The notes under the pieces: generated by a model
What the model saw: only the letters and a program-made list of their open reading frames with translations
Told to the model about the DNA's origin: nothing
The model's database searches: none
In this document: positions 1 through 64,000 of the stretch, piece after piece
Layout of the letters: each line of letters opens with the position of its first letter
Position numbering within the stretch: the stretch's first letter is position 1
NCBI GenBank assembly: GCA_905178155.1
Contig: CAJINV010000010.1
Coordinates: 1,571,182 to 1,635,181 of the forward strand
Direction of reading: 5' to 3'
Origin: Amoebophrya sp. A120
Taxonomy: Eukaryota; Protista; Dinoflagellata
Length of the DNA: 64,000 nt
Made by a program: the position numbers and the translations under genes

Positions 1-39
1 CAAGAAGAAGAAGTGGGATTCTAATTAAAAGAAATGGTG

Positions 40-78
40 GCGGCGAAAGCGCGGCCCGCAGGGCCGCGCTTTCGCCGC
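40..78. repeat. Perfect 18-bp GC-rich inverted repeat with a GCA loop
   Basis: gcggcgaaagcgcggccc-gca-gggccgcgctttcgccgc. Confidence 0.9.
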
Positions 79-520
79 GCGGCTGGTTTGGCTTTCGCGC
101 TGGTTAGATTTTCGCGCACGCATTTGGTTACCAATATCGCCCTCCGGGCGCGATCTTCATACCTGTGGTCGTGTGTGTGCTACTGCTAATGTGATGCATT
201 TTTGACAGTCGCAGATGCAGGTCAACATCGCAATGAAGATTTAAAGTGTATCTCGTCTAATTATCTCGAGTCTTCAATTTTGTCGCGCCCGCGACCCTTG
301 TGGAACTCTTTCTAATCCGTCGTCGCCCTCAGTTGTCAGTCGTTTGTTGAAATAGATGGGCTAGAGAGCCTTGATGTATTACAAGGATAGGAAGTCGATT
401 CCACCCTCGTAAACGAATAAAAAGCACCGCGGTGAACTACTACGCGACAAATTTATTACTTTTTCGGTTGTTTTCAACACCAGTTCATCTTCTACAAAGA
501 CGCAAACGAGAAAATCAGCC

Positions 521-3500
521 ATGTCCCCCCCAGCAGCGCAATCCTGCGCTCCCGCAACCACCACCTGGTGGGATCCGCCCAACTGGAAAACGGACCTGCG
601 ACGCCTGATTCAAAGTTTGGTTAGCGATGGCTGCCTCGAGAACAAGACCGACTCCCCAGCAGCAACTGTATTCGTCGAGTCTACCGTGGTCAATTTCGCA
701 ACGCACTTGACGAACTACTCGTTCGCCAACCGGCTGCAATTTGCGTTCGAATTTTTCGCCGATAAGGAGATCGACCTTCTGGGAACAAACCACACCCAGT
801 TTTCCACCCAATTTCTCTCGCGGCTTTTTTACTGGTGCTTCGAAATGGACGAGGCCGAAAAAATGGCTTTGGCAGATCCAGATGGGAAAAATAACGGAGC
901 AGCTGGAACGCAAAATAAACCCGACGACACGCCACAGCGCCTGCGGGATCAAGATGAAGACTTTGAGATGCTGGATGTGAAAGAGCAGGCGGCCATGGTG
1001 GATGAAGATTTCGAATTGGTAGCGATTTTTATAAAAAGGGTTGGAGACCATGATTACCAGGCTGGTGGTTCATCTAGCACGACCATGCAAGAGACGTCCT
1101 CCGCTCTGCCTGGGGGCCATCATCATCATCAAGAAAAAGAACTCGGCGAACTAAACGGGAGTCGCTTCCACGTGTTTCGTATCGTCATTTTCGTTCTGGC
1201 GAAGCTGGCAAAGACGGGGCCAGCGCCGTTTGCCGCCCTCGCGGTCAAACTCCTAGACGTGTACCTGCAGTCTGCGAGCTCAGACTTCCGGAAGGAATTT
1301 CTGTCGATGATGCTTCCGCTGAGAGCGCTGACAGATGAAAAGCTGGAACAAATCTTCGTAAAAGCGCCCCCAAAACTGCAGCAATTTATCCTCACAACTT
1401 GCCTGAAATTGTGCCGGGAAACGAAGACCGCGGTGACAGGACGAGATCATTCTTGTTCTTCTGGACAAAAGACAACGACGAAAGCTGCAGTACTAGACGA
1501 AAAGTCTTCGAGAAAGAACGCGGAAACAAGAACCAACCGGAGCAGGTTTCTGTACGAATTTATCTACCAAAAGAAGCTGATTTCCGACCCGGTGAAGGAT
1601 GTCTTTCCGCTGTGTTGCGTAGTTCCAGAGGAAAGCGAAACAAAATCGAAACCGGAAATGGAAACACAAATTGCGAAACTAACGCCCTGGCTCGAGCGGT
1701 TCTACCCGTGTTTATTAGTGGAAAGGAAAAACGACTGCGCGTTGGGAGACTCGGCGGGAAACCCCTGGTGGCCGGAGAACTGCAGGCCGAAGAGCTGTCT
1801 GTTACCACATGAAGCTTTTGCTCTCAAGGCGGGGAGCGAACAATTATCGGCGGGTCAGAACTACAAAAACGACGGTGCTGCTGGTGGAACAAATCCACTT
1901 CGTGCAGCATCTTCGGCTTTAGCTGGTCGAAAATCTAAGCAGGAGCTGGCGTCTCTCCCCTCCTGGACGCATTTTGGGGACATTTACTGCTTTTTGTTGG
2001 AAAAGATGTTCGCTTCTTTCGGCCAGGATAAAGTAGCACTCGGTTACTGGTACAAATTTTGGGAACAGCACCTGCTTCCCAACGTTCCGAGAATGCACGG
2101 TTTTGACCGCAAATCGGCGTGGACAGTGCGGATTTACGAATTACTGGTGAAGTACAAACCGATGGTGTTTTCCAAAGCGATTCTGCAAGCCACTAACGCC
2201 GCTGTCAATGCGACGCACTGGGTGCGCCACAGTGCGCAACACGGTTGTCAGGGGTGCCACTGGGCTTGGTTTCTGGTGCCGGTGTTGCCGCAGACGATGG
2301 TATTTTGGAAAAGATCTTTAACGACGTTCCAAATCATTACTTAGCGCATATAGCACATTCTTTTGTTGATGGCGATTCCAGAATGAAAAAATAAATGGCT
2401 CGCGAAAATAGATGCACGCTGTTGAGCCGTACTTCTAGATGTTGCCTCTACAACCTGAGTCGTGCAAGATGAGTCCATGTGCAGTTGCTTGAAAAAAAAT
2501 AGAGTTGCATACATACAGGTCGCCCACTGGATCGGTACCTTGCCGGTGATCGAAAATTCGGTCGTGCCGTTTATGGAAGCGTCAGGTTTGAAATCGACAA
2601 AGTTGAAATAATTTGCCATGCGCAAAATGGATGCCAGTTGGACCCCAGTTTCCAAGTGGCGCATGACAAATTTTGGCTGTGCCTAAATCCAGTTTGTAAT
2701 GCTGTTTAGGTACAAAAGATTGACTCTTACTTCTGCAGCTCGAGCTCTAACCCTAAACAGGCTCACAATCGGCCTCACTTGCCTGCTCTGCAACACACGT
2801 ATTTCGCGCCATGCATTTTATGCATGGCAAATCATTTCAACTTTGTCGATTTCAATCCTGACACTCCCATACCGTTTTTGGAGAACTTCGAAACGATGGG
2901 ACAAGAACGCGCAGAAGCAGGTGGAGGTGACTCAGGCAGCATGATAAAGGAACCCTCCACAGATGATGACGCTGATCTCCCGCCAGACCTGAACCTGGAG
3001 CACTCTCTGCAACTCGCCGAAGTCATCGCGACCCTGTTCAACTACGGGGTGGATTTACGGAAAAACGCATCCAAATCCGGCATCAAAAAGGTGATGGAGT
3101 GTTGCGAGCAAGCGCTCGACAAGATCACAGAAACACTCCGCGAAGGACAAGATGAACAGCAGCAACCTGGTGCTGGCACTGGGTCCTCTAGTTGTAGTAC
3201 CTCCGACCTTCTCGAGGAGCAGTATGGCCGCGTTCTCAAATGTTACATTCTCAACTGTTGCATGATTTGTCATACAAAATTGCCATATGCAACCGCACGA
3301 CCAAGCGGCTCCGCATGAGAAATCTCCGAAGGGCTAAACAGCATGGAAATCTGTGCCAAGCTTGTGATGCTAGAGTTGCAAGGTCCTCCCTTTCACTTTC
3401 GCTTTTCTTGCATCACAAATTCATGTAACGGTTGAGAATGTAACAGTTGGGAACTCCATAAGCAGCTGTGGGCGTTTTTCCTCGCCACTTACAACGCCGA

Positions 3501-6500
3501 CCCCGGGTTCACTATGCAAGAAAAAAATTGTGTAAGTGTAACGTCCCTGTAATGCAGAACATGCAACAGAGTTACATCTGTTATGCCAGAAAGCCACGAG
3601 GCCTCTTTTCATGTGTGTTTTCCCTTGCAAGCAATGCATGACAGGTTTTCTCTGTCACGTAGAGCAAACTTGTGATGCTGTTAGCCAAAGGCAACGAAAG
3701 TTACACTAGCACAATTTGTTTCTTGGATATTCACGCACGGCCCTCTACCCTGCATCGAATACGACTTTGCTGAACTGTTGCGGCGACCTGTGGAGCTCAG
3801 GCAGAGGCGGGGGGGAAGAACTCCGAAGACTTCTGGCGGGAAAGGCAAAGGTGGTAAAAAGAAGGGCAAAGGCAAGAAGCGCGGACGAGGTGGCTCTTCG
3901 CCCCAAACCCGAGGACAACATCTAACCCCAATTATTTCCCGCAACAGCCAAATCTTTTCAAACGTGAAGGACTACATCCACAAGCACAAGTTGAAAATCC
4001 AGGAAATTGCGCAGACAAAGTTCTTACCAAATGCAAAAATGTCTGGGTCTGGAACGAAGGATGCAACTTGTGATGCTGAATTTCGATTCTACAAAAATCT
4101 GTATTGCGTGAACAGCAAAAGAGGTCCAGCTTTTGCCACGGCGAGAGGGCATTTCTCATACGGTATAGGCATCAGGAAGCCCTCACAAAATCTGTGATGC
4201 TAGAGCATGCGTCACAGACTTCAGGAGTCACGCAAAGCGTGCATGACAAACCTTGCATTCTTCCAGACCCAGACACTTTTGCATTTGATAGTTCTACGGG
4301 CTTGAGCAGATTGCACGAAAGCTGGACAAGGAGGAAAACGAATTTTGGCGACAGTTTCTGGTGGAAAAGCGAAAGCAGGCGCAGCAGGAAAACAACAGCT
4401 TGGTTGGGAACTTTGATTCAAAAGTCACGAGAGATCAGCTCCGTCTTTCCTTCCTTTTCCAATACATCCACATGGTGACGAACTTTGACTTCAAAAACAG
4501 CAAATCCGCAAAGAATCCCTACGGCCCGCCGATGCAGCAAAACAGGCCGAAGAAGAGCTATTTCCCGAAAAAATCTTCGAATTTCAAGGAGTTGCAGTTT
4601 TGCTTGGTCAAGAAGTGGGATCAGCTGCGGCACATGTTTATGCTCAAATCCATTTTGCGAATTCGAAAAGCGCTGGCCGTTCCTGGGGATAATGGTATGT
4701 CAGCTGTAGTACCTGGCGAAGATGCGTTACTCCAGCACATCCTCCCGGAGGTTTTACTAGCGGCACTTACGACAACGGCGACTGGTGGATCCAATGCAGC
4801 AACTACCAGCGGCGCTGGCATTCCCGCGAAGGCTGCGACTCTGTCAGAAATTATCGCCCCTGACCAGCAGGCAGAGCTGGTCGAGAAGTTGATTTTCGGG
4901 AAGAACGGCACGACCTCGTTGTTTATCACAGAGCAAGAGAAAGATATTCAGGAGTTGATTTTTGACGCGCGAAGGAAGGCGATCAAAAAAGATTTTCGCA
5001 GTAGCAGCATCTACGCATCGCCAAGCGGAAGTTCCGGCGCCCTTCCCTTCTCCTTCGCGATGTGCTTGGAGTTTTTGAAATTCGATGAGAAAAAAGGAAA
5101 GATGTCGGACAAGATCGTTCTGCCAAGCAACAAATTTGCCGGCATAGCCGATATCCGGAACAAAGTCTACAAAATGCTGGAAAATTACGCAGAGACCGGA
5201 CGGGAAGCGCTGTGTTTGTATCTGGCGAATTTGGTGAAAGCGCAGCTCAAGTGGGAAGTCCTTCACCCGGCGGAAGCGAGGGAACAGCTGGGAGCGATGA
5301 TGATGTTACAGGGAAAAAATATTGAAGATCGCGATACCATTCCGGAATTTTTTCAACCCTTTTTCCAAGACCCGAAACTCCGTCCGATCACCAGGCGAAT
5401 CGCGAAAAACATTTTCCAAACGGGAGGCAACTCGCAGTTTTCGTCCTCTCCCTACGAAGAGCACTTGAACGTGAGGAAACTGGTTTTGGATAGAGAATAC
5501 AGAGACAACAAAGCGAGCAACGCGCTCAGCCTGGACATGTGTTGCAGTCCCCAGAACGACATTTCCTCCGACCACGACACGAATCTCATAGCGTTATTGC
5601 GGGACTTGACGGCGCAAGGGAATCCGAACGATACGTCCTCTGTTTATCGCTTCAAATTCTCCGATATCAAATGTAAAAATGTCTGGGTCTGGAAGAATGC
5701 AACTTGTGATGCTGCATTTGGATTCCAGAAAAATCTGTATTGCATGAGTACCAAAAGGAATGTAATTTTTGCAACGCGGAGAGGGCATTCGTCATGCGGA
5801 ATAGGCATCAAGAAGCTCTCAAAAAATCTGTGATGCTAGGGCATGCATCACAGACGTCAGGGCTCATGCAAAACGTGCATGACAAGTGTCAGAATCTTCC
5901 AGACCCAGACATTTTTACATTTGATATCCGATCCGTCGACCGTCGGGAGCTCTGTCGGTCCCTACAAGACGCCACCCGGGCCGGGTGGGAAGCTGTTGGA
6001 GAGGTTTCTCGACTTTGAGATGGAGATTTTAACAGACCTGGTGGAAATGGCGAAAGCTAGTTTGGAAGTGAGTATGGGAGGCGATATGTTAAAAAAGCCA
6101 CTTAATCCGGTCGAGGAACAAGACGAGACGCGCACTGCCGCTGTGCGACAACGTGCGTGCCTGCCCAGTTCATATTATTTTTGAATCATGGTTGGCGCAG
6201 AGCCCCGCGGGGCTCACGGCCACCGAGACCACCACGCGTTTCTTGTTAGGCAGGAATGAACGCAAGGCCAGCAACCTCGGGCGCGCGGGGACTGCTCGGG
6301 CCAATTTTCATCCTTTTGTTTTTATTTGTTGCTTGGCGTGGGCCTAGCGACTGTGGCCTGACCCAGGCCCTCCTCCCCAAGAATCGACGCGCAGCGTGTG
6401 CTTTGGGCCGGGCCGCCGGAGCTCGGCAGCGGCGCATGGCATGCGCATTGCGCTGCGGAGGGGACCTAGCCCGGTGCAGTGCCGACCGTCTAACCTTGTC

Positions 6501-9500
6501 AGTATAGTCGCATTAGGGAGCCGGGGCCCGACGCGAACCCGGCACCCAGCTGCCCTGTTGTCGCACGCGTTCGGCGAGTCGGTATTGACAAGGCGCCCGG
6601 CCGCGTTACGGAGCGCGGCTGCATGCTCCGTTTGCGTTTGGTATGTGGACATAGATATGTGTGAGCTTGTCTTGCCACCATGTGAATTGCTCTAGTGGCC
6701 GTCGTTTATATGTTCTCTTCCGCCCTCTTTGCCGGGGGCGTAGAGCCTTATTTCCAAATGGGGCGCCACCGTGTATTAAATCCCACCTGGTAACAGCGGT
6801 AGGAAAGTAGTGAGGCCGGGATCGGGCGTGAACCGCGCCTGCGTCTGCACGTGCACAGAGCCCATTTTGCGGCGTTTGAGGTGCCCCGTCGGGCTCTAAG
6901 CGGCACAACCTAAAGCTGCAGCGCACTCGTTTCCGCTGGCTATCGTGAGTATTTCCCGATAGCTATCGTAATGGCGATGGTACCGGAATAAGTGAGTGTG
7001 CGTCCATAGTGAGTATGGGAGCAGGCGATATGTTAAAAAAACCACTTACTCCGGTCGAGGAACAAGACGAGTCTGGTTCTCCTCTAGCGAAACGGATTCG
7101 AATTCGGACCAGCCCGGGGGCAGGGACCACAAATGCTGATGCTGGAACCACTGCGACAATGGAAGACCAGGTGATGGGAGGTGTTGATCCCAGAAGCCCA
7201 GCTTCAGGTGGCTCAGTTCTTGCTTCTTATCCTCTCGACGAAAACACCCCGCTGATCTCAATTTTGCTCGCGTCAGCATCACGATCACCCCCTTCTGGTA
7301 CGAAAACCTCCAACACAGCAGCAGCCTCAACCTCTTCACCAGCATCCTTATTCCAAGTTTCGGAAAGTGCGAAAACCAATTTGAAAGTCGCCGCAAGAAT
7401 GGCGCGCAACGAGAAAAACGCGAAGGAGAATTCGGATGCTGAAGCTGCATCGGGTAACAAAGTAGCGATGTCTGATTTGGAGGAGAAATTGGCAGGTTCA
7501 CTGTTTGTGGAGGTGGACTGCTTTGATGATCTCAGTGGTGGTACAACAGCTGGTGCAGCTGCGGGGGCGGCCACGAGAGTTGTTACATCAAAAAGAAACA
7601 AGAACGTCAAAGCTCCTTCCTCACCAGCTGAGCAGGTGGATGACGAGGACGGGGAATTGCTCTTGCTAAAAGACGCGAAGTGGCGTTTTGCGAAGATCGT
7701 TACGTGCTTGAAACTATCAAATGCAAATATGTCTGGGTCTGGAAGGATGCAACTTGTGATGCTGCATCTGGATTCTACAAAAATCTGTATTGCATAAACA
7801 GCAAAAGAGGTTCAGTTTGTGCCACGGCGAGAGGGCATTTCTCATGCGGTTTAGGTATCAGGAGGCCCTCACAAGAGCTGTGATGCTAGGGCATGCATCA
7901 CAGACGTCAGGAGTCATGCAAAATGTGCATGGCAAACCTTGCATCCTTCCAGACCCAGACATTTTTGCATTTGATAGAAACGGTTAACGGAGGTAGTCGA
8001 CGGACAGAAAAACGGGCTTCTCTTCTTCCATCCGAAGACGACGTGGAAAAGGAGAATCGTTTTCTTGGATGTCGTGAATCCTACAAGTACAACGGCCGAC
8101 GGCACTTCAACATCTAGAAGTACTTCACCCACGAGAACGCCGAACAACCCCATTCAACTCGCGGAATTCCTCACCCAATTGAACGCCTATACCATCGAGA
8201 TGCGGTCTCTTTACACGCAAGCGTTCCCATTTCAACACACGACGAATAAGAAATTCGAGCAGCCGATTCGGCAGCTGGATGAGGTTGAAAACTTGCTGAG
8301 CCAATTACTGACGAAGATGCTGAAGAAGATCCTCGCTATCGCGCCGGGCTTCGGGCAGTTTTGTGCGACTGAGGAGAATTATAACGCGGGCATTTTATTT
8401 CCTGCGACAGAAATGACAGAGCACGAGTATGACGCGCTCAGCTGTTACAATCTCAAACGTTAATACTTTAGAATATGGAAATCTGTGATGCAAGAGTGCA
8501 TGATCTAGCACACTCTCATAGGATTGCGCATGACAAGTTCCGGAGCTCCAAACCCCACTACAATCTGGCGAAATTTGTATTGCAGAAAATGAAACGCTCT
8601 GCGAGTCTGTCATGCTCATCACGCAAGACAAATCTCAGATTCTATTGTAACGCTTGAGATTGTCACGCCTGAGTGGGTTATAACGAGCTGTGTTTGTGGG
8701 AACTATTCATTTTCGTAACGGAGTTGCAGTGGCGGAGATTGGCGGCGTACTGCACGAAAGCTACGTCAGAAGATTTTTCTGCTGCCGGCGCCCGAGGTGG
8801 ACAAGGCTTCGACAGCAGTTATTCACCCGAGCTATTAGAGTTGGTGGCGCAAGCAAGACAAAACAACCAAGAACTTTCAAAAAACGGCTTCCAGCTCAAG
8901 TTCCAGGACGAGTTTCTCTTCGACGATTCTGTGAACAATATTTCCACCAGCAAGACCACGACCCAACTGAAAGCGCTCACCGCCGGAATGGCATCTTGTA
9001 TCCACTTGCTCCACAGCATTGTGGATGGGACTTCCTGTAGAAACGAAACTCTGAAAAGAAAATCGGAGGCGAGCAGAAGCTACAACCCAATTTGGAACGT
9101 TTCTTTAAGCTCAACCACGGAGAGCAAGCAGATCCAGACCAACCTCCAGACCTTCTTCACCCGCATGCTGACAAACCTTGGCACGCAAGAACCGATGCTG
9201 GGACCGCACGCGAGCCACGAAGTGGCAGCTATGGGTAGTAGTAGCACCGACCGAAATTTGAAGCCGTTTCCGATCGCGGGAGCGTTTGTAAATGTGTTGC
9301 TACGCTTCGCGGAGATACTTGCTACAACGCCATCACCAGGCACGAACTCCTCTAGTGTAGTTTCTGCGACACGACCAGCAGCAGGAAAGAAAGAGAAAGT
9401 AGATTCGTCTTCTGCCTCCACCGGAACTGTTCTGATTCAAATCGCGACACAGTTTCTTTTCAAAATGTTCACCCTCACCATCCCCCCCGCCGGGCCGAAT

Positions 9501-12500
9501 ACGGCGACTCTCTGGCCGGATGAAAAAGAGGAGCTGAAGGAAGCGAGCAGCGGAAGCAGGAAGATGAACCTGGGATCAGGTAATTCTCAGCCGGATGAGT
9601 ACGCGAAGAATTATTGGCGGAGCGTCCGAAGCAATTGCTGGGCCTGCAGGATGTCGACGTTTGCGGTTTTGCACGCGAGTTTGCGGGACATGGGGCTTGT
9701 TCTAGGTGGAACTATAGAGGATAACTCGGGTACTACTGGCGGGCGCACGACCACAACGGCTGGAACTGCAAACGACGTCGCACAAGAACTGCCGCTATTT
9801 AACGAGCGGTATTTCCTCGCAATGCTTGAATCCGCGGAAACCGAGCAGATCGAATTAATCCGGCAACTGCAAGATCTCCAGCCTGTGGACGTGAAAGATC
9901 CGGAATCGAGGATCGAACGGGTGGTAAAAACGCTGGAAGACGGCTTCTACAGAATGTTGACATCATATCCTATGTAAAAACGTCCCCACCCCATAGTCAA
10001 GATGGGGGATTGGCTAGACAAATCCACAAGTTTTGGCTGTCTTGCATGACAGATTTGGACTCATAGCGTAGTGCTGTTTGAGCTAGCTCAGCAGCATCAC
10101 AGACCTAGCATATCATGCTGATTGGAGCATGACAAATTGCAAAACACGACTGGAAAATGCTTCTCATGGGGCTCCGCATGAGAAACAATTTCAGCAGGCA
10201 GATTTGCAATACAACTATGGTGTGGGGACGTTTTTACATAGGATACATCAACACCCTTCCTGCTCCAGTATCTCCCGAAGCCACAGTTGCTGCTACCACT
10301 GTGCTACCAAACCTGGTTTGCGCAAGTTGTGAAAGTTTTGAAGATATCAAATGTAAAAATGTCTGGGTCTGGAAGAGTCATGCTGTTTCTGCATAACACA
10401 GAAGGTCTGGCATGGAAGCTCTAGCATGGAAGCTCTAGCATCACAGGTTTCGAGAAGCTTCCGCAATGCCGAACCCGCGTGACAAATCCCCCACTTTGGT
10501 GGCAGAAAGTGAGCAGCTTTTGCTGCCTATGCATCAGAGATTTTTGTGTGCTCTGAAATGCGCATGACAAGTTGCTTTGTTCCATACCCAGACATTTTTG
10601 CATTTGGTAGAAGACCTACGCAGCGCGGAAAATCCAAAATGAGCCCGGCCCGGTATCAAAATGAAAAAAGCTCCCACCCCATATCAATGGGAAATCTGTG
10701 ATGCAGGATTTGTGTACACAAATGCGCGCTGTCTTGCAATACGGCATCGCAGCCAGATCCGCAGCCTACGGAGGGACGTTTGGGTCTAGGTGCTTAGCAT
10801 TACAAACGGCTGTGCTCCAGGCCCAACAGCATGCCAAATCGCTTCCATAATGGCGCGGAAGCCTCTGTGTTTGTCTTCTTGCAAGACACGCGCGATCTGT
10901 GGTCTCAAATCAGCAATACAAATTTCGGAAGCATCCTTTTTGATATGGGGAGCGGGGACTTTTCCTCTCAATACCCGGACAGAATTCGCTTCTACGATTG
11001 GCTTTGGAACGAAACAGAGAAACTGCTGAAGATTGGGTTTCAGGCCCATTTGATGAGCTTTAGCGGGTATTGCAGGAGTAGAAACGTTCTGGTGCTGCAG
11101 GATGAACATCAAAGTCAGAGCCAGCAAGGACAACGAACAACTACCGAAAAAGGACAAAACGCGCAGTACTTTTCCCTGACGGAGGTAGAGGCATATGCAA
11201 AACAGCTAGCCGAACCGCTGACGGAGTTACTCCAGCTGCATTTGAAACTTTTCCGAGAAGATATCGCGAAACGGGATTCCGTTGCGAAGCACCATTTCAT
11301 GGAAATTGCAAAGAAATGGCTGCGGCTCGCGAGCGACTGGGAAGAGGGAATTCTGCTGTCCTCCGAAGGGACTGCGCGGAGTTGCCTGCATGCGCTTGCG
11401 GTTTTGAACTCTACTACTTGCAGGGGAAATACTGCGCAGGAGGACCAGCACCAGCAAGCTTCGCCGCTGAAACAGTTCTACGATAAGGAGCTTTACAACC
11501 TGCGCAGACTCGTGATCAAAACTGCGATGGAAATCCAGCTCCCCGTGATACAGCACCAGGACGGTCTTGCGGCGACGAAGAAGTACGTTTGGCTGGTTGA
11601 CTCCACTTTGTACAAGCCCGCGGGCAATCTTATCGTCGATGTGGACTCCTTCGAAAAGCCAAGGGGGATTGAGTCGTTAAACCTGTTGCCCGGGGATGAA
11701 AAAGAGTTCGAAAGACTGCGGAAGCTGTACGTGGAGAGACTTATGGAGTGTATAGAAGAGGACGAGAAGATAATGAAAACGGGACAGCCTACTTCCAACG
11801 GCGGAGGCTTTGTCGGTCGTTCTGACGATGAAAGCGGAAAAATGCACCTCTCCGAGGACTCCAATGGACCTGCATCCTTATCCCCGATCGACGACAACAT
11901 GGGTGTGATTGGTACAACTTCTGCCAACGATAAAGCTGCTGGAGAAAAACCTTCTTCCTTCCTGCGAGATCTCCTGTCCGCGGCCCACCGGAAGAGATTC
12001 GCGGACCGGAGCGAGTATTTGAAAAACTTTTTAGACAAGTTAACGCGGCAACTGCAGGTGTTCCAAAAACCGGACAAGACAACCCCGCTTCTCCCTCTCG
12101 CCGAACAGGCGCGGCTATCTGCGAAACAGCGGACCGAACTGTTTTTGCAGGTTTTCATGGAGCGGAGCGGGTCCCAAGACTCGGAGGAGTTTAAGAAGCA
12201 GGTCTTTGACGCAGGAATTGCGCGGGACAATTCTTCCTCGTTCAGCACCACTACCGGCGGGGCGGCTGGAGTGAAGATGAAACTGCTGCCACTGCCTGAA
12301 GACACAACGATGAAGACTTGGAAAATACATGCCTCCATGTTTTTCAAACGATTCATGTTTTTGATCCGCAGCTCCGTAGGCGAAGGAAGACTGCAGCTGT
12401 TCCATGTATATTTAGACCACTTACTTATTTTCTTCAGGTGCTGGAGTTTCACTTTCAAATACATTTTTGTGGTGAAGATGCTCTCGCTCCAATTTATTTT

Positions 12501-15500
12501 CTATCTTGTTTTAGTGACAGGCATTTTATTTGCAGCTCCTAGAAGCAACAAGAGTGAAATATTCATGAGTAGCTCGTCCTCCTGAACGCGGGAACGAATG
12601 ATATAAAAAATCAAACACCGACCAGTCTCCTCCCCTCCTTCGCTTTATCGCCTTCGTTTTCAACGGCCTCGACTTCGTTTTTCCGGACCATGACCTGCCG
12701 AAACCCGATAGCGATGCGGAACTGCAACAGGAGTGGCACCTTAGACAAGCGTGGGAGCTGTTTCATTTGCTCAAATTGGAAATGGAGGCTGATGACGTGC
12801 CCTCTGGTTACCACGACCGATCTCTTCCTGCTTTCTTCGGTCCCTGGACCTTCAAACGGCTTTTCGAAGACAAATTGCAGCTGCCCAACCCCGCGGAGAA
12901 GCTGTTCTATGCCAGCATCCGGATCGCGAGAAGGAAGAAGCAAACCTTTCTGGAGAGGTCACTCCCTTTATGCAAGAAAAGAACTGTGTAGGTGTAACTC
13001 TGTGATGCGGAAAGTGCAAAACTGTTTTACAGTTGTCATGCTGGATGTGCGTCATGGGCTACTTTTATACGTGTTTCCACGTACTAGCTGCGCATGACAG
13101 GTTTTCCCTGTAATGCAAAACGAATTTGTGATGCTGCTCTTGTTCCTACGAAGTTACACTTCCATACACAGTTTTTTTCCTGGATACCCTTGGGACAGAG
13201 TGCACAACCAGAAGCAAGTAAAAACGCTGCGGGCGAAATTCCAGCTGCAGTCTGATTGGCTCAGACTCATTGCGAGTGACTACTTACCGGATTACGTTCT
13301 GGAGATGGAGGAGCGGAAGCGGTTCAATGGTATCGAAAGGAAGAATCCCCCCTCCCTATATCAAAACGGAATTTCTGATGCTGGATTTGTGTACACAAAT
13401 CAGCTTTGTATTGCAGAGAGGCATTGCCATTGCGGCCAGATCTCCAGGCTTAGTAGGGGCGTACGGGTCTAGTAGTAGTTCAACATGGCAAACGGCTCCC
13501 CTTTCGGCCCAACAGCATGACAAATCGCTTCCACAATACATAGGGCGGAAGCTTCTGCCCTTGTCTTCTTGCATAGACAAAAGTGATTTGTGGCCTCAAA
13601 TCAGCAACGCAAAAAATTTTCGGAGACATACCGTTTCAATATGGGGAGGGGGGATTTTTCCTTACGATAAATAGCGGAGCGAAATTTCGAAGTTTGCTGG
13701 TGAATTCTTCTTCTCCCACCGCGGCTCCTCAGCAGGGTAGCGTCGTTGCGGCAGACCAAATCATGGACCTGCAGATGATTGAGGATGAATTTATGCTACA
13801 GAACTACGCCCAGCTGACGCAGTTTGCCCTGGAAAGGGACGAGACGAAGTTCCGGGTTTATTTGCGCAGAGCAACATACACACACAGGGCCACAAATCTT
13901 CTGAGCAAGGTCTTCCCGGTGGACATTTTCCGGTACGGAAGGCGCGAAACGTCTGGGCATGGGCTGCTTCCTCGCACGGAAGTAAGAACTCCGGCGGACA
14001 AAGTATGGCTTACTCAGATGTTACAATCTCAAATCGGTTACCATAGAATTTGAAACTTGTGTTGCATGATGAGCATGACAGACTCGCAGAGTGATGCTCC
14101 ACTTTCTGCAATACAAATTTCGCCAGATTGTAGCGGGGTTTGGGACTCCGGAACTTGTCATGCGCAATCCTATGAGAGTGGGCTAGAACATGCACTCTTG
14201 CATCACAGATTTCCGTATTCTATTGTAACGTTTGAGATTGTAACAGCTGAGCAGGTTATACAAAGAAACCACTTGCTGCGATGAGGTTTTCGAAAAGCTG
14301 CTGAAACTGGATCCAAGTCTGATCGCGCTGGCAGAAAACATTTTCGACCACAACACCTTTAGGACGCACATCACGGCACTGTGTACCGGACCAGCCGCGA
14401 GTGGTAATCCAGAGGACGAGTTGTCGCAAATGGGTATCAGTGCTGGCGTGATACAAAGAACTCAAAAAATGTCGAAGAGAGTCAAGCAGTTCCGTTTTGG
14501 CACATTGGATGAAATATCCAAGAAAAAACAACCATATTACCCATCCAATTTGTCATGCAAAACCTACATCATTTTCAGGATTTGTCATGCAAAAAATGGA
14601 TGGGGATGGTTGGTTTATTTTTTGTCCAGGATAAGACATAACCCTTCTCGATTTCGCCCGGGTGAGGCGAGAGGACCTGTTTTCAAAGTGGCTAGATCTC
14701 GCTCAGGACCGGAAAAAGGTGAATTGGGATACTGTGCTGTTCCCCGAAGATTTGGACCACGCGCTGGGCAAGTTTGGCTTTCGCTCCATTTTCCTGGACG
14801 AATTCGATAGTAAGAATGCCGCATCATCTATTACTGGTGCGCTAGGGGGCAACACAACGACAACGACCTCCGCCCCAGCAGGAACATCTTCAAGTCTACC
14901 AGCAGCAGAGACCCCGGAAGCCCCTACCAACGCGATCGCCCTGCCGCTGAGACAGCTGCTTCGGCTGTCGGGGCCGGCGGCCCGGATCTTTGCGAAAGAA
15001 GCGAAGTTTTGGGTCTTATCCGATGCGGCGGACTTGCAGTTTCGGAGTGCAAAGATGCAGCAATTCGTGCAGAATCCAAGCACGAGCTTTGTCCAGGTTT
15101 TGGAATTGTTACAGGAATTAGCTGTGGTTCCGGATAAAAAGGAAGAGATGTTGAGCAGCAGCTACACAGGTGGAACGAGCAAGGGTAAGGGGAAGAATGG
15201 TGACCAAGGCAATGCAGCTTTCCAAGTAGCCCCAATGCAAAACATCCCTGGTGCCGCGACCGCAGCGAACAGCATGATCACGCCGAACAGCGGCTCTGAC
15301 CCAGAGAGCTCCGACAAGGATAAAAACGACGAAGCGAAGCAGGCCGCGAACGCGACGCTACTCGAATCGCTCGTCATATGGAAGCGTCAGGATTGAAATC
15401 GTCAAAGTTGAAATGATTCCTCATGCAGGAATTGCAAGGCATGAAGTGCCTCTCTTGCAGGGATGGGAAGTGAGGCCGACTGTCAGCCTGTTTGGGGTCT

Positions 15501-18500
15501 GCGAGAGAGCTGCTAAAGTAGCATGACAAAAGACGCCGTCTTCTATCCCTAAACAGCATGACAGACTGGATTTAGACGGTGCCGAAATTTGTCATGCACC
15601 GCTTAGAAATTGGGCTTTTAACTGGTATCGATTTTATGCATTACAAATCATTTCAACTTTGTCGATTTCAATCCTGACACTCCCATACGTCATCGCGAGC
15701 TTGCAAACCGACTCGGCCGCCCACGTGGTTTCCTTTCTCCTCTCCCCACGCATGCTGCGAAACCCGCAGACGCAGCGGATCGCCGCGACGGTGCTACGGG
15801 CTTTGGGCACGAGGCTGACGAAGCAGCAAATGCTAATGCTTTGTGAGCACTTACTGCAGAAACCCCGGAAGCCGTGCTTGAAAATGCTGCTGCACAAGCA
15901 GTATGGATTGCAAAAATGTCTGGGTCTGGAAGAATGCAGGAGTTTGTGATGCAGATTTTGCATGACCCATGAGGTCTGTGATGCATGCCCTAGCATCAGA
16001 GACTCTGCGAGGGCTTTCTGATGCTCATACCGCATGAAAAATGCCCTCTCCGCGTAGCACAAATTACACCTCTTTTGCTGTTCATGCAATACAGATTTTA
16101 TGTAGAGTCCAAAGGTAGCATCATAAGTTGCATCCTTCCAGACCCAGACATGTTTGCATTTGATAAGCAGATCCTGCGAATCGTCATGGACCAAGTGGAA
16201 AATCCGGTGAATTTTGCAGAGGGGAAAAAAGTATGAAATGCAAATATGTCTGGGTCTGGAAGAGTGTAACTTGTCATGCTAAATCTGAATCGTGGAAAAA
16301 TTTGTATTGCATCATTACCAAAAGAGGTCCACTCTTTAACAAGTTCAGAGGCAGTTTCTCATGCAGGAAAGGCATGATAGAGATCTTACAGAACCTGTCT
16401 TCATGCTAGACCGTGCATGCCAAACCGTGCGGGTCATGGAAAACCTGCATGACAAACCTAGCACTCTTCCAGACCCAGACACTTTTGCACAGGATAAAAA
16501 GCAGCGGACATTTTGTTGAAAGAGTTCAAGGAAATCTCCGAGAAGCCGTGGAAAACGCAGAATTTCAAGACGAAACAGGAGTTCTGGTCGTTTAATTATC
16601 GAAAGTTGGTGGAGTTGAACGAGCAGTTATTTGCTCTTGGAAACATAAACACCACTTCTTCGAGGACTGCTGCAGCTTTTGGATTTTTCGCAAAGCAGGA
16701 GGCGAAGGTGATTCAGAAGAACATACAGACGTATGGAGTTTTGGATGTGAAAAAGTTGCAATTTCAGCAAGTCCAGGACAAATCTGTAGTCAAAGAAATG
16801 AAAGACAAGGTGAAGGAAAGAAACGATTTACTGTCGAAATTTGCGGGAATTCTGGATCGCACGAAGGACATGCAGAACTTGATTTTGGAAAGAGTCACAG
16901 CATCTGTAATGCTGGTGAACGTAAGGAATCTCGATGAGGAGACACGGGAAGATCAACTGCAAAGTACAAATCGAGGGAATAGTAAAACAAACACAACACC
17001 GCCTCCAACCACATCTGGATCTTCGGCCGACGCATCTATCGCGGACATGCAGCAAGCCTGCTACTGGAAAATTCTCGATTACACGGCCGAAAACTCGTGT
17101 TTCTTCGACTGCGATGTTCTCGCCTCGATTTTCCTCGCCCCTCTTGCCTTTGAAACGGATTTGATCGGAAAAGTGACCAGAATGAAGATGAAAAAAGTCT
17201 TTCAGTCCCACCGACAGCAAAGCCATCCGCTGCACAAAAACAGTACTTCCGCTGCAGACGAAGCAAACGCGTTTGCCTACGGAACGAAGTATAAAGTCGG
17301 GAGGAGCAAAATTTTCCAGTCCTTTTTCACGACAACAGGCCTCACTCTCGCCGCAGCCGATTTTTCCCTCGAGGGGGCCCCGAGTCCCAGCTACACTAGC
17401 CACAACAACTCGCTGACCCACTATTCCCGGGGAAGTTCGGTGTCGAAAGCGTTGGTTTGTTACGGGAGGTGTAAAATCCCAACGGAGTTGTTGGAGTTGA
17501 TTGTTGATTACACAGAAGACGCATTTGAACTAGATGTGGAGAAAGAGCAACAGGCGTTGTCTCTCGTGAGCAAAGACGTGTTGACAACGACGACGGTACC
17601 AGGTCGTGCTGCCACAGCAGCGGAGCAAGAGCAACAATTATTCGCGTTTCACGAAGATGAATTTAAACAGCGGCAAGCGGTGAAAGAGATGCAGGTTTTG
17701 AGAGGTCTCGCTAAGCAGGTGAAGAAGGAGAACAACCGCGGCGGGAGCTGCAACAGTAACTCAGCGGTGGAACAACTCCAAGAAGACAACTACTTGCAGA
17801 AAGACTGGCCGAATCTGGAGAAAGGGGTAGCGATGCTGGAAAGGTTGAAAGCATCGCTGTTGAAATCTTCCTGTGCAAGCACCACTGGAGCTTCTTCCAC
17901 TTCACCCACTACTTCTACTACGCATTCACCCTCCACTCCTATCCGCAGCTTACTCCGCCAGTCCATTGACTCTGTGAGGAAAGACGCCGACAAGGTTCTA
18001 GTCACTGACGGAAACGACGCGTTGCTGAAGCTGGTGGAGATGCGGCTGGATGCGCTCAAGTGTCAAAAGGTGTTTTTGGACGACAAAGATGCGGTGGATG
18101 AAGAACTCCTTCAAGAAGGCATTGGCATTACTTCCTCTTCCAAACAAGCGAACACTGTCCAGCAAAGAGCGGAATTGGAGATGGGTGGTTCTATGGAGTT
18201 GAGCGAGTTACCATACTTGAAAAACGTCATGAACCTCATCCGCGAGTTTTCAACTAAGGCAGAGACTGCGTACAGATCGACTACCGGGACTCCTGTATCA
18301 ATGCAAGCCGCAGCTTCAGCCTCAACAGGCTCAGTGGGGGTACTAGCACCCTCTTCAGATCAAGAACAAGCACCTTCCTACAGCTACGTCGAGAAACAGC
18401 ATCTCTTCCACCGGACGATTCACTACGCTTACTACCTGCAATTAGCCGAAATCCTCAAGTGTATCCTCCTAGGCCGGATGCTATTGGAAGGGGTTCTCCG

Positions 18501-19281
18501 GATGAAACAACTTGCTTCCACTTGGGAATTGAACTTCGCGAAGACCAAAAACAACAGCTCCGGAGACCGTGGTGGGAAGAAGCAAATCGGGACTGTGATC
18601 CACGCGAAAAACAACGCGTTTGTAGATTCTGTTGCGCATTCTGTGGTTAGTAGCAGTCTCGGGATCTGGGAGTCGACCATGCGTGGGTTTCTGGAAAAAA
18701 ACAGGAGTGGTGGTGTAGTTGCAATGGAAGTGGATGAAAGTAGCGCGGGCGTCGGACTGCTCGGAGGAAATACGAGTGCAGCCACGACAGCTCACCTTGA
18801 TGTCCTCGACTCCTTGAGAAACCAGCTCGGATCCTCGCTGCACACCCTGCTCCACACCCCCTTCCTCGAAGCGGTCCAGATCGAGCACGTAGTTACGCAG
18901 ACGCAAAACAGTACCACTGCGACGCCCTCCACAATTCATCCGCAAATCCGGCTCACGAAAAAGGATTTCTCCACCCTGCACCTTTCCCTGCTTTCTGGCT
19001 GTCTTTACGAATTCAGCCCGCAGCATCTGTTCGGTTTCTCCTACATGCACGAGCAGACGATCGCTGGGCTACTGTTGAACTCTCTCAAACAGTCGAAGGA
19101 GTTGCGACTCTTCGCACATCATGCGAACACCGACACGACGACAACTGGCGGGGGCAACAGAGACCCCCTGGGACTTTTCGCAATGGTGGCGGGAATGATA
19201 GTGGACGAGGCAAAGGAAGAAGGAAGGACTAAAGGTGACACGAAACACAAGGTCCCGTGGAAACAGGTGCTCAAGCCGTGA
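521..19281 (+). CDS. Giant multi-exon protein of unknown function (~4,270 aa after removing interruptions)
   Basis: Exons 521-2299, 2519-2571, 2877-3222, 3466-3512, 3735-4024, 4296-5664, 5932-6072, 7014-7714, 7982-8427, 8688-9965, 10251-10344, 10615-10653, 10979-12373, 12645-12968, 13192-13330, 13675-14003, 14266-14514, 14639-15376, 15693-15901, 16171-16231, 16502-19281 join in frame (total 12,807 nt) and link the listed ORFs 521, 2779, 3778, 4361, 5843, 7009, 8065, 8673, 10831, 12767, 13113, 13583, 14421, 14662, 15659, 16513. No domain recognised. Confidence 0.75.
2300..2518 (+). other. Canonical GT-AG intron
   Basis: ATG|gtattt...catacag|GTC; removal gives QTM-VAHWIGTLPV in frame with the next exon. 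Confidence 0.75.
2572..2871. mobile_element. TIR introner, family C
   Basis: tatggaagcgtcaggtttgaaatcgacaaagttgaaa...tttcaactttgtcgatttcaatcctgacactcccata; 5-bp DR ccgtt. Confidence 0.92.
3223..3460. mobile_element. TIR introner, family D
   Basis: tatggccgcgttctcaaatgttacattctcaac...gttgagaatgtaacagttgggaactccata; DR agcag. Confidence 0.9.
3513..3729. mobile_element. TIR introner, family I
   Basis: tatgcaagaaaaaaattgtg...cacaatttgtttcttggata; DR ttcac. Confidence 0.9.
4025..4290. mobile_element. TIR introner, family A
   Basis: taccaaatgcaaaaatgtctgggtctggaa...ttccagacccagacacttttgcatttgata; DR gttct. Confidence 0.93.
5665..5926. mobile_element. TIR introner, family A
   Basis: tatcaaatgtaaaaatgtctgggtctggaaga...tcttccagacccagacatttttacatttgata (perfect TIR); DR tccga. 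Confidence 0.95.
6073..7008. mobile_element. Atypical 936-bp GC-rich insertion obeying the TAT...ATA / 5-bp DR rule
   Basis: gtgag|tatgg...gcgtccata|gtgag; removal restores frame. Its left ~55 bp duplicate the downstream exon (6068-6127 resembles 7009-7071). Confidence 0.55.
7715..7976. mobile_element. TIR introner, family A
   Basis: tatcaaatgcaaatatgtctgggtctggaagg...ccttccagacccagacatttttgcatttgata; DR gaaac. Confidence 0.95.
8428..8682. mobile_element. TIR introner, family E
   Basis: tatgacgcgctcagctgttacaatctcaa...ttgagattgtcacgcctgagtgggttata; DR acgag. Confidence 0.9.
9966..10245. mobile_element. TIR introner, family G
   Basis: tatcctatgtaaaaacgtccccac...gtggggacgtttttacataggata (24-bp perfect TIR); DR catca. 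Confidence 0.93.
10345..10609. mobile_element. TIR introner, family A (reverse orientation, diverged)
   Basis: tatcaaatgtaaaaatgtctgggt...acccagacatttttgcatttggta; DR gaaga. Confidence 0.92.
10654..10973. mobile_element. TIR introner, family H
   Basis: tatcaaaatgaaaaaagctcccaccccatatcaa...ttgatatggggagcggggacttttcctctcaata; DR cccgg; homologous to 13331-13669. Confidence 0.88.
12374..12644 (+). other. Probable degenerate non-canonical intron (ends approximate)
   Basis: AT-rich interruption with weak IR gcgaaggaagactg / cagtctcc...ccttcgc and gct repeat; removal joins LIRS-FIAFVFNG in frame; no GT-AG at the in-frame junction. Confidence 0.55.
12969..13186. mobile_element. TIR introner, family I
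   Basis: tatgcaagaaaagaactgtgta...tacacagtttttttcctggata; DR ccctt. Confidence 0.9.
13331..13669. mobile_element. TIR introner, family H
   Basis: tatcgaaaggaagaatcccccctccc...gggaggggggatttttccttacgata; DR aatgg/aatag. Confidence 0.9.
14004..14260. mobile_element. TIR introner, family E (inverted relative to 8428)
   Basis: tatggcttactcagatgttacaatctcaaa...tttgagattgtaacagctgagcaggttata; DR caaag; interior is the reverse complement of 8428-8682. Confidence 0.92.
14515..14633. mobile_element. Short TIR introner (119 bp)
   Basis: tatccaagaaaaaacaaccat...atggttggtttattttttgtccaggata; degenerate DR tgaaa/agaca; frame restored. Confidence 0.78.
15377..15687. mobile_element. TIR introner, family C (inverted relative to 2572)
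   Basis: tatggaagcgtcaggattgaaatcg...cgatttcaatcctgacactcccata; DR cgtca. Confidence 0.93.
15902..16165. mobile_element. TIR introner, family A (reverse orientation)
   Basis: tatggattgcaaaaatgtctgggtctggaag...cttccagacccagacatgtttgcatttgata; DR agcag. Confidence 0.93.
16232..16496. mobile_element. TIR introner, family A
   Basis: tatgaaatgcaaatatgtctgggtctggaagagtg...cactcttccagacccagacacttttgcacaggata; DR aaaag. Confidence 0.93.
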
Positions 19282-20183
19282 AAGTAATTTTGGAATACAA
19301 ATTTTGAAGTCCTTTGCAGATATGTCGATGGCGTAGGCGTTCGCAATCGTATTACGAAGCTGTTTTTGTATACGACGTAGTGTTATATTTTCAGACCTGT
19401 GATAAATGACCTCCAACAGTACTCAAAACTAAGTTTTGCTATTGCTGGTATACCACCGTATCAACAAAGATAAAGAGATGATGAATCTGACACCTTGGTG
19501 ACAAGCTTTCAAATGTCTACGTGGATAATTTCAAATGAATCCTCGATGGGAAGGGTATCGAAAAAGAAACACTACACTCCTCGAGAAAATTGGTGATTGA
19601 AAGTATTTTTGAAGCGACGGATTGATACATAGATCACGCACTGGCAGCTACTTACTCGTGTTGCGCTTAGTACCTGACCTATTGAAGACTTTTTTTCTAC
19701 TCTCTCGAGCCTAACTCAGCTTGAGCCTGTGGCTTGCAGAACCACGGCAGAACGAGTAAGTCTGAATTTTCGCAAGAAGGTCATTGATGCATGATCAGTC
19801 TTTTGTGTTTCTTTCTTCCCGGAGCGATTCGCTGAGCCGTTTTGCTTTTTTTTCTGGTTGCGCAGCGAGGGCAAGAAGGCTTCCGCTTTTACGAGCCATA
19901 GAAGTATTTTCGCCCGCTTTTTCGTTCGAAATAAATCGGATCTTTTTTTTTTTTTGCTTGTTTGATGTTTTCTTATGGCCAAAGTCTCGTTGCTCCTGCT
20001 AGTCTGATCTGAAAAGCCTCGCACTGACCTGAAAAGTCCGGAGTCCACTTATCTTCAACATCTGTCGTGATGATCGAGGTAGTTGTTTTTTCTTCGGCTT
20101 TTAGTTCGTTGCTGCGTTCGTCAGCTTGAGCGGCCCTGCAGTGACAAGGAGCAGTTGTATTTGTAAGGTCAAGTAGCATCTAG

Positions 20184-21112
20184 TCAATAATACATGTCAT
20201 AAATGGCCTCCTTAGCATCCTTGCGAGGCGTAGACCCGGCCATAGACGGAGCAAGCTGCACCGTGATCCCGCCCATATTGGCAACCGCCAGCCAAAGCAG
20301 TCCCAGTCTCCCGAGTACAAGTGAGCCCAGCGTCCTGTTTCTATCAAATGTAAAAATGTCTAGGTCTGGAAGCTTGCCAGGTTTGTCTTGCATATTTTGG
20401 AAGACTCATGATGTCTGATGTCTGTGATGCATGCTCTAGCATGACAGATGTTTAGAGGCCTTTGTGATGCCTCTACCGCATGAGAACTGCCCTCTCCGGG
20501 TAGCACAAACTGGAGTTCCTTCGCCGGTCATGCAATGCAAATTTTTTTAGAATCCAGAGACAGCATCACAAGTTCAGAATCTTCCAGACCCATCCACTTT
20601 TGCACTTGATAGCTTCGCCTCCCGCCCGAAATGGTGGACGGCGAACCAGAGGAACTCTTGGTGAATTCCCGCATGACGGCACCGGTAGCGCTTTGTGGGC
20701 CGGCGCCCGGTAGCAACGAAGAACGCGAATCTGCAGCCAGGATCATTGATTTCCATAGAGGGCGGCTGTCTGCTGGAGTAGAAGCTGTAGCCGGAGTTGT
20801 GCAGCCCGTTCCTGATGTTGACCGACCTAGTGAATTTTCCACGGGATTTGATGCGGAGCATGGGGCAGCTGGGGAAGATGATTTTCCTGCGCAAGTTGGC
20901 GTGAAGGGGCAGCTGCCAATATCTTCTCTTTTTGTCAAGAACACAAAATTTTTGACGGGTGAATCTTCTAGCGGTAGTACTAGAAGATCATCAATGTGGT
21001 GCTGTATCCGGTAAAGCTGCACTGTCATCGATTTGATATCTTTAAAACCACGCGGGCAAAGAGGAACGTCCTCTAGGTTTTTGTCCACCATCAAGATCGT
21101 ACCATATTCCAT
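20184..21112 (-). CDS. Hypothetical protein (~217 aa, one introner); strand uncertain
   Basis: ORFs 20528-21112 and 20184-20393 join in frame after removing 20342-20611 plus DR. The + strand ORFs 20203 and 20631 also join, so strand rests on amino-acid composition only. Confidence 0.4.
20342..20611. mobile_element. TIR introner, family A
   Basis: tatcaaatgtaaaaatgtctaggtctggaag...cttccagacccatccacttttgcacttgata; DR gtttc/gcttc. Confidence 0.9.
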
Positions 21113-21527
21113 CAGTGAGCCCTGTTTTAGTTCGAGCTTTATGTGACGAAAATGCTACCTTCCTGTTCCTGCCTCTGCCTCTGGCTCGTCTCGATGTTCA
21201 TCACGTCATGCCTCTGGCCGCGTATTGGTTTCCGTTTCGATAGTGTCCTCTATAACCAGTTTTTTTTTTACTGTATCATACTAGACAGATGAGAGAGTGT
21301 GTGTTTGTCGCTTTTTTTTTTGAAGCTCCACCATGACCTGAGCGATTTTTTTCCATAAGGAACATGGGATACAGTGGAACCACTAGTAGATAGGCTCACG
21401 ACCACTACACAGTACAAATATTCAATCTCGCTTAGTAGCAGAGGGAGAGGTTGGTAGCTATTGGTATTAGTTGCAGTCTTACCTCCTTGATCTGCAGCGG
21501 CAGCTAAAAGACGAATTAGAGAAATAA

Positions 21528-24500
21528 ATGGCGAAGTCGCCTTCGGTGGGCGAAGGGGCGCTCAGCGCTGGCGATGGTCAGCCCGTACCGGACCGCACAT
21601 CAGCTGCAGCTCCTTCCGGCGTTTTATCGACGCAAGGACAAATTGAATCAATAAAGCCGGCGCTTCTGCTTACCGCGGATGATCGTGAAGATTCAAGATT
21701 GCACAAGGACGAGGTTCTGGAGTGTGCGGACGCAGACGTGCAGGCTGCAGCTCAAGTCGGACCACAACCAGCAGGAGCCGCCTCGTCGATCTCCGGACCA
21801 GATGACACGAATAAGGAGATGATCAACCCCCCTACAGCATCTACATCTAGTGCCGATTTGCTACTGAAGGAATTTCTGACAACACTCGCCACGTACATTC
21901 TGCTCCCAGTTCTGTGTGCCATTGTCTCGGAGGTGCTCCGTGGCACGGGATCCTTGTGTCACCTGCACAATGGGGAGCTGCGACAGCTCGTCTGGGCAAA
22001 GAACCAGGACCAGCTGTCGGCAATGTCAACGACAACCGGTGCACCGACGTCGTCTCCTGGGAAGAACAGTAATGGCAGTACTTTTAAAGACGGCCGCGAG
22101 ATCGCAATCCCGGACAACAAATGGTGGCATATGACAACTAGTCAGCTCTACAACATTGCCGGAGAATTTTTGATTTGGTGGTATATTTACGGCCTGTGCA
22201 ACTGCTTTCCGGTGACAGCAGACGCGGGCGCTTCGTTTTCTCGGGCTTCTAGTCGGCAAGACGAGCGTGCTAGTGAGAACGAGTGCGACGGCGCAGGGAA
22301 GAACCAGAAAGATCTTTCTAGGTCGATGAAACTCACTTCCCCACCGTGTCGCGCCGTCACGTCGACAAACACAGCGACCGTAAATCCAATGCTTGGAAAA
22401 TTTTACCTCTACTACGCCGTTTTCTGTGCGTCGCCGATCCTGTTTGGACTCATCTCATATTTGAGTCTGGAGGCCGAGGCTGGCACAAACCCCGAGCTGT
22501 TTGTGTTCGCGTTCCTGTGGTACGCTCCCGCCCGAGTTCTCTTTATCGTCCTTCCCTTCACAGCTTTGGCGCACTACTGCTGCATGCCGAAGGGTCGTGA
22601 ACGGGCACCAGCTGGCGGATCTACAGCTTCCTCCTGCTGTAGCAGTTTCGATAATGATCAACAGGAGCATGATGCTGAAAAGAAGAACCCGGCGACAACT
22701 ACTTCTACTACGTCGCAAGTGCTGTTGAATACGAATCAGCTGACCAAACGGAGGATTAGTACAGGGGCGTACCGGATCTGCATGTTTGCTCTGAACACTT
22801 TCATCATCAACGGACTCACCATGTTCATTGTGACTGTCATTCCGCAATTGTTTGCAGTATTGCAGAAACAGTCCTTCGTCGTGAGTACCTTCGGGGAGGT
22901 GGTCGTCACGGGCATGTTTTTCAGCGTCTTCCTCCCAGCCTGTGAAAAGTTCAGCGGAGCGTACACCTTACCCAGGGTCAGTCCAACAGTGCAAGAGTTT
23001 GTCGACATGGGATACAGTGTAGAAATCGCGAGGAGAACTGCCGAAGAACGGCGCGCATTCTTGGTGACAGGGTATAACTACTTCTTCGACGTAGCTCGGT
23101 TCGTTTTCGGCCGCGGGATTCTGCTGAAGCTTTCTACGCATACCATCGCACTTGTGATTTTCCGAGACATTGTCTACCACATGTGGCATTTCGGCTTCCG
23201 GCAACAAGAAAGTCTGGTCCTGTTTACAACCAAAATTGGAGCGATGCAGCATGCAGCTGAAGACGACGAGGAACAAGCTCTACTGCAGAACTACATGCCA
23301 CCCTCATGGCAGTTTATTAGCAAAGTCTGCTTTCAACTGCAACGCATTTCGCAATTCAATAGGCACCTCTCCGTCGCGTTTGAACAGACATACGACTTTC
23401 GAGCTTCGTCGAAGTACGCGGAAGAAATTCTCGCGCAAGCGATTCCAACTTCTCAGGAGTACGGAACAACTGGACAAGAGCCTTCGTTTGGCAAGAAAGA
23501 CGCCACCCTTAAGAAGGCGAATGGGACTACTGCGACTCCACCCACTTCAAAAAATAAAACGAAACCGATCCCCTTGGACACCATTCGGACCCATTTCGCG
23601 AATATTCGGATTACGCTCCGCAATGTCCCTCGGAACGTGTGGCACCTCTTGTTTCACAACGATCAGAACTTTTCCCATGGTGCAGTGCAGGTGCTGCGAG
23701 ATAATTGCGAGGGTCCGGCGGGACAAAAGCGCGACGCAAAGTCGGGCGGGAGACAACAGGGCGAGAACAGTAGCAACGTTTTGCTCCACGACTGTGACGG
23801 CGATGAAAAAGCGATGACAATGGAAAAGGCTGCAGCCGGCGCAGCAGCTGCAACAACCACACGAACATCTTCTCCCTCTGTACTAGATTCAGAATTCATG
23901 CACGACGCCATCGTTCCCGGAACGACCGAGAGCCAAGACACCATAATGTTTGCAGCAAAGCAAAAATCTTGCGACTCGCGAGGCACCCGGTCAAGCGACC
24001 TGCGAAGAGGCCGGCTTTTTTCCCCACCAGTGTCGACGGCCGAGCTGCTTGCGTTCAAGGGGTTTACCAAGTTTTACCGTCAGCAAAATTTTCTGCGATA
24101 CCAGATCCGCATCCAAATTCGGCTCGTCGTTTCGCTCGCGTTGATACTGGCTCCCCTGGTGTCTTCCCTCACGAACGTCTACTACTCCCTCGGGTTTCCC
24201 CAAGATGAGCGGGAACTTTGGGTGAGTCTCATCGTCCCCTTTGTGTTCCTCTGTGAAGATTTGATCGAGTGGTACGTAGTCACGTTCCGGCTGACCTTAT
24301 TCAACCAGAAACAAGTCGTCGACTTGGTTCCGCCCTTTCTGCGGTTTTACGAAAAACGTCACCCGCTCGCTAGGAATTTTAGACTGGGTCTCATCGGCGC
24401 GTGCATGCTCTACCTCCTGCTTATGTTCCAGAACCGGTACCCGACCCTGAGATTCAATTTGGTCGACAAAATCGGAGCCGAGACGGGATGGGAGAAGCAT

Positions 24501-24551
24501 GAAGCGGACCTTCTGACCATTCCCGTTATCTGGGAATACTGTGGGTGGTAG
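21528..24551 (+). CDS. Intronless multi-pass membrane protein (1007 aa), family not recognised
   Basis: Uninterrupted ATG-started ORF with many hydrophobic segments (LATYILLPVLCAIV, FYLYYAVFCASPILFGLISYL, LFVFAFLWYAPARVLFIVLPF, LVVSLALILAPLV, LWVSLIVPFVFL, LGLIGACMLYLLLMF). Confidence 0.85.
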   Translation: MAKSPSVGEGALSAGDGQPVPDRTSAAAPSGVLSTQGQIESIKPALLLTADDREDSRLHKDEVLECADADVQAAAQVGPQPAGAASSISGPDDTNKEMINPPTASTSSADLLLKEFLTTLATYILLPVLCAIVSEVLRGTGSLCHLHNGELRQLVWAKNQDQLSAMSTTTGAPTSSPGKNSNGSTFKDGREIAIPDNKWWHMTTSQLYNIAGEFLIWWYIYGLCNCFPVTADAGASFSRASSRQDERASENECDGAGKNQKDLSRSMKLTSPPCRAVTSTNTATVNPMLGKFYLYYAVFCASPILFGLISYLSLEAEAGTNPELFVFAFLWYAPARVLFIVLPFTALAHYCCMPKGRERAPAGGSTASSCCSSFDNDQQEHDAEKKNPATTTSTTSQVLLNTNQLTKRRISTGAYRICMFALNTFIINGLTMFIVTVIPQLFAVLQKQSFVVSTFGEVVVTGMFFSVFLPACEKFSGAYTLPRVSPTVQEFVDMGYSVEIARRTAEERRAFLVTGYNYFFDVARFVFGRGILLKLSTHTIALVIFRDIVYHMWHFGFRQQESLVLFTTKIGAMQHAAEDDEEQALLQNYMPPSWQFISKVCFQLQRISQFNRHLSVAFEQTYDFRASSKYAEEILAQAIPTSQEYGTTGQEPSFGKKDATLKKANGTTATPPTSKNKTKPIPLDTIRTHFANIRITLRNVPRNVWHLLFHNDQNFSHGAVQVLRDNCEGPAGQKRDAKSGGRQQGENSSNVLLHDCDGDEKAMTMEKAAAGAAAATTTRTSSPSVLDSEFMHDAIVPGTTESQDTIMFAAKQKSCDSRGTRSSDLRRGRLFSPPVSTAELLAFKGFTKFYRQQNFLRYQIRIQIRLVVSLALILAPLVSSLTNVYYSLGFPQDERELWVSLIVPFVFLCEDLIEWYVVTFRLTLFNQKQVVDLVPPFLRFYEKRHPLARNFRLGLIGACMLYLLLMFQNRYPTLRFNLVDKIGAETGWEKHEADLLTIPVIWEYCGW

Positions 24552-25926
24552 TTGTTCTGAGCAACAATGCCGCGGAGGCGGAGCCGGAGTAAGGCTTCAA
24601 ATTTTGTGTATCACATTGTTCGATTTCATTTTCTCCAATTTTGTTCTCGTGCAAAGATGGCATTTTCCGCTATTATTTGAGTACACAAGAATTTAGTAGA
24701 TGAAAAAGTATATACTTACAACTACAGTGATCCATGAATAACAGAAACAGTATGAGAGACCACATGACGATCACTTCATTAGCCCAGTAGTTGTAAGTAC
24801 GCATGCAGGATATTGTTCTCGACTACAGTGTACATTTTTAACAAGCAGCATGTATTTACAATAGCCATGAAATAATTCGAGTACAAATTATTTGGTTATG
24901 AGTTGTGCCCATGCTATAACATGAGTGACCAGAACAAGCAGAAATTAGGAAAAAAATCTCGGGTAAAAACAAAAACTGTCGTGTATGCGACCATGCAGAT
25001 ATTACTTATCGCCTCGCTCTTGCTCTAGTATCACGACCATAAAATAAATCAGTAAACATAAAGCACATGAGAAGAATAATTTAAGTGAAATACGAAAACT
25101 CTGTATATGGTGATATTAACTGATGTGGTGCCGATTGAAATTGATTTCGATCCAGCAAGCGTTTCTCCTTCGTTCTGCGACTTGTTCTTCGTGACCCAAA
25201 TCCAATGGGTCACGACCGGACGAGTGGACTTGTAGCTGCTTCTGCTCGGGATCTTCACTGTGATAAAACTCCCAGGGTCATCTATATAGAGCACGATTCT
25301 GCTACCCAGGTCATCATCAACTCTGCTCCCTTATTTCTGCTGGCAGACATAGATCAGAGAGGCACATTGCCCCCTACAACTACAGGCAAGGTACATTGCT
25401 CTCGTCGGCTCGTTCTCATGTTGCTGTGGTGGCACGAGACACCTTCCTGTACGTCGTTCCGTAGCGACTGTATACACTTTAGTGAGCCGAGTACAGCGGA
25501 CAGGATCCTTTGTTGTGACTTCTCTTCTTTTCAAGAGATGCAGCCTTTTTCTGCGGATCATATAGATCGATCATGACAGTCGTCTACTGAAGTAGATCCT
25601 GCCGAAAGCGATCCTCGTTTCAGCATTCGCATTGCCGTCGGCAAAATACTCGAAGAGCAGAAGATATTTTGCTTTCGATTCTGGTCCTCTTCCCGCCTTT
25701 CCGCGCGTAATTTATGTCCGCCAGCCTCTGTGAGATAAACAAAAACATTCCAACAAAATCTATATTTTTCATTTGGATAATGAGTAGTTCCCCTTGTTAG
25801 TGCAAACTCTCAATTTTTGCGAAACAAGTTGAGCAGTGTTGATTTCTTTTCCCTCAACTCTGTTTATTTGTGTGGTGGTCTAACTAGGTGTTTTCTCGGG
25901 AGAATTTACCCCAGTTTGAGTTCATC

Positions 25927-28764
25927 ATGCGAAAAATCCGCAGTCCACCGCAAGAGCACCACGCTCCACCGGCACGTCCGTGGTGGAAGCAACACCTTGC
26001 GCGTCTCTGTGGAAAAAAGATTCTGTACCCGGGGGGCATCTGTCTCCAAGCAATAGTTGCTTCAGCTGTTCACAGCAACTACTTGCGAACGGACATTCCA
26101 ACGTTTATCAATGAACCGGATGAGCCGACGGACGCAACGGTACTTTAGGAGCAGGAAGGGATCATGTCAATACGTCGTGATATAGCTACTGGTGCATGAC
26201 CATGAGAGCAACATCGCTACTTGTTTCCGCGGTTATTGTTTCATACAAATTTGATAGAAAAAACCTCTTCATCCCCAGGTAATTTACCTCCACCCGCTCG
26301 GTGGCGGCGGAGGGCGAAATGGCGATCAGCAGGCCATGGAGATGTTTGAATGGTTCGAGAACAACCAGCAAAAAAAATTTGGGAACAACGGAGCTGCAGG
26401 AACCAAAAATTACAACATCAAAATCCTGGCCCCGATCGCCCGGACCAAGCGCTCTTCCGGGCGGAGTCCTAGTTGGTACCATTATTACAATATCCTGTGC
26501 AAAAGTATCGTACTCGTATTGCAATCATGCATTGCAAATCCTTTACCTGAGATCAATCCGCATTACAAATTTCATTTCTCATGCTGAGGAAATTTGTAAT
26601 GCATTTATACGAGTGCGATACTTATGCAGTTCATATACAATTACGATACCGAGCCGGATAATCGAGATATCGAGTGGACCGATGTGGAGGGAGCGACGTT
26701 GGAAATCGCGGAACTGATTCGGGAGGAGCAGGAGGACCGAGGAAATTTGCGGTACTTGCACGAATTGAAAGCACAACAACAGCGCGGGAGCGGTGGAGGA
26801 ACCGCTTCAGCTTCTTCCTCTTCAGGGGACTTCCATAGTCGACCAATGATCAATACCATGGGCGCTAATTTGGGCATCATAGGTCGTGGAGCTGGAGCTA
26901 CAACCTCTTCGTCATCTGCCTCGAGCAGTAGCGCCGCTGGTGGCCCCGCTAGTGCCGCAACAAGCACCGGACCAGTAGTTGCAACCACTACAGCGTCCTC
27001 CACGCAGACCAGCTCTACTCCCGCTCATCATGCGGAGCAAAAGCAAGATTCCCGACCCTACCCGGTTTTCCTCTGTGGGATTTCGCAGGGCGGGGTGATG
27101 GCCCTGCACATTGGGGTTGCAGCGGCGCTGTTGCACGAGAATCCAGTCATATATGCTCTGCAAAAGTATCGTACTCGTACTAATTGCAAATAGGCATGAC
27201 AAATCTTTTTCCGAAGTGAAAACAGAATTACAAATTGCATTTGTCGTGCTGAGCTAATTTGTAATGCAATTTTTACTAGTACTCCGATACTTTTGCAATG
27301 CATATCATACCCGCGGGGGTTATTTCCTACCACGCCATGCCACATCGACTGTCGGTGTCGGATTACATTATGCCTTTGATGAAAAATTGGCAGAACCGAC
27401 TTCTTCTCACCGCCGCGGAGGCAGCGAGCAGTAGTGGCGGAGGTGATCATGCTGCTGCTGCGGCATCTTCCTCGTCGGCAGGAACAGGAAGTGGAGTAGA
27501 AATGAACCATGTTGCGCAAAAGCAGGCCATCATTTTCCACGGCGAAGAAGATGCTGAAGCCGCGGCTCTGCGACTCCCCCCACCCCCGACGACCACTGTC
27601 CGCGCGATGTCGATCGACGAGGAGGATGAAAATGCTGCAACTACCGCTGCTGCTGCCCACATTGCGGCGCAACCGACACCGGCAGGGCAGGAGGCGGCGC
27701 AGATGGGCAGCGAAGATCAGGATGTGGGTTCATCCAACAACGTTACCATGACAACTGGCAGAAGTAGTACAAGCGGCGTTGCACCAGAAACCTCCGCAGG
27801 AACAACGAGCACGGGAAGTGTAAGTGAGCAAGATCTAGCTCGTCCGGCGTTTCTCGGACAGGATGGCTTTGAACATCAAGATGGGAACTATCCACAGTAA
27901 ATTTCCCGTACACGTACAAATGCAGTCTCTGCATGACAAAACTTGCCTTCAGTCCTAGTCTAGCATGACAAGTTGGACACTGCAAGTTGGCGAAATTTGT
28001 CATGCATTTTGTACATCATTTACGGAAAATTTACATTGCATAGGAACGGTACAGACCACACTGACAGTGACATACAGGATGTGGAGATGAATGAAGACGA
28101 ACCAGATCCCGAGGACGAAGAGGAGGATGGTGAGGACCGGCGACGCGGAAGGGCTGGTGCTCATCGAGGCTTTTTAGCCGCTGGGGGCCGGGGCGCGCCG
28201 GGTGCTAGAAGCAACACTTCTGGTGCACAACAACCGCCCCGGCGACCTGCTGGATTTGCGTTGCAGCCCGTGCTGGCTGCAGAAGGCGAGGACAGAGGTG
28301 GAAATGACGGGGAAGACATGGACGACGATGAGCAAAACCCACCGAATGCGAACCCAGAACATCAACAGGTCCAGGCGGCACACCCGACCACCTCGACTGC
28401 GAGCACCACACCGCTGAGCGTTCCTTTTCCGCCGGCAGCGGAGTCGGTCACGAATCTTCCTGGCTCTCCTACACGACCCCAGCAAATAAACGGTCAACAA
28501 CTATCCTCCCTTCCCGCACTAAGTTCCCCCTGGCGGCAGATTCCGGTCCGTATGTACGCCAGTAGACGCGACGGCATCTTTCCGGGAGATTTTGTAAAGC
28601 AGAAAGCGGACGACTTGTTCCTGAATAAGCTGGAAATGACGGACTACAAGATTACCATCCAGCCGGACAAACAGCACGCGGATCCGTCCGGACCAAAAAC
28701 GCTGGCGGAAAACATTTTCAACCTGCTGCGCCAACGGGACGCGGACGCAAAATTTTTACCGTAG
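25927..28764 (+). CDS. Phospholipase/carboxylesterase family alpha/beta hydrolase (acyl-protein thioesterase/LYPLA-like), ~743 aa
   Basis: Exons 25927-26139, 26279-26490, 26641-27151, 27310-27888, 28048-28764 in frame. Motifs ATVIYLHPLG (cf. ATVIFLHGLG), KILAPIA...PSWY, nucleophile elbow VFLCGISQGG, candidate Asp (ASRRDGIFP) and His (DKQHA). Confidence 0.85.
26140..26278 (+). other. Canonical GT-AG intron
   Basis: ACG|gtacttt...ccccag|GTA; removal creates the ATVIYLHPLG motif. Confidence 0.85.
26491..26635. mobile_element. TIR introner, family B
   Basis: tatcctgtgcaaaagtatcgtactcgtat...atacgagtgcgatacttatgcagttcata; DR tacaa. Confidence 0.92.
27152..27304. mobile_element. TIR introner, family B
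   Basis: tatgctctgcaaaagtatcg...cgatacttttgcaatgcata; DR tcata. Confidence 0.92.
27889..28042. mobile_element. TIR introner, family F
   Basis: tatccacagtaaatttcccgta...tacggaaaatttacattgcata; DR ggaac. Confidence 0.92.
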
Positions 28765-30652
28765 GCGGAGGGAAAAGGCTGTAGCAGTATGTGTACGAAA
28801 TAGAGTCGTAGGCAAAGCTCTTTGTCATGCGGCTGCACGGGACTAACAAAATGAAAATTCGCTTCAAGCAAGACTCGTGCTGTAAGATCTACTACAGAGT
28901 GGCTCCTGGTGTTACAGGAAGTAGGACGAGCGCTCGACGCAGATGACATTAATAAGAATCAGATGAAGATAAAGCCCGATTTTGAAGCAGCACTAGTAGC
29001 AAGAACTCGGGCGGTTGTTCTACACCAGGTCTACGACGCTATCCAATTTTGAGCCTCCAGTATCCTGGAGGACACAAAAATTCGTCTGTGTCTGTCTCTG
29101 TGTTTGCACCGAGGCTGCGGCGCTTAGGAGTAGATCTTTTTCATCATGGATGGTCGACTGCAAGTGGAAATACAAATAGAAAATGAAAGCATATACCAAT
29201 GAGGCTCGCCTCCTTTTCATCTCCCCACAACTTGTTCGGCCTACACAAAAATCTGATTATGCAGTGAGACTGCACGGATGAATGTCTTTCAACACTGGCA
29301 TAGCGGTAAACCCAGCAGCAGAACGTCCGGCCGTAAAAGCGCGCGTCGGGAACAACAGCGAGAGATCTACGACTGCGACGGTAACTTAGCGCTGCGCCAC
29401 TGCTGCTGTGCGCGACGGGATAAGGATGATCAGTAGGATCGTCTAGACTACGGTGAACAAGATGTTTTTTTTTTGTTTTGTTTTGCGAATGGTAACCATT
29501 TTACGCCTTAGCAGGCTCGCCTGTTTTAATACAAGAAGTGGCACGATCATATTAAGAGATGAGGTTACAGCAATAGTATTTGAAGAGAAGTCTTTTTTGA
29601 AAAGCAAATAGAGGTTTATAAGTGGGACCTCGTCCCCGGGACAAGGCGCAAGTAAAGATCCGAAAAATTTCAGCAGCAAGAAAATAAAACTTTTAGAAGC
29701 AGACTGGTCCTATCGTTATAGAAGAGGTTTTTATCTCCTTGTAAAAGAATCCTTATCTTATCCTTACTCGATCATAGTGCGCTAATTACCGTGGGAAAAA
29801 AAGCAGTAAGTAAAGGTAAAGCGAGAAGCGAAACAGACGAACTCACGAGGAAAGAAACTCTGAACAGGACGAAATGTTGCGTAGCCCGTGCGGTTTTTCC
29901 CAACCGCCCGATAGATAGATAGATAGAAACAGAATGCGAATGAGCAAAGTGATCGCGGATTCTATTTTCCTGAGAATACAGTGAAAATTTGGTTTGATTA
30001 CTTACAGCTTTCAAAAGTAGAATCGACACGGATTATATATCAACCTCTCTTGAGCGGAAGCGGTTTCCTATTCAAGATGACGAGGAACGTGGCTATTTGT
30101 GACGTCACAAATACCACAGACGATGACTTTTTTTGCGCTAAAACGAACAACTGCATTTTGGATGAATTGTAGCTGCGACGTGGAGGGTGCATGTGCAGCA
30201 ACTGCTATTTGATGCTGACGACCGAAATATGGGACGAGTCTTGAACGTCATAACCCTAAGCTCCTGCTTCAACTATAACACGTTCACGTTGTTCGTTTAC
30301 TGAGTGGAAAAGAATCTCTCACCGCAAATCTTAGTGGTGCAAACGCAGAGGGAAGATTTTGACTTTGTGAAATAACATCATGACGTGGAGAGACCATACT
30401 ACCAGGAGAGCAGAGTCAACAAGTTCACGAGTCTGCAACTGCGTTGTGGTCCTACGTGTTACCTCCAAGATCATCTGATATGTTTTTCTTGTTGAAGAAG
30501 AGCGCGAAGTAAAATATCATTGACGGGTAATTTTTACGGCGACGAGTCACAAGAAGTGGAAGAGGCTTCAGATCTTGATCTGCAAAGCCAAAATATAAGA
30601 TCCATGTAGAAAAGAATCCAAACTGTTTAGCAAAGAACGAAAGCAGAACCAA

Positions 30653-33606
30653 ATGGCTCAACTGCAGAACGAGGGCCGCGGAGACCAGGCCGCGGCCGGT
30701 CGGAACAACAATGACAACAGCGGCACCGTTTGGCGCGTGACGCAGTTCTTCCTGCTTTGTTTTCTCGGGTTCACCTTTGGCTACGGGTTCTTGGAAGACT
30801 TCGTTCCTATGGCGTTCTCAACCGTTGCGTTCTTAGCTGTTACATGGATTTGTAATGCAAGAACAGCAACAGTAAAAGTGGCAACATTGCAGCTTTCGCA
30901 TCACAGATTTGCCACAGATTATCACGCTGCTTAGCCCTTCGAAAATTTGTCATGCTAAGCACCTTGATCGAGTGGAGGCTGATGGCAGTTTTGCATGACA
31001 AATCCGTGTAACAAGTGAGAATGTAACAGTTGAGAGCGCCATAAATCCAGAGGCCTGGTTGCAGCATGTGCCCGACTTTTTTCTGCCCTGGGAAAAGGGG
31101 GAGGAATGGTTTGGCATATTATTTGGAACATCTTCAAGAAGTGATGTGGGAAATGATGTAAACGGCCAGGAAGGTGCAGCAGCTCAAGGTGAAACATCTA
31201 CTTCTACCGGAACTACAACTCCGCAGAACTACGGTCTGTACACCATTCTTGGCATGTTGTTCCTCATTTTCTCGCTTTCGATGTATGTCGAAAGCACGTC
31301 GCTGCGCATTCGGGCGAGGCAGGAAGCCGAAGGGTATGTGGTGACCAGAAGTGAGACGCACCAGCATTTGCAACAGCGCGAGCAGCAGTCGAGTAGCAAA
31401 ATGAATGGTGCCAGCTCGGTGCACACCGGTCGTTGTACTAGTGCGGGAAACAGCAGCACGAGCAGCGTTGCATCAAAAGCGTCTAGTAGTTCTCGCGGCG
31501 ATCCAGCGCAACCAACCAGGGCTACGTTGACGTCCACGACGACGGCCACAAAAGCAGGCACAACTGCCCAAGCGGAAAGGTCTCACATGTACTACTTCGA
31601 TGTTCTGCTGAAAATCTTCCGCACCGTATGACAATGCACAACTCCCTACTCGTCATGCAAAACCCCAAATCCTGTTGGCTTGGGGCCTCGTGGCACTGTT
31701 TGCATTCCTCAAGCCGAAACAGTACTACACTCGGCGCGCGAACTTGTCACGCACAGGCTCCATGTGTGTTGCTGGTTGTGATGCTGTTCATGCCATACAA
31801 ATGAGGGTGACGGGGAGGTGTGCTCTATCATACGCCATCTCCTCCCACTGCAGTCGGAGGAACAACAGCCGAGACCAGATTGATTTCACGAAGCAGAGCT
31901 TGTATCCTGCGCAAAAATTGTACTGATCACAGTTATGCATGACAAAATTCAACTTTCTAGCCGAATTAGTATTAGAATGACAAGTTGCACTTCCATTTCT
32001 GTTCTTGAGAAAATTTGTAATGCAATTCATAGTCATACCAGTATGATACTGTTGCGATGCATAGCTCCAAATACTGGCTCCGAATCCGGCGGTCCGGCCT
32101 GACCTACAAAGACCCGTTCTGGCGAGACCAAGCGAACAAGAAACCGCGTGCCATGTGCATGAGCGACGGGAACAACTACTGCCTCTTCAGCAGGAACGAT
32201 CGGCACCACCCGAGGATTATGGTGAAGTGTTTCTTCAAGAAATTGTGGAAGAGGTGCCAATATGCACTGCAAAAGTATCGTACTAATGTAAATCGCATGA
32301 AAAAATTCCTCAGCGTGAGAAATGAAATTTGAAGTGCAAGTGCGAATTTAACCTGGCAAAAAAAATTGTAATGCATAAATGCGATTAGTACGAGTGTGAT
32401 ACTTTCGCAATGCATAGCCAAGAATTCGCTCTGAACGCAAAGTACGTTCACTGTCACGACCTATGAATTGCAAAGTCATATTTCTGGTTCTGGAGAAGTG
32501 CAGCTTGTGTTGCGTACTATCTAGGGTGCCTGTAAAATGATCAATGATCTTCTGTGTTTGTCATGAAGAAACGTCACTTGTCATGGAAATGGATGCTTGC
32601 AACGCTCCAAAGGACGTTGTAAAAATTTGTCATGCTTGGCTGCAAGTACAAGAATAGAAGTGTTTCCCGCATTCGCAACTCAGCACCACAGGTTTATAAT
32701 TCCAGACCCAGAAATAGTCGCTCTGCAACTGCATAAAACCGGGACGTGAGCAACAACGGGTCCGACGAACGGTGCAATTTCAATTTGCCAGACCACATTT
32801 ACCTGAACGAACTTCGAACAAAATGTGGCTTTTCCAAACGACAGTACCAGAACCTCTGGCGGCTTACCGGACCGCTCGCGACGCTATCAACTGCAAAAAA
32901 TACTCGCTTGGGTCCTCTGGAGTAGTACTGTACAACTTGCAAGAATGCTGAAGTCCTGTACATCAGCTCCCGAAGTTTGTAATGCATGTTGCAGAAAAAT
33001 ACCAGCGTTGATGTTCTTTCTCTGTCATGCAAGAACGCAGTTTCTTAATGCGCGCGCTCCGCACCAGCAAAGGCCCAGATGACATATTTGCAACGCATAG
33101 TAGCTTTTCCTGGTGAAGCAGGGAAGACGGGACCCACCGCTCTGGAACTTTGACTGCGCGACCGTATCGAGGAAAAAATGACACTGTGTGACTGTAACAA
33201 GTTTGTAAATGCAAAACATGCAAAGCATCTACGCTTGTAGTTATGCCGGATAAACATGAACTTCTTCTCCGTTTCCTGCTATGCGTTTTCACGTACAAGT
33301 TTATGTTGCATTGAGTCAGGCTTTGGCTACTTTATTCTGAATCATTATAAACAAGAACAAATTTGTCATGCTCTGAGCACTTTGCTGGAGTTTGTTACAC
33401 TAAAACCGTTTTTTCCAACTGCATAGACCGTCACGGGGGATTACCACGGGAATGTCTTGCAGACCGGCCCGCTCCGGCCCAGCCGCACCTTCGGATGCTT
33501 GCAGAGGCACTGGGAAAGCCGGATTTGGTATTTGGAAAACGAGGGAGTGGAGGGGGTCAAGATATTTCGATGGGACAAAGAGAAAGACTGGGGTGTGAAA
33601 GAATAG
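30653..33606 (+). CDS. Hypothetical membrane-anchored protein (~469 aa) with 7 introners
   Basis: Exons 30653-30807, 31049-31626, 31838-31902, 32069-32260, 32422-32461, 32741-32884, 33105-33164, 33431-33606 join without stops (1,410 nt). Two hydrophobic segments (FFLLCFLGFTFGYGF, LYTILGMLFLIFSL). Confidence 0.8.
30808..31043. mobile_element. TIR introner, family D (inverted relative to 3223/54799)
   Basis: tatggcgttctcaaccgttgc...gtaacagttgagagcgccata; DR gttcc/aatcc. Confidence 0.85.
31627..31832. mobile_element. TIR introner (singleton family)
   Basis: tatgacaatgcacaactccc...gggaggtgtgctctatcata; DR caccg/cgcca; frame restored. Confidence 0.8.
31903..32063. mobile_element. TIR introner, family B (diverged)
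   Basis: tatcctgcgcaaaaattgtactg...cagtatgatactgttgcgatgcata; DR gcttg/gctcc. Confidence 0.8.
32261..32416. mobile_element. TIR introner, family B
   Basis: tatgcactgcaaaagtatc...gatactttcgcaatgcata; DR gccaa. Confidence 0.92.
32462..32735. mobile_element. TIR introner, A-related
   Basis: tatgaattgcaaagtcatatttctggttctgga...tccagacccagaaatagtcgctctgcaactgcata; DR cgacc/aaacc. Confidence 0.82.
32885..33099. mobile_element. TIR introner (diverged)
   Basis: tatcaactgcaaaaaatactcgcttgggtcc...ggcccagatgacatatttgcaacgcata; DR gacgc/gtagc; frame restored. Confidence 0.75.
33165..33425. mobile_element. TIR introner, I-related
   Basis: tatcgaggaaaaaatg...cgttttttccaactgcata; DR gaccg. Confidence 0.85.
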
Positions 33607-34754
33607 AAAAGTGGTGAAGTGAATTAATATGAGATGTAGCTAGTTGTTCTGCTTCTGCATCTGCTAGTTGAAGACATGCTCTTCTGTTTTCAAGCCTTTA
33701 TGTACCAATGGCGCAATTCACTCCTGAATTCCACTAACTTAATTCAGAACTACGATAGTGGTGCAATGCTGAGTCTATTTTTCCGAGAGAGGTTCACTTT
33801 TGTAGTTTTCAGGTTGCGTGAAACTATGAGGTTACCCGTACAACAAGAAGGTCTACAAACGCGTACACGGTTTTTTTTTTTCCGCTAACAGTGATATCGT
33901 CCGAATTTGTTTCACCGTTTAGAAGTTTCTGTCAAGAACTTTTATGGCGACGAAGATTTTTGCCGCGGCCTTCCATTCTTCGTCCAAGACCACTCTGAAC
34001 TTATTTGATTGATTTGCTACTGCTTTTGAATTGTCTGCTGAAAGTAAAACCACTACGACACAGCAAGATCACCCATTTCTCATGGGAGAAATCTGAAAAA
34101 AAAAATGATGTTATTTGGTTTGCGAACTTATTTCACGCACTGCTTTTCGAAAAATTCAGCCGCTTCTTCTCCAGACAAGTTTTTGCCATTGGTTCCGCTT
34201 CTGTGGGACCTTGACAGGTGGTGGAACGCGATGCGACTATAATCCGCGCGTTGGGAAAAGCAGTGCGACGCTGAAATTGGGCCGCTAGCAAGTGACTTAA
34301 GACAAAGAGCGACCAACAGAGCGAACCCTCTAAATGAGCGACGACGGATGTGTCTCTATCGTGAGAATAAAGAAAAATGTCGTGGAATAAGACAAAAGAA
34401 ATTATACGAAGAATATACTCAAGAAACATCTTCGAGTACTGTTGGGGACTGTCGCAGACATGTGCAAAATGCTTCGCGGGAGGACCGCGGGGCCAACGAC
34501 GCGCTCACCTGGTCAAGGTGATGGCGGACGGACAGGGCCGGCTAGCCCTGACCTTTTGATGTAATTAAAGGCAAAGCCTCTGCCACAGCCTTAATAGATG
34601 CAGTTACGAAGCCTGGAGTCGTCATGAAGATGCTGACTCCAGGCTGCTGCGCGTGCATTCAGAGGTCCACTGTGGCAGCTACCAAGCCTATCTGGGGGCC
34701 ATTTGGGTAGATATCAAGCGGGGGTGAGAGGGCATCGGGGCAGCTTTTTGGGTT

Positions 34755-34920
34755 GGTGACACGAGTGGTGACACGGGGCGGTGACACGGAGCCAAAAAAA
34801 TCGCGAATTTCGTGTCACCACGAGCTGTGACAGTCGATGGTGACACCAGAAATCGCCCCGGTGACAGCCGACTTGTGCTCCGTGTCACCGGGCTCGATTT
34901 TGAGCCCGGTGACACCAAGA
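34755..34920. repeat. Cluster of GTGACA(C)/GTGTCAC motifs in both orientations
   Basis: About 9 copies in ~165 bp (ggtgacacgagtggtgacacggggcggtgacacgg ... cgtgtcacc ... ggtgacacc). Confidence 0.75.
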
Positions 34921-35363
34921 GTGCCACCGTGTTTAGCTCTCAAACTTGGCCGAAATTATCGGAATCTCGGGAATTCTGACACTTTGGCGAATTTTTTGCC
35001 AAAAAGTCAGCTTTTTCCCGGATTCCAAAAAAGCAGAAAAGTGTCAATGTGGTTTGACTTGATAGGGTGGGGGTTGTGGGCGTGCCTAGGGCACAAACAC
35101 GCTATAGCCTGTTTAAATCTGCCCAAATGTGTGAGCTGTTGGGCGCCGCGTTTAGCCTCCCTGCGCCGGGCAGCCGGCCGAAAAGAAAACGACGCCAATC
35201 CCTCCACCCGACGCCTCTATATTGGCGATCCTTTCCGCGGCAAACTGCTCGCGTGTCACCAGAAAGTCACCACATACATTTCTGACGGGTGTCCAAGCTC
35301 TAAAGGACCGCGGGGCCAACGACGCGCTCACCTGGTCAAGGTGATGGCGCGACAGGCGCTGCG

Positions 35364-35776
35364 TCTTCTTCTGAACAAGCGAATACTGTCCAGCAAAGGG
35401 CGGAAATCGAGATGGGTGGTTCTATATGCACTGTAAATATGTCTGGGTCTGGAAGGATGCAACTTGCAATGCTGTCTGCGAATTCTAAAAGTATCTGTGT
35501 TGCATGAGCAGCAAGAGCAGGAGTCAGTTCTTGGCATGCAGAGATTGCGTTTCTCATGCGTGATTGGCATCAAGAAGGCTCTCAAAAAATCTGTGACGCT
35601 AGCACCAGCATCACAGACCTCACGGGTCACGCAAAATGTGCATGACAAGCTCCGATTCTTCCAGACCCAGGAGACATATTTGCATTTCATATTCTATGGA
35701 GCTGAGCGAGTTACCATACTTGAAAAACGTCATGAATTTGTATCAATGCAAGCCGCAGCTTCAGCCTCAGTGGGGG
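35364..35776 (+). pseudogene. Diverged fragment of the giant gene (matches ~18132-18340) carrying an extra introner
   Basis: aacaagcgaa.actgtccagcaaag.gcggaa...gagatgggtggttcta / tggag.tgagcgagttaccatacttgaaaaacgtcatgaa / tgtatcaatgcaagccgcagcttcagcctca are shared, with substitutions and deletions. Confidence 0.85.
35425..35691. mobile_element. TIR introner, family A; the homologous site at 18189-18193 is empty
   Basis: tatgcactgtaaatatgtctgggtctggaag...cttccagacccaggagacatatttgcatttcata; DR ttcta. Confidence 0.93.
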
Positions 35777-36266
35777 CAGCGGGCGTAACGGTACAACAGC
35801 AAGAGATCTACGACTGGAAATCGCGGAACTGATTCGGGAGGAGCAGGAGGACCGAGGAAATTTGCGGTACTTGCACGAATTGAAAGCACAAAAACAGCGC
35901 GGGAGCGGTGGAGGAACCGCTTCAGCTTCTTCCTCTTCAGGGGACTTCCATAGTCGACCAATGATCAATACCATGGGCGCTAATTTGGGCATCATAGGTC
36001 GTGGAGCTGGAGCTACAACCTCTTCGTCATCTGCCTCGAGCAGTAGCGCCGCTGGTGGCCCCGCTAGTGCCGCAACAAGCACCGGACCAGTAGTTGCAAC
36101 CACTACAGCGTCCTCCACGCAGACCAGCTCTACTCCCGCTCATCATGCGGAGCAAAAGCAAGATTCCCGACCCTACCCGGTTTTCCTCTGTGGGATTTCG
36201 CAGGGCGGGGTGATGGCCCTGCACATTGGGGTTGCAGCGGCGCTGTTGCACGAGAATCCAGTCATA

Positions 36267-36419
36267 TATGCTCTGCAAAAGTATCGTACTCGTACTAATT
36301 GCAAATAGGCATGACAAATCTTTTTCCGAAGTGAAAACAGAATTACAAATTGCATTTGTCGTGCTGAGCTAATTTGTAATGCAATTTTTACTAGTACTCC
36401 GATACTTTTGCAATGCATA
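36267..36419. mobile_element. TIR introner, family B (duplicate of 27152)
   Basis: Same sequence and DR tcata as 27152-27304. Confidence 0.9.
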
Positions 36420-37003
36420 TCATACCCGCGGGGGTTATTTCCTACCACGCCATGCCACATCGACTGTCGGTGTCGGATTACATTATGCCTTTGATGAAAA
36501 ATTGGCAGAACCGACTTCTTCTCACCGCCGCGGAGGCAGCGAGCAGTAGTGGCGGAGGTGATCATGCTGCTGCTGCGGCATCTTCCTCGTCGGCAGGAAC
36601 AGGAAGTGGAGTAGAAATGAACCATGTTGCGCAAAAGCAGGCCATCATTTTCCACGGCGAAGAAGATGCTGAAGCCGCGGCTCTGCGACTCCCCCCACCC
36701 CCGACGACCACTGTCCGCGCGATGTCGATCGACGAGGAGGATGAAAATGCTGCAACTACCGCTGCTGCTGCCCACATTGCGGCGCAACCGACACCGGCAG
36801 GGCAGGAGGCGGCGCAGATGGGCAGCGAAGATCAGGATGTGGGTTCATCCAACAACGTTACCATGACAACTGGCAGAAGTAGTACAAGCGGCGTTGCACC
36901 AGAAACCTCCGCAGGAACAACGAGCACGGGAAGTGTAAGTGAGCAAGATCTAGCTCGTCCGGCGTTTCTCGGACAGGATGGCTTTGAACATCAAGATGGG
37001 AAC

Positions 37004-37157
37004 TATCCACAGTAAATTTCCCGTACACGTACAAATGCAGTCTCTGCATGACAAAACTTGCCTTCAGTCCTAGTCTAGCATGACAAGTTGGACACTGCAA
37101 GTTGGCGAAATTTGTCATGCATTTTGTACATCATTTACGGAAAATTTACATTGCATA
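37004..37157. mobile_element. TIR introner, family F (duplicate of 27889)
   Basis: Same sequence and DR ggaac as 27889-28042. Confidence 0.9.
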
Positions 37158-39231
37158 GGAACGGTACAGACCACACTGACAGTGACATACAGGATGTGGA
37201 GATGAATGAAGACGAACCAGATCCCGAGGACGAAGAGGAGGATGGTGAGGACCGGCGACGCGGAAGGGCTGGTGCTCATCGAGGCTTTTTAGCCGCTGGG
37301 GGCCGGGGCGCGCCGGGTGCTAGAAGCAACACTTCTGGTGCACAACAACCGCCCCGGCGACCTGCTGGATTTGCGTTGCAGCCCGTGCTGGCTGCAGAAG
37401 GCGAGGACAGAGGTGGAAATGACGGGGAAGACATGGACGACGATGAGCAAAACCCACCGAATGCGAACCCAGAACATCAACAGGTCCAGGCGGCACACCC
37501 GACCACCTCGACTGCGAGCACCACACCGCTGAGCGTTCCTTTTCCGCCGGCAGCGGAGTCGGTCACGAATCTTCCTGGCTCTCCTACACGACCCCAGCAA
37601 ATAAACGGTCAACAACTATCCTCCCTTCCCGCACTAAGTTCCCCCTGGCGGCAGATTCCGGTCCGTATGTACGCCAGTAGACGCGACGGCATCTTTCCGG
37701 GAGATTTTGTAAAGCAGAAAGCGGACGACTTGTTCCTGAATAAGCTGGAAATGACGGACTACAAGATTACCATCCAGCCGGACAAACAGCACGCGGATCC
37801 GTCCGGACCAAAAACGCTGGCGGAAAACATTTTCAACCTGCTGCGCCAACGGGACGCGGACGCAAAATTTTTACCGTAGGCGGAGGGAAAAGGCTGTAGC
37901 AGTATGTGTACGAAATAGAGTCGTAGGCAAAGCTCTTTGTCATGCGGCTGCACGGGACTAACAAAATGAAAATTCGCTTCAAGCAAGACTCGTGCTGTAA
38001 GATCTACTACAGAGTGGCTCCTGGTGTTACAGGAAGTAGGACGAGCGCTCGACGCAGATGACATTAATAAGAATCAGATGAAGATAAAGCCCGATTTTGA
38101 AGCAGCACTAGTAGCAAGAACTCGGGCGGTTGTTCTACACCAGGTCTACGACGCTATCCAATTTTGAGCCTCCAGTATCCTGGAGGACACAAAAATTCGT
38201 CTGTGTCTGTCTCTGTGTTTGCACCGAGGCTGCGGCGCTTAGGAGTAGATCTTTTTCATCATGGATGGTCGACTGCAAGTGGAAATACAAATAGAAAATG
38301 AAAGCATATACCAATGAGGCTCGCCTCCTTTTCATCTCCCCACAACTTGTTCGGCCTACACAAAAATCTGATTATGCAGTGAGACTGCACGGATGAATGT
38401 CTTTCAACACTGGCATAGCGGTAAACCCAGCAGCAGAACGTCCGGCCGTAAAAGCGCGCGTAACGGTACAACAGCGAGAGATTAATCCTTGGAAATATCC
38501 ATATCTACCTGCATATTTGCAAAATGTAGCGAAAGGCAACCCGCTACCGGGCCTGCCATGTTTATTTTTCACGCCCGCGCCCGACGTTTTCGCGTCAGCG
38601 AGTTGCTAGGGAGGAGAGCGGAAGCCGGAGGCTCATTCTCTGGCACCGCTGGCGCAGTTAGTTGATAGCGAATACATCCTAGCGCTACCCCTTTGGCGAA
38701 GGGTCAGCCGAACGGATATGCGGCTGCACCAGAGCCGCGCGAATCCAGGCGCGCTGATTGTTTGCAATTCTGCAACTGGGCCAAACGCAGCGGCTGTAGC
38801 GCGCCGCAACTGGCTCCAGCCTCGCAATAGTGGCGGTCGGCAACTCTTTTTAGCGACCGGCGTGGCGTGTCGTCTTGCAATTTTAGGATGCGGAAAAGCA
38901 GGCCGCCAGCATTCGCCAAAGCCGGGCGCCATTCGTGAAAAGCCTCCAGGTGGCCTTCCGGCCAGCGCGCATGCACCCAAAAAGCGCAGCAAATCCGAGG
39001 AAAGCACCTCCACCGAGCGCTAGCCCACCGCGCAACATGCCTAGTAGCAGTATTTCGCTGAGCATGCCCCGCTGCTCCAGAAACTCTTGGCCGTACTTCA
39101 GCCGGGTCGCAAAGCACTCGCCCACGGTTCCGGTGCGATCGGGAAATACTGCCAGGCATCTTGGGTTCGCATAAAGATGTCGCATGAAGACCAATACCCC
39201 AAACAAATACCCCTTGAAGGAGGTACTTGCT

Positions 39232-39350
39232 GGGGGTATTCGTCATCGTTGTGCACCGAGCTGAGTCCAAAAATCCCGGGGGGTATTGATGGGGGTATTC
39301 GTACGGGGTATTGCTTTGGGGTATTCGTACGGGGTATTGCTTTGGGGTAT
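39232..39350 (+). repeat. GGGGTATT short-repeat array
   Basis: About 7 copies of ggggtat(t), including a duplicated unit ggggtattcgtacggggtattgcttt; inverted copies aatacccc near 39193 and 39207. Confidence 0.8.
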
Positions 39351-39384
39351 GCGTTTTCGCATTGGGTGAGCTTGGCGAAGGTGA

Positions 39385-39572
39385 AACGCGAGCGGGAAAT
39401 TTCCATCATTGCAAAATCCCAATTTGTGTTTCACCCAAACCCGAGCGGGGAATTTCCATCATTGCAAATTGTAGCTTGCCTCTCACCCAAACCCGAGCGG
39501 GGAATTTCCATCATTGCAAATTGTAGCTTGCCTCTCACCCAAACACGAGCGGGGGATTTCCATCATTGCAAA
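39385..39572 (+). repeat. 52-bp tandem repeat, ~3.6 copies
   Basis: Unit cccaaacccgagcggggaatttccatcattgcaaattgtagcttgcctctca starting at 39434, 39486, 39538, with a diverged copy before. Confidence 0.9.
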
Positions 39573-39894
39573 ATGGCGAGCGTCAATACTTTCAACTCCC
39601 CACACCGTCTGACTTCCAAACCCGAGGATTTGGCGGATGGCTGGTCGCCTCGTCAACTCCTACGCGCGCGGAGACATATCCAGACGAAGCCTGGGCGCAG
39701 CCTCGCGCCCAGGCTTCGTTCGGGTGTAGAAGGTGCGCAACACAGGGACGCCGCACGGCAGGCGGCTCCACACAAAAGTCAGAGCGCTGCTCCTGGCCTC
39801 GCCTGCAGCCCCACTCCCCTCTCCCTTTGGCTTCCCGGAAGGTCTCGGTCTTCGGCACTTTCTTTTGGCCAGTGCGGAAAACCGGGCAGCGGGC

Positions 39895-40515
39895 GTAACG
39901 GTACAACAGCAAGAGATCTACGACTGCGACGGTACCTTAGCGCTGCGCCACTGCTGCTGTGCACGGCGGGATAAGGATGATCAGTAGGATCGTCTAGACT
40001 ACGGTGAAGAAGATGTTTTTTTTTTTTGCGAATGGTACTAAACGCTTTAAGCCTTAGCAGGCTCGCCTGTTTTACAAGTGGCACGATCATAAGAGATGAA
40101 AGAACAGAATGCGAATGAGCAAAGTGATCGCGGACTCTATTTTCCTGAGAATACAGTGGAAATTTGGTTTCATTACTCACAGCTTTCAAAAGTAGAAACG
40201 ACACGTATTATATATCAGCCTCTCTTCAGTAGAAGCCGAGCTGATGACCGAGAAAATTGCGACGAGCCGAGAAAAGAGCCGAGAAAAATCAGCAAAAGCC
40301 GAGCTTAGATGCTGATGACCGAGAAAATTGAGACGAGTCTTGATGAACGTCCTAAGCTCCTCGGGGAGCATCATCGTTCAAGGCAGATTTTACGTGTGTC
40401 TACTTCAAGTACAACACGTTGTTCGTTTACTTCTGAGTAGAAAAAAATCTCTCACCGCAAATATTAGTGGTGCAAACGCAGAGGAACGAGTTTGAGTTTG
40501 TGAAATAACATGAAG
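39895..40515 (+). repeat. Diverged, internally deleted copy of intergenic ~29345-30385
   Basis: Shared blocks gagatctacgactgcgacggta.cttagcgctgcgccactgctgctgtgc, acagaatgcgaatgagcaaagtgatcgcgga, aatctctc.accgcaaat.ttagtggtgcaaacgcagagg. Confidence 0.85.
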
Positions 40516-42067
40516 AGGAGAGAGCATAATACCATGAGAGATGCTTCGCGGGAGGACCGCGGGGCCAACGACGCGCTCCTCACATGGTCCTCGTGATGGC
40601 ACGACCGGAACTTCTCCCGTCGTGAAAATGAAGGGATGTGGTATAGCAGTTTCTCGACGCATTGATAAAATACCTCCCCGGATGCCCCTGGATGACTCAA
40701 TTCATTTCTCAATCAAAAAATAGCACCCTGCTTCGATTTTTTCCCCCTGAATACGATAGCGGTCACTTTTCTGTATTTTCTTTCTAAGGGCAGTAGTTTC
40801 GATCGTATATCCCTCTGTAAGTACTTCATAGTGGGTGCTATATCGGCGGAAGGTTGGGGATTCCGGCGCTGCCGTTGGCATGTTTTTGAATTCATAAGAT
40901 TTTTCCTCTTCTTTGCAATTGGTAGCGAGGGGCTTCAAGGGGGTGGAAAGTGACGGACGAGCCTTGAGAATTTCAATATCAAGGGTGAAGAGAAGAAACA
41001 CCTTATGCCCCTTCTCTTCGGAAGATATAGATGTCGCACTTTGATAAGAAAGCAGAGGATGACCTCTAGTCCCGAAATTTCCGCTACCATGGGCAATATT
41101 TGTCGAAAAGCAGTCGCGTGTCTTCAATTTGCAGGTGCCTTGCGCGCTACCTCTAGAGATAATTTCCGTCTCCTCTAATCAGATTTTGTCTCTGAAGAGG
41201 GCAGAAAGAAGACCAGCTACGCTGACGAGAGATCCTAACTCGTCACGATTGCTCTTTCCAAAAATGTCCGCCACTGTCGTTCCTCGCTGATGGCCATGCC
41301 TTCCAATCCCCCTTTTTTTTTTTATCCAACAAAAAGCTTTGTTTTGGGCTAGTCAGCTTGGACGCCAGGGCACAAGGAGACAGGTATAGTGACACAGCCG
41401 CCAAGACATAGCAGAGGCGAATGGAGTCGAAGACAGCGCCAGCCTCTTGGGTGCCCGCTTTCTTTGCGTAGCAAGATCGTGCGCACCCTGGCTGTGTCTT
41501 CCCAAGCGTGACGGGGTGGAGCGATTACGTACCTACGAGGATGAGGAGCCTCGGCTTGCTAAAACATCATTGCGGACGGCCCCGCATTGATGTTGGACAA
41601 GTCCCGAAGACGCATGTTGATCACGTTGAACCGCGGCGGAGGAGGAGATGAGCAGAGACCTATCTTAATCCTCCTTGAACACTAGGATCTGCACTACTTC
41701 TCTTTGCTTATGGTTTATAGTTGATCTCATACAAAAAAAATGTGCAAAATGCTTCGCGGGAAGACCGCGGGGCCAACGACGCGCTCACCTGGTCAAGGTG
41801 ATGGCGCGACCGGAACTTCTCCCGTCGCCCCGCAACGACAGCGAGTTGATGACACGGTGGCTCGACCAGCTTCGGCGAAGTGGCTGGTCGTGGTCTTATT
41901 TTGAAAATAATGAAACTTGAAGGGGACGACGAGAGTGTTCTGGTCGGCATTTTGCGAGGACGTCGGGTAAAGAAACTCCATCTGGTGCACTAGCACCAGT
42001 TGTAGCATCATCATTATCATCCGTCGACAATGCAACATCTTCACCCGCCCTCACCGTAAGACCGACA

Positions 42068-45000
42068 ATGAGTAGCGGTGGTTCTCCTGTCGCTCAGTTT
42101 TGTTGTCCGACCACCTGCCCTGCGTTCCTTCCGAAAAACGGGAGGCGCGACACAAACGCGTCCACAGGGCCCCCGTCGATACAGCCGTCAGCGTCTAGCT
42201 CGACATTGCCCACGAGGGGGAAAATGCATTCGGCGCGGAACAGGACTGCTGCGGCAGCATGGGGCACTGGAACTTCTTACTACGGCAATAGGCGTAGAAC
42301 AAGAACCACTAGTAGGGCTAGGGCCTATACTCCCGATGCAGCTTCAACCACAAGAACCTCTATTCCCTGTTGCGTGGCGAACACTAGCTGTCAAAACCTG
42401 TTCTGCACCTGCGCAACTGCTGCGGCCTCCACCGCGTTGCTTGCGCACGTTGTTTTATTTGAGCGACGAGACCAACAGTCTTATTTCCGAACGGTGGAAG
42501 AGGAGGAGCAACTGTTAAAAGAAGAACTGCAGCAAAGTCGTCATGCTGGTTGTAACTACTATCACATCAACATGAAATCCGCTCGTCAAGAAGAACGTCC
42601 AATGATTTTAGCCGCGCACGCCCGGATTGTGCGCGAAGAGGGAAAAGGGGAAAAAGAGATCGAAGTGGGGGAGGACCACGCTCTTGTTGGAGAAGAAGAA
42701 GGAATGGGAAGTAGAAATACGGGGAGGAACGACGATAATAACATATCGGAAGAACAAGAGCCAGGACGAGCAGACGGTCATTCAGGAGTATTACCATTAG
42801 CGAGCAACTCATCGTCAACCTCCGCGACAGCGATAGTAATCCCAGGCGACGGCGAAACGGTCAGTGCAACGCCAGCCGCCGAAGATTTCGTTGGAGATGA
42901 TAAACCACCACCAGAGAGCATGACTTCTAACCAGAATCCACCAACATCTACTTCGCCACCGACGGCAAATAAGACGAACATGATGAGAAAGGAGCAAGGA
43001 CAGAGCAGTCAAGATGAAAACCAAATAAATGGCCATCAACGACCTCCGCATGACCAAAAAGATCTAGCTGGTGATGGTGAACATGAGCATCTTCTTCAGC
43101 GAGATGAATCGGATGTGGTGGAAACAAAGCAGAAACGGCAGGAAGACGAAGAAGCAGGCGGAAAAGTAGCCGACTCAAAATCCAAAACGACTACGCTGTT
43201 GGAGGAGTCCGCGACAGCTGCAATAGACGAGCACCAACCAGGACGGGCCCCGTCCGTAAAAAGTGCTGACGAAACCACAAGCAACGCAGGAGCCAGTGGG
43301 CCGACTGCGATGAGCGAGGAAGTTGTTTCTGGACCACTGCCTCCTGGTCGTGAAGATGCAAATGCTGTTGAGGAAGAAGATGGCGCTGAAGATGATATCG
43401 CACCGAGAGAGGACGACTCATCTTCCCGCGAAGATGAACAAACTTCAGACATTTCAACGACAGATTACATCAAATCTACCGTCCGGTATTACCTCCAGGA
43501 CCTGGCCTTGTCGGTCTACCACAACAAACACCTACGGCCGTTCCTGGCAAAGACAAACATCGTGCCGTTTGTGGTGCGGACATTTGCTGCCCCTAGTTAC
43601 TTTGGAAGCACTGCTAGCAGTAGGACGAGAAAGAACTCACCCGCTACCACGTCCTACCGACAAAAGGGAAAAGAGCGCGGCACGAACGGAGAAGAAACGA
43701 GGGAGTTCAACAAAAAAACAAAGGCCTCCGCTTCCACTGGTGCGCAAAATAGAGCAAGATCACAGCATCACGGACGTCACGAGGTTCGAGTGTCTTCCTT
43801 TGCCTACGACGAGGTCGACGCGCAGGCGGCAAAGAGCGGCCGCAGTACTTCTACCAGAAACCTCAACACGGCTGCTGCTCGGATGGAAAATAAGTTTGTA
43901 GTGGTCGGGCCACCGATAAGAGTAGACCGAACTGTATCGGCGCGGAAGAACGAAACGGAACTGCTCCTGAGAGCAGCAGCAGCGGGAGCAGGTAAAATGA
44001 AAACGTCGTCGTCTGGTAGACTAAGAAGACACGACGAATCACCTGGGGGTGCGCAGACGAGTAGAGTAAGCTTCAACAGTGCCGGCACAAGCGCCCACGA
44101 CAGTCACGATGTACTGAAAGGATCTTCCATTTCGTTCTTGTCCGGCGAAGAAGAAACAGAAATGCTCGAGCATGATCATGAACGTCACCACGCTGCTGCG
44201 ATGAAGACGTCCTCTGCAGTGAGTATTTCTACTTCATCAACATCCGAACAAACAGAAACTATTTTGAGGTCTTCGTACTCTTACCACTATCCCGCGCTCG
44301 ACTTTTTCGAAGCAGACAACACCTGTTTTGAACGGCTACAGCACGAAGTGTTGAAGCTACGGCAGCCGACCATCTTTACCGATGCCGGCGCCTATTATTG
44401 TCGGGAGAAGGATGAAGACAACAACGGCAACGACCTCGACACTGCTTGGTGGGGAACCTTCAAGCAGGGGATGAATCGGGCGGACAGGAATAAGATGTAC
44501 GAAGACATTCCGGAACTGTCAGGACCGAAATCGTCAAAATCGAAAAACTTGTGATGCATAAAATGAAAATCGATACCAGTTGGACCCTCAGTTTGCAAGC
44601 GGCGCATGACAAATTTCGGGAGCACCCAGATGCAGTCTGTCATGCTGTTTGGGAAAAGAAGACTGCTCCTGTCATGCTACTCTGGCAGCAGATTGCATAC
44701 CGCTAATAAACAGGCTTGCAATAGGACTCATTTGCCTGCTCCCCAATACAGGCCACGCGTGCCCTACATTTTTTGCATTACTTACAAATTTCTCGACTTT
44801 GTCAATTTCGATCCTGACACATCCATAGACATCGCTTACGGCTTCCTGTTCTATCCCACCTACGACAAAAGCGGAGGCTCCAGCTATCTATGCATCGAAA
44901 AAGAGCAGGGCCGCGATGCTGTCGTAAGTTTATCAAATGCGTCTAGTACAACTTCTAGTTCTACCGTACACGAGTGTTGGACCTGCATGGCCAGCTTAAA

Positions 45001-48000
45001 TCTGGACAAGCAGGAGCTGCTTTTGATTTGCGCTCTTGATAGGTGAGCTAGTACATCCTTTTAACTGACAAATACTTATCAGACAGCCACAGCATGATCT
45101 ACATGTTTTTCTTTTTTCTGTGGTCACTTGCATGACGGTCATGGACATTGTACTATACACGCGACACTGACGCTCAGCATCTTCTTGCAAACCATATCAT
45201 TGCGGGTTAAGTACCACGGCAGTAGACGACGTATTCAGTGCAATGATACCTCCGTGCTAGAAGTGCTGGCATAACGTCCAGCATGATGAAAAAGAAAATT
45301 TGTAAACGCGGATTTTTCATACATAAGGAAGAGACCCGTAAATGCATCATGCAGCTTGTTGCTACGACTACGAGTGGGAGTGCAGCACTTTTGCACAGGA
45401 TGGTCGGAAGATTCTAACGATCCCTGTGTCAAGGCATGCGGTTTATGGAAGTGCCAGGTTTCAAATCGACAAAATGGACAGGGTTCGTCATGCCTAGAAG
45501 TCACACGAGTAGTTCGACGCTCTGTCATTTCTAAGCCGCGCGTGACAATTTTTTCATGTTGTAACCCTCGGGGCCTCGTGCTTAGCACCCTGCCATGCCT
45601 CCAAGCGATTCCATTGGTTTGTGGTATTAGCAAGCGTAGGCTCGTCACACTCGATAGCGTTCGAAGCAACGTAGCTTTTTGTATATTAGCCAAAAAATCA
45701 TGCATGACAACTACAAATGAATACCATTTTCATTTTGAAAATTTACAACTTGGCGCTTCAATACGGGAACAACGAAGAGTTCGAGAACTACGAAAAGTTC
45801 TGGAACCCGCCCTCGTCCGTGGACCTGAACGAGCACCTTTCGTTATCAAATGCAAATATGTCTGAGTCCTCTGGAACGTCGCAAGACTTGTCATGCAGGT
45901 TTTCCAAGACCCATGAGGTCTGGAAAAATGCGAGACCCAGCATGACAGATTCTTTGAGGTCTCTATCATGCCTTTCGTGCATGAGAAACTCTCTCTCGAC
46001 TTGGTCAAAAGCGGACACACAGATTTTTGCATCATTCAGATTTAGCATGACAAGTTTGAATCTTGTTCCAGAGGACCCAGACATATTTTTTGCAATGCAT
46101 ATTCGTTGTGCTGCAATTGGGCCTGGGCCGACGACGACCCTACTAGGCCGATCCGTTGCAAACCGGACACCTTGTTCAACATCATGCGGAGGAAATACAC
46201 TCGGGATGGTTTCGCAACCGCCTACAATGTGGAGGATTCACACTACTGTCTTCCCAAGGAGACCTACGAAACTTTCGACAACGATAACCCCGACGACAGA
46301 AGAAAGCTGAATCACATCCCGGCTTGCGCGGCCCGAGTGTTTGACCGAAGCAAGTGTAGTGGTGGAATCATGACGGCGGATTGCGAAAACAGCTGCAATA
46401 TGGATTGCAAAAGTATCGTACTCGTACAAGTCGCAATACAAATTTACTCCACAGAAGATGAAGGCGAACAAGTAGAAGCGGAGTGTGTCTGATTCAGGTC
46501 GTACTAGAGAAGATCTGTCACGCAGTTCTGCAAGTAGTACGAGTGCGATACTTTTGTAAAGGATACGCAACGCGGATCCGGAGTCTCGCTGCGAGTGGAA
46601 GAAACCTCCGACGACGACCACTGTATGGATTCCAACTGTGTCTGGGTCTGGGAGAATGTTGCAATGTTTGTGATGCAAGTTTTGCATGGCCCAGAAGGTG
46701 GGGCGTAGCATCTTCACAAGTTTTCCGGCAGCTTTTAAGAGCATAAAGCAGTCTGGTGCGTGACAATAAATCATGCTGTACAGCTTCAGTTGCTACTCAC
46801 GCATGACAGATTTTTGTGTGAATCACAGAAAGAGTTACTGGTTTATTGCACCTTTCCAGACGCAGACACATATTATGCATTTGATACACGCCGTGCGTCC
46901 CCCTGCCGTCTTCATATGGCACGAAAAAACTGCTTCGCCGCACTACACTTCCTGGTAAAAAAAAACTATAAGGGTATGTCTATGTCATGTGCATGCAGCA
47001 CATCAGTAGAAGCGTTTGTCTAACTCGAAGAATTGCAACGCATGGGAAAATCATTTCTCACTGAGATTTCCCTCATTGCGGGGCACGCTCACGCATGGTT
47101 GATGTTATGATTTGATGCCAGTGTTCCCCGTAAAGCAAGCGCGTGCTGTGCAAATTTTGCAAAATCGTCTTCACAGAAGTTGTGAAGTGAAACAGTTTTT
47201 CTGTTGGCAACTTGATACAACCGTGAGCGCAGATGGTGCATCACTTGGTGGGGTACCACCAGCCGAAATAGCGGAAAGGTAAAGGTTTCGTATACATGAT
47301 TCAGCATAGTAAGAATTCTTTTTTCTAGGATCTTGCCAACTACATGAGTAGTCGCATGATGCAGTTTGTCGAGCATATTGTGCAGGAGAAGTCGTATGTG
47401 AACGCATACTTCGATACTATAAGCTTGTATTGCATAGTGCACGACCATCTGCCGTGAGGACGAGGATCATGATATTCCTTCACCTTTGTCATGCAGGAAC
47501 AGTCTCGTGAAAACATCACCATCACAGAATCGACCTGTCGCAATCCACGAAGACCTGGGTCGAGTTCCTGAAGGAGCGATCTATGATGCCCAGCATGACG
47601 GAAGCGGACGCCGTATCGATGGATGACAAAGTCGTGTGCAACGAGGCCGCAAACTGGACCGGTGCTGTATCTTGAGAAAAAACTGTTTACAGTCACACAC
47701 CCTGATGCAAGACAAGCAAGGCAGACAACCTCTGTCATGCCGGAAATCATGCTTGCCACCCTCATTATTATTTCCTGCCTGCGCATTTTTACAACGAGCT
47801 TTCTTTGCCACACAGAGCAAGTTTGTGATGCTGAAATTCCACGACCAAGTGCGTAACTGTAACATTTTTTTGTATGGATATGCTGCTCCGAAGTTCTACT
47901 GTCCTAGCCCGGGCGGCGACGTCCAGATATGAAATGCAAAAGCATCGCACTCGTATAAATGAATCACAAATTTTCTCAACATGAGAAATAGAAATTGTAA

Positions 48001-48282
48001 ACGCGGATTTGCCTTAAGAAAAATGTAATGCATAAATGCAATTGGTACGAGTACCTACGATACTTTTGCACAGGATACCAGATGACCGGCTGCAACGAGA
48101 CCTTGGCACTCCTCAAGTCGAGCAGCAATTTGAGCAATGTTAGTCTGGAAAATGTAAGTGCACGACTGGAGACGGAAAAAGCGTCTGCGAGACGGCGACA
48201 GATGGCAGGAGGAACTACGACACTTGTTGTCACGATTCTGATCGCTGGCGGGTCATCTCTCTTGTCTATCCTTTTGCTGTAG
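42068..48282 (+). CDS. Large protein with low-complexity N-half, Cys-rich C-half and hydrophobic C-terminus (probable surface/GPI- or TM-anchored protein); internal exon structure partly unresolved
   Basis: 828-aa ORF joins through introners to EDIAYGFLFYPTYD, ACGNNEEFENYEKFW...LCCNWAWADDD...CENSCNADPESRCEW and ...VCNEAANWTGAAPKFYCPSPGGDVQMTGC...LVVTILIAGGSSLLSILLL*. Junctions at 45040-45400 and 46915-47510 were not resolved, so this may be two genes. Confidence 0.55.
44509..44827. mobile_element. TIR introner, family C (left TAT mutated to TCC)
   Basis: tccggaactgtcaggaccgaaatcgtcaaaatcga...tcgactttgtcaatttcgatcctgacacatccata; DR gacat. Confidence 0.88.
45232..45402. mobile_element. Degenerate family B-like introner (ends approximate)
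   Basis: tattcagtgcaa... / ...cacttttgcacaggat; internal gcatgatga and atttgtaaacgc motifs; DR not recognisable. Confidence 0.45.
45444..45763. mobile_element. TIR introner, family C (diverged)
   Basis: tatggaagtgccaggtttcaaat...atttacaacttggcgcttcaata; DR cggtt/cggga. Confidence 0.82.
45844..46101. mobile_element. TIR introner, family A (reverse orientation)
   Basis: tatcaaatgcaaatatgtctgagtcctctggaac...gttccagaggacccagacatattttttgcaatgcata; DR ttcgt. Confidence 0.92.
46399..46565. mobile_element. TIR introner, family B
   Basis: tatggattgcaaaagtatcgtactcgtac...gtacgagtgcgatacttttgtaaaggata; DR tgcaa/cgcaa. Confidence 0.9.
46624..46886. mobile_element. TIR introner, family A (diverged, reverse orientation)
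   Basis: tatggattccaactgtgtctgggtctgg...ccagacgcagacacatattatgcatttgata; DR cactg/cacgc. Confidence 0.82.
46915..47217. mobile_element. Candidate degenerate introner
   Basis: tatggcacgaaaaaactgcttc... / ...gaaacagtttttctgttggcaacttgata with internal tgtcatg and gcatg motifs; DR poor, frame unverified. Confidence 0.4.
47668..47880. mobile_element. TIR introner, I-related
   Basis: tatcttgagaaaaaactgtttacagt...actgtaacatttttttgtatggata; DR tgctg. Confidence 0.87.
47928..48077. mobile_element. TIR introner, family B
   Basis: tatgaaatgcaaaagcatcg...cgatacttttgcacaggata; DR ccaga. Confidence 0.9.
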
Positions 48283-48947
48283 ATGGCAGAAGCAGGAATA
48301 GGTCCAACATCACGACCTTCAAGATCTTTATAATCGCAGGAGATACAACTTCTCTACTTCATTTTCTGATAGATATCCATATCATCCGACTCGGTAAAAG
48401 AAGTAGCAACCAGATTCGGCACCAGCATCCGAGTCGGTAAAAGAAGTAGTTGCTGCAAAGGTCATTTTTGTTACTTTAGCCATGATATTTGAGACTGAAA
48501 GTTTATCGTCGATGACACAGTCGTTGCAAGAAGGCAGGAAGAAAACAGGAGGCAAGGCAATGCTCTGGACCCGGTGGATCACGGGATTCCAAAAATTGCC
48601 AGGTTGTAGTTCTGCAAAGAATAAGAAGCCTCCCAATAACGACAAAGAAACCCGTACTGCTCGTTCTTCGCGTTCCCAGTCTAGTTCGTAATTCTTGGCG
48701 CTGCCGAATAAATCGTGTTCGCACCACGACCCTGCAAGCTGTGCAATTCGAATTCTTCTGCCCCTCGTCCGCATAGTTCCTTCTGGTATTTCTATCTTCG
48801 TGTTCGTTCTCTCTGTTGCACAAGTTAGCTGCGTGATCTGCGAGTTTCTGCAGTTTATTTTTAGTGGTACGTTGATTGTGATGTAGTAACTACCAGCGGA
48901 AAACCAATATCAACGCTGCATTGACATTCTCTACAAACCGTACAAGC

Positions 48948-51900
48948 ATGCTTTTTCCTCCCGCGTCTGTTACCTCCGCGAGTTCTTCGTCTTCAAGTGG
49001 CCCTTCGAACCAAAGCCCCACATTTTCCCCCTTGGAGGTCGCTGGGAGTGGGACGCCAGGAAGTGGAAGCTGCAGCCGAGTGGTCCTGCCCGGGCAGAAT
49101 TCTACTTCCGAAGGCAACAATTCGGTCGCAGAGGAGGAACGGCCGCAAGAACTGCAGAATCTCAATCTCGTGGCCCCAGCAACATCAACATCAATCGCCC
49201 CCACGGTGGGTACTAATTTCCGCCGCAAAAATGGAAATACTTACAGTGGCAACGACCAAAATCAGCAAGGACGGGGCCCTGTACTAGCAGGTGCGCCAGC
49301 TCTTGCCGTTGGAACAAAAGCTGCCACTTTATTCGCCACCAACACGCACTCGTCGCCGCTGACCTCATTCCTAATACACGACCAGGCCGATTGCAGGACT
49401 GGCCCTGGTGACCCCCGTTCATCATCATCGCGGCCTTCTAGCATGGTCGGTGGTGCGACCAGCTCCGGGACCGCCGCTGTAGTACAACAAGAACTCGGGA
49501 AGCAGCAGCAGCAGCAGCAGGTGGGCGCGAGTCAGGAACACCAACAAACCAGGACAGCGAATGGCGTGGTCAGTGGCGGGAACAAGATGAAAGGTAGCAT
49601 TAACAAAGGCGGGAAAGGAGGAAAGGCATCGCCAGTACTACTACAACATCAGGTCTTACACAACAAGAACTCTCCACCGCCCACCTTCATCCAGACGCCC
49701 GGTACAGGTTCCGGTGCCGGCCGTGTGGAGGTAGTTTCGGGAGCGGCTACAACAACAGTGGTCAACATTGCAGGAACGAAGACCACTATTGGAGGTTCAC
49801 TCCTCAGTAGCGCTTCTTCGTCCACGTCATCCACGCCGTTCGCCGGAGTAAGTGCCGGTAATAGAGCGCAGCACCCTACTGCAACATCTTCTGTGGCCGG
49901 AAAAACAGCTACAGCTGCAGCATGCGCCACTGTACATAACGGGGTGGGCATTGCTGCACAGGATGAAGTTACGAACGGCGCAACTTCGGGAATGATCAAC
50001 GTTGTGCAGACTCCGCAGCCAAATGCAGCACACAAACCACAGCCAGTTGCACCCGACCAACAGATCATATCTTCTGCTCCGTCGCAGCAGCAGCAGCGCG
50101 GCCGGCCAACGACCATGAAGGGTTCGCCGCCGCCGCCCATGCATGCGGTTTTTGCTTCTGCAGCCGGGAAAATGAACACGTCCCCGCGCCGCCACGTGTT
50201 TGTCTCGCCCATTCGCGGCCGGACTTCAACGGCGTGCGGAATGCCGGGACTGCAGCTGATGAATTTGTCACCCTTGCCGAGCAGCTCGATGAGGGCAGTA
50301 GGCAACAAGGGCCAGCAGCACCTGCAGCCGGCGGGGGAACAGAGAAAAAGTAGCAATCCTCTTTCATCTGAAAATGCAACGGCATCGGCAACGACACAAC
50401 CTAGCAGCAGCAAGCGGGGCACGGGGGATACTTCGTCCCTTCTGCGGACTTCGGCCGCTTCTTTCCAGCAAGACCGTAAGAATACGACAGATATACAACA
50501 TCAACCAGCCTCCTCCACTACAGGTGGTTTTAGCCCCTTGCCGATGCGCGTGGGGATAACAAGTAAGCAGAGCCAGAATGGGAAGATGAATTTCATAGCA
50601 CCAAGTGCAATAAATGGTGAAGCAGGAGGTACCGCCGCGGGGACCTCAACGACTATAACCGCGAATTCGATTGTGAGCAAAAGCCTGGATTGGAGTCAGT
50701 TATCGTTGTCGAAGTCATCTACCTTCCAATACGGCCGATCACCTTCCGCGGACCGGACTTCGGTTGCTTTCGGCAGTGCAGCTATTTTGAACAACAGAAC
50801 TGCGAAGAAAAATGCGCCTTTTTCTCAACAACCCACCTCATTCACCAAGGATCAGGTTTTGCGCGCGTCGGTCGATCTGATGAGGCAGACGGAAAACAGT
50901 GCTGCAAAAGCACCACAGGCAGGAGGCGAAGTAGAGAACATAGACTCTGCAGCCGCAGAAAAGTTGATGTCCGAAAATTCGGATAAAGTAGCAACGGCAA
51001 TAAGCGGCACGGAGGATGGACAATCGGCACCTATTGAAATTCCCGACTTCACCACAGAGCTGGAACAGGAAGTTGCTCAACCAAAAAATGCAAGTAGCAC
51101 GCCTGGTGAAGTAGACCTTGACCTTCGCAGCTCTACATCAGTAGCCCCACATCAAGTCGCAGCCGTGGTTGTGCCGCCACCCACCTCTACTGTAGGAACT
51201 ACTGTTGCTAGGAGTATGTTGAAAGCCCCGACTGCCGCCACCGCGGGTAGCAGCAGCTCTACCACAGGTTCATCAAGCTCCGCTGCATTTTTGTCCCAAA
51301 ATCCTCTCCCGTCCCGCACGATTCCCCAGCCCGCTCTGATTCCTGCGATGAATAAAACCGCGCAATTTCGGGTCGCGTCGCAAGACAGCAGCAACAAGAT
51401 TGGTTTGTTCGCAACTGGAACTACGAATAAAGCGTTGAATTATGCCGGAAACGGGAACGGCACAGGTGGAGCGGGTGCTTCCTCAACATCCTCTTCCCAT
51501 TTCCGTGTGGCTTCGCAAGACAGCGCGAATGAACGGATGCTGCTGTATGAATTGCAAAAGTATCGTACTCGTATAAATGCATTTGGAATTTCCTCAGCAT
51601 GAGAGCTGCAATTTGTCATGCTGTTTCACCTTATGGACACGATTTGTCATGCATAATTGCATCAATTAGTACGAGTACGATACTTTTGCACAGGATATGC
51701 TGTTCCAACCTGCAACGCGGTCACCTTTGCGGGGCGGTGGCGTAAATTTTTCCGGGCCGCGGGGACACCAGCAACCGGTGCCGGCGCCGATACCTCTGCG
51801 CAGCTCAGCAAATACATCGAAGGACAGTAGGAGTGACGCTGTTGCTTTTCAAAGTGGTCCAGTTCCAAATTCAAAAACTGCTGTTATTGCAACATCTACT

Positions 51901-54900
51901 ACTTCATCCTCCGGATCCTCTGCTCCAGCTTCCAAAGCGGCGAAAATTCGCCGCCAGTCGCCCCCACCTGGAGGTGGAAACGTCGGGTTTATTTCAACCG
52001 TGCAACCAAGGACACTGAACTTATCCGGACAACAGGTTGGGGGCTTCACTGCCGCGACGACCTCTCTGTCGTCTGCAAAACAATCCGCTGCCGTAACGGT
52101 CGCGAGTTCTCCGAACTACATGATGCTACACCAAGGTGGTGGAGCAGGGGGTCCTGGTCCTCTTGTTCCTGCCACGACGATGCACCACCATCTTCAGACA
52201 AGCGCTGGAGGAGGTCTTCCTGGTCCAGGTCCTCAAACTGCGACCACAAGAACCCCCGCTGGGCCGAGGGTTTTGTCTGTGAATCCACCGCTTGCGCGAA
52301 GTCGGGGCGGTGGCGGTGTGGAGCTGAAACATGAAACTCACTTTCAAGCGACCATACTAGCACCTGATCGTGGTCGCGGTTCTTCCACTGGACGACCACA
52401 AGCTGTATCCTCGATCCCTCCATCCGGTACGGCGACCTCCAAGGACGTCGGAAGTGGAGGGGTACTGACTGGCTTGTCCAACCGCCTGTCACCCCTAGCC
52501 AGTGGAGGTTCTGCAATGGGTGGTCGTGGTGCGGCCGTTGTTACATCTACCACTGCAAACGTCATCGACGTCGCATGTGACGAAGTTGTGGAAGTACAGG
52601 CGCAAGCTGAAGGGGAAGATCATGATTGCGACTGCAGTAGTGGAAAACAATCTGAGAATCTTCATCCGACTCCGGAAATAGTGGCTGCACAACAAAATGC
52701 TGACCATGAAGGAAGCAATGAAGCCCAGGGAGCGGCTATTGAGCAGCGCGTCAATGATCCATCTGCCAATAGCACAACTCGGAATGATCGACGCAGAAGA
52801 ACTTCCAGCTCCTACCAGAGCGAGAATAGTGGTGCAACTGGAAGCGAAGATGTGCATCATGCTGCTGAAACCCACCTTTTGACAGAAAAGCTGCAGCCAC
52901 TGGTAAATTTTCTGCACGCGAACCCGAATTCCTTCACTCTGACCTCCCTCGACTCCGGCACCCTCGTCGAGATCAATGAGCAAGTCTATGAAGTCGGCGA
53001 GCTGCTGGGCCAGGGAGCGTACGGGGCGGTGTTTGCAGCTGCATCGTCGTGCTCTAAGACGACGAAGAATTCCGCATCTTCTGCTGCTTCCACATCATCT
53101 CCTTCTCCCGAATTACGGAGGTTGCAACAGCAAACCCACTCGCAGCTATTTCCGTATGCGGTCAAAGAGATTAAGGCGGGAAACGGTCTGGGGCTACCGG
53201 ACATGACAGTGAAAAAGTTGTTTTATGAACTCCACTGTCTAGCGTCCGTTCCAAAGCACTTAGCGGGAAAGTCGGCGCCGGGGCTGGTCGGGGCAACATG
53301 TTGGCGATTGAGTACTACTTATATATTACGAACAACTTTGTTTCATCATCTAATTGTTGCACTAGGGTGATTTTTCTTTCTCAAGAAGAAGTGCTATCCA
53401 TGCATGCGCGGTTCAAAGTTCTCCACGCTAGCGCTAATATAATCATACTCAACCCTTCATTGCGACTTCTATCTTGATATCACAAAAATCTCAGCTCCGG
53501 ACTCCGCTATCATTCGTTTCGTGATGACCCGCGTAAATGGCCAGCCCCTGGTGGAATTTTTGCAAGAGGACAAATGTGCTGCCCGTGATTCGTCCGCTGT
53601 CTCGGCTTGTTCCACAGCATCTCCTGCCCCAAGGCCGAGCAGCAACAGGAACAAAGAGTCGAATTCGAATAGAATGCCCGACGTGTCTTCTGCAGTCTTT
53701 TTCGTAGCGACGCTTTTATACCAAATCGCAGAGGTACAGGAGATTCTGGGCGAAGAGTGTATCCACCGCGATGTGAATACAAGGAACATTTTGGTGTCTG
53801 GTGTAGCAGGTTCTTGTGCAGGTAGTGGAACAGCAGCGTTAACACTGTCAAATTTGTCTTGCGGCCCTGGGTTGATGAAGAATCTTGAAGCTGCGCAAAA
53901 ATCCCCGCTATCTTCTTGTTCGAACACTGCATTCTCATCTTCGTCTCACACAACACGACGGAATAGCCCGGAGCTCCTGCTGCAAATGAGCGGCGCTCCT
54001 AGTCGTCGTGCAGGGGCTTTTCCCGCTGCTTCAGAAATTGATCTGACCAATCTACCAGACGCTGACGTTGACCCTAGCTACACCAGCAGTCCAGACGGGT
54101 TGTTTTCCGAGGCAAGCCAGTTGTACCAAACCCCACAGTTGCGGTCGGATCAGGATGAAAAAGAGGAGAGCAACCTTACCCCAACCTCCGCTGTAGCTGC
54201 AACGCGGAGGAGGAGACGCAACTCAGGCTACGCTTCTTGTTCTAGCGCGAAAACGAGAACGAGTCGAGAAGAGCCCGGGAGTTCAGTGAGGACCGTCAAG
54301 CAGCCCCGAAGTTCGAGGAAACTCGGTGGGTATACCCACGACGAGGAGCTAGATCCAACGGACACGGCAGATCAACTACATGCTCGTGAGGACCAGCAAC
54401 GAGTAGAGGAAGACAAATTATTGCAACAAAACTACCTCCAATTTTCCATTGTAGACTATGGGTCCGCGACCAGTGCCAGAAAATTCGCTGCAGACAGCGG
54501 CTGGGCGAAGTTACCCCCAACGGGGGAAGCGAAGCAATGGTGCCCTTTTGCCTGGAAATTGTTGTACGAATGGAACGATTTGCAGAAGAAGGGAGTGGAG
54601 AGTTGGCTGCGACAGAACATCAACAACGTCATGGCTGCCCATCACGCACCTGCAAGCCACGGCAGGGTAGGAACGGTGCCACGAACTAGCATGGTAAACG
54701 ATTTCTCGTCAGCTGCGGGGGGCTGCGGCAAACCCAATGATCTGGAAAGTAGCCGGCGTGGTTTGAACATTTACAGGAAGCAGCTGGATATCTACGCCTA
54801 TGGCGTTCTCAAATGTTACATCCTCAACTGTTACATGATTTGCCATGCAAAACCACAATCAGAATCGATGCGATCAAGCTGCTTAGCATGACAAATTTGC

Positions 54901-57900
54901 AAAGCGCTAAACAGCACCGAAATCTGTGCGGAATTTGTAATGCTAGAGGCGCAACCTTCCCCCTTTGACTTTTGCTATTCTTGCATTGCAAATTCGTGTA
55001 ACAGTTGAGAATGTAACAGTTGAGAATCCCATAACGCCCTCGCAGTGGTTGCAATGGAGGTATTTGATCGGATTGTGCCAGTCCGAGTGCTTTCGGACGA
55101 AGTGGCCGCGCCTTTATCAAATGTAAAAATGTCTGGGTCTGAAATATTGCGAGATTTGTCATGCTTGTCTGGCATGACAAAAAAGTTTGTGATGCGTGTC
55201 CAAGAAGAGACCCTTTTTCCTGTCATGCAAAAACGCAGTTTCTCATGCGAAAAACGCAACACAAAGAAGCGCAGATATTTCTCATGCTTGGCTGTGCATT
55301 ACAGAGCATTCACCATTCCCAACACAGCATTACAAGTTTCCAGACCCAGACATTTTTACATTTGATAGCCTTCTTCGCAGTACAACTACCCAAAAGTAGC
55401 TGCTGCACACAGTGGGACGAGGACCACGAAGGGCGGATCTACGAATATTGGCCCTTCACCACAGCTGACTACTAGCACCAGCAAGTCAAGTTTTTTTCCA
55501 AGCGGAGCAGGAAAGGGGAAGGCAAGAACTGCTGGAGGTGGAGGAAACCGCAATGCTAATGCTTACTCGTGCGCCAGTCCGTTGAATCCGTATCCGGGGT
55601 CGTTGCTGCAAGGGGGTACTACCGCGTTTCATCAGGGAAGAAATGCCACAACTCACGCGCCACCACCGTCGACAAACATGATTTCTGCGTCTACTGCGAA
55701 TGCTGGTCATTTACTCCAACAACTCCAGAGGACCAATAGTCTCAACACGACACAAGCTACGACGACTGCCTCCAATAATCGTGGGAAAGAACAAAGAACT
55801 GGTCCCCTGGTCTGGGACCTGCAACTCACGACCGACCATCTTCATCAGAACTCGACGATTGTACCCGATAGTGATGCTCCTGGTTTAGAGGTGGCCGCCG
55901 GTGAAGCTGCTGCGCCAGAAGATCAACGCTCTATGAAGATCTTCCCTGACGACCACAAATACAAGAACGCTTTATCATCGAACAACCGCCTCTCCACCAG
56001 CTCCTGCGCGACCCAGAACACGGTATCAACCTCGGTTCCCAGCAGCAGCAAAAACCGCAGGGCCAGCACCTCCACCGCGGCGACGGCCTCGAATGTCTCG
56101 CTACTTTCCGGGCTTACCGCCCCAACTGCTGCTGAGTCCTCGCATTCATCGTTTGCTGCATCGGCCTCAAAAAATCAATACGGAAATCGACGTTCCGGCG
56201 AATTTGTTGTAGAGCCACATGCTGACAAGAATTATCAGCAGCAAAAAGCCTTCCACAATCTGCAAAAGTCCTGGTCCACTTACGAGCAAATCGCGAAGCA
56301 GGGCACGGACAAGCTTTTCGCGTATTCCAAAGCCTGCGTCGAAGAGCCCGGGAAGGTGTCTATGCATTGCAAAAGTATCGTGTTAGTAGTAAAGTAATAG
56401 TAATTGCATTACAAATTAGCTCAGCATGACAAACGGAACTTGTCATGCGGCTTTAGCTTGAAAAAGAAATTTGTCTTGCATGGCTGCGATTAGTACGAGC
56501 GCACTGCTTTTGCACAGGATAGTGCTTCGGCAGTCGCAACTTTGGCAGGAGTTGATGCAATTTCGGATGCCGGAGAGATTGGAAAAGGGGTTGCATGCAT
56601 TGGAAAGAGATTTGGGGGGAGTGATTGCGGTGTTTAAGAAGGAAACCAGCAGGCTGGAAAGTAGTGCAAGTTGTTCGTCTTCATCTTCCTCTTCCGCCAA
56701 GGGTTCCTCCTCTTCTCACGCTCGCCAAACGCAAGAAATAAGAACTGGCAACAACAAGCCCAACGCAGTAGTTCCGGGGCAACGGCAACCTGCTTTGTAC
56801 CAGAAAACTAACGTCGTGCAGCCGCTCGGACAGTTTTTGCAGCAGAACCGAGTCGGTACAACTGCTGGTTGTGGACCTTCACCTTCTTCGTTGCTGTTTC
56901 AGCAAAACTCTGCTTCGCACTCTACTGCTGGTGAACAACAAGAGGGTGATCGCCAGCAAGCTGGAACTGACCCTAACGAAACGGAAAGCTCGAGCCGAGA
57001 ACAGATAGTACCGGGCGGCGCTAGTGTTAGTGCTAGAATCACAGAGGAGCTACAGAACATCGCCGATTTTTTCGCCTTGATTCGCTCCATGATGGTCTCC
57101 GCAAACACGACCTGGAGTGACGTGAAGGTAAAGGCTGCTGAAATCATTCTTTTGGTTGAACAATGTGAAGCACAAGAAACAACAAGTATCTTCGCAGCTG
57201 CGGGTGAAGATGAGGAACAGGAGCAGGAGTCGCAGTCAATAAAAAACAGCGGCGACGAGGGCGTGGATTTTGTCGAAGGTGAAGCGAGAGAGTATGATTG
57301 CAAAGCACAATCACACCCACCTTCGGCTTCAGCCAGTCGAGATCAGGGAAACCAAACTCCAACACGAACACCTTCATCGGCTGCAAATGAAGCTGTCCTC
57401 GCTTCCGCAGCTACAGCTCCGCAGGAGGGCACGACCTGCGTTTTTGCAGCGAAGAAGGAACTTCACTTCACACCCGATACTACGATCCAAGAACCGCAAA
57501 AACAGAACTTGCAAGTAGAAATACTTGATCCGACAGCACTCCAAGAAGGAAGCACCACGGCGAACGAGGAGAGCGACGCTGGCAATGCAACTACGATTCC
57601 AACCCGCCTTCCTGCGGTAATGAAGCAGGTCGTCGGAGAGGCGCGTGGCTCAACAACTTCCACCCCACCATCAACAGCCGTCTGCTACACCCTTGACGAG
57701 ATGGCTGCAGCTGCACGAGGGAAAACGCCAGCAGATGGTGCATCTGGAATTCTCACTGCGGAAGTACATGAGCAGCGCCAGCACTCCTCCTCCCAGCAGT
57801 CCTCACACGAGCCGCATCAAGCAGTGGAAAGAAGTTTTAGTGGCAGCTCCAGTGCTCACGACCAAATACTGAACACTTCCCACGGGTCGTCGCTGAGTTC

Positions 57901-58507
57901 TAGTTTATCCCTGTCGGCATCCTCCAATCCTGCACGACGTGCGGTAACTAGACAGAAAGACGAAACCGAATACGAAGAGCTTGAACGGCTGCGGCGGAAT
58001 GCGAGGAGGAGGACGAATTTAACGGTGGAGAAAGGAGTCGGACAGGTGTCGGTTGAAGGAGATGGGGCTACGCCGTCAGCAACAGGAATGGCAGACGCTG
58101 GACGACAAGTTGTGGAAAGACAACCGACACCGAAGCTCCTGTCCGGCGTCACTGACGAAAGTGCTGTCGGCAGGAAAGCAACGGGAGGAGGCGCAAATTG
58201 TAGTTCTACCGGAACAGCAGGCGTTGCTGGAGCCGGGAGCAAACATGTGCGTGTAAACAAAACGGCTGAAGCGGGTTGTACCAGTTCAGGAGCATCGGTC
58301 GTGGTTCAGCGGCAGTCCGGGATCGCGGCGGGAGATGGTACAACTCGCGGTGGGGGTGCAGCCGCAGCTACGGTTCGTTCCAATAACAGCAAAACGCGCG
58401 GAGAGCAGCTGCACGGGGTAGTTGGAGGGAATAAGACTACCGGGTCTGTTGTGGCCAAACCGAGAGAGGTGGCCACCAATCCGGGAAAGGTTTGGAGGAT
58501 GAAGTGA
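48948..58507 (+). CDS. Very large divergent eukaryotic protein kinase (~2,850 aa)
   Basis: Exons 48948-51545, 51703-53290, 53465-54798, 55039-55114, 55373-56360, 56527-58507 in frame. Subdomains YEVGELLGQGAYGAVF (I), YAVKEI (II), LFYELHCL (III), IHRDVNTRNILV (VIb), IVDYGSA (VII), and DIYALAVVAME (IX, formed only after introner removal). Confidence 0.85.
51546..51697. mobile_element. TIR introner, family B
   Basis: tatgaattgcaaaagtatcgtactcgta...tacgagtacgatacttttgcacaggata; DR tgctg. Confidence 0.94.
53291..53464 (+). other. Probable degenerate non-canonical intron (ends approximate)
   Basis: AT-rich segment with in-frame stop inside the kinase domain; weak IR gcaa...ttgagta / tactcaa...ttgc; removal gives APGLV-DFYLDITK. 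Confidence 0.55.
54799..55033. mobile_element. TIR introner, family D
   Basis: tatggcgttctcaaatgttacatcctcaactgttac...gtaacagttgagaatgtaacagttgagaatcccata; DR acgcc. Confidence 0.93.
55115..55367. mobile_element. TIR introner, family A ends with a different interior
   Basis: tatcaaatgtaaaaatgtctgggtctg...cagacccagacatttttacatttgata; DR gcctt. Confidence 0.93.
56361..56521. mobile_element. TIR introner, family B
   Basis: tatgcattgcaaaagtatcg...ctgcttttgcacaggata; DR gtgtc/gtgct. Confidence 0.86.
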
Positions 58508-58589
58508 GGCAATGCGCTTATGCGACAGTAGATGAAAAGATACAACGCATGCGCATCATTGAACAAAAGCGCAAGCTTTTGACTTCTGC

Positions 58590-58697
58590 GCGATGGACGG
58601 CATGTACATGATAGTAAAACAATGTGCAAAATAAACGACGAAACTCGCGATGGACGACATGAGAGTAAAACCATGTGCAAAAAAAACGACGAAGCTC
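58590..58697 (+). repeat. Two-copy ~55-bp tandem duplication
   Basis: gcgatggacg...catga.agtaaaac.atgtgcaaaa.aaacgacgaa.ctc occurs twice. Confidence 0.8.
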
Positions 58698-58889
58698 AAT
58701 CAGAAAACAAACTAAGCACGAATGCGTGGCCATGGAATGCCGCCCCGACCACGGCGCATCAAAGCCGCTGATAATCTTGACACAGCTCGCTGTTCGTTAG
58801 TTGTTATGCGACACGGCCGAGGCATTATTTTACGCTTTGCCTTTGCGGATGCGCAGTCAAGCTTCCAGGCATGTTATCGATCGTTAGGC

Positions 58890-60530
58890 GGGCGCGTGTC
58901 GTGCGCAAACTGAGCGCGGCGCCGCGCGCGTAAAAAGAAGCCCCGAGACATGGAGGGCCCTCGTGACGGTCCCCCTGTGGGTTTGGGGCTTCCAGAATAG
59001 GGGGGCGCGCGGGCCCTTGTGTTGTCCGAGTGCAGTGTCGCGGCAGTGAAATCCACCCCAGAAGGATTGGCACGCCATAAATCCAGCCGCGGCGCGATTC
59101 GCCCACCCCCCAGCCCGCGCATTGTCCAGAGATGTGGGATCTCGATGGCGAAGAAAGGACGGCGCCCGACTCTAGCGAGTTTCTCGACGTCAGGCACCCC
59201 GGGCCTGCTGCTAGGGTGCTTGCGTTCTAAGCTTGCAGGACCAGGCGCCACGGTGGAGCAGGGGCGGGGGGCCGGGCGCCGCGGCAATCAAGTCGGCGCC
59301 CGCATCCGGGCGCACGAGCTCCCCGGTGGCCGTCTCTGCTGATGCAAGCAAGGGGGGCCGAGCGAAGCGCCGGCGCGCGTTCGCCGCAAGGCCTTTGCCG
59401 GCGCCTTTGTTTGCCAAGACATGGATGAGCGAGGCTGCAAGGGCCTGGCGCCAAACAAAGAGCGCCGCGCCTTCCTACGCTCTGCGTCTGTGGAAACCGT
59501 GGAACCGAGAGCGCGCCGCCCCTCCCCGTCGTAGTTCCGCCCTGCCTGCCCTGCTCCTCGGGAGCATGGCCGCGCCCGGGCCCCTTCCTTCGTTCCTTCG
59601 GCATCGCCTGCCCTCGCAAGTGGCGCGAGCCCTGGCGCGCCCACCGCGCCTACCAGCCGGGGGGCCTACCTTGCCGGGGCGGGGAGGCCCATTGGCGCTA
59701 TTGCCGCGCGCTGGCCGGGTCGTGATTGCTTGGCCGCGGCGCAGAAATGGCAAAGGAGAAGCCTTGGCAGACAGTGTGGCCGGGCGACTATATCTGGCTG
59801 GGACCGAGTAAGGGCCCCCCGTCGGGTGGCTTGCTAGCCGATCAGGACCCGCAGGGAGAGGCCGGCCGGCCCAGGTGACAAAGGTGGACTCTTCGCGGCC
59901 AACTATGACGCCAAGGGAAAAGGTGGACTCCCGGCGAACCACGGCGGTGACAAGGGTAAGGGCGGCTACCCGGTGAACTACGGCGGAAACAACTTCGCCG
60001 GGTATGGTGGTTACACCTCCGGGCAGGGAGGCCTCCCGGGAAGCTCGACTTCGTACGGTCCGGGTGGCGGAGGAGGACTCCTGGGAAACGTCGGCCCGAA
60101 CACCGGTCCGAACACCGGTCCGAACACCGGGCACGACAACGGGCACAAGTACCGCGGACAGGGTGGCAGCCAGCGACCGCGACTTTTGCGATTTCATGGA
60201 CGAGGAAAATGACAGCGAGCTGGGGAAGTGGTTGAACAAGGAAAAGAGTGACGACTTGGCGAAGACGTCGACCAAGAAGCCCCGTGCCCACAATTTCAGC
60301 GGCTCCCTCCAGGGCGAAGACGGACGGTGGCCAGCGGGGGCGGCAACGATGCGAGGGCCCGTCTTGGGCGCGCGCTCCCATCTTCGGCTCGCCGCGCATT
60401 GATTGACCCTTCTTGCGCCTCGGCATGCGATGGGCGAGCGTCTGTCTACCGAGGTCGCTGCGCCCACGGCTCCGTCCCATCGCCGGAAGAAGTAGAATCT
60501 TAATCATTGTGGACGCCGCGCTTCGCCTTC
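58890..60530. other. Very GC-rich island, possibly a decayed retroelement or foreign coding fragment
   Basis: Abrupt GC rise; broken + strand frame encoding Gly-rich ...DKGGL...AKGKGGL...DKGKGGYPVNYGG...(GPNT)x3; no RT, integrase or recombinase motif seen. Confidence 0.35.
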
Positions 60531-60847
60531 GACTATTTCTCCGTATATTGTTCACCCCCTGGTCGTGCGGGGTTGTTCGCCATTTCGGTGCTGTTAATTC
60601 TTTAGCACGCGCTGTGGCTACATGTTATTTTCCACACCCTGACCCGCGCACGCAGCCAGTGCATGCAGAGAAGATCGCCAGCGATGGCACTGTCGCTCGC
60701 TGGCTTCGCAAATACGACCACGAATTGCCCACATAAGCTAAGCCCTCTACGTCTCAGCCCAATGTTGCATATGTGCTTCATATTCGAGTACGCCAAAAAG
60801 GAAAAGTAGATGCAGAATAGTTGATCCATACCAAATTCTCATAAAAC

Positions 60848-62435
60848 ATGGCAACAAACTGGTCCCAGAAACAGCAAGGTCGACCACCGCAGGTTGATTG
60901 CCTGTTGCAGTGCTTGCTTTTAAGAACACATGACGGGAGCGGGTCCACAAAGGATGCAACTAAAGTTGCGGGCTGCAACAAAAGCACCACAGAGGCAGAG
61001 CATGCACACAACGCAACAAGCCACAACCCGCTCGGAGGTGCCCGCCGTGTCGGGGAGAGGCCCACTACCCCTCCGTCATCAACCATTCATCCTCCCGCCC
61101 AGCAACCGCTGACAAAAAGATTTCTACCGCCACTTGTTTTCGAAGCCTTATTCGACACACCCCCAACTGGCGCTTTTACGGCCGGGCAGGATTATCTTGC
61201 CACAAGAACAAATCAACACACTCCGCTGTCGCGGCTAAAGCGGGCCTATATCACCGAAGTCGCGGGCCCCGCAGGTGCGGGAAAGTCCCAGCTTTTGATG
61301 CAGTTGGCGGTGGAGCACTGTAAAAGCCAATTTTCACGGCTTGAGCCGCAAGAACGTGGCCACGACGACGACCCCAGTTGTGCACAACTACAAAAAACTG
61401 CAGTGTCTTGTGTCCTGGTTCTGTCCACGAACCGTGCCGCGTGGGTGGCATATGCAATGTAAATTTCCCGTACATGTACAAAATGCATGACAAATTTCGC
61501 TAACTTGCAGCGTCCAAGCAACTTGTCATGCTAGACTAGGATTGAAGGCAAGTTTTGTCATGCAGAGACTGCATTTGTACGTGTACGGGAAATTTCCTGT
61601 GGATATGGCAAGATTGCGCAGCATAGTCGGCAGAGAAAGCGACCACCTTCTCCAGCACATCCGGGTCCAGCAGGTGAATTCTTTGGAGGATGTCCTCGGA
61701 GTGCTGGCGAAGCTTGTGGAGCTTCAAGATGTTGGTGAAGATGAAATACAACAGAGCGCTGAGAATAGTACAGGAAGCCATGAAATAATACCTGCTGGAA
61801 ACCACATTCCAACCACGACATCAGGCACTGCCGTCGCGTCATCAACCGTGGTAGACGAAACCACAGGAAGCGTGAATCAGTTCCCGTCATCAAAGTCAAG
61901 CGCTACGCGGCTCTCTACCGAGCAAGAAGAAGCAACTTCAAATCTGAAGAAGCCAGAGGAGAAGCAAGCCAGCGTCGAAACAAGTAAGCCGACCCGTCAA
62001 CCGCGAAATTCTCGGCTGCAGAACAGAACGCAGATTCATCTTCATCTCGGTCTCTTCCTTCTCGACGGTCTGACTATGCTGATCAGCGGTGCGGACTTCG
62101 CGAATTTCAAGCACCGGGAAAGATCCTTACAGCGCCTAATCCGCAACCTCCGGTGCATCAAGTGCCCGGTGTTCTACACGGCGCATTTAGCGCAGGATTG
62201 GAAGCAGAACTGTTTGAAGTTATCTTTGGGGAGAACCTGGACCGAGCAAGCGTGCCACCAAAGGGTTTTCCTGCAAAGGTTACACAACGTAGACATGGCA
62301 GGACGACAAGAGAATGCAGGTGAATTGGAACCAGACGCGAGTGTAGTGCTCGCCACGCTGAGCGAGGAGCAGGGGGAAGGCGTGTTGTTGGGAATTGGAA
62401 AACGCGGTGTGAAGTTGTTAAATTCGCTGACGTGA
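60848..62435 (+). CDS. RAD51/RecA-family recombinase paralog (RAD51D/XRCC3-like), ~475 aa
   Basis: Exons 60848-61450 + 61611-62435. ITEVAGPAGAGKSQLLMQLA (Walker A in RAD51-family context), LFLLDGL (Walker B), LSLGRTW...RVFL (paralog C-terminal motif). Confidence 0.85.
61451..61605. mobile_element. TIR introner, family F (inverted relative to 27889)
   Basis: tatgcaatgtaaatttcccgtaca...tgtacgggaaatttcctgtggata; DR tggca. Confidence 0.94.
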
Positions 62436-63357
62436 ACTATCGTATTATTTCGTTGTTATCAAGGATTTTGCTTTTGCTGAAATTTAAAGCACATGCTAAG
62501 ACTTTTTCAAACTGCGTTCAAATCGCGGTCTGTTGCTTTTGATTTTGTCGCGCAAGTCTGCTACGCAGAATGTGGAGGTGGGCAATAACGTATAGAAAAA
62601 CACTTCTGTAGCTCGTCCGAGGATGCTCTTGCTCGTCATAGTTCTAGAAAAGTCTCGTGGAATTATTGCTTTTACTCTTCCGAAGTGAAAATTAGGAGCA
62701 TCAACGTGAAACTAACGCGCATCTGTGAAAAAAAAAGTCGCCTCTTCTTGATCTAAGTAGGTATCCTGCCGCCTTCAAAAAGAAAACCCATTGGAGTGCC
62801 GGCGAAGTTGCATCATGAAAGATCATAGGACTACTTCAATCTGCTTGTCGACAGAAGTGCAGCTCGCAGAATACCGTATGTATAGCCGGCCGCTTTCTTA
62901 CAGTGCAGCGGCTCTGGCAGCACAGTTTTCATTTTATTAGTCGCTGACTCTGTCTCTCTCCCTATTCTCGCAGACCCTGAGTCGCGGCCACATAAAAAGC
63001 GTGACTTCTCCCTCGGAAAGGGTTCGAGTTCGAATTCCAATCGGTTGCAGCTGCAATACGTGGGACAAGAAAAAATCAAAATGTAAAATCAAAATAAGTA
63101 GTTCGCTTCATTGTGTGAGGACAGCACACAGGGGATCATACAATTAGAGGGGTTGAGAGAACAACGGGTCGTTGTCCTTAGATGAGAAAGAGCGTTTTCA
63201 CTAGAGGGCTCGAGGGTCGTCGTGGTGAAGTTTAAGAAAACTTTAATTCACCTGATCGCCCGAATCGGCCTACATGGATGTTGTTCTCTTCAGCAGCAAC
63301 ATTGACCCTTAGAGCACCACTTTGTTGTTGTTCTAACCGCAAAGAACTAAAGCGAAA

Positions 63358-64000
63358 ATGCACGGCTTCGATTCGCTTGTCGGCGGGGGGATTCTCCTCC
63401 TCTTGCTCGAGCTGTTGATGATCGCGGTCGTATCAAATGCAAATATGTATGGGTCTGGGAGGATGCAACTTGTCATGCTAAATCTGAATCATGTAAAAAT
63501 TGCGCTGCATGATTTTGATTGCCCAAAGCAAAATAAGCTGTCCACTTTTGACCTAGTCGAGAGGCAGTTTCTTATGCAGAATAAGCATGATAGAATTAGA
63601 ACTCTCACAGAATCTGTTATGCTATGTCCTGCATACCAGACCTCATGGATCATAGAAAACCTGCATGACAAACCTAGCACTCTTCCAGACCCAGACATAT
63701 ATGCATTTGATAGGTCGTCGCCTACAACAACGAGCTACGCACTGCAAATATGTCTGCGCCTGAAGCGGTCTGTTGTAGTAAACATGCAAAGGCACCACAT
63801 GATAAAACGCACGCGCTCTGTTTGCTAGGTGCAAGCGAACGTTCTGATGCGTGAGCATAGGCATAGCATAGGCTTCCTTGCAAAAGAAGAAGAAACTTGC
63901 AAAAGCCTTTGCGTGCATGCGAGAAGGCCTTCTGATGCGTGGTCGAAAAGATGCATCACAAACAAGGACAAAATTTCAGGACCAGACATGAAATTTTCAG
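63358..64000 (+). CDS. 5' end of a probable secreted/membrane protein (runs off the window)
   Basis: MHGFDSLVGGGILLLLLELLMIAV (signal-peptide-like), then introner, 18-nt exon 63718-63735 (VAYNNE), then a second introner. Confidence 0.6.
63431..63712. mobile_element. TIR introner, family A
   Basis: tatcaaatgcaaatatgtatgggtctgg...ccagacccagacatatatgcatttgata; DR ggtcg. Confidence 0.93.
63736..64000. mobile_element. A-related introner truncated by the window end
   Basis: tacgcactgcaaatatgtctgcgcctgaa ... ttcaggaccagacatg near the window end. Confidence 0.6.

What the first reader, a model, noticed from the sequence alone, without database searches (positions are those of the whole stretch)
2572..63712. 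One excision grammar (5-bp DR | TAT...TIR...ATA | 5-bp DR) shared by ~10 families of non-GT-AG intervening elements
Seen: at least 44 elements of 119-339 bp interrupt coding sequence. By hand count 32 have a perfect 5-bp direct repeat and 12 a degenerate one; nearly all begin TAT and end ATA; none has GT-AG ends. Deleting element plus one DR restored the frame at every junction I could follow. This includes conserved motifs (kinase DIYA|LAVV, esterase PSWYHYYN|YD, RAD51 paralog core), so the genes look functional and the elements must be removed precisely. Known: IR/DR-bearing non-canonical introner elements are described in Amoebophrya (Farhat et al. 2021), and as far as I recall their removal mechanism is unresolved. 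Inference: fixed termini and DR length across families with dissimilar TIRs imply one transposase lineage and one dedicated removal machinery that reads end structure rather than splice dinucleotides. This is the best candidate here for an uncharacterised system.
Basis: partly seen in the sequence, partly recalled or inferred. Interest (0 to 1): 0.9.

Follow-up and report, generated by a model that had tools for sequence, protein, structure and literature searches.

The report
Fixed cut rule for transposon introns
Dozens of small hairpin-ended mobile elements interrupt the genes of what is very likely a marine parasitic dinoflagellate, and where RNA covers them they are cut out one base before their TAT start and four bases after their ATA end, not at the usual GT-AG signals; the elements are already known, but this fixed rule seems unreported and likely shows how a modified splicing machine finds them.

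Summary
Observation confirmed: 47 TAT…ATA inverted-repeat elements of 119-339 bp, 32 with a perfect 5-bp direct repeat. They match the introner elements of Amoebophrya A120 (Farhat 2021), so the class is known. RNA contigs from one sample remove element+5 nt at 14 of 14 element joints, and DNA contigs keep the elements. Mismatched repeats fix the cut: only one register fits all 14 joints, intron = N-TAT…ATA-NNNN, and two joints have no ambiguity. Introns whose repeats match at only 1-2 of 5 bases obey it too, so the repeat is not the signal. In 173 elements from another assembly, 42 fall in the nine published commonest A120 motifs under this register, against 0-14 under other registers. G+1, AG and G+5 are not enriched. 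Best guess: a relaxed U2-type spliceosome reading the element ends (0.5); rival: a Euglena-like route without the spliceosome (0.35). One element can slide to GT-AG. Earlier scan notes report similar hairpin introns in other dinoflagellates (unchecked).

The parts
2572..2871 (+). element (all element coordinates are the TAT…ATA span; intron in the fitted register = start-1 to end+4); repeat 5/5
   Evidence: no RNA joint shown
3223..3460 (+). element, repeat 5/5
3513..3729 (+). element, repeat 5/5
4025..4290 (+). element beginning TAC, repeat 5/5
5665..5926 (+). element, repeat 5/5
7715..7976 (+). element, repeat 5/5
8428..8682 (+). element, repeat 5/5
9966..10245 (+). element, repeat 5/5
10345..10609 (+). 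element ending GTA, repeat 5/5
10654..10973 (+). element, repeat 5/5
12969..13186 (+). element, repeat 5/5
13331..13669 (+). element, repeat 4/5
14004..14260 (+). element, repeat 5/5
14515..14633 (+). element, repeat 3/5; RNA joint 14513>14638 (offset 4 or more)
   Evidence: (X5 record 11)
15377..15687 (+). element, repeat 5/5; RNA piece ends at 15371
15902..16165 (+). element, repeat 5/5; opposite orientation to 16232 in the same gene
16232..16496 (+). element, repeat 5/5; RNA piece starts at 16496
20342..20611 (.). element, repeat 4/5; RNA piece ends at 20338; fits the register if the host gene is on + (favoured by codon score), not if on -
26491..26635 (+). element, repeat 5/5
27152..27304 (+). 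element, repeat 5/5; identical to 36267-36419
27889..28042 (+). element, repeat 5/5; identical to 37004-37157
30808..31043 (+). element, repeat 3/5; RNA piece starts at 31046 (offsets 2-5)
31627..31832 (+). element, repeat 3/5; RNA piece ends at 31623 (offsets 2-4)
32885..33099 (+). element found from RNA joint 32882>33103, repeat 3/5
33165..33425 (+). element, repeat 5/5; RNA joint 33159>33426
35425..35691 (.). element, repeat 5/5; host frame uncertain
36267..36419 (+). element in the duplicated block; RNA joint 36261>36420 (contigs likely come from the first copy)
37004..37157 (+). element in the duplicated block; RNA joint 36998>37158
37876..38427 (+). 552-nt GT…CC intron with only TA/TA in register; skipped and retained forms both in RNA contigs
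44509..44827 (+). element beginning TCC, repeat 5/5; RNA contigs stop at 44508 and restart at 44827
44889..45196 (+). element found from RNA joint 44885>45199, repeat 2/5
45232..45402 (+). element ending ATG, found from RNA joint 45230>45407, repeat 1/5
45444..45763 (+). element, repeat 3/5; unambiguous RNA joint 45442>45768 (offset 4 only)
45844..46101 (+). element, repeat 5/5; RNA joint 45838>46102
46399..46565 (+). element, repeat 4/5; RNA joint 46394>46567
46624..46886 (+). element, repeat 3/5; unambiguous RNA joint 46622>46891 (offset 4 only)
46915..47217 (+). element found from RNA joint 46912>47221, repeat 2/5, almost no predicted end stem
47279..47527 (+). canonical GT-AG intron in the same transcript
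47668..47880 (+). element, repeat 5/5; RNA joint 47662>47881
47928..48077 (+). element, repeat 5/5; RNA joint 47922>48078
51546..51697 (+). element, repeat 5/5
54799..55033 (+). element, repeat 5/5
55115..55367 (+). element, repeat 5/5
56361..56521 (+). element, repeat 3/5
61451..61605 (+). element, repeat 5/5
63431..63712 (.). element, repeat 5/5; can be slid to GT…AG on +; host strand uncertain

Best explanation
These are transposon-derived introns, very likely the Amoebophrya A120 introner elements, and where RNA covers them they are removed in one register, one base before TAT and four bases after ATA, most likely by a relaxed U2-type spliceosome that would read the element's own ends instead of GT and AG. 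Steps: (1) a non-autonomous DNA transposon with TAT…ATA ends inserts in either orientation and duplicates 5 bp (structure shown; transposase inferred, IS3EU/GingerRoot-like by its ends). (2) DNA keeps the element and RNA lacks element+5 nt (shown). (3) The 5' cut leaves four repeat bases in the exon, so the intron starts N-U-A-U; the 3' cut lies four bases past AUA; the mature junction is four bases of the left repeat plus one of the right (shown). (4) The repeat only makes removal scarless, it is not read (shown for repeats matching 1-2 of 5). (5) Because both ends are mirror images, either orientation offers the same signals (shown). (6) U+2/A+3 would stand in for the GU-A donor and the acceptor would be set by a ruler from AUA, through an end-binding adaptor replacing U1 (inferred, untested).
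For: Five further piece ends agree, and six introns sum exactly to a 499-nt contig gap. If cuts fell at random among offsets 0-5, the four informative elements defined before RNA was seen would share an offset with about 5% chance, about 1% with three piece ends added (hand arithmetic). Independent check: 42 of 173 oriented elements from another assembly fall in the nine commonest published A120 motifs under offset 4, against 0, 14, 8, 8, 0 for other offsets; the published nine sum to 20% and all have T at +2. For a spliceosome: the register puts the invariant T at +2 and A at +3; the nine commonest A25 motifs also have T at +2; a GT-AG intron lies in the same transcript; A120 has U2, U4, U5, U6 and 83 of 89 proteins, while U1 snRNA and snRNP27 were not found; a canonical-intron Amoebophrya has U1; loss of SNRNP27K goes with +4 U in yeasts (abstract); Fritillaria removes non-GT-AG transposon introns with the U2 spliceosome.
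Against: Nothing here tests the chemistry. In 173 elements there is no enrichment of G+1 (62, p=0.29), AG at the 3' end (21, p=0.10) or GT-AG (7, p=0.13); +5 is C in 123 and asymmetric elements do not put G+5 at the 5' end (22 vs 31), so U6-box pairing has no support (the sample is biased to one family by the search pattern). G at -1 is raised there (70 of 173, p=0.014 uncorrected) but not in the window (9 of 45). No +1/-1 pairing preference and no 5'/3' asymmetry or branch-point signal (detection favoured symmetric ends). The predicted hairpin would bury both splice sites in about 31 of 45 elements. TAT is fully explained as a transposon end; the register adds only about 1-in-6 odds. RNA evidence is contigs from one sample and one study, with RNA status a guess of the tool. 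Four introns were defined after seeing their joints. 20342 would break the register if its gene is on the minus strand.
Confidence: 0.5

Rival explanations
1. Same elements and same register, but removal is by a route without the spliceosome, as proposed for Euglena nonconventional introns: a nuclease measures from the paired UAU/AUA (1 nt on the 5' side, 4 nt on the 3' side), a ligase joins the exons, and the intron likely leaves as a circle or linear RNA.
For: +1, -1 and -2 carry almost no information (0.05, 0.03, 0.14 bits in 45; similar in 173). The logic mirrors the Euglena code N3-CDG…CHG-N5-6, whose introns leave as circles without lariats (review). The end trinucleotides are complementary in register in 41 of 45, and two of the four exceptions keep a G:U pair. 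Orientation does not matter.
Against: No candidate enzyme was found or searchable (no genome held). Several RNA-confirmed introns have no predicted end stem (14515, 32885, 44889, 45232, 46915: pairing probability 0.00-0.02). A tRNA-type bulge-helix-bulge is not formed: no exon-intron 4-bp helix beyond chance, and the recalled geometry is 1+6, not 1+4. The invariant T lands on +2 in both A120 and A25.
Confidence: 0.35
2. The elements are cut out of DNA, as ciliate internal eliminated sequences are, or by a transposase, and the RNA copies the joined DNA.
For: They have transposon ends, and TA-bounded DNA elimination exists in ciliates (recalled).
Against: DNA contigs run unbroken from exons into element ends at 11 junction sides (records 1-8), the window itself holds all elements, and no element+5 joint is among the 15 DNA joints shown (515 more were not shown).
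Confidence: 0.04
3. The joints are reverse-transcriptase skips across hairpins between direct repeats, not cellular splicing.
For: Hairpins flanked by direct repeats are the known setting for such skips (recalled); only cDNA-derived contigs were seen.
Against: Two joints have no shared bases at the cut; introns with 1-2 of 5 repeat matches and no predicted stem are also removed; single contigs run through ten introns; long frames exist only without the elements.
Confidence: 0.03
4. A divergent, undetected minor (U12-like) spliceosome does it: N-UAUCC resembles the recalled U12 donor R-UAUCC.
For: +5 is C in 123 of 173 and +6 C in 56 of 173; 14515 and 46915 read AT…AC in register.
Against: U11, U12, U4atac and U6atac were not found in A120; +5 is G in 26 of 45 in the window and +6 is mostly A.
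Confidence: 0.08

Closest known systems
Introner elements (IEs) of Amoebophrya sp. A120 (Farhat et al. 2021, PMC7789003)
   Same: TAT start, inverted and direct repeats (5-bp example in Fig. S19 legend), about 240-nt introns (238 here), many families, 17% of the genome (17.1% of this window), RNA-supported removal, one-direction gene clusters.
   Different: The paper calls the splice sites variable relative to the hairpin and finds no clear signature. Here one register fits all joints and explains its Table S4. Its figures were not visible to me.
Euglena nonconventional introns (Nomura et al. 2025, PMC12501133)
   Same: Complementary trinucleotides at fixed spacers from the two cuts, free terminal bases, direct repeats that blur the junction, MITE-like origin proposed.
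   Different: CDG/CHG with 3 and 5-6 nt spacers and a purine at exon +1; here TAT/ATA with 1 and 4 nt and no clear purine rule (26 of 45 purines). Circular excision is reported there and untested here.
Fritillaria borealis non-canonical introns (PMC13326754; review PMC11282704)
   Same: Transposon-derived introns with inverted repeats and duplications, mostly not GT-AG.
   Different: Preferred ends AG-AC and AG-AT, U1 conserved, U2AF duplicated, U2 spliceosome shown to be needed; here +1, -2, -1 look free and U1 was not found.
IS3EU/GingerRoot DNA transposons (PMC10045372)
   Same: TA…TA termini; integrase-type transposase, which fits the integrase-like ORFs reported in A120 family 38.
   Different: 6-bp duplication there, 5-bp here; no autonomous copy or transposase found here.

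Membership tests
Amoebophrya A120 introner elements | Terminal inverted repeat starting TAT, followed by less conserved bases and an A run | tested here: met
   45 of 47 start TAT; A at +12 to +14 in 35-39 of 45
Amoebophrya A120 introner elements | 3-5 nt direct repeat at the boundaries | tested here: met
   5 bp: 32 of 47 in the window; 273 of 380 in other loci found without using the repeat
Amoebophrya A120 introner elements | Repeated in families, no transposase inside | tested here: met
   8 multi-member groups; 119-339 bp; two long pairs in other loci hold no long ORF
Amoebophrya A120 introner elements | Absent from RNA, non GT-AG ends | tested here: met
   14 of 14 element joints; 0 of 45 GT-AG in register, 1 by sliding
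Amoebophrya A120 introner elements | Host genome is strain A120 | not testable with these tools
   No genome held; inferred from TAT ends, length and density
U2-type spliceosomal introns | GT (or GC) donor and AG acceptor | tested here: not met
   No enrichment of G+1 or AG; only U+2 is kept
U2-type spliceosomal introns | Branch-point motif near the 3' end | tested here: inconclusive
   No asymmetric motif; the shared internal motif is in both orientations; A at -7 is near invariant but is the transposon end
U2-type spliceosomal introns | Lariat intermediate; needs U2/U5/U6 | not testable with these tools
   Only contigs; the raw-read runs gave 3 and 2 reads
Euglena-type nonconventional introns | Complementary trinucleotides at fixed spacers from both cuts | tested here: met
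   TAT at +2..+4, ATA at -7..-5
Euglena-type nonconventional introns | CDG/CHG, spacers 3 and 5-6, purine at exon +1 | tested here: not met
   Different motif and spacers
Euglena-type nonconventional introns | Excised as full-length circles | not testable with these tools
   No back-joint among the rows shown; poly(A)-type contigs would not be expected to hold circles
Bulge-helix-bulge introns (tRNA endonuclease) | 4-bp exon-intron helix between two bulges | tested here: not met
   0.9-1.5 pairs of 4 at six offsets in 173 elements, chance level
IS3EU/GingerRoot transposons | TA…TA termini | tested here: met
IS3EU/GingerRoot transposons | 6-bp target duplication | tested here: not met
   0 perfect 6-bp against 273 perfect 5-bp in 380
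IS3EU/GingerRoot transposons | Cognate DDE transposase | tested here: inconclusive

The most novel reading that the evidence does not exclude
Amoebophrya A120 runs a second mRNA splicing system, without U1 and possibly without the spliceosome, whose whole code is N-UAU…AUA-NNNN, the ends of the transposon itself. It would be a convergent twin of the Euglena code in an alveolate, and it would let tens of thousands of insertions land in any codon, in either orientation, without a scar.
Probability: 0.35. Interest if true: 0.88.

Novelty: new variant of a known kind. Interest (0 to 1): 0.6.

Why it matters
The elements are in print, but how they are removed is open, and the original paper took the splice sites to be variable. 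A fixed register turns that question into exact predictions: where a lariat branch or circle junction must map, which bases to mutate in a reporter, and how to annotate tens of thousands of introns in this genome. It also shows that a 5-bp stagger plus a 1+4 cut gives scarless removal with no demand on the target sequence, which would explain how one transposon lineage filled about a sixth of a compact genome.

Tried and rejected
No genome is held, so genome-wide counts, snRNA and protein surveys were not possible. Including a DNA run crowded the RNA joints out of the table; only piece ends could be used there, and 7 joints were not shown. Elements at 2572-13331 and 51546-63712 have no shown RNA joint. 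A DNA-only register test (junction stops and codon score in 39 mismatched elements) did not separate offsets. The internal motif TGT[CG]ATGC (38 of 45 elements, 85 copies, 5 outside; 161 of 173 in other loci) was considered as a branch point and rejected for now: it occurs on both strands and about 40-50 nt from either end, like a transposase site. No element family match in viral contigs. No autonomous element found. Host-gene names were not confirmed. A term search of the Roy et al. preprint found no mention of Amoebophrya.
Full report
Observation. A scan for TAT…ATA pairs with a 5-bp direct repeat found 28 with a perfect repeat and inverted-repeat score of 10 or more, against none in five Markov-shuffled windows. 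Self-blast added four degenerate copies and RNA joints four more. The final list is 47 elements of 119-339 bp covering 17.1% of the window; 32 have a perfect repeat; 45 start TAT and 45 end ATA. Two are copies inside a 2.67-kb duplication. Repeat length is sharply five: 30 of 45 unique elements, none at 3, 4, 6, 7 or 8. There, 380 elements found without using the repeat gave 273 perfect 5-bp repeats, 1 at 4 bp and 0 at 6 bp.

Coding context. Removing element+5 gives + strand frames of 805, 1409, 1623, 679, 1466 and 476 residues, and 1196 residues over ten introns once RNA-found introns are added. Frame alone cannot tell +5 from +2 or +8 (38, 36 and 38 of 45). Members of one family lie in both orientations in the same genes. 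One element, 63431, can be slid to GT-AG.

RNA. Runs X5-X8 are contigs of one sample; the tool marks them RNA by guess. They skip a GT-AG intron and have little or no cover in two bins between genes, which fits RNA. One search showed 15 of 22 joints: 13 at elements, one GT-AG intron, one 552-nt GT…CC intron. One search added one element joint from piece coordinates. All 14 element joints skip element+5. A 499-nt stretch of one contig equals the genomic gap minus six elements+5 each, which covers four more. DNA contigs run from exons into element ends, so removal is at RNA level. The 2026 raw-read runs gave 3 and 2 partial reads and were not usable.

The register. With a perfect repeat the cut can slide; with a mismatched one the RNA shows which copy each base came from. 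Counting how many left-copy bases are kept, offset 4 is allowed by 14 of 14 joints, offsets 3 and 5 by 10 each, and joints 45442>45768 and 46622>46891 allow only 4. Piece ends at five more elements agree, assuming element+5; one of them, 20342, agrees only if its gene is on +, which codon score and an ATG favour (0.036 against -0.002). So the intron is N-TAT…ATA-NNNN. Four introns were defined after their joints were seen, but each shows TAT at +2 and ATA (once ATG) at -7 within a slide range of 2-4 places. Their repeats match at 3, 2, 1 and 2 of 5 bases, so the repeat is not the signal. Five RNA-confirmed introns have no predicted end stem, so a long hairpin may not be needed either. The one element in the 41.9-48.5 kb transcript that starts TCC is the one where contigs of X5 and X6 stop at 44508 and restart at 44827, as two alternative paths would cause (inference from contig ends).

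Independent check. Table S4 of Farhat 2021 lists nine commonest non-canonical motifs for A120; all have T second and they sum to 20%. Of 353 elements with at least 3 of 5 repeat matches in the other assembly, 173 could be oriented by an open coding frame. Under offset 4, 42 of 173 fall in those nine motifs; under offsets 0, 1, 2, 3, 5 the counts are 0, 14, 8, 8, 0. Aligner bias towards GT, AG and AC may shape the published list.

Mechanism. Insertion: shared end consensus, a shared internal motif on both strands near both ends and one repeat length point to one transposase lineage. TA…TA ends recall IS3EU/GingerRoot, which make 6-bp duplications, so membership is not claimed. Removal: the register places U at +2 and A at +3, as in spliceosomal donors; A25 also has T at +2; the spliceosome is nearly complete but U1 snRNA and snRNP27 were not found, while a canonical-intron strain has U1; Fritillaria is a precedent. 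Against this, G+1, AG, G+5 and +1/-1 pairing show no enrichment, and the code has the same form as Euglena's, whose introns leave as circles. I put 0.5 on a relaxed U2-type spliceosome with an end-reading adaptor, 0.35 on a route without it. Identity with the A120 elements is about 0.95 and the register about 0.9.

What is known. Farhat 2021 (PMC7789003): abstract, passages, sections 11 and 16, supplement passages and part 4 read; figures not visible, and Fig. 3 or S23 could show part of the offset (the legends say variable, and 1-5 nt from the splice sites). PMC12130899: passages, and 21 of 58 A120 rows of Dataset S2, which give mixed duplication lengths and no common register (two supplement files not searched). 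PMC12501133: abstract, discussion, passages. PMC11282704: section 6 and passages. PMC13326754: abstract, introduction, section 30. PMC10581693: abstract. PMC10045372, PMC12005148, PMC11453091, PMC9860276: passages. Roy preprint: term search only. Searches found no paper stating a fixed register or testing lariats in Amoebophrya; the library lacks most subscription papers. The yeast and U12 donor consensus, bulge-helix-bulge geometry and ciliate elimination are recalled, from no call.

Verdict. Real, and a known class. The new part is a fixed, repeat-independent cut rule that makes an open mechanism testable. Interest 0.6.

Noticed in passing
window 26700-29366 and 35815-38482: 2.67-kb duplication, 99.8% identical, carrying two elements; the second copy lacks the gene's 5' part. 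RNA contigs carry one differing base and loose ends that match the first copy.
   Followed up: partly
window 37876-38427 (and its copy near 28761): 552-nt GT…CC intron starting inside the last codon; skipping it removes the stop and extends the protein. Skipped and retained forms both occur.
   Followed up: partly
window 12406-12437: Candidate 32-nt GT-AG intron starting GTAT; an RNA piece ends exactly at 12405. More small introns likely join the 1409- and 1623-residue frames into one very large gene.
   Followed up: partly
window 47487, 28823, 37938: The elements' internal motif also lies inside the canonical intron and the 552-nt intron, which may be decayed elements.
   Followed up: no
window 6067-6120 and 7007-7070: Near-identical ~55-nt stretch at the end of one long frame and the start of the next, flanking a GC-rich 0.8-kb gap with uneven DNA depth; a duplication or assembly seam.
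   Followed up: no
window 38700-41700 and 58600-60800: GC-rich or repeat-like stretches without elements or clear + strand genes; possibly other mobile DNA.
   Followed up: no
L057 4001-4972 (same as L058 3058-4029): 972-bp element with the commonest family's ends and a perfect 5-bp repeat but no long ORF; a possible decayed larger copy.
   Followed up: partly
window 46891-46912 and 45199-45230: Micro-exons of about 22 and 32 nt between elements are spliced correctly.
   Followed up: no

Follow-up and report, generated by a model that had tools for sequence, protein, structure and literature searches.

The 64,000 nucleotides of Amoebophrya sp. A120 DNA analysed here (the window) contain many short repeated elements, and the question raised by this locus is why the same internal word recurs in families of these elements that are otherwise dissimilar. 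It had been noticed from the letters that YTGTSATGC and its complement are repeated inside the elements in both orientations, and this original prediction took the motif for a shared protein-binding code that may mark the sequence for removal. The presence of the motif is confirmed, and is more pronounced than was claimed: 93 matches to YTGTSATGC are found on the two strands of the window, against 3.52 ± 1.63 expected and a maximum of 7 in 100 dinucleotide-preserving shuffles. Five matches are counted twice, being located in a 2.67-kb segmental duplication (26700-29366 and 35815-38482, 99.8% identical); leaving out the second copy gives 88 strict matches, 47 on the plus strand and 41 on the minus strand. 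They occur in 55 distinct flank contexts and thus are not a single repeat counted repeatedly. The commonest 9-mer in the window is GCATGACAA/TTGTCATGC (n = 43), followed by poly-T (25), with words of the family A terminal inverted repeat (TIR) reaching at most 19. The variants mentioned in the original prediction are real, the fifth base of the motif being C in 43, G in 16, A in 13, and T in 1 case, and the third base G in 43 and C in 10, while TGCATGACA, with a CATGCA core, comprises 22 of 43 copies, i.e., about half.

The elements carrying the motif are MITE-like introners with TAT[C/G]...ATA termini and 5-bp target-site duplications (TSDs). They are 119-339 bp long and display the features that define MITEs, i.e., TIRs, a TSD of fixed length, and no coding capacity; at least 11 families are found in the window. 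A perfect 5-bp TSD flanks 21 of the 26 elements with well-defined ends (28 elements printed, two with imprecise ends left out), and all the printed ends are of the TAT[C/G]/ATA type. The TIRs are 26-62 nt long, with 72-97% complementarity in the 25 listed pairs, and 25 TAT...ATA pairs agree at no fewer than 19 of 24 positions. Judged by sequence, these features fit the description of Amoebophrya A120 in the parts of Farhat et al. 2021 (PMC7789003) considered here, where the introner elements of strains A25 and A120 are repeated non-canonical introns bounded by inverted repeats (IRs) of 8-20 nt, with short direct repeats (DRs, 3-5 nt) spanning the exon/intron boundaries, the A120-type IR consisting of TAT and an A-run separated by about seven variable bases. 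The elements of the window resemble them in the IRs at their ends, such as TATCAAATGTAAAAA and TATGAATTGCAAAAG, in the direct repeats at their boundaries, and in a mean length of about 240 nt, and the genes are likewise co-oriented, most of their proteins having no domain match. The A120-type IR, taken with a run of at least three A, is found in TATCAAATGTAAAAA, TATCCTATGTAAAAA, TATGAATTGCAAAAG, and TATGCAAGAAAAG; families B, C, and E begin with TATGG and lack the early A-run. Unlike in the A120 account, which in those same parts describes only terminal IR and DR features, the elements of the window carry an internal motif. Its strings occur nowhere in the text of the supplement to PMC7789003 or in the relevant literature searched, in which no report of the motif was found, the elements themselves being of the already published A120 introner type.

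Family A is represented by elements at 4025..4290 (TSD gttct/gttct, three motifs), 5665..5926 (a perfect 30-nt TIR, TSD tccga, motifs 5704+, 5828+, 5845-, and 5877-), 7715..7976 (TSD gaaac, 3 strict and 4 broad motifs), 35432..35691 (2 strict, 3 broad), and 63431..63712 (TSD ggtcg, two motifs), by an A-like element at 45844..46088 (3 strict, 4 broad), and by the 253-bp A2 element at 55115..55367 (TSD gcctt, 4 strict and 8 broad motifs), in which a family A TIR borders a different interior. Family B comprises the 300-bp introner at 2572..2871 (TSD ccgtt/ccgtt, 1 strict and 2 broad motifs) and a partial copy at 44517..44689 (44549+, 44604-, 44637+, 44669+), and family C the elements at 3225..3461 (2 strict, 3 broad), 30808..31043 (3 strict, 4 broad, with gaps of 48, 49, and 46 bp), and 54799..55033 (TSD acgcc). 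To families D, E, and F belong 3513..3729 (TSD ttcac/ttcac, 2 strict and 3 broad motifs), 8428..8682 (TSD acgag, three motifs), and 9966..10245 (TSD catca; 3 strict and 4 broad motifs, the latter all on the minus strand, antisense to a plus-strand gene), respectively. Family I elements lie at 26490..26636 (no strict and 3 broad motifs, mostly the TTGTAATGC variant), 27152..27304 (TSD tcata, duplicate at 36267-36419), 51546..51697 (TSD tgctg, motifs 51613+ and 51644+, 31 bp apart), and 56361..56524 (an inverted motif pair, 56424- and 56440+), and a family J element at 27889..28042 (TSD ggaac, motifs 27931-, 27963-, and 27997+, duplicate at 37004-37157). The elements at 9966, 14515, 27889, 55115, and 61451, put forward as examples in the original prediction, each contain at least two matches.

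The motif is confined almost entirely to such elements. Curated elements and introns hold 81 of the 88 strict matches in 9,500 bp (8.5 per kb), versus 7 in the remaining 51,832 bp (0.135 per kb), so that the enrichment over background proposed as a check is present. Four of the outside matches (31937, 32627, 33022, and 33363) are located within four decayed TAT...ATA elements (31903-32063, 32462-32735, 32885-33099, and 33165-33425) whose TIRs agree at 18-23 of their 30 positions and each of which has kept 1-2 motifs; a family I copy (32261-32416) lies in the same cluster. Of the other three, 31776 is in a stretch also repeated in related metagenome contigs, 63953 (minus strand) belongs to a partial element (63730-64000) at the end of the window, and 28822, the sporadic match already noted at about 28820, is in no element. 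At most 2-3 of the 7 matches are genuinely non-element ones, and chance alone would give about 2.8 in ca. 52 kb; outside the elements the motif is thus found at about the chance level.

All the families have in common only the TAT[C/G]...ATA termini, the 5-bp TSD, and the word AAAYYTGTSATGC(W), of 9-13 bases. All 11 family representatives contain GCATGACA and all but one contain GCATGACAA, while in 200 shuffles of the representatives 8-mers were common to at most four and 9-mers to at most three of them. Comparison of the families by BLAST gave only matches of 13-30 nt centred on the motif, apart from the TIRs common to A and A2; given their termini and the 5-bp duplication, the families are not wholly unrelated. 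The copies of the motif form a 16/32/48-bp lattice: among 13 representatives (A/A2 and I/I2 included) 26 of the 34 adjacent gaps measure 15-18, 31-35, or 45-50 bp (permutation mean 7.8; none of 5000 permutations reached 26), with gaps of 31-35 bp alone numbering 10 of 34 versus 2.5 expected (P = 0.0002). The motif nearest to an element end lies 31-52 bp inside it for 19 of the 26 ends of the representatives measured and never closer than 31 bp, directly behind the TIR at most of these ends.

Moreover, the motif is better conserved than the interior columns next to it, a comparison also suggested with the original prediction. Identity to the family consensus is 0.919 at motif columns versus 0.850 at other interior columns, with a difference in favour of the motif in seven of eight family alignments; in permutation tests P was below 0.02 in five of the eight (below 0.0005 in A, D, and I, 0.0035 in C, and 0.016 in E), and an unbiased three-copy alignment of family B gave no excess of motif conservation. 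At motif columns, shared variants are strongly depleted (odds ratio 0.22 for family A and 0.29 for I). Sample-private variants are depleted there as well, the odds ratios being 0.18 for B (p = 0.004), 0.58 for A (p = 0.027), 0.17 for J (p = 0.052), and 0.83 for I (not significant), with the label "private" being unreliable with ca. 14 copies sampled of the thousands suggested by depth. Depletion of private variants could mean constraint after insertion, i.e., a host-level role. In the comparison of shared with private variants, based on those ca. 14 copies, families A and I disagree with B and J, and so small a sample does not separate selection on the source lineages from constraint after insertion.

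It is highly improbable that the motif is a host-level DNA signal apart from transposition and splicing, such as a transcription-factor, chromatin, or replication-related site. Its independence of orientation, its regular spacing, and, for families B and J, the deficit of private variants within the motif are consistent with such a site, and the CATGCA core presumably resembles the words bound by alveolate AP2-type factors. However, some sites beyond the elements would then be expected, and there the motif does not rise above chance; the association with TAT termini and 5-bp TSDs and the start of the arrays just behind the TIR would also be left unexplained.

The least probable of the readings weighed here is that of a structural by-product, in which inverted copies with their CATG core build hairpins joining the intron ends, or in which the motif is the slowest-decaying remnant of a common ancestor. 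Inverted motif pairs 15-17 bp apart do give 9-bp stems (e.g., 5828/5845 and 56424/56440), and in minimum free energy folds of 12 representatives pooled the mean pairing probability is somewhat higher for motif bases than for other bases (0.77 vs 0.67). Nevertheless, motif bases are paired no more than others in families B, C, D, F, and G, and in H and F the motif is found in a single orientation. Since any complementary sequence can form a stem, structure leaves the same word in unrelated families unexplained, and the deficit of variants at motif columns goes beyond neutral common descent.

The part of the original prediction according to which the motif marks the sequence for removal was confronted with the joints found in contigs X3, X5, and X6, which are called RNA-like (the RNA label is a guess), and in the DNA-like run X1. 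The RNA-like contigs skip 17 intervals plus 61446-61605, dropping each element with one copy of the TSD, with printed ends that are mostly non-GT..AG and a joint ambiguity of 3-6 nt; in X1 all of these joints are absent and the non-repeat introns are covered. In X3 the skipped elements include those of family A at 10345..10609 (3 broad motifs, antisense only; 10339>10610), 15902..16165 (TSD agcag; 15895>16165), 16232..16489 (right end imprecise; 16225>16496), and 20342..20611 (4 strict, 5 broad; 20338>20614), of family B at 15377..15687 (TSD cgtca, 3 strict, 4 broad; 15371>15688), of family D at 12969..13186 (TSD ccctt, 4 strict, 5 broad; 12963>13187), of family E at 14004..14260 (TSD caaag, three motifs; 13997>14260), of family G at 10654..10973 (TSD cccgg; 10648>10974) and 13331..13669 (13329>13674), both with 1 strict and 2 broad motifs, and of family H at 14515..14633 (119 bp, two sense motifs 32 bp apart, 14550+ and 14582+; 14513>14638). 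Intron or element K at 47663..47880 (two motifs, sense only; 47662>47881) and the family I element at 47923..48077 (no motif, even a broad one; 47922>48078) are skipped in X3, X5, and X6, and X3 and X5 join 61445 to 61606 across the family J element at 61451..61605 (TSD tggca, three motifs).

Two versions of removal were considered. A factor could read the motif in the pre-mRNA or in the transcribed DNA template and cause the element and one TSD copy to be excised precisely and non-canonically, which we regard as unlikely; in a more elaborate version, which is very unlikely, the AAAYYTGTSATGC lattice would be recognised, in the DNA template or in folded RNA, by a dedicated factor guiding a U1-independent, hairpin-guided excision of the element and exactly one target duplication, a "remove-me" code licensing both the spread and the harmless removal of introns in their thousands. 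The non-GT/AG ends and ambiguous boundaries of the skipped elements speak for removal, as do the motifs kept in each decayed element and the modest depletion of private variants at motif columns (odds ratios 0.17-0.83). Moreover, in the parts of PMC7789003 considered here U1 snRNA is missing and an unusual, non-standard splicing mechanism is proposed for the matching strain. Against a mark of this kind, the RNA-like contigs skip sense-only (14515, 47663), antisense-only (10345), and motif-less (47923-48077) elements alike, together with motif-less non-repeat introns (44886-45198, 45231-45406, and 12406-12625). The motif has no strand bias relative to genes (47 vs 41), the ORFs of at least 400 aa all being on the plus strand (11 of 11), and a word and its complement are not read alike by an RNA-binding protein. 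A mark read at the DNA level escapes the strand argument but not the spliced cases without a motif. We know of no convincing complementarity of the motif to a branch point or an snRNA. Three raw RNA-seq runs with the same species label (X9-X11) gave only 3, 2, and 396 partly fitting reads on 19.9 kb. A splicing mark is less likely than binding sites for the mobilisation machinery.

We consider the copies of the motif to be putative double-stranded-DNA binding sites for a transposase, or for an accessory DNA-binding protein, mobilising these introner families, with a probability of roughly 50%. One protein, or a related set, would recognise the element termini for cleavage and bind the internal motif arrays, leading to cooperative end binding or synapsis, while splicing would be set by the TIR hairpin and the TSD and not by the motif. 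Only element lineages keeping the arrays would continue spreading, which would explain why the same word is retained in families otherwise diverged beyond recognition. Of the original prediction, the shared code thus holds in so far as a common, selectively retained, binding-site-like word spans dissimilar families, and the likeness drawn to subterminal repeats bound by transposases is the sounder part of that reading; the removal mark is not supported. In the parts of PMC7789003 considered, no transposase was found in A120 and mobilisation by a transposase was argued against, whereas the common termini, the 5-bp TSD, and the internal arrays of the window argue for one shared DNA-level machinery. 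Taken with the common word and its fixed lattice, they point to a single trans-acting factor. Among 79 window ORFs (14 + 65) Pfam revealed no transposase, integrase, or DNA-binding domain and only sub-threshold chance matches, and Rfam and tRNA scans of the window found nothing. This lack of a transposase or DNA-binding ORF in the window counts against the binding-site reading, as do the family I copies without a motif and the lack of an excess in family B. The orientation of the motif relative to the element ends also counts against it, not being uniform across families: the copies point inward in five of them (A, B, C, D, and G) and outward in two (I and J), and their arrangement in H and F is asymmetric. 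Symmetry of the two ends is usual for classical transposase sites.

The arrangement is that of MITEs with subterminal repeats, a short motif lying behind the TIRs in both orientations, with 2-8 copies in each element. In Ac/Ds (AAACGG), En/Spm (TnpA sites of 12 bp), and Hermes, the subterminal repeats are short words that recur several times in both orientations within 100-250 bp of each end, are required in cis for the element to transpose, and are recognised by its transposase or by an accessory protein. The elements of the window likewise repeat a short word in both orientations; we know of no strict 16/32/48-bp lattice in those systems. Neither the hAT superfamily, with its 8-bp TSDs and hAT-type termini, nor the CACTA/En-Spm superfamily, with CACTA termini and 3-bp TSDs, agrees with the TAT[C/G] termini and the 5-bp TSD. 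Transib elements make a 5-bp TSD, which fits, and have CACWATG-like termini, which do not. The TA duplications of pogo/Tc1 elements differ from the 5-bp ones found here, and integrase-type enzymes typically make duplications of 4-6 bp, which would fit. The closest parallel in binding is Emigrant of Arabidopsis, a short non-autonomous TIR element whose TIRs are bound by proteins of the related, pogo-like autonomous element Lemi1, which also bind its subterminal repeated motifs cooperatively (PMC1636448, in the parts considered). Unlike in that system, the motif of the window is shared by numerous families unrelated in sequence, whose elements serve as introns, and its binding by the transposase of an autonomous relative is putative. 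Elements of the same type from the same type of organism, the A120 introners, are classed as "TIR DNA, Unknown" by Gozashti et al. 2025 (PMC12130899), in the parts considered of which TIR-flanked elements with Copia/Gypsy integrase-like ORFs are reported, including family 38 with an integrase-like ORF between its TIRs; the main text, in those parts, has no mention of a subterminal, binding, or internal motif.

If the factor were a transposase, it would explain the joint invasion of thousands of genes by unrelated MITE families, and if it were a splicing or marking factor, it would represent a new way of defining introns. In either case the motif is a concrete bait, usable in pull-down or DAP-seq experiments, in searches for the autonomous element, and as a covariate when intron retention is analysed.

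The motif is also found beyond the window. A scan of viral contigs gave 11 chance matches, none resembling the window. A search of metagenomes for motif pairs with a spacing of 31-33 bp gave at least 125 loci, and window elements were matched by BLAST in 41 of the 125 listed. The motif-rich loci inspected outside the assembly with contig names beginning JACKZZ01 were simple tandem arrays with units of 11, 16, or 31-33 bp, plus the expected chance matches. Among the matches listed 47 come from JACKZZ01, and they contain the window's families at 72-94% identity. Bystander elements in these loci, unselected by the search pattern, carry the broad motif in 10 of 10 and the strict one in 9 of 10 cases, with 20 strict matches in 1,977 bp.

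All TIRs of the window's elements are long, start with TAT[C/G] and finish with ATA, and, among the 26 elements whose ends are well defined, 21 are flanked by perfect 5-bp direct repeats. In contigs of the RNA-like runs X3, X5, and X6, whose RNA label is a guess, the flanks are joined directly (e.g. 10339>10610, 15371>15688, 14513>14638, and 61445>61606). The missing unit is always the element plus a single copy of its 5-bp target duplication (e.g. 10340-10609, 15372-15687, 61446-61605), so the transcript is returned to its pre-insertion sequence; in most cases the unit's ends differ from GT..AG. These contigs also skip two ordinary GT..AG introns, while the DNA-like run X1 contains none of the joints, reads through the non-repeat introns, and has a summed depth over the repeats of up to thousands of times that over unique sequence. 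On the basis of the TIRs, the duplications, the RNA-like joints, and the continuity and depth of X1, the elements are MITE-like introners. They resemble the introner elements described for Amoebophrya sp. A120 (PMC7789003, in part) in their size of ca. 240 nt, non-canonical ends, and termini composed of TAT, about seven variable bases, and an A-run. Two elements, together with their flanking exons, lie within a 2.67-kb segmental duplication of 99.8% identity (26700-29366 and 35815-38482), and additional stretches similar to it are found at 29349-30061 and 39884-40236.

All families have a TAT[C/G] terminus and a 5-bp duplication in common, which points to one insertion chemistry. In a cross-family BLAST of 12 representatives only matches of 13-30 nt were found, every one at a motif site, the exception being families A and A2, which have TIRs in common. 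All 11 representatives compared for common words contain GCATGACA, 10 of the 11 contain GCATGACAA, and in 200 shuffles no 8-mer was common to more than four of them. The original prediction of a common internal motif in otherwise dissimilar families is thus borne out, as are the variants it listed, which proved to be the tolerated ones: the fifth base is C > G > A and almost never T, and the third is G or C.

YTGTSATGC is found 93 times on both strands of the window, versus 3.52 ± 1.63 expected, and the motif word is the most frequent 9-mer (43 copies). Without the second copy of the 2.67-kb duplication 88 matches remain, 47 on the plus and 41 on the minus strand, in 55 distinct flank contexts, and a weighted logo lengthens the motif to A-A-A-Y-YTGTSATGC-W. 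A set of 41 elements and introns, curated via self-BLAST, TIR detection, and RNA joints and comprising 9,500 bp, holds 81 of the 88 strict matches (8.5 per kb), versus seven in the other 51,832 bp (0.135 per kb), and the predicted enrichment over background is therefore evident. Of the seven outside matches, four belong to four decayed TAT...ATA elements at 31903-33425, where 18-23 of 30 TIR positions still match; another is part of a stretch that recurs in related contigs, and another of a partial element at the end of the window. Exons thus carry the motif at about the frequency expected by chance.

The motif copies are regularly arranged. In 13 representatives, with families A and I represented twice, 26 of 34 adjacent spacings are within 15-18, 31-35, or 45-50 bp, with a permutation mean of 7.8 and none of 5000 permutations reaching 26; spacings of 31-35 bp account for 10 of the 34 versus 2.5 expected. 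Copies in direct orientation usually follow each other at 31-33 bp, inverted ones at 15-17 or 45-49 bp. A distance of ca. 32 bp is near three helical turns and, as an interpretation, direct repeats would share one face of the DNA. The motif nearest to an element end lies 31-52 bp inside at 19 of 26 ends and never closer than 31 bp, which places it just behind the TIR. Its orientation relative to the ends varies by family: copies point inward in A, B, C, D, and G and outward in I and J, and those of H and F all run in one direction.

In eight family alignments, with copies chosen independently of the search pattern, the match to the family consensus is 0.919 in motif columns versus 0.850 in other interior columns and is higher in the former in seven of the eight families. 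The permutation P value is <0.0005 for families A (14 copies), I (12 copies), and D (three copies), 0.0035 for C (three copies), and 0.016 for E (two copies), and reaches 0.57 for B (three copies), 0.21 for G (two copies), and 0.17 for J (three copies). For family A, 44 of 69 copy-sites are intact, and for family I, 25 of 46. Variants were sorted into shared (in several sampled copies) and private (in one); for J (14 copies) and B (eight copies) only sites outside the search-pattern selection were used. The odds ratios of shared variants at motif columns are 0.22 (A), 0.29 (I), 0.42 (J), and 0.72 (B). Those of private variants are 0.58 (A, p=0.027), 0.83 (I, not significant), 0.17 (J, p=0.052), and 0.18 (B, p=0.004), figures drawn from only ca. 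14 sampled copies of the thousands suggested by depth, so that a private variant need not post-date insertion. Within the element lineages selection on the motif is clear, and the motif may also be constrained after insertion.

The original prediction held that the motif may mark the sequence for removal. The motif shows no orientation bias with respect to the transcribed strand, and the elements skipped in RNA-like contigs include those with sense copies only (14515-14633, 47663-47880), with antisense copies only (10345-10609), and with no copy (47923-48077), along with non-repeat introns that lack the motif (44886-45198, 45231-45406, 12406-12625). The motif is thus dispensable for removal in either strand sense, which speaks against a signal read in RNA, and a removal mark is unlikely. 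The elements fold, as expected, into long hairpins in which motif bases are modestly more paired than others (0.77 versus 0.67), as would suit a structural or ancestral by-product. However, several families show no such difference, some carry the motif in one orientation only, and structure alone leaves the common word unexplained, making a by-product highly improbable.

The reading we prefer, with a probability of about 0.5, is that the motif arrays are a DNA-level cis-element, i.e., putative binding sites for a shared mobilisation machinery, which would be kept in each lineage that goes on spreading; one of its weak points is that the sites are not oriented symmetrically at the two ends. A DNA signal of the host is a very unlikely alternative. 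Ac/Ds and En/Spm have subterminal repeats and are among the closest analogues of the arrays. Duplications of 5 bp together with TAT termini rule out membership in hAT or CACTA by the criteria generally associated with them. Another close analogue is the Emigrant MITE, whose subterminal repeated motifs are bound cooperatively by Lemi1 proteins (PMC1636448, in part). There are hints of an integrase-like enzyme in other introners of A120 (PMC12130899, in part), and the 5-bp duplication and TAT termini are compatible with such a candidate.

Subterminal repeats in MITEs are a known concept; what appears to be new is that one motif occurs in every family of a non-canonical introner system, together with its lattice. 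A literature search with the motif strings returned no relevant paper, and the introner literature searched contained none joining introners with subterminal repeats or transposase binding. Section 11 and the supplement text of the Amoebophrya genome paper (PMC7789003) do not mention an internal motif, though published figures may show a logo, and in the main text of the 2025 introner paper (PMC12130899) 'subterminal', 'binding motif', and 'internal motif' occur 0 times.

In metagenomes, a search for pairs of TTGTCATGC separated by 31-33 bp gave at least 125 loci, at least 47 of them from one assembly (contig names starting with JACKZZ01). Among the matches listed, the loci of this assembly include the same families as in the window, at 72-94% identity, and further short introns with the same 32-bp motif pair; its bystander elements outside the pattern selection carry the broad motif in 10 of 10 cases and the strict one in nine of 10. 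Intron-like stretches of ca. 100-120 nt with a motif pair 32 bp apart lie at L017 380-500, L016 380-500, and L107 280-400 of JACKZZ01. At least the first resembles a conventional GT...AG intron and has no evident TAT TIR, and the motif may also occur outside the TAT-ended families. Motif-rich loci inspected from other sources, among the matches listed, are unrelated tandem arrays or chance matches; L087, L034, L019, L050, and L098 are arrays of 16-, 32-, or 33-bp period that contain the same 9-mer by chance, unlike the window, and the 11 matches in viral contigs are also due to chance.

The G+C content of the window is ca. 50%, and tRNA and Rfam scans of the window gave no match. All 11 ORFs of at least 400 aa lie on the plus strand, abound in low-complexity sequence, and had no domain in a Pfam search covering 14 and 65 further window ORFs, in keeping with the co-oriented genes and proteins without recognizable domains described for A120 (PMC7789003, in part); short repeats break up the ORFs. 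A tandem repeat of ca. 53-bp units, 85-90% identical, occupies 39384-39572 within a G+C-rich region where both strands carry ORFs, and at 58001-60000, where G+C peaks locally at 0.62, long overlapping ORFs without a Pfam match run on both strands. At 18233-18294 one X3 contig leaves out 60 bp with ends CC..CC, with two other letters between, which may be a short intron, an indel polymorphism, or an allele; the flank 18133-18233 is similar to 35364-35425 and 35692-35736. Raw RNA-seq with the same species label (X11) hardly covers the window genes, yet 396 partly fitting reads fall on the interiors of two family D elements (3518-3542 and 13070-13119), including an opposite-strand joint 3542/13119 and loose ends foreign to the window, which suggests that another strain or sample has an abundant transcript carrying an element like those of family D.

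What the first reader, a model, noticed from the sequence alone, without database searches (positions are those of the whole stretch)
8428..16496. The same element works as an intron in both orientations inside one gene
Seen: within the giant + strand gene, family E occurs at 8428 and reverse-complemented at 14004, family C at 2572 and reversed at 15377, family A forward (4025, 5665, 7715, 16232) and reversed (10345, 15902). Family F (27889 vs 61451) and family D (3223/54799 vs 30808) are also flipped between + strand genes. Known: spliceosomal introns are polar (5' site, branch point, 3' site). Inference: removal depends on a symmetric feature, either an RNA hairpin formed by the TIRs or DNA-level synapsis of the two ends.
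Basis: partly seen in the sequence, partly recalled or inferred. Interest (0 to 1): 0.85.

Follow-up and report, generated by a model that had tools for sequence, protein, structure and literature searches.

The report
Known two-way transposon introns of Amoebophrya

Summary
Families A, C, D, E and F each occur in both orientations inside + strand reading frames.

All are miniature inverted-repeat elements of 119-339 nt. They have TAT...ATA termini, inverted ends of about 30 nt and a 5-bp target duplication of no fixed sequence.

Transcript contigs of run X3 lack exactly "element + 5 nt" at 10 sites, and none has a register with GT/GC/GA..AG. The 10 include family A forward (16232) and reversed (10345, 15902), E reversed and C reversed. 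Removing 13 introns gives one open frame of 2965 aa. A public protein named Amoebophrya sp. A120 is an exact substring of it.

So these are the "introner elements / non-canonical introns" of Farhat et al. 2021, whose A120 motif (TAT, about 7 nt, AAA) matches.

Among 105 family-A copies, orientation relative to the coding strand is about even (30 vs 33).

Inverted ends make both orientations look alike to any machinery, so orientation independence does not prove that the hairpin is needed. A wobble-pair test found no RNA-level selection.

The class is already known. The even orientation and the cut register are small additions.

The parts
6949..19278 (+). Host gene: one open frame of 2965 aa once 13 introns are removed. 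The last 1984 aa equal a public protein named Amoebophrya sp. A120.
   Evidence: P0003 (197 aa) is an exact substring spanning 9822-11292
7715..7981 (+). Family A, reference orientation: element 7715-7976 plus duplication copy GAAAC
   Evidence: Inverted ends 15/16, duplication 5/5. Frame stays open 255 aa upstream and 149 aa downstream after removal. No transcript contig covers it.
8428..8687 (+). Family E, forward: element 8428-8682 plus ACGAG
   Evidence: Duplication 5/5. Frame open 148 aa upstream and 426 aa downstream after removal. Predicted terminal stem of 42 pairs. No transcript contig covers it.
9966..10250 (.). Single-copy element H plus CATCA
   Evidence: Inverted ends 16/16, duplication 5/5. 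The junction is present in protein P0003.
10345..10614 (-). Family A, reversed: element 10345-10609 plus GAAGA
   Evidence: X3 joint 10339>10610 skips 270 nt. Junction present in P0003. Orientation.
10654..10978 (.). Family I element plus CCCGG
   Evidence: X3 joint 10648>10974 skips 325 nt. Junction present in P0003.
12406..12625 (+). Ordinary GT..AG intron of 220 nt, used as an internal control
   Evidence: X3 joint 12405>12626. No terminal stem: z -1.5, 9 end-to-end pairs. Junction present in P0001.
12969..13191 (.). Family G element plus CCCTT
   Evidence: X3 joint skips 223 nt. Junction present in P0001.
13331..13674 (.). Family I element plus an imperfect duplication (AATGG upstream, AATAG downstream). 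It fixes the cut register.
   Evidence: X3 joint 13329>13674 skips 344 nt with only 1 nt of ambiguity. Junction present in P0001.
14004..14265 (-). Family E, reversed: element 14004-14260 plus CAAAG
   Evidence: X3 joint 13997>14260 skips 262 nt. Junction present in P0001. Orientation 66% same / 86% reversed against 8428.
14515..14638 (.). Short element K (119 nt) with a degenerate duplication (TGAAA / AGACA). It constrains the cut register.
   Evidence: X3 joint 14513>14638 skips 124 nt with 3 nt of ambiguity. Junction present in P0001.
15377..15692 (-). Family C, reversed: element 15377-15687 plus CGTCA
   Evidence: X3 joint skips 316 nt. Junction present in P0001. 62% same / 77% reversed against 2572.
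15902..16170 (-). Family A, reversed: element 15902-16165 plus AGCAG
   Evidence: X3 joint skips 269 nt. Junction present in P0001. 64% same / 86% reversed against 7715.
16232..16501 (+). Family A, reference orientation: element 16232-16496 plus AAAAG
   Evidence: X3 joint 16225>16496 skips 270 nt. Junction present in P0001.
2572..2876 (+). Family C, forward: element 2572-2871 plus CCGTT, in the upstream 805-aa frame
   Evidence: no transcript contig covers it
3223..3465 (+). Family D, forward, plus AGCAG
4025..4295 (+). Family A, reference orientation, plus GTTCT
5665..5931 (+). Family A, reference orientation, plus TCCGA. Length 267 nt = 3 x 89; the frame continues across it.
20342..20616 (-). 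Family A, reversed on the + strand. It lies beyond the stop codon of the big gene, and the strand of its host transcript is unclear.
   Evidence: X3 joint 20338>20614 skips 275 nt. Strand ambiguity.
27889..28047 (+). Family F copy plus GGAAC, with an identical copy at 37004 inside a 9.1-kb duplicated segment
61451..61610 (-). Family F, reversed, plus TGGCA, inside a + strand frame (60845-62432 after removal)
30808..31048 (-). Family D, reversed. The duplication is degenerate (GTTCC / AATCC).
54799..55038 (+). Family D, forward, plus ACGCC, inside the + strand frame 53443-58504

Best explanation
These are the already described introner elements of Amoebophrya sp. A120: miniature inverted-repeat transposons with a 5-bp target duplication that are absent from transcript contigs in both orientations as exactly 'element plus one duplication copy'. 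Their removal is likely positioned by the terminal inverted repeats, which are predicted to pair into the same stem whichever way the element lies.

Shown:
- The anatomy: TAT...ATA termini, inverted ends of about 30 nt, and a 5-bp duplication without consensus.
- Both orientations of one family occur inside one reading frame.
- The removed stretch has the exact length in 10 of 10 non-GT-AG junctions.
- No register has GT/GC/GA..AG.
- Orientation across 105 copies is about even.

Inferred:
- Removal happens on the RNA.
- The stem brings the two cut sites together.
- The conserved UAU / AUA ends mark the bonds.
- From two informative imperfect duplications, the 5' cut lies at the first element nucleotide (or 1 nt before it), and the 3' cut lies 5 nt (or 4 nt) past the last.

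The enzyme is unknown. It could be a U1-less spliceosome helped by the stem, or a separate cut-and-ligate system.
For: Transcript evidence. Run X3 contigs skip 270, 325, 223, 344, 262, 124, 316, 269, 270 and 275 nt at elements in the region. Each length equals element + 5 nt, and 0 of 10 has any register with GT/GC/GA..AG. Another contig of the same run skips a 220-nt GT..AG intron of this gene, so the run holds spliced RNA. One 2477-nt contig lacks three consecutive elements (C reversed, A reversed, A forward).

Reading frame and public proteins. Removing the 13 introns gives one 2965-aa frame. Public protein P0001, named Amoebophrya sp. A120, is an exact substring covering 8 junctions. P0003 covers 3 more.

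Predicted structure. All 18 elements between 2572 and 20611 fold with 20-44 end-to-end pairs, z -3.5 to -13.6. The GT-AG intron gives 9 pairs, z -1.5.

No signal outside the element. The 78 perfect family-A target sites carry 0.14 bit or less per position. The 5-nt duplication positions of the 36 window elements carry 0.07 bit or less.

Match to the published motif. Termini and motif fit the A120 description 'TAT, seven less-conserved nt, at least three A' (against PMC7789003 section 11).

Orientation. Relative to the coding strand the count is 30 vs 33 at LLR 10 or more, 41 vs 36 at 5 or more, and 24 vs 20 at 15 or more. The strand classifier was validated at 123/138, 79/91 and 40/40.

Cut register. 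At 13331 the transcript keeps the upstream duplication copy. At 14515 only 'element + about 5 nt downstream' reproduces the junction.
Against: Pairing of the ends is also what transposition requires, so it is not specific evidence for an RNA role.

The wobble test was negative. In 62 strand-assigned family-A copies, mismatches in the terminal stem are G.U 69 vs A.C 71 on the sense strand (p 0.93). Watson-Crick pairing is 86% in both orientations.

Two precisely removed elements have poorly paired tips in the minimum-energy fold: 16232 pairs only from position 8, and K (14515) only from 15/22. This favours recognition of the terminal sequence over stem geometry.

X3 is labelled only 'RNA? (a guess)'.

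Forward E (8428), forward C (2572) and forward A at 4025, 5665 and 7715 are supported by frame continuity alone.

The register rests on two introns. A third, 20342, agrees only if its transcript is on the + strand, which is uncertain.

Contigs cannot give splicing efficiency, so equal efficiency of the two orientations is not shown.
Confidence: 0.55

Rival explanations
1. Linear signals only. A divergent spliceosome (no U1 snRNA was found by Farhat et al.) reads sequence motifs inside the inverted ends: UAUS plus an A-run in the 5' arm, and a U-run plus SAUA in the 3' arm. Pairing between the arms is irrelevant to splicing and exists only because the transposase needs two alike ends.
For: Inverted ends give the same 5' arm and the same 3' arm in both orientations, so polar signals work both ways. 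The only positions conserved across families are the terminal TAT[C/G] and [C/G]ATA and the A-run / T-run at positions 11-13 from each end. The 3' arm therefore carries a U-rich tract about 11-14 nt before the element end. Elements 16232 and 14515 are removed precisely despite weak tip pairing. There is no G.U over A.C excess on the sense strand. Either-orientation introners that use spliceosomal sites exist in Polarella and Aureococcus.
Against: No register gives GT/GC/GA..AG in 0 of 10 junctions, and the terminal dinucleotides differ between introns. The 3' bond lies in unconserved duplicated exon sequence 5 nt past the element. A sequence-reading spliceosome would have to measure to that bond, not read it.
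Confidence: 0.3
2. DNA-level precise excision. The elements are cut out of the DNA in some or all expressing nuclei, as with ciliate internal eliminated sequences. Repair on the 5-bp duplication restores the gene, and the transcripts are colinear with that DNA.
For: 'Element plus one duplication copy' is exactly the product of a precise transposon excision. The elements are TA-bounded. No DNA-read control could be run.
Against: The assembly carries every element at every site in the window. The run whose contigs lack the elements also has a contig lacking a GT..AG intron of this gene. Farhat et al. defined these introns by mapping RNA-seq onto the genome (PMC7789003 sections 10 and 32, passages read). 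No nuclear dimorphism is known to me for this group (recalled).
Confidence: 0.04
3. Artefact. The joined forms come from paralogous element-free gene copies or from assembly errors, not from this locus.
For: Contigs, not reads, were laid. X3 depth is low over the exons (1-28).
Against: The contig pieces listed in table 8 match the flanking exons with 0 other letters and 0 gaps. 11 junctions are also present in two public proteins. The frame stays open across 13 introns.
Confidence: 0.02

Closest known systems
Introner elements / non-canonical introns of Amoebophrya sp. A25 and A120 (Farhat et al. 2021, BMC Biol 19:1, PMC7789003; sections 11, 12 and 16 read in full, other passages and the held supplement searched)
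   Same: Same organism. Borders are not GT-AG. The intron ends carry inverted repeats predicted to form a hairpin. Direct repeats of 3-5 nt lie at the boundaries. The A120 motif TAT + about 7 nt + AAA matches. The copies form repeated families. There is no transposase inside. Many occur per gene.
   Different: Nothing essential: this is that system. The texts I could search do not mention element orientation relative to the gene ('orientation' is used only for genes). They call the border position relative to the hairpin unknown or variable. Here orientation is about even, and two imperfect duplications place the 5' cut at the element start. The inverted ends here (about 30 nt) are longer than the 8-20 nt motif they scored.
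Either-orientation introners of Polarella glacialis and Aureococcus anophagefferens (Roy et al., bioRxiv 10.1101/2020.10.14.339549, passages read; the Aureococcus work is known to me only through that text)
   Same: DNA transposons with target duplications that create an intron in either orientation. The removed stretch restores the original message.
   Different: Those use G[T/C/A]...AG sites recruited from the duplication or the element end, and show a bias to one orientation. Here there is no such dinucleotide pair in 0 of 10 junctions, no target consensus and no bias.
Nonconventional introns of euglenids (Milanowski et al.; review PMC11282704; PNAS 2025 PMC12501133; passages read)
   Same: Variable non-canonical borders, terminal inverted repeats that bring the ends together, duplication-like repeats at the junctions, a suspected miniature-transposon origin, and unknown machinery.
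   Different: A different lineage. The euglenid motif CAG/CTG at +4-6 / -8 to -6 is absent (G at position 6 in 0 of 36). The stems here are far longer. Circular excision products are known there and untested here.
Non-canonical introns of the tunicate Fritillaria borealis (Henriet et al. 2019, seen only as cited in PMC11282704 and PMC7789003)
   Same: Introns derived from miniature transposons and lacking GT-AG.
   Different: Those have a preferred AG-AC / AG-AT pattern and are attributed to a modified major spliceosome. Here 0 of 10 junctions have an AG..AC or AG..AT register.
TA-bounded internal eliminated sequences of ciliates (recalled, not read here)
   Same: Short TA-bounded insertions of transposon origin inside genes, removed precisely.
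   Different: Those are removed from DNA during macronuclear development. Here the assembled DNA keeps them and spliced transcripts lack them.

Membership tests
Amoebophrya A120 introner elements / non-canonical introns (Farhat 2021) | Intron borders other than GT-AG, supported by transcripts | tested here: met
   10 X3 joints with no GT/GC/GA..AG register
Amoebophrya A120 introner elements / non-canonical introns (Farhat 2021) | Inverted repeats at the two intron ends able to form a hairpin | tested here: met
   18 of 18 elements have 20-44 end-to-end pairs, z -3.5 to -13.6. This is a prediction, not probing.
Amoebophrya A120 introner elements / non-canonical introns (Farhat 2021) | Direct repeats of 3-5 nt overlapping the exon/intron boundaries | tested here: met
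   5-nt repeats. They are perfect in 81 of 105 family-A copies and match at 4 of 5 in 13 more. Window list.
Amoebophrya A120 introner elements / non-canonical introns (Farhat 2021) | A120-type end motif: TAT, about seven variable nt, then at least three A | tested here: met
   In 36 window elements: position 1-3 is TAT in 35 of 36; positions 11-13 are A in 28, 28 and 33 of 36. The TA ends were partly imposed by my scan.
Amoebophrya A120 introner elements / non-canonical introns (Farhat 2021) | Source organism and repeated families | tested here: met
   Protein name. Families.
Either-orientation canonical introners (Polarella, Aureococcus) | Inverted ends, target duplication, and intron creation in either orientation | tested here: met
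Either-orientation canonical introners (Polarella, Aureococcus) | G[T/C/A]..AG splice sites recruited from the duplication or the element end | tested here: not met
   0 of 10 junctions. No target-site consensus.
Euglenid nonconventional introns | Non-canonical borders with terminal pairing that brings the ends together | tested here: met
Euglenid nonconventional introns | CAG / CTG at +4-6 and -8 to -6 (as stated in PMC11282704) | tested here: not met
   G at position 6 in 0 of 36 elements
Euglenid nonconventional introns | Excised as full-length circular RNA, after the conventional introns | not testable with these tools
   Only contigs were available. The raw-read runs gave almost nothing.
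Fritillaria non-canonical introns | Predominant AG-AC / AG-AT ends | tested here: not met
   0 of 10 junctions have such a register
Ciliate-type DNA elimination | Removal at the DNA level | not testable with these tools
The assembly itself retains all elements.

The most novel reading that the evidence does not exclude
Amoebophrya erases these transposons from its messages with a non-spliceosomal machine that measures structure, cuts and ligates. It makes one cut at the 5' foot of the inverted-repeat stem and the other five nucleotides past its 3' foot. This mirrors on RNA the transposase's 5-bp staggered target cut. Any insertion, in either orientation and in any sequence context, is therefore removed precisely.
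Probability: 0.15. Interest if true: 0.85.

Novelty: already known. Interest (0 to 1): 0.33.

Why it matters
How Amoebophrya removes tens of thousands of introns that lack any splice-site consensus is still open. Farhat et al. 2021 call the mechanism unknown. I found no later paper resolving it in searches.

This window supplies three constraints that any mechanism must meet:
- It must work equally for both insertion orientations (about 1:1 among 63 strand-assigned copies).
- It must take nothing from the flanking exon sequence (target sites carry 0.14 bit or less).
- It must place the two bonds asymmetrically: at the element's first nucleotide, and about 5 nt past its last.

This also matters for gene prediction. 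Standard gene finders break such genes into pieces: the public model for this gene starts 981 aa inside the open frame.

Tried and rejected
- No RNA holder was listed on record for the stretch.
- The three raw-read RNA runs of the same species label gave only 3, 2 and 396 partly fitting reads, none on the exons. They say nothing about expression or splicing efficiency.
There is therefore no DNA control and no transcript check of the forward E, forward C or the three upstream forward A copies.
- No whole genome is held for the window.
- Pfam: 0 of 20 long frames reach a curated cut-off.
- Rfam: 0 matches.
- Earlier findings of the scan: nothing for this genome or this sequence. One unrelated note on another genome.
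- Protein searches with exon 16498-19278 at 'near' lengths and exon 8673-9977 at 'longer' lengths found nothing.
- Strand calling by frames that span the junction was too noisy: 73 of 105 were unclear and it mis-called window copy 15902. I replaced it with a codon-usage classifier.
- The 'introns bridged' control was a flawed measure and is not used.
- The per-junction frame test only fixes the extra removed length modulo 3: 25 of 39 are best at 2 mod 3.
- Copy 20342 was dropped from the register argument because the strand of its transcript is ambiguous.
- The excess of G.T over A.C in the element's own reference orientation, 83 vs 57 as derived, follows the element and not the transcript. 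I read it as inherited subfamily variation, not selection.

Full report
**What is there.**
The window is eukaryotic, about 50% G+C, with nearly all long frames on the + strand.
- Family A is about 262 nt. It lies forward at 4025, 5665, 7715, 16232, 35425 and 63431, and reversed at 10345, 15902, 20342 and 45844.
- Family E lies at 8428 and reversed at 14004.
- Family C lies at 2572 and reversed at 15377.
- Family D lies at 3223 and 54799 and reversed at 30808.
- Family F lies at 27889 (and a duplicate at 37004) and reversed at 61451.

The inverted ends could mimic a reversed match, so I checked orientation in two ways.
- Whole-element identity is 14-27 points higher in the stated orientation than in the other. 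An element against its own reverse complement scores only 55-68%.
- Clustering on internal sequence alone, with 35 nt trimmed from each end, gives the same assignment with no conflict.

**Anatomy.**
Every element begins TAT[C/G] and ends [C/G]ATA. Each has inverted ends of about 30 nt and is flanked by a 5-bp direct repeat that differs from copy to copy.
- A strict scan finds 18 such elements in the window, against 0 in five shuffles and 0 in the reversed sequence.
- A curated list has 38, which is 13.8% of the window.
- They are 119-339 nt long, too short to encode a transposase.
- Across 36 non-duplicated elements only two features are conserved: the terminal three or four nucleotides, and an A-run at positions 11-13 (mirrored as a T-run at the 3' end). 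The five duplicated positions carry 0.07 bit or less.

**Are they removed, and where?**
No whole genome is held. Coded sequencing runs of the same organism were found. Contigs of run X3 laid on 1500-21000 show eleven clean joints.
- One joint is a 220-nt GT..AG intron (12405>12626). This shows the run holds spliced RNA.
- The other ten skip 270, 325, 223, 344, 262, 124, 316, 269, 270 and 275 nt. Each equals one element plus 5 nt.
- The ten include family A reversed (10345, 15902, 20342), family A forward (16232), E reversed (14004) and C reversed (15377).
- One 2477-nt contig lacks three consecutive elements.
- I listed every register allowed by the duplicated bases. None of the ten has GT, GC or GA paired with AG.

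Removing 'element + 5 nt' at 12 sites plus the GT-AG intron turns 6949-19278 into a single open frame of 2965 aa. An upstream frame of 805 aa (2459-6181) spans five more elements. Three public proteins bear on this.
- P0001 is 1984 aa and is named 'unnamed protein product [Amoebophrya sp. A120]'. It is an exact substring of that frame and covers eight junctions.
- P0003 (197 aa) covers three more junctions.
- P0002 lies within one exon.

The level of support therefore differs between copies.
- Transcript contigs show removal for both orientations of family A.
- For E and C only the reversed copy has transcript support. The forward copies at 8428 and 2572 rest on frame continuity: 148 and 426 aa open around 8428.

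**What it is.**
The organism name and the features match the 'non-canonical introns / introner elements' that Farhat et al. 2021 described for Amoebophrya A25 and A120 (PMC7789003; sections 11, 12 and 16 read). They report the following.
- More than 60% of introns are not GT-AG.
- The intron ends carry inverted repeats of 8-20 nt that can form a hairpin.
- Direct repeats of 3-5 nt lie at the boundaries.
- In A120 the repeat motif is 'TAT, seven less-conserved nucleotides, at least three A'. This is the motif seen here.
- There are 29,850 repeated introns in A120, making up 17% of the assembly.
- No U1 snRNA was found, and the splicing mechanism is unknown.

This is a known system, and these copies belong to it.

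**Orientation beyond the window.**
- Together with the window they give 105 distinct family-A copies. The 5-bp duplication is perfect in 81 and matches at 4 of 5 in 13.
- I trained a codon-usage strand classifier on window exons. Leave-one-exon-out accuracy is 123/138 for 180-nt pieces, 79/91 for 270 nt and 40/40 for 540 nt.
- Of the 105 copies, 15 with poor ends were set aside.
- At LLR 10 or more, 30 copies lie like copy 7715 relative to the coding strand, 33 lie the other way and 27 are unclear. The counts are 41 vs 36 at LLR 5 or more and 24 vs 20 at LLR 15 or more.

Classifier errors pull the counts towards 1:1, but at these accuracies a strong bias would still show. The 78 perfect target sites show no sequence preference, at 0.14 bit or less per position. 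The exon therefore supplies no splice signal.

**Mechanism: what orientation independence does and does not show.**
Inverted ends mean the transcript always starts the element with the same arm and ends it with that arm's complement, whichever way the element lies. Both a structural signal (the stem) and polar linear signals inside the arms survive inversion. Orientation independence therefore rules out signals in the asymmetric interior. It does not by itself prove a hairpin.

Points for the stem:
- All 18 elements between 2572 and 20611 fold with 20-44 end-to-end pairs, z -3.5 to -13.6. The GT-AG intron gives 9 pairs, z -1.5.
- Families with unrelated arm sequences are all removed at the same place relative to the stem foot.
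- The 3' bond lies in unconserved sequence.

Points against, or neutral:
- Arm complementarity is needed for transposition anyway.
- Elements 16232 and 14515 have poorly paired tips in the minimum-energy fold yet are removed precisely.
- A direct test for RNA-level selection was negative. A mismatch that is G.U on the sense RNA is A.C on the antisense, so selection for pairing in the transcript should enrich G.U. In 62 strand-assigned copies the terminal stem has G.U 69 vs A.C 71 (p 0.93). Loop positions show no matching mutational skew (233 vs 272). Watson-Crick pairing is 86% in both orientations. A 32-bp stem may tolerate single mismatches, so this result is inconclusive, not contrary.

**Cut register.**
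With a perfect duplication the position of the bonds is undetermined within 5-6 nt. Two introns inside the 2965-aa frame have imperfect duplications.
- At 13331 (AATGG / AATAG) the message keeps the upstream copy.
- At 14515 (TGAAA / AGACA) only removal of the element plus about the next 5 nt reproduces the junction.

Together they place the 5' cut at the element's first nucleotide or 1 nt before it, and the 3' cut 5 or 4 nt past its last. All ten junctions are compatible with this. A third case (20342) agrees only if its transcript is on the + strand, which I could not settle. With n = 2 this is a lead, not a rule. Farhat et al. describe the border position relative to the hairpin as variable or unknown (figure 3 legend).

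**Rivals.**
- Purely linear recognition by a U1-less spliceosome: about 0.3.
- DNA-level precise excision: about 0.04. It would give the same product, but the assembly keeps every element and the run whose contigs lack them also holds a contig lacking a GT-AG intron of this gene.
- Artefact: about 0.02.

**Comparison and novelty.**
- Introners that create introns in either orientation are reported for Polarella and, through that text, Aureococcus. Those have G[T/C/A]-AG sites and an orientation bias.
- Euglenid nonconventional introns share the logic but not the CAG/CTG motif.
- Fritillaria introns have AG-AC/AT ends.

The main text and held supplement of Farhat et al. use 'orientation' only for genes. 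My searches found no statement on element orientation in Amoebophrya. The 2025 introner survey required same-orientation alignment of ends.

The class is therefore already known. The roughly 1:1 orientation, the absence of any target signal and the tentative register are modest additions. They constrain a mechanism that is still open.

Noticed in passing
26700-26999 and 35815-36114 (spacing 9115): A segmental duplication of about 9.1 kb, with a 300-nt stretch 100% identical. It carries two elements with the same duplications in both copies (27152/36267 TCATA; 27889/37004 GGAAC). The gene segment was therefore duplicated after the insertions.
   Followed up: partly
6181-6949: Unresolved stretch between the 805-aa and 2965-aa frames. 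X3 mean depth is 0 for bin 6057-6707 and 1.41 for bin 6708-7358. A 61-64-nt repeat (6067-6127 vs 7008-7071, 92%) encodes the same peptide motif on both sides. It may be an intron of another kind or a local duplication.
   Followed up: no
19860-21480: The codon-usage signal favours the - strand here (windowed LLR -6 to -15), inside an otherwise + strand block. Yet a 178-aa + frame starting with ATG at 20203 scores better in frame than the 231-aa - frame. The host strand of the family-A copy at 20342 is therefore unclear.
   Followed up: partly
3518-3542 and 13070-13119 (family G elements): Raw RNA run X11 has 396 partly fitting reads, 95-99% alike, only on the arms of the two family-G elements. 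They are joined 'on opposite strands' (3542 to 13119), with unrelated or adaptor-like sequence beyond. They probably come from a related foldback copy elsewhere or from a short hairpin RNA.
   Followed up: no
5406-6056, 7359-8009, 15822-16472: X3 contig depth over bins that contain family-A elements (372, 110, 97) is far above that over exons (1-28). This could be collapse of many copies, or abundant excised element RNA.
   Followed up: no
L001-L146 and window, family A: Intron length (element + 5) modulo 3 is 38 / 23 / 17 among 78 perfect copies, an excess of multiples of three. This is possibly just inheritance of a 262-nt master length.
   Followed up: no
family A terminal stem (alignment of 90 copies): In the element's own reference orientation, G.T mismatches outnumber A.C (83 vs 57, derived), whichever strand is transcribed. 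This points to inherited subfamily variants.
   Followed up: partly
6949-10978: The public protein model for this gene starts at an internal methionine, 981 aa inside the open frame that the introns' removal reveals. The upstream part is represented only by fragments (P0002, P0003). This suggests the annotation splits the gene.
   Followed up: partly

Follow-up and report, generated by a model that had tools for sequence, protein, structure and literature searches.

The window analysed here, a stretch of 64,000 nucleotides from contig CAJINV010000010.1 of Amoebophrya sp. A120, contains one site in two versions, a single TTCTA in one place and, about 17 kb away, the same pentanucleotide on either side of 267 bp of further DNA. 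The pair raises the question of whether an insertion and its target-site duplication (TSD) can be read directly within one genome, and whether that insertion was the gain of an intron.

Both places were read. In the empty version the giant gene on the + strand reads ...GAGATGGGTGG TTCTA TGGAG..., with its single, element-free TTCTA at 18189-18193 inside a 927-codon open frame (16498-19281). The filled site (35420-35696) consists of GAGATGGGTGG TTCTA, 267 bp (35425-35691), and TTCTA TGGAG, and its left (35420-35424) and right (35692-35696) TSD copies were placed by reading, by comparison of ends and by a scan for terminal inverted repeats (TIRs) with TSDs. BLAST of the window against itself aligns 35364-35425 with 18133-18194 (88.7% over 62 positions, E 2e-16), 35692-35736 with 18189-18233 (97.8% over 45, E 2e-15) and 35739-35787 with 18294-18342 (85.7% over 49, E 2e-9). 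The left and right flank alignments overlap by exactly TTCTA, and the homology of the two sites is therefore far beyond chance. These local alignments are the reliable ones, as a global MAFFT alignment puts the left flank in the wrong place. The first-pass annotation had proposed filled and empty versions of one site, and both the reading and the BLAST flanks bear this out; the homology, however, extends on the right to 35787, beyond the 35776 at which its range ends.

The left flank of the 35425 element ends in GGTGGTTCTA and the right flank continues after TTCTA as TGGAGC, with a copy-specific C at 35702. Strictly, the repeat at this copy spans 6 nt (TTCTAT), since T is both the first base of the element and the next base of the target; across the family the repeat length is 5 bp. 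The empty site is contiguous, with 0 differences, both in a DNA contig of run X1 (record 7, 16468-18233) and in an RNA-like contig of run X3 (record 13, 17191-18233). The empty site is paralogous rather than allelic, and it holds a single copy of the target, as MITE insertion predicts. The direct repeat is thus a true 5-bp TSD, as had been suggested, on the evidence of the empty paralogous site and of exact TSDs throughout the family, and the pair shows cleanly, within one genome, that insertion itself produces the short direct repeats seen at these unusual introns.

The inserted DNA is a 267-bp member of what we call family A, lies on the + strand and has no coding capacity; reading, BLAST, end comparison and scan agree on it. 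Its left TIR (35425-35455, +) runs TAT, 7 nt, AAA..., then GTCTGGGTCTGGAAG, and forms the basal stem with the right TIR (35658-35691, +), which is 3 nt longer through an internal insertion. The terminus is TAT GCACTGT AAA, and the right arm complements the left at 17 of the first 20 positions. Folded as RNA with its flanks, the element gives a long hairpin whose closing stem is made by the arms (-107.5 kcal/mol, z -4.46), and none of 200 shuffles folded as well. Window BLAST finds it 76-78% identical over its full length to 4032-4290, 5672-5926, 7722-7976 and 15902-16158, and about 68-70% identical to 16232-16489, 20342-20592 and 63438-63712. Its identity to the family majority is 0.77, against a family median of 0.773. 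Canonical splice borders occur in none of its 7 possible registers.

Family A has at least 8 full copies in the window, with TIRs of about 31 nt starting TATCAAATGCAAAAATGTCTGGGTCTGGAAG, and a ninth, truncated copy at 45844-46110. The 5-bp direct repeat differs in sequence from copy to copy and is exact in seven of the eight full ones. Besides the 35425 copy, these lie on the + strand at 4025-4290 (TSD GTTCT; inside the giant gene), 5665-5926 (TCCGA; TIR 20/20), 7715-7976 (GAAAC), 16232-16496 (AAAAG) and 63431-63712 (GGTCG), and on the - strand at 15902-16165 (AGCAG as read on the + strand) and 20342-20611 (one mismatch in the TSD). End comparison together with the scan delimits the 4025, 5665, 7715 and 63431 copies, the first three of these being marked by frame fusion as well, and end comparison delimits the 20342 copy; the 15902 and 16232 copies are missing from X4 record 21, an RNA-like contig. 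The terminus motif reads TAT CAAATGC AAAAA in family A and TAT GCTCTGC AAAA in family B. The family B element at 36267-36419 (+, 153 bp, TSD TCATA) is absent, with one TSD copy, from X3 record 15, and a family C element at 15377-15687 (+, 311 bp, TSD CGTCA) is absent from X4 record 21.

A scan of the window for TA...TA ends, arms that agree at no fewer than 15 of 20 positions and a perfect 5-bp flanking repeat found 25 elements in at least 6 sequence families, 145-311 bp long, all beginning TAT or TAC, with 15-20 of 20 arm positions complementary. Neither the reversed sequence nor any of 20 shuffles yielded a single element under the same scan. Irrespective of flanks there are 50 TIR pairs, 25 with exact 5-bp repeats, and most of the remaining 25 are nested within the same arms or are decayed copies with 1-2 mismatches. 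In three elements (5665-5926, 55115-55367 and 9966-10245) the arms are complementary at 20/20 positions and both share a variant, for example T for C at arm position 10, so that changes are matched on both sides within subfamilies.

The family A arm pattern was also searched in one public contig set, where it matched at least 143 loci, and 104 distinct full copies were delimited. None of the loci listed overlaps the window. Among the 104 copies listed, the TSD is exact in 91, has one mismatch in 11 and is worse in 2, the next 5 nt outward are exact in 0 of 104, and there is no target consensus. In the DNA-like run X1 the summed word depth, a rough measure, is about 90,000 over the TIR and about 27 on single-copy flank, which points to thousands of copies. 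The element boundaries TAT...ATA given by the first-pass annotation are accordingly upheld by the empty site and by exact TSDs in 7/8 full family A copies, 25/25 scanned elements and 91/104 copies elsewhere; boundaries and TSD are established far more strongly, and independently, by these family data than by the pair. The family of the 35425 element is an abundant MITE-like one, with TIRs, a fixed-length TSD, small size, no ORF and many copies. A transposase or integrase domain was found in none of 34 window ORFs (Pfam, sub-threshold matches only), and no cognate autonomous element with the same ends was found within the window.

That the elements exist in thousands of copies also bears on whether the filled site is real, as a chimera of giant-gene reads and an element from elsewhere might have been created in assembly. 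The site lies in a mosaic region beside a 99.8% identical 2.67-kb duplication, and DNA word depth is raised 3-10x at 34442-35364, both of which would suit such an artefact. Against this, X1 record 7, here a DNA contig of 136 nt at depth 36, spans 35324-35459 across the left junction with 0 differences, and the join specific to this copy (35707-35768) is found in RNA-like contigs, which continue through 35740-36266. The flanks, moreover, show at least 8 differences from the giant gene and are therefore not misplaced giant-gene reads. X1 may be the source data of the assembly and so be non-independent support. The first-pass annotation called for reads at both versions; X1 supplies the empty site and the left junction of the filled one, but no bridging contig for the right junction is among the longest pieces listed. 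On this evidence we regard an assembly artefact as extremely improbable.

The filled fragment was taken in the first-pass annotation for a diverged copy of the giant gene or a second haplotype. That description has to be abandoned, since the two sites lie 17 kb apart on one contig and the homology is a patch of about 160 bp within a mosaic of duplicated exon pieces. Three short blocks, all on the + strand, make up this total: 35364-35424 (equivalent to 18133-18193, 7 differences), 35692-35736 (18189-18233, 1 difference) and 35739-35787 (18294-18342, 85.7%). Between the second and third blocks the patch has 3 nt (TTT, 35737-35739) in place of 61 nt in the giant gene (18235-18295), and the frame is consequently shifted in the patch. 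Each form is present in RNA-like contigs: the 61 nt in one covering 18204-18323, TTT in one covering 35707-35768.

Other duplicated pieces adjoin the patch. A segment of 67-90 nt occurs in four places (34460-34526, 35283-35353, 40532-40622 and 41740-41827); the copies at 34460 and 41740 open with ATG and resemble gene starts, the latter preceding an 877-codon frame, and the one at 35283 is without the ATG. On the other side, 35774-35816 is identical to 39884-39926, and the 2668 bp from 35815 (35815-38482) are 99.8% identical to 26700-29366, including the same two elements (27152/36267, TCATA; 27889/37004, GGAAC). As both copies of this duplication hold the same elements with the same target repeats, it is younger than those insertions.

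The first-pass annotation also spoke of intron gain, and for the 35425 copy the frames and coverage do not support this. In the frame of the giant gene the 41740-like piece reads into the patch (...TAGPTTRSPGQGDGATG...SSEQANTVQQRAEIEMGGS / MELSELPYLKNVMN...) and meets a stop near 35786, and the patch frame differs from that of the downstream ORF at 35736-37876. After precise removal of the element, no + frame is open for 150 nt on each side of the junction. On the left flank X3 has a depth of 0 over 35294-35364, and the 2.6 over 35365-35435 is roughly the level expected from arm matches of other copies. X3 contigs do cover 35707-35768, the copy-specific join, and 35740-36266 with 0 differences, which indicates that the right flank is transcribed. 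The 35425 copy probably sits in a non-coding or decayed chimeric exon fragment.

Several further features of the window were recorded. Tandem arrays with periods of 13 nt (GGGGTATT... units) and 52 nt (four units) lie at 39190-39580, between duplicated blocks. A second possible filled/empty pair, 29556-29920 against 40099-40103, was rejected, as the extra 365 nt are without TAT...ATA or hairpin ends; the borders of this stretch carry short similar words (AGAGATGA), and the difference looks like a deletion between short repeats. G+C peaks at 0.62 in 58001-60000, compared with about 0.50 elsewhere, and overlapping ORFs with no Pfam match occur there on both strands. For the 1007-aa ORF at 21528-24551 no protein homologs were found.

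The sequence at 35425-35691 is very likely a copy of an abundant non-autonomous, hairpin-ended DNA transposon with a 5-bp TSD, which probably inserted after the fragment of about 160 bp had been copied. The earlier claim that gain or perfect loss followed the divergence of the two copies stands in part: insertion after the duplication is favoured, but two copies cannot polarise gain against loss, and the direction rests on parsimony, by which gain is the favoured event. A metagenome scan with the left-flank pattern gave 0 matches to filled or empty relatives.

Under perfect loss, the giant gene would have held an element at TTCTA when the fragment was copied and shed it later, for example by recombination with reverse-transcribed mRNA. 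RNA-like contigs of other elements are without exactly the element and one TSD copy, and as removal at the RNA level is exact, loss through cDNA would likewise leave a perfect empty site. The 35425 element is also of average age for its family (0.77 compared with the median of 0.773), and not obviously younger than the 7-11% divergence of its flanks. This course nevertheless takes two events, insertion and loss, where one is enough, and both TSD copies at the filled site remain perfect. The giant gene, besides, keeps at least 14 elements, including the neighbours at 16232 and 20342, and so gives no sign of cDNA-mediated clearing around 18189. Perfect loss is in our judgement unlikely.

The short copied pieces next to the patch suggest another course, in which the patch brought the element with it: repair would have taken up part of a filled allele or paralog (the element with about 60-100 bp of flank on each side) through template switching or as filler DNA. 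The patch measures just some 160 bp with the element at its centre, it abuts such pieces on both sides (35283-35353, similar to 41740-41810, and 35774-35816, the same as 39884-39926), and the surrounding region collects short exon fragments. With flanks 2-11% diverged from the giant gene, the captured source need not be that gene. Joint arrival does require a filled source, of which there is none in the window, and we consider it very unlikely, even more so than loss. Insertion after the duplication is thus the reading adopted here.

What becomes of such elements in RNA was followed in runs X3 and X4, whose RNA nature is a label by guess ('RNA?') backed by their behaviour. Their depth over the giant gene is 3'-biased, climbing from 0-3 in the upstream part to 25-28 around 18424-19571, elements stand at about 8x the depth of exons compared with about 4000x in the DNA-like X1, and their contigs match the window without differences yet skip segments. 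X3 record 15 covers 35740-36266 and its next letters lie at 36425, the family B element at 36267-36419 and one TCATA being gone. In X4 record 21 (2477 nt), letters 1-470 correspond to 14902-15371 and letters 740-2477 to 16496-18233, leaving exactly 269 letters between 15371 and 16496. This equals the 5+209+61-6 predicted if the elements at 15377-15687, 15902-16165 and 16232-16496 each leave with one TSD copy, 6 ambiguous letters being counted with the right piece. Precise absence is thereby seen at four elements (36267, 15377, 15902 and 16232), and shows that the unit missing from RNA-like contigs is the element plus one TSD copy, in either orientation and without GT-AG. Splicing from an internal GT-AG (the GT in GG/GTCTGG of the left arm with the CAG of the right arm, leaving 45 in-frame nt) was considered and rejected because of the exact 269 letters of X4 record 21 and the jump from 36266 to 36425 in X3 record 15.

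Reading frames agree with removal of this unit. When each element is deleted with 5 nt, 20 of 32 junctions keep a + frame open for 150 nt both left and right, compared with 6-7 of 32 in the wrong phases; deletion by +2 or +8 instead of +5 gives the same 20/32, and some of the 12 failing junctions have another element within 150 nt. Deleting the elements fuses frames of the window into ORFs of up to 1443 codons. The lengths of element plus 5 spread over all three phases, and a canonical register within the repeat exists for 2 of 26 elements (one GT-AG, one AT-AC). For annotation this amounts to a rule, that deleting the TAT...ATA hairpin and 5 nt restores the frame (20/32 against 7/32 at most in wrong phases). 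At element/exon junctions DNA contigs run through with the depth of a single copy (examples are X1 record 1, 4266-5688, at depth 24, and the 136-nt X1 record 7), so that removal takes place without elimination at the DNA level; a ciliate-type internal eliminated sequence is ruled out on the same ground, as bulk DNA contigs carry the elements at single-copy depth.

Two observations stand apart from this. X4 record 20 is without a further 124 nt at 14266-14637, beyond the element at 14004-14260; the sole candidate border pair is a weak GC-AG (14278-14401), and the gap may be a singleton non-canonical intron. In raw-read RNA runs, X10 and X11 have 0 reads on 34300-36400, and X10 to X12, which carry the same species label as the DNA run, have 0, 0 and 2 reads over 19 kb of the window; X10 has 2 reads on 3500-20700, both on an element. 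These runs may derive from a diverged strain.

A mechanism can be sketched from these features. A transposase or integrase making staggered cuts 5 nt apart in the target would carry out integration, and in the transcript the stem formed by the inverted ends would guide removal, setting the two TSD copies side by side. That the duplication stays at 5 bp from family to family speaks for integration driven by an enzyme, a notion doubted in the original description of these elements. The interiors of the families are unrelated, yet all share TAT...ATA ends and an exact 5-bp TSD, and this leads to a reading with a single enzyme. We put forward as a tentative and rather doubtful idea that one integrase-like enzyme, perhaps that of the Copia/Gypsy-integrase-like TIR elements reported from A120, moves all the families, and that the RNA machinery, offset by the same 5 nt, cuts where the hairpin has its base. 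Ty1/copia-type integrases typically yield 5-bp duplications, which would fit. If the idea is right, excision would be guided by structure, free of splice signals, and a mirror of the staggered integration cut in either orientation. In the accessible parts of the literature, Farhat et al. 2021 (PMC7789003) make a case against transposases as the general means of mobilisation in A120, and Gozashti et al. 2025 (PMC12130899) describe A120 introners as diverse transposons and report TIR elements in A120 with Copia/Gypsy-integrase-like ORFs.

The closest known system is that of Amoebophrya itself. In Amoebophrya sp. A25 and A120 more than 60% of introns are non-canonical (Farhat et al. 2021, PMC7789003), and the introner elements have inverted repeats of 8-20 nt, direct repeats of 3-5 nt over their borders and hairpin folds. 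For A120 the same source gives 29,850 repeated introns in 1954 families, amounting to 17% of the assembly, a mean non-canonical intron length of 240 nt, and an end motif of TAT, seven variable bases and at least 3 A. The window elements resemble these in their inverted ends, short direct repeats, lack of GT-AG, hairpin, length of about 240 nt, thousands of copies and many families. The terminus signature of PMC7789003 is present in family A, family B and the 35425 copy, and the 35425 copy has the inverted repeat (17/20) and the direct repeat (TTCTA) of the published introners. The host genes are alike as well, being without database homologs, as the title of that paper says. The difference lies in the repeats, which PMC7789003 describes as 3-5 nt long at variable positions, whereas in the window families they are a constant 5 bp abutting TAT...ATA. 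The accessible part of its text has no mention of empty sites within a genome, and three terminus motifs had no match in the one supplement of that paper that was searched.

Comparison with other lineages, as far as the cited texts are accessible, sharpens the picture. In Micromonas pusilla and Aureococcus anophagefferens, introners bring one canonical splice site with them and obtain the other from the TSD (Huff et al. 2016, via PMC11282704); like the window elements they are MITE-like DNA transposons with TIRs and TSDs turned into introns on insertion, but they are GT-AG introns, while in the window a GT-AG register exists for 1 of 26 elements and an AT-AC register for 1 of 26. Euglenid nonconventional introns (PMC11282704, PMC3935182) share non-canonical borders, inverted repeats that join the ends, TSD-like junction repeats and a suspected MITE origin. 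They belong to a lineage other than that of the elements' host, and their CAG/CTG at +4 to +6 and -8 to -6 (PMC11282704) is absent here, +4 to +6 being GCA in the 35425 copy and CAA in family A. The MITE-derived introns of Fritillaria and the introners of Polarella glacialis (PMC11282704, PMC12130899) are likewise insertions tolerated because they are cleared from RNA; they have recognisable, if sometimes unusual, splice dinucleotides, whereas every register within the 5-nt repeat of the window elements is arbitrary. PMC11282704 itself sets the Amoebophrya introners beside euglenid nonconventional and Fritillaria introns. Publications already cover the elements, how they are removed at non-canonical borders and their likeness to transposons, and the filled/empty pair is confirmation rather than discovery and opens no new kind of biology. 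The present results also show that the unit removed from RNA is exactly the element and one copy of its repeat.
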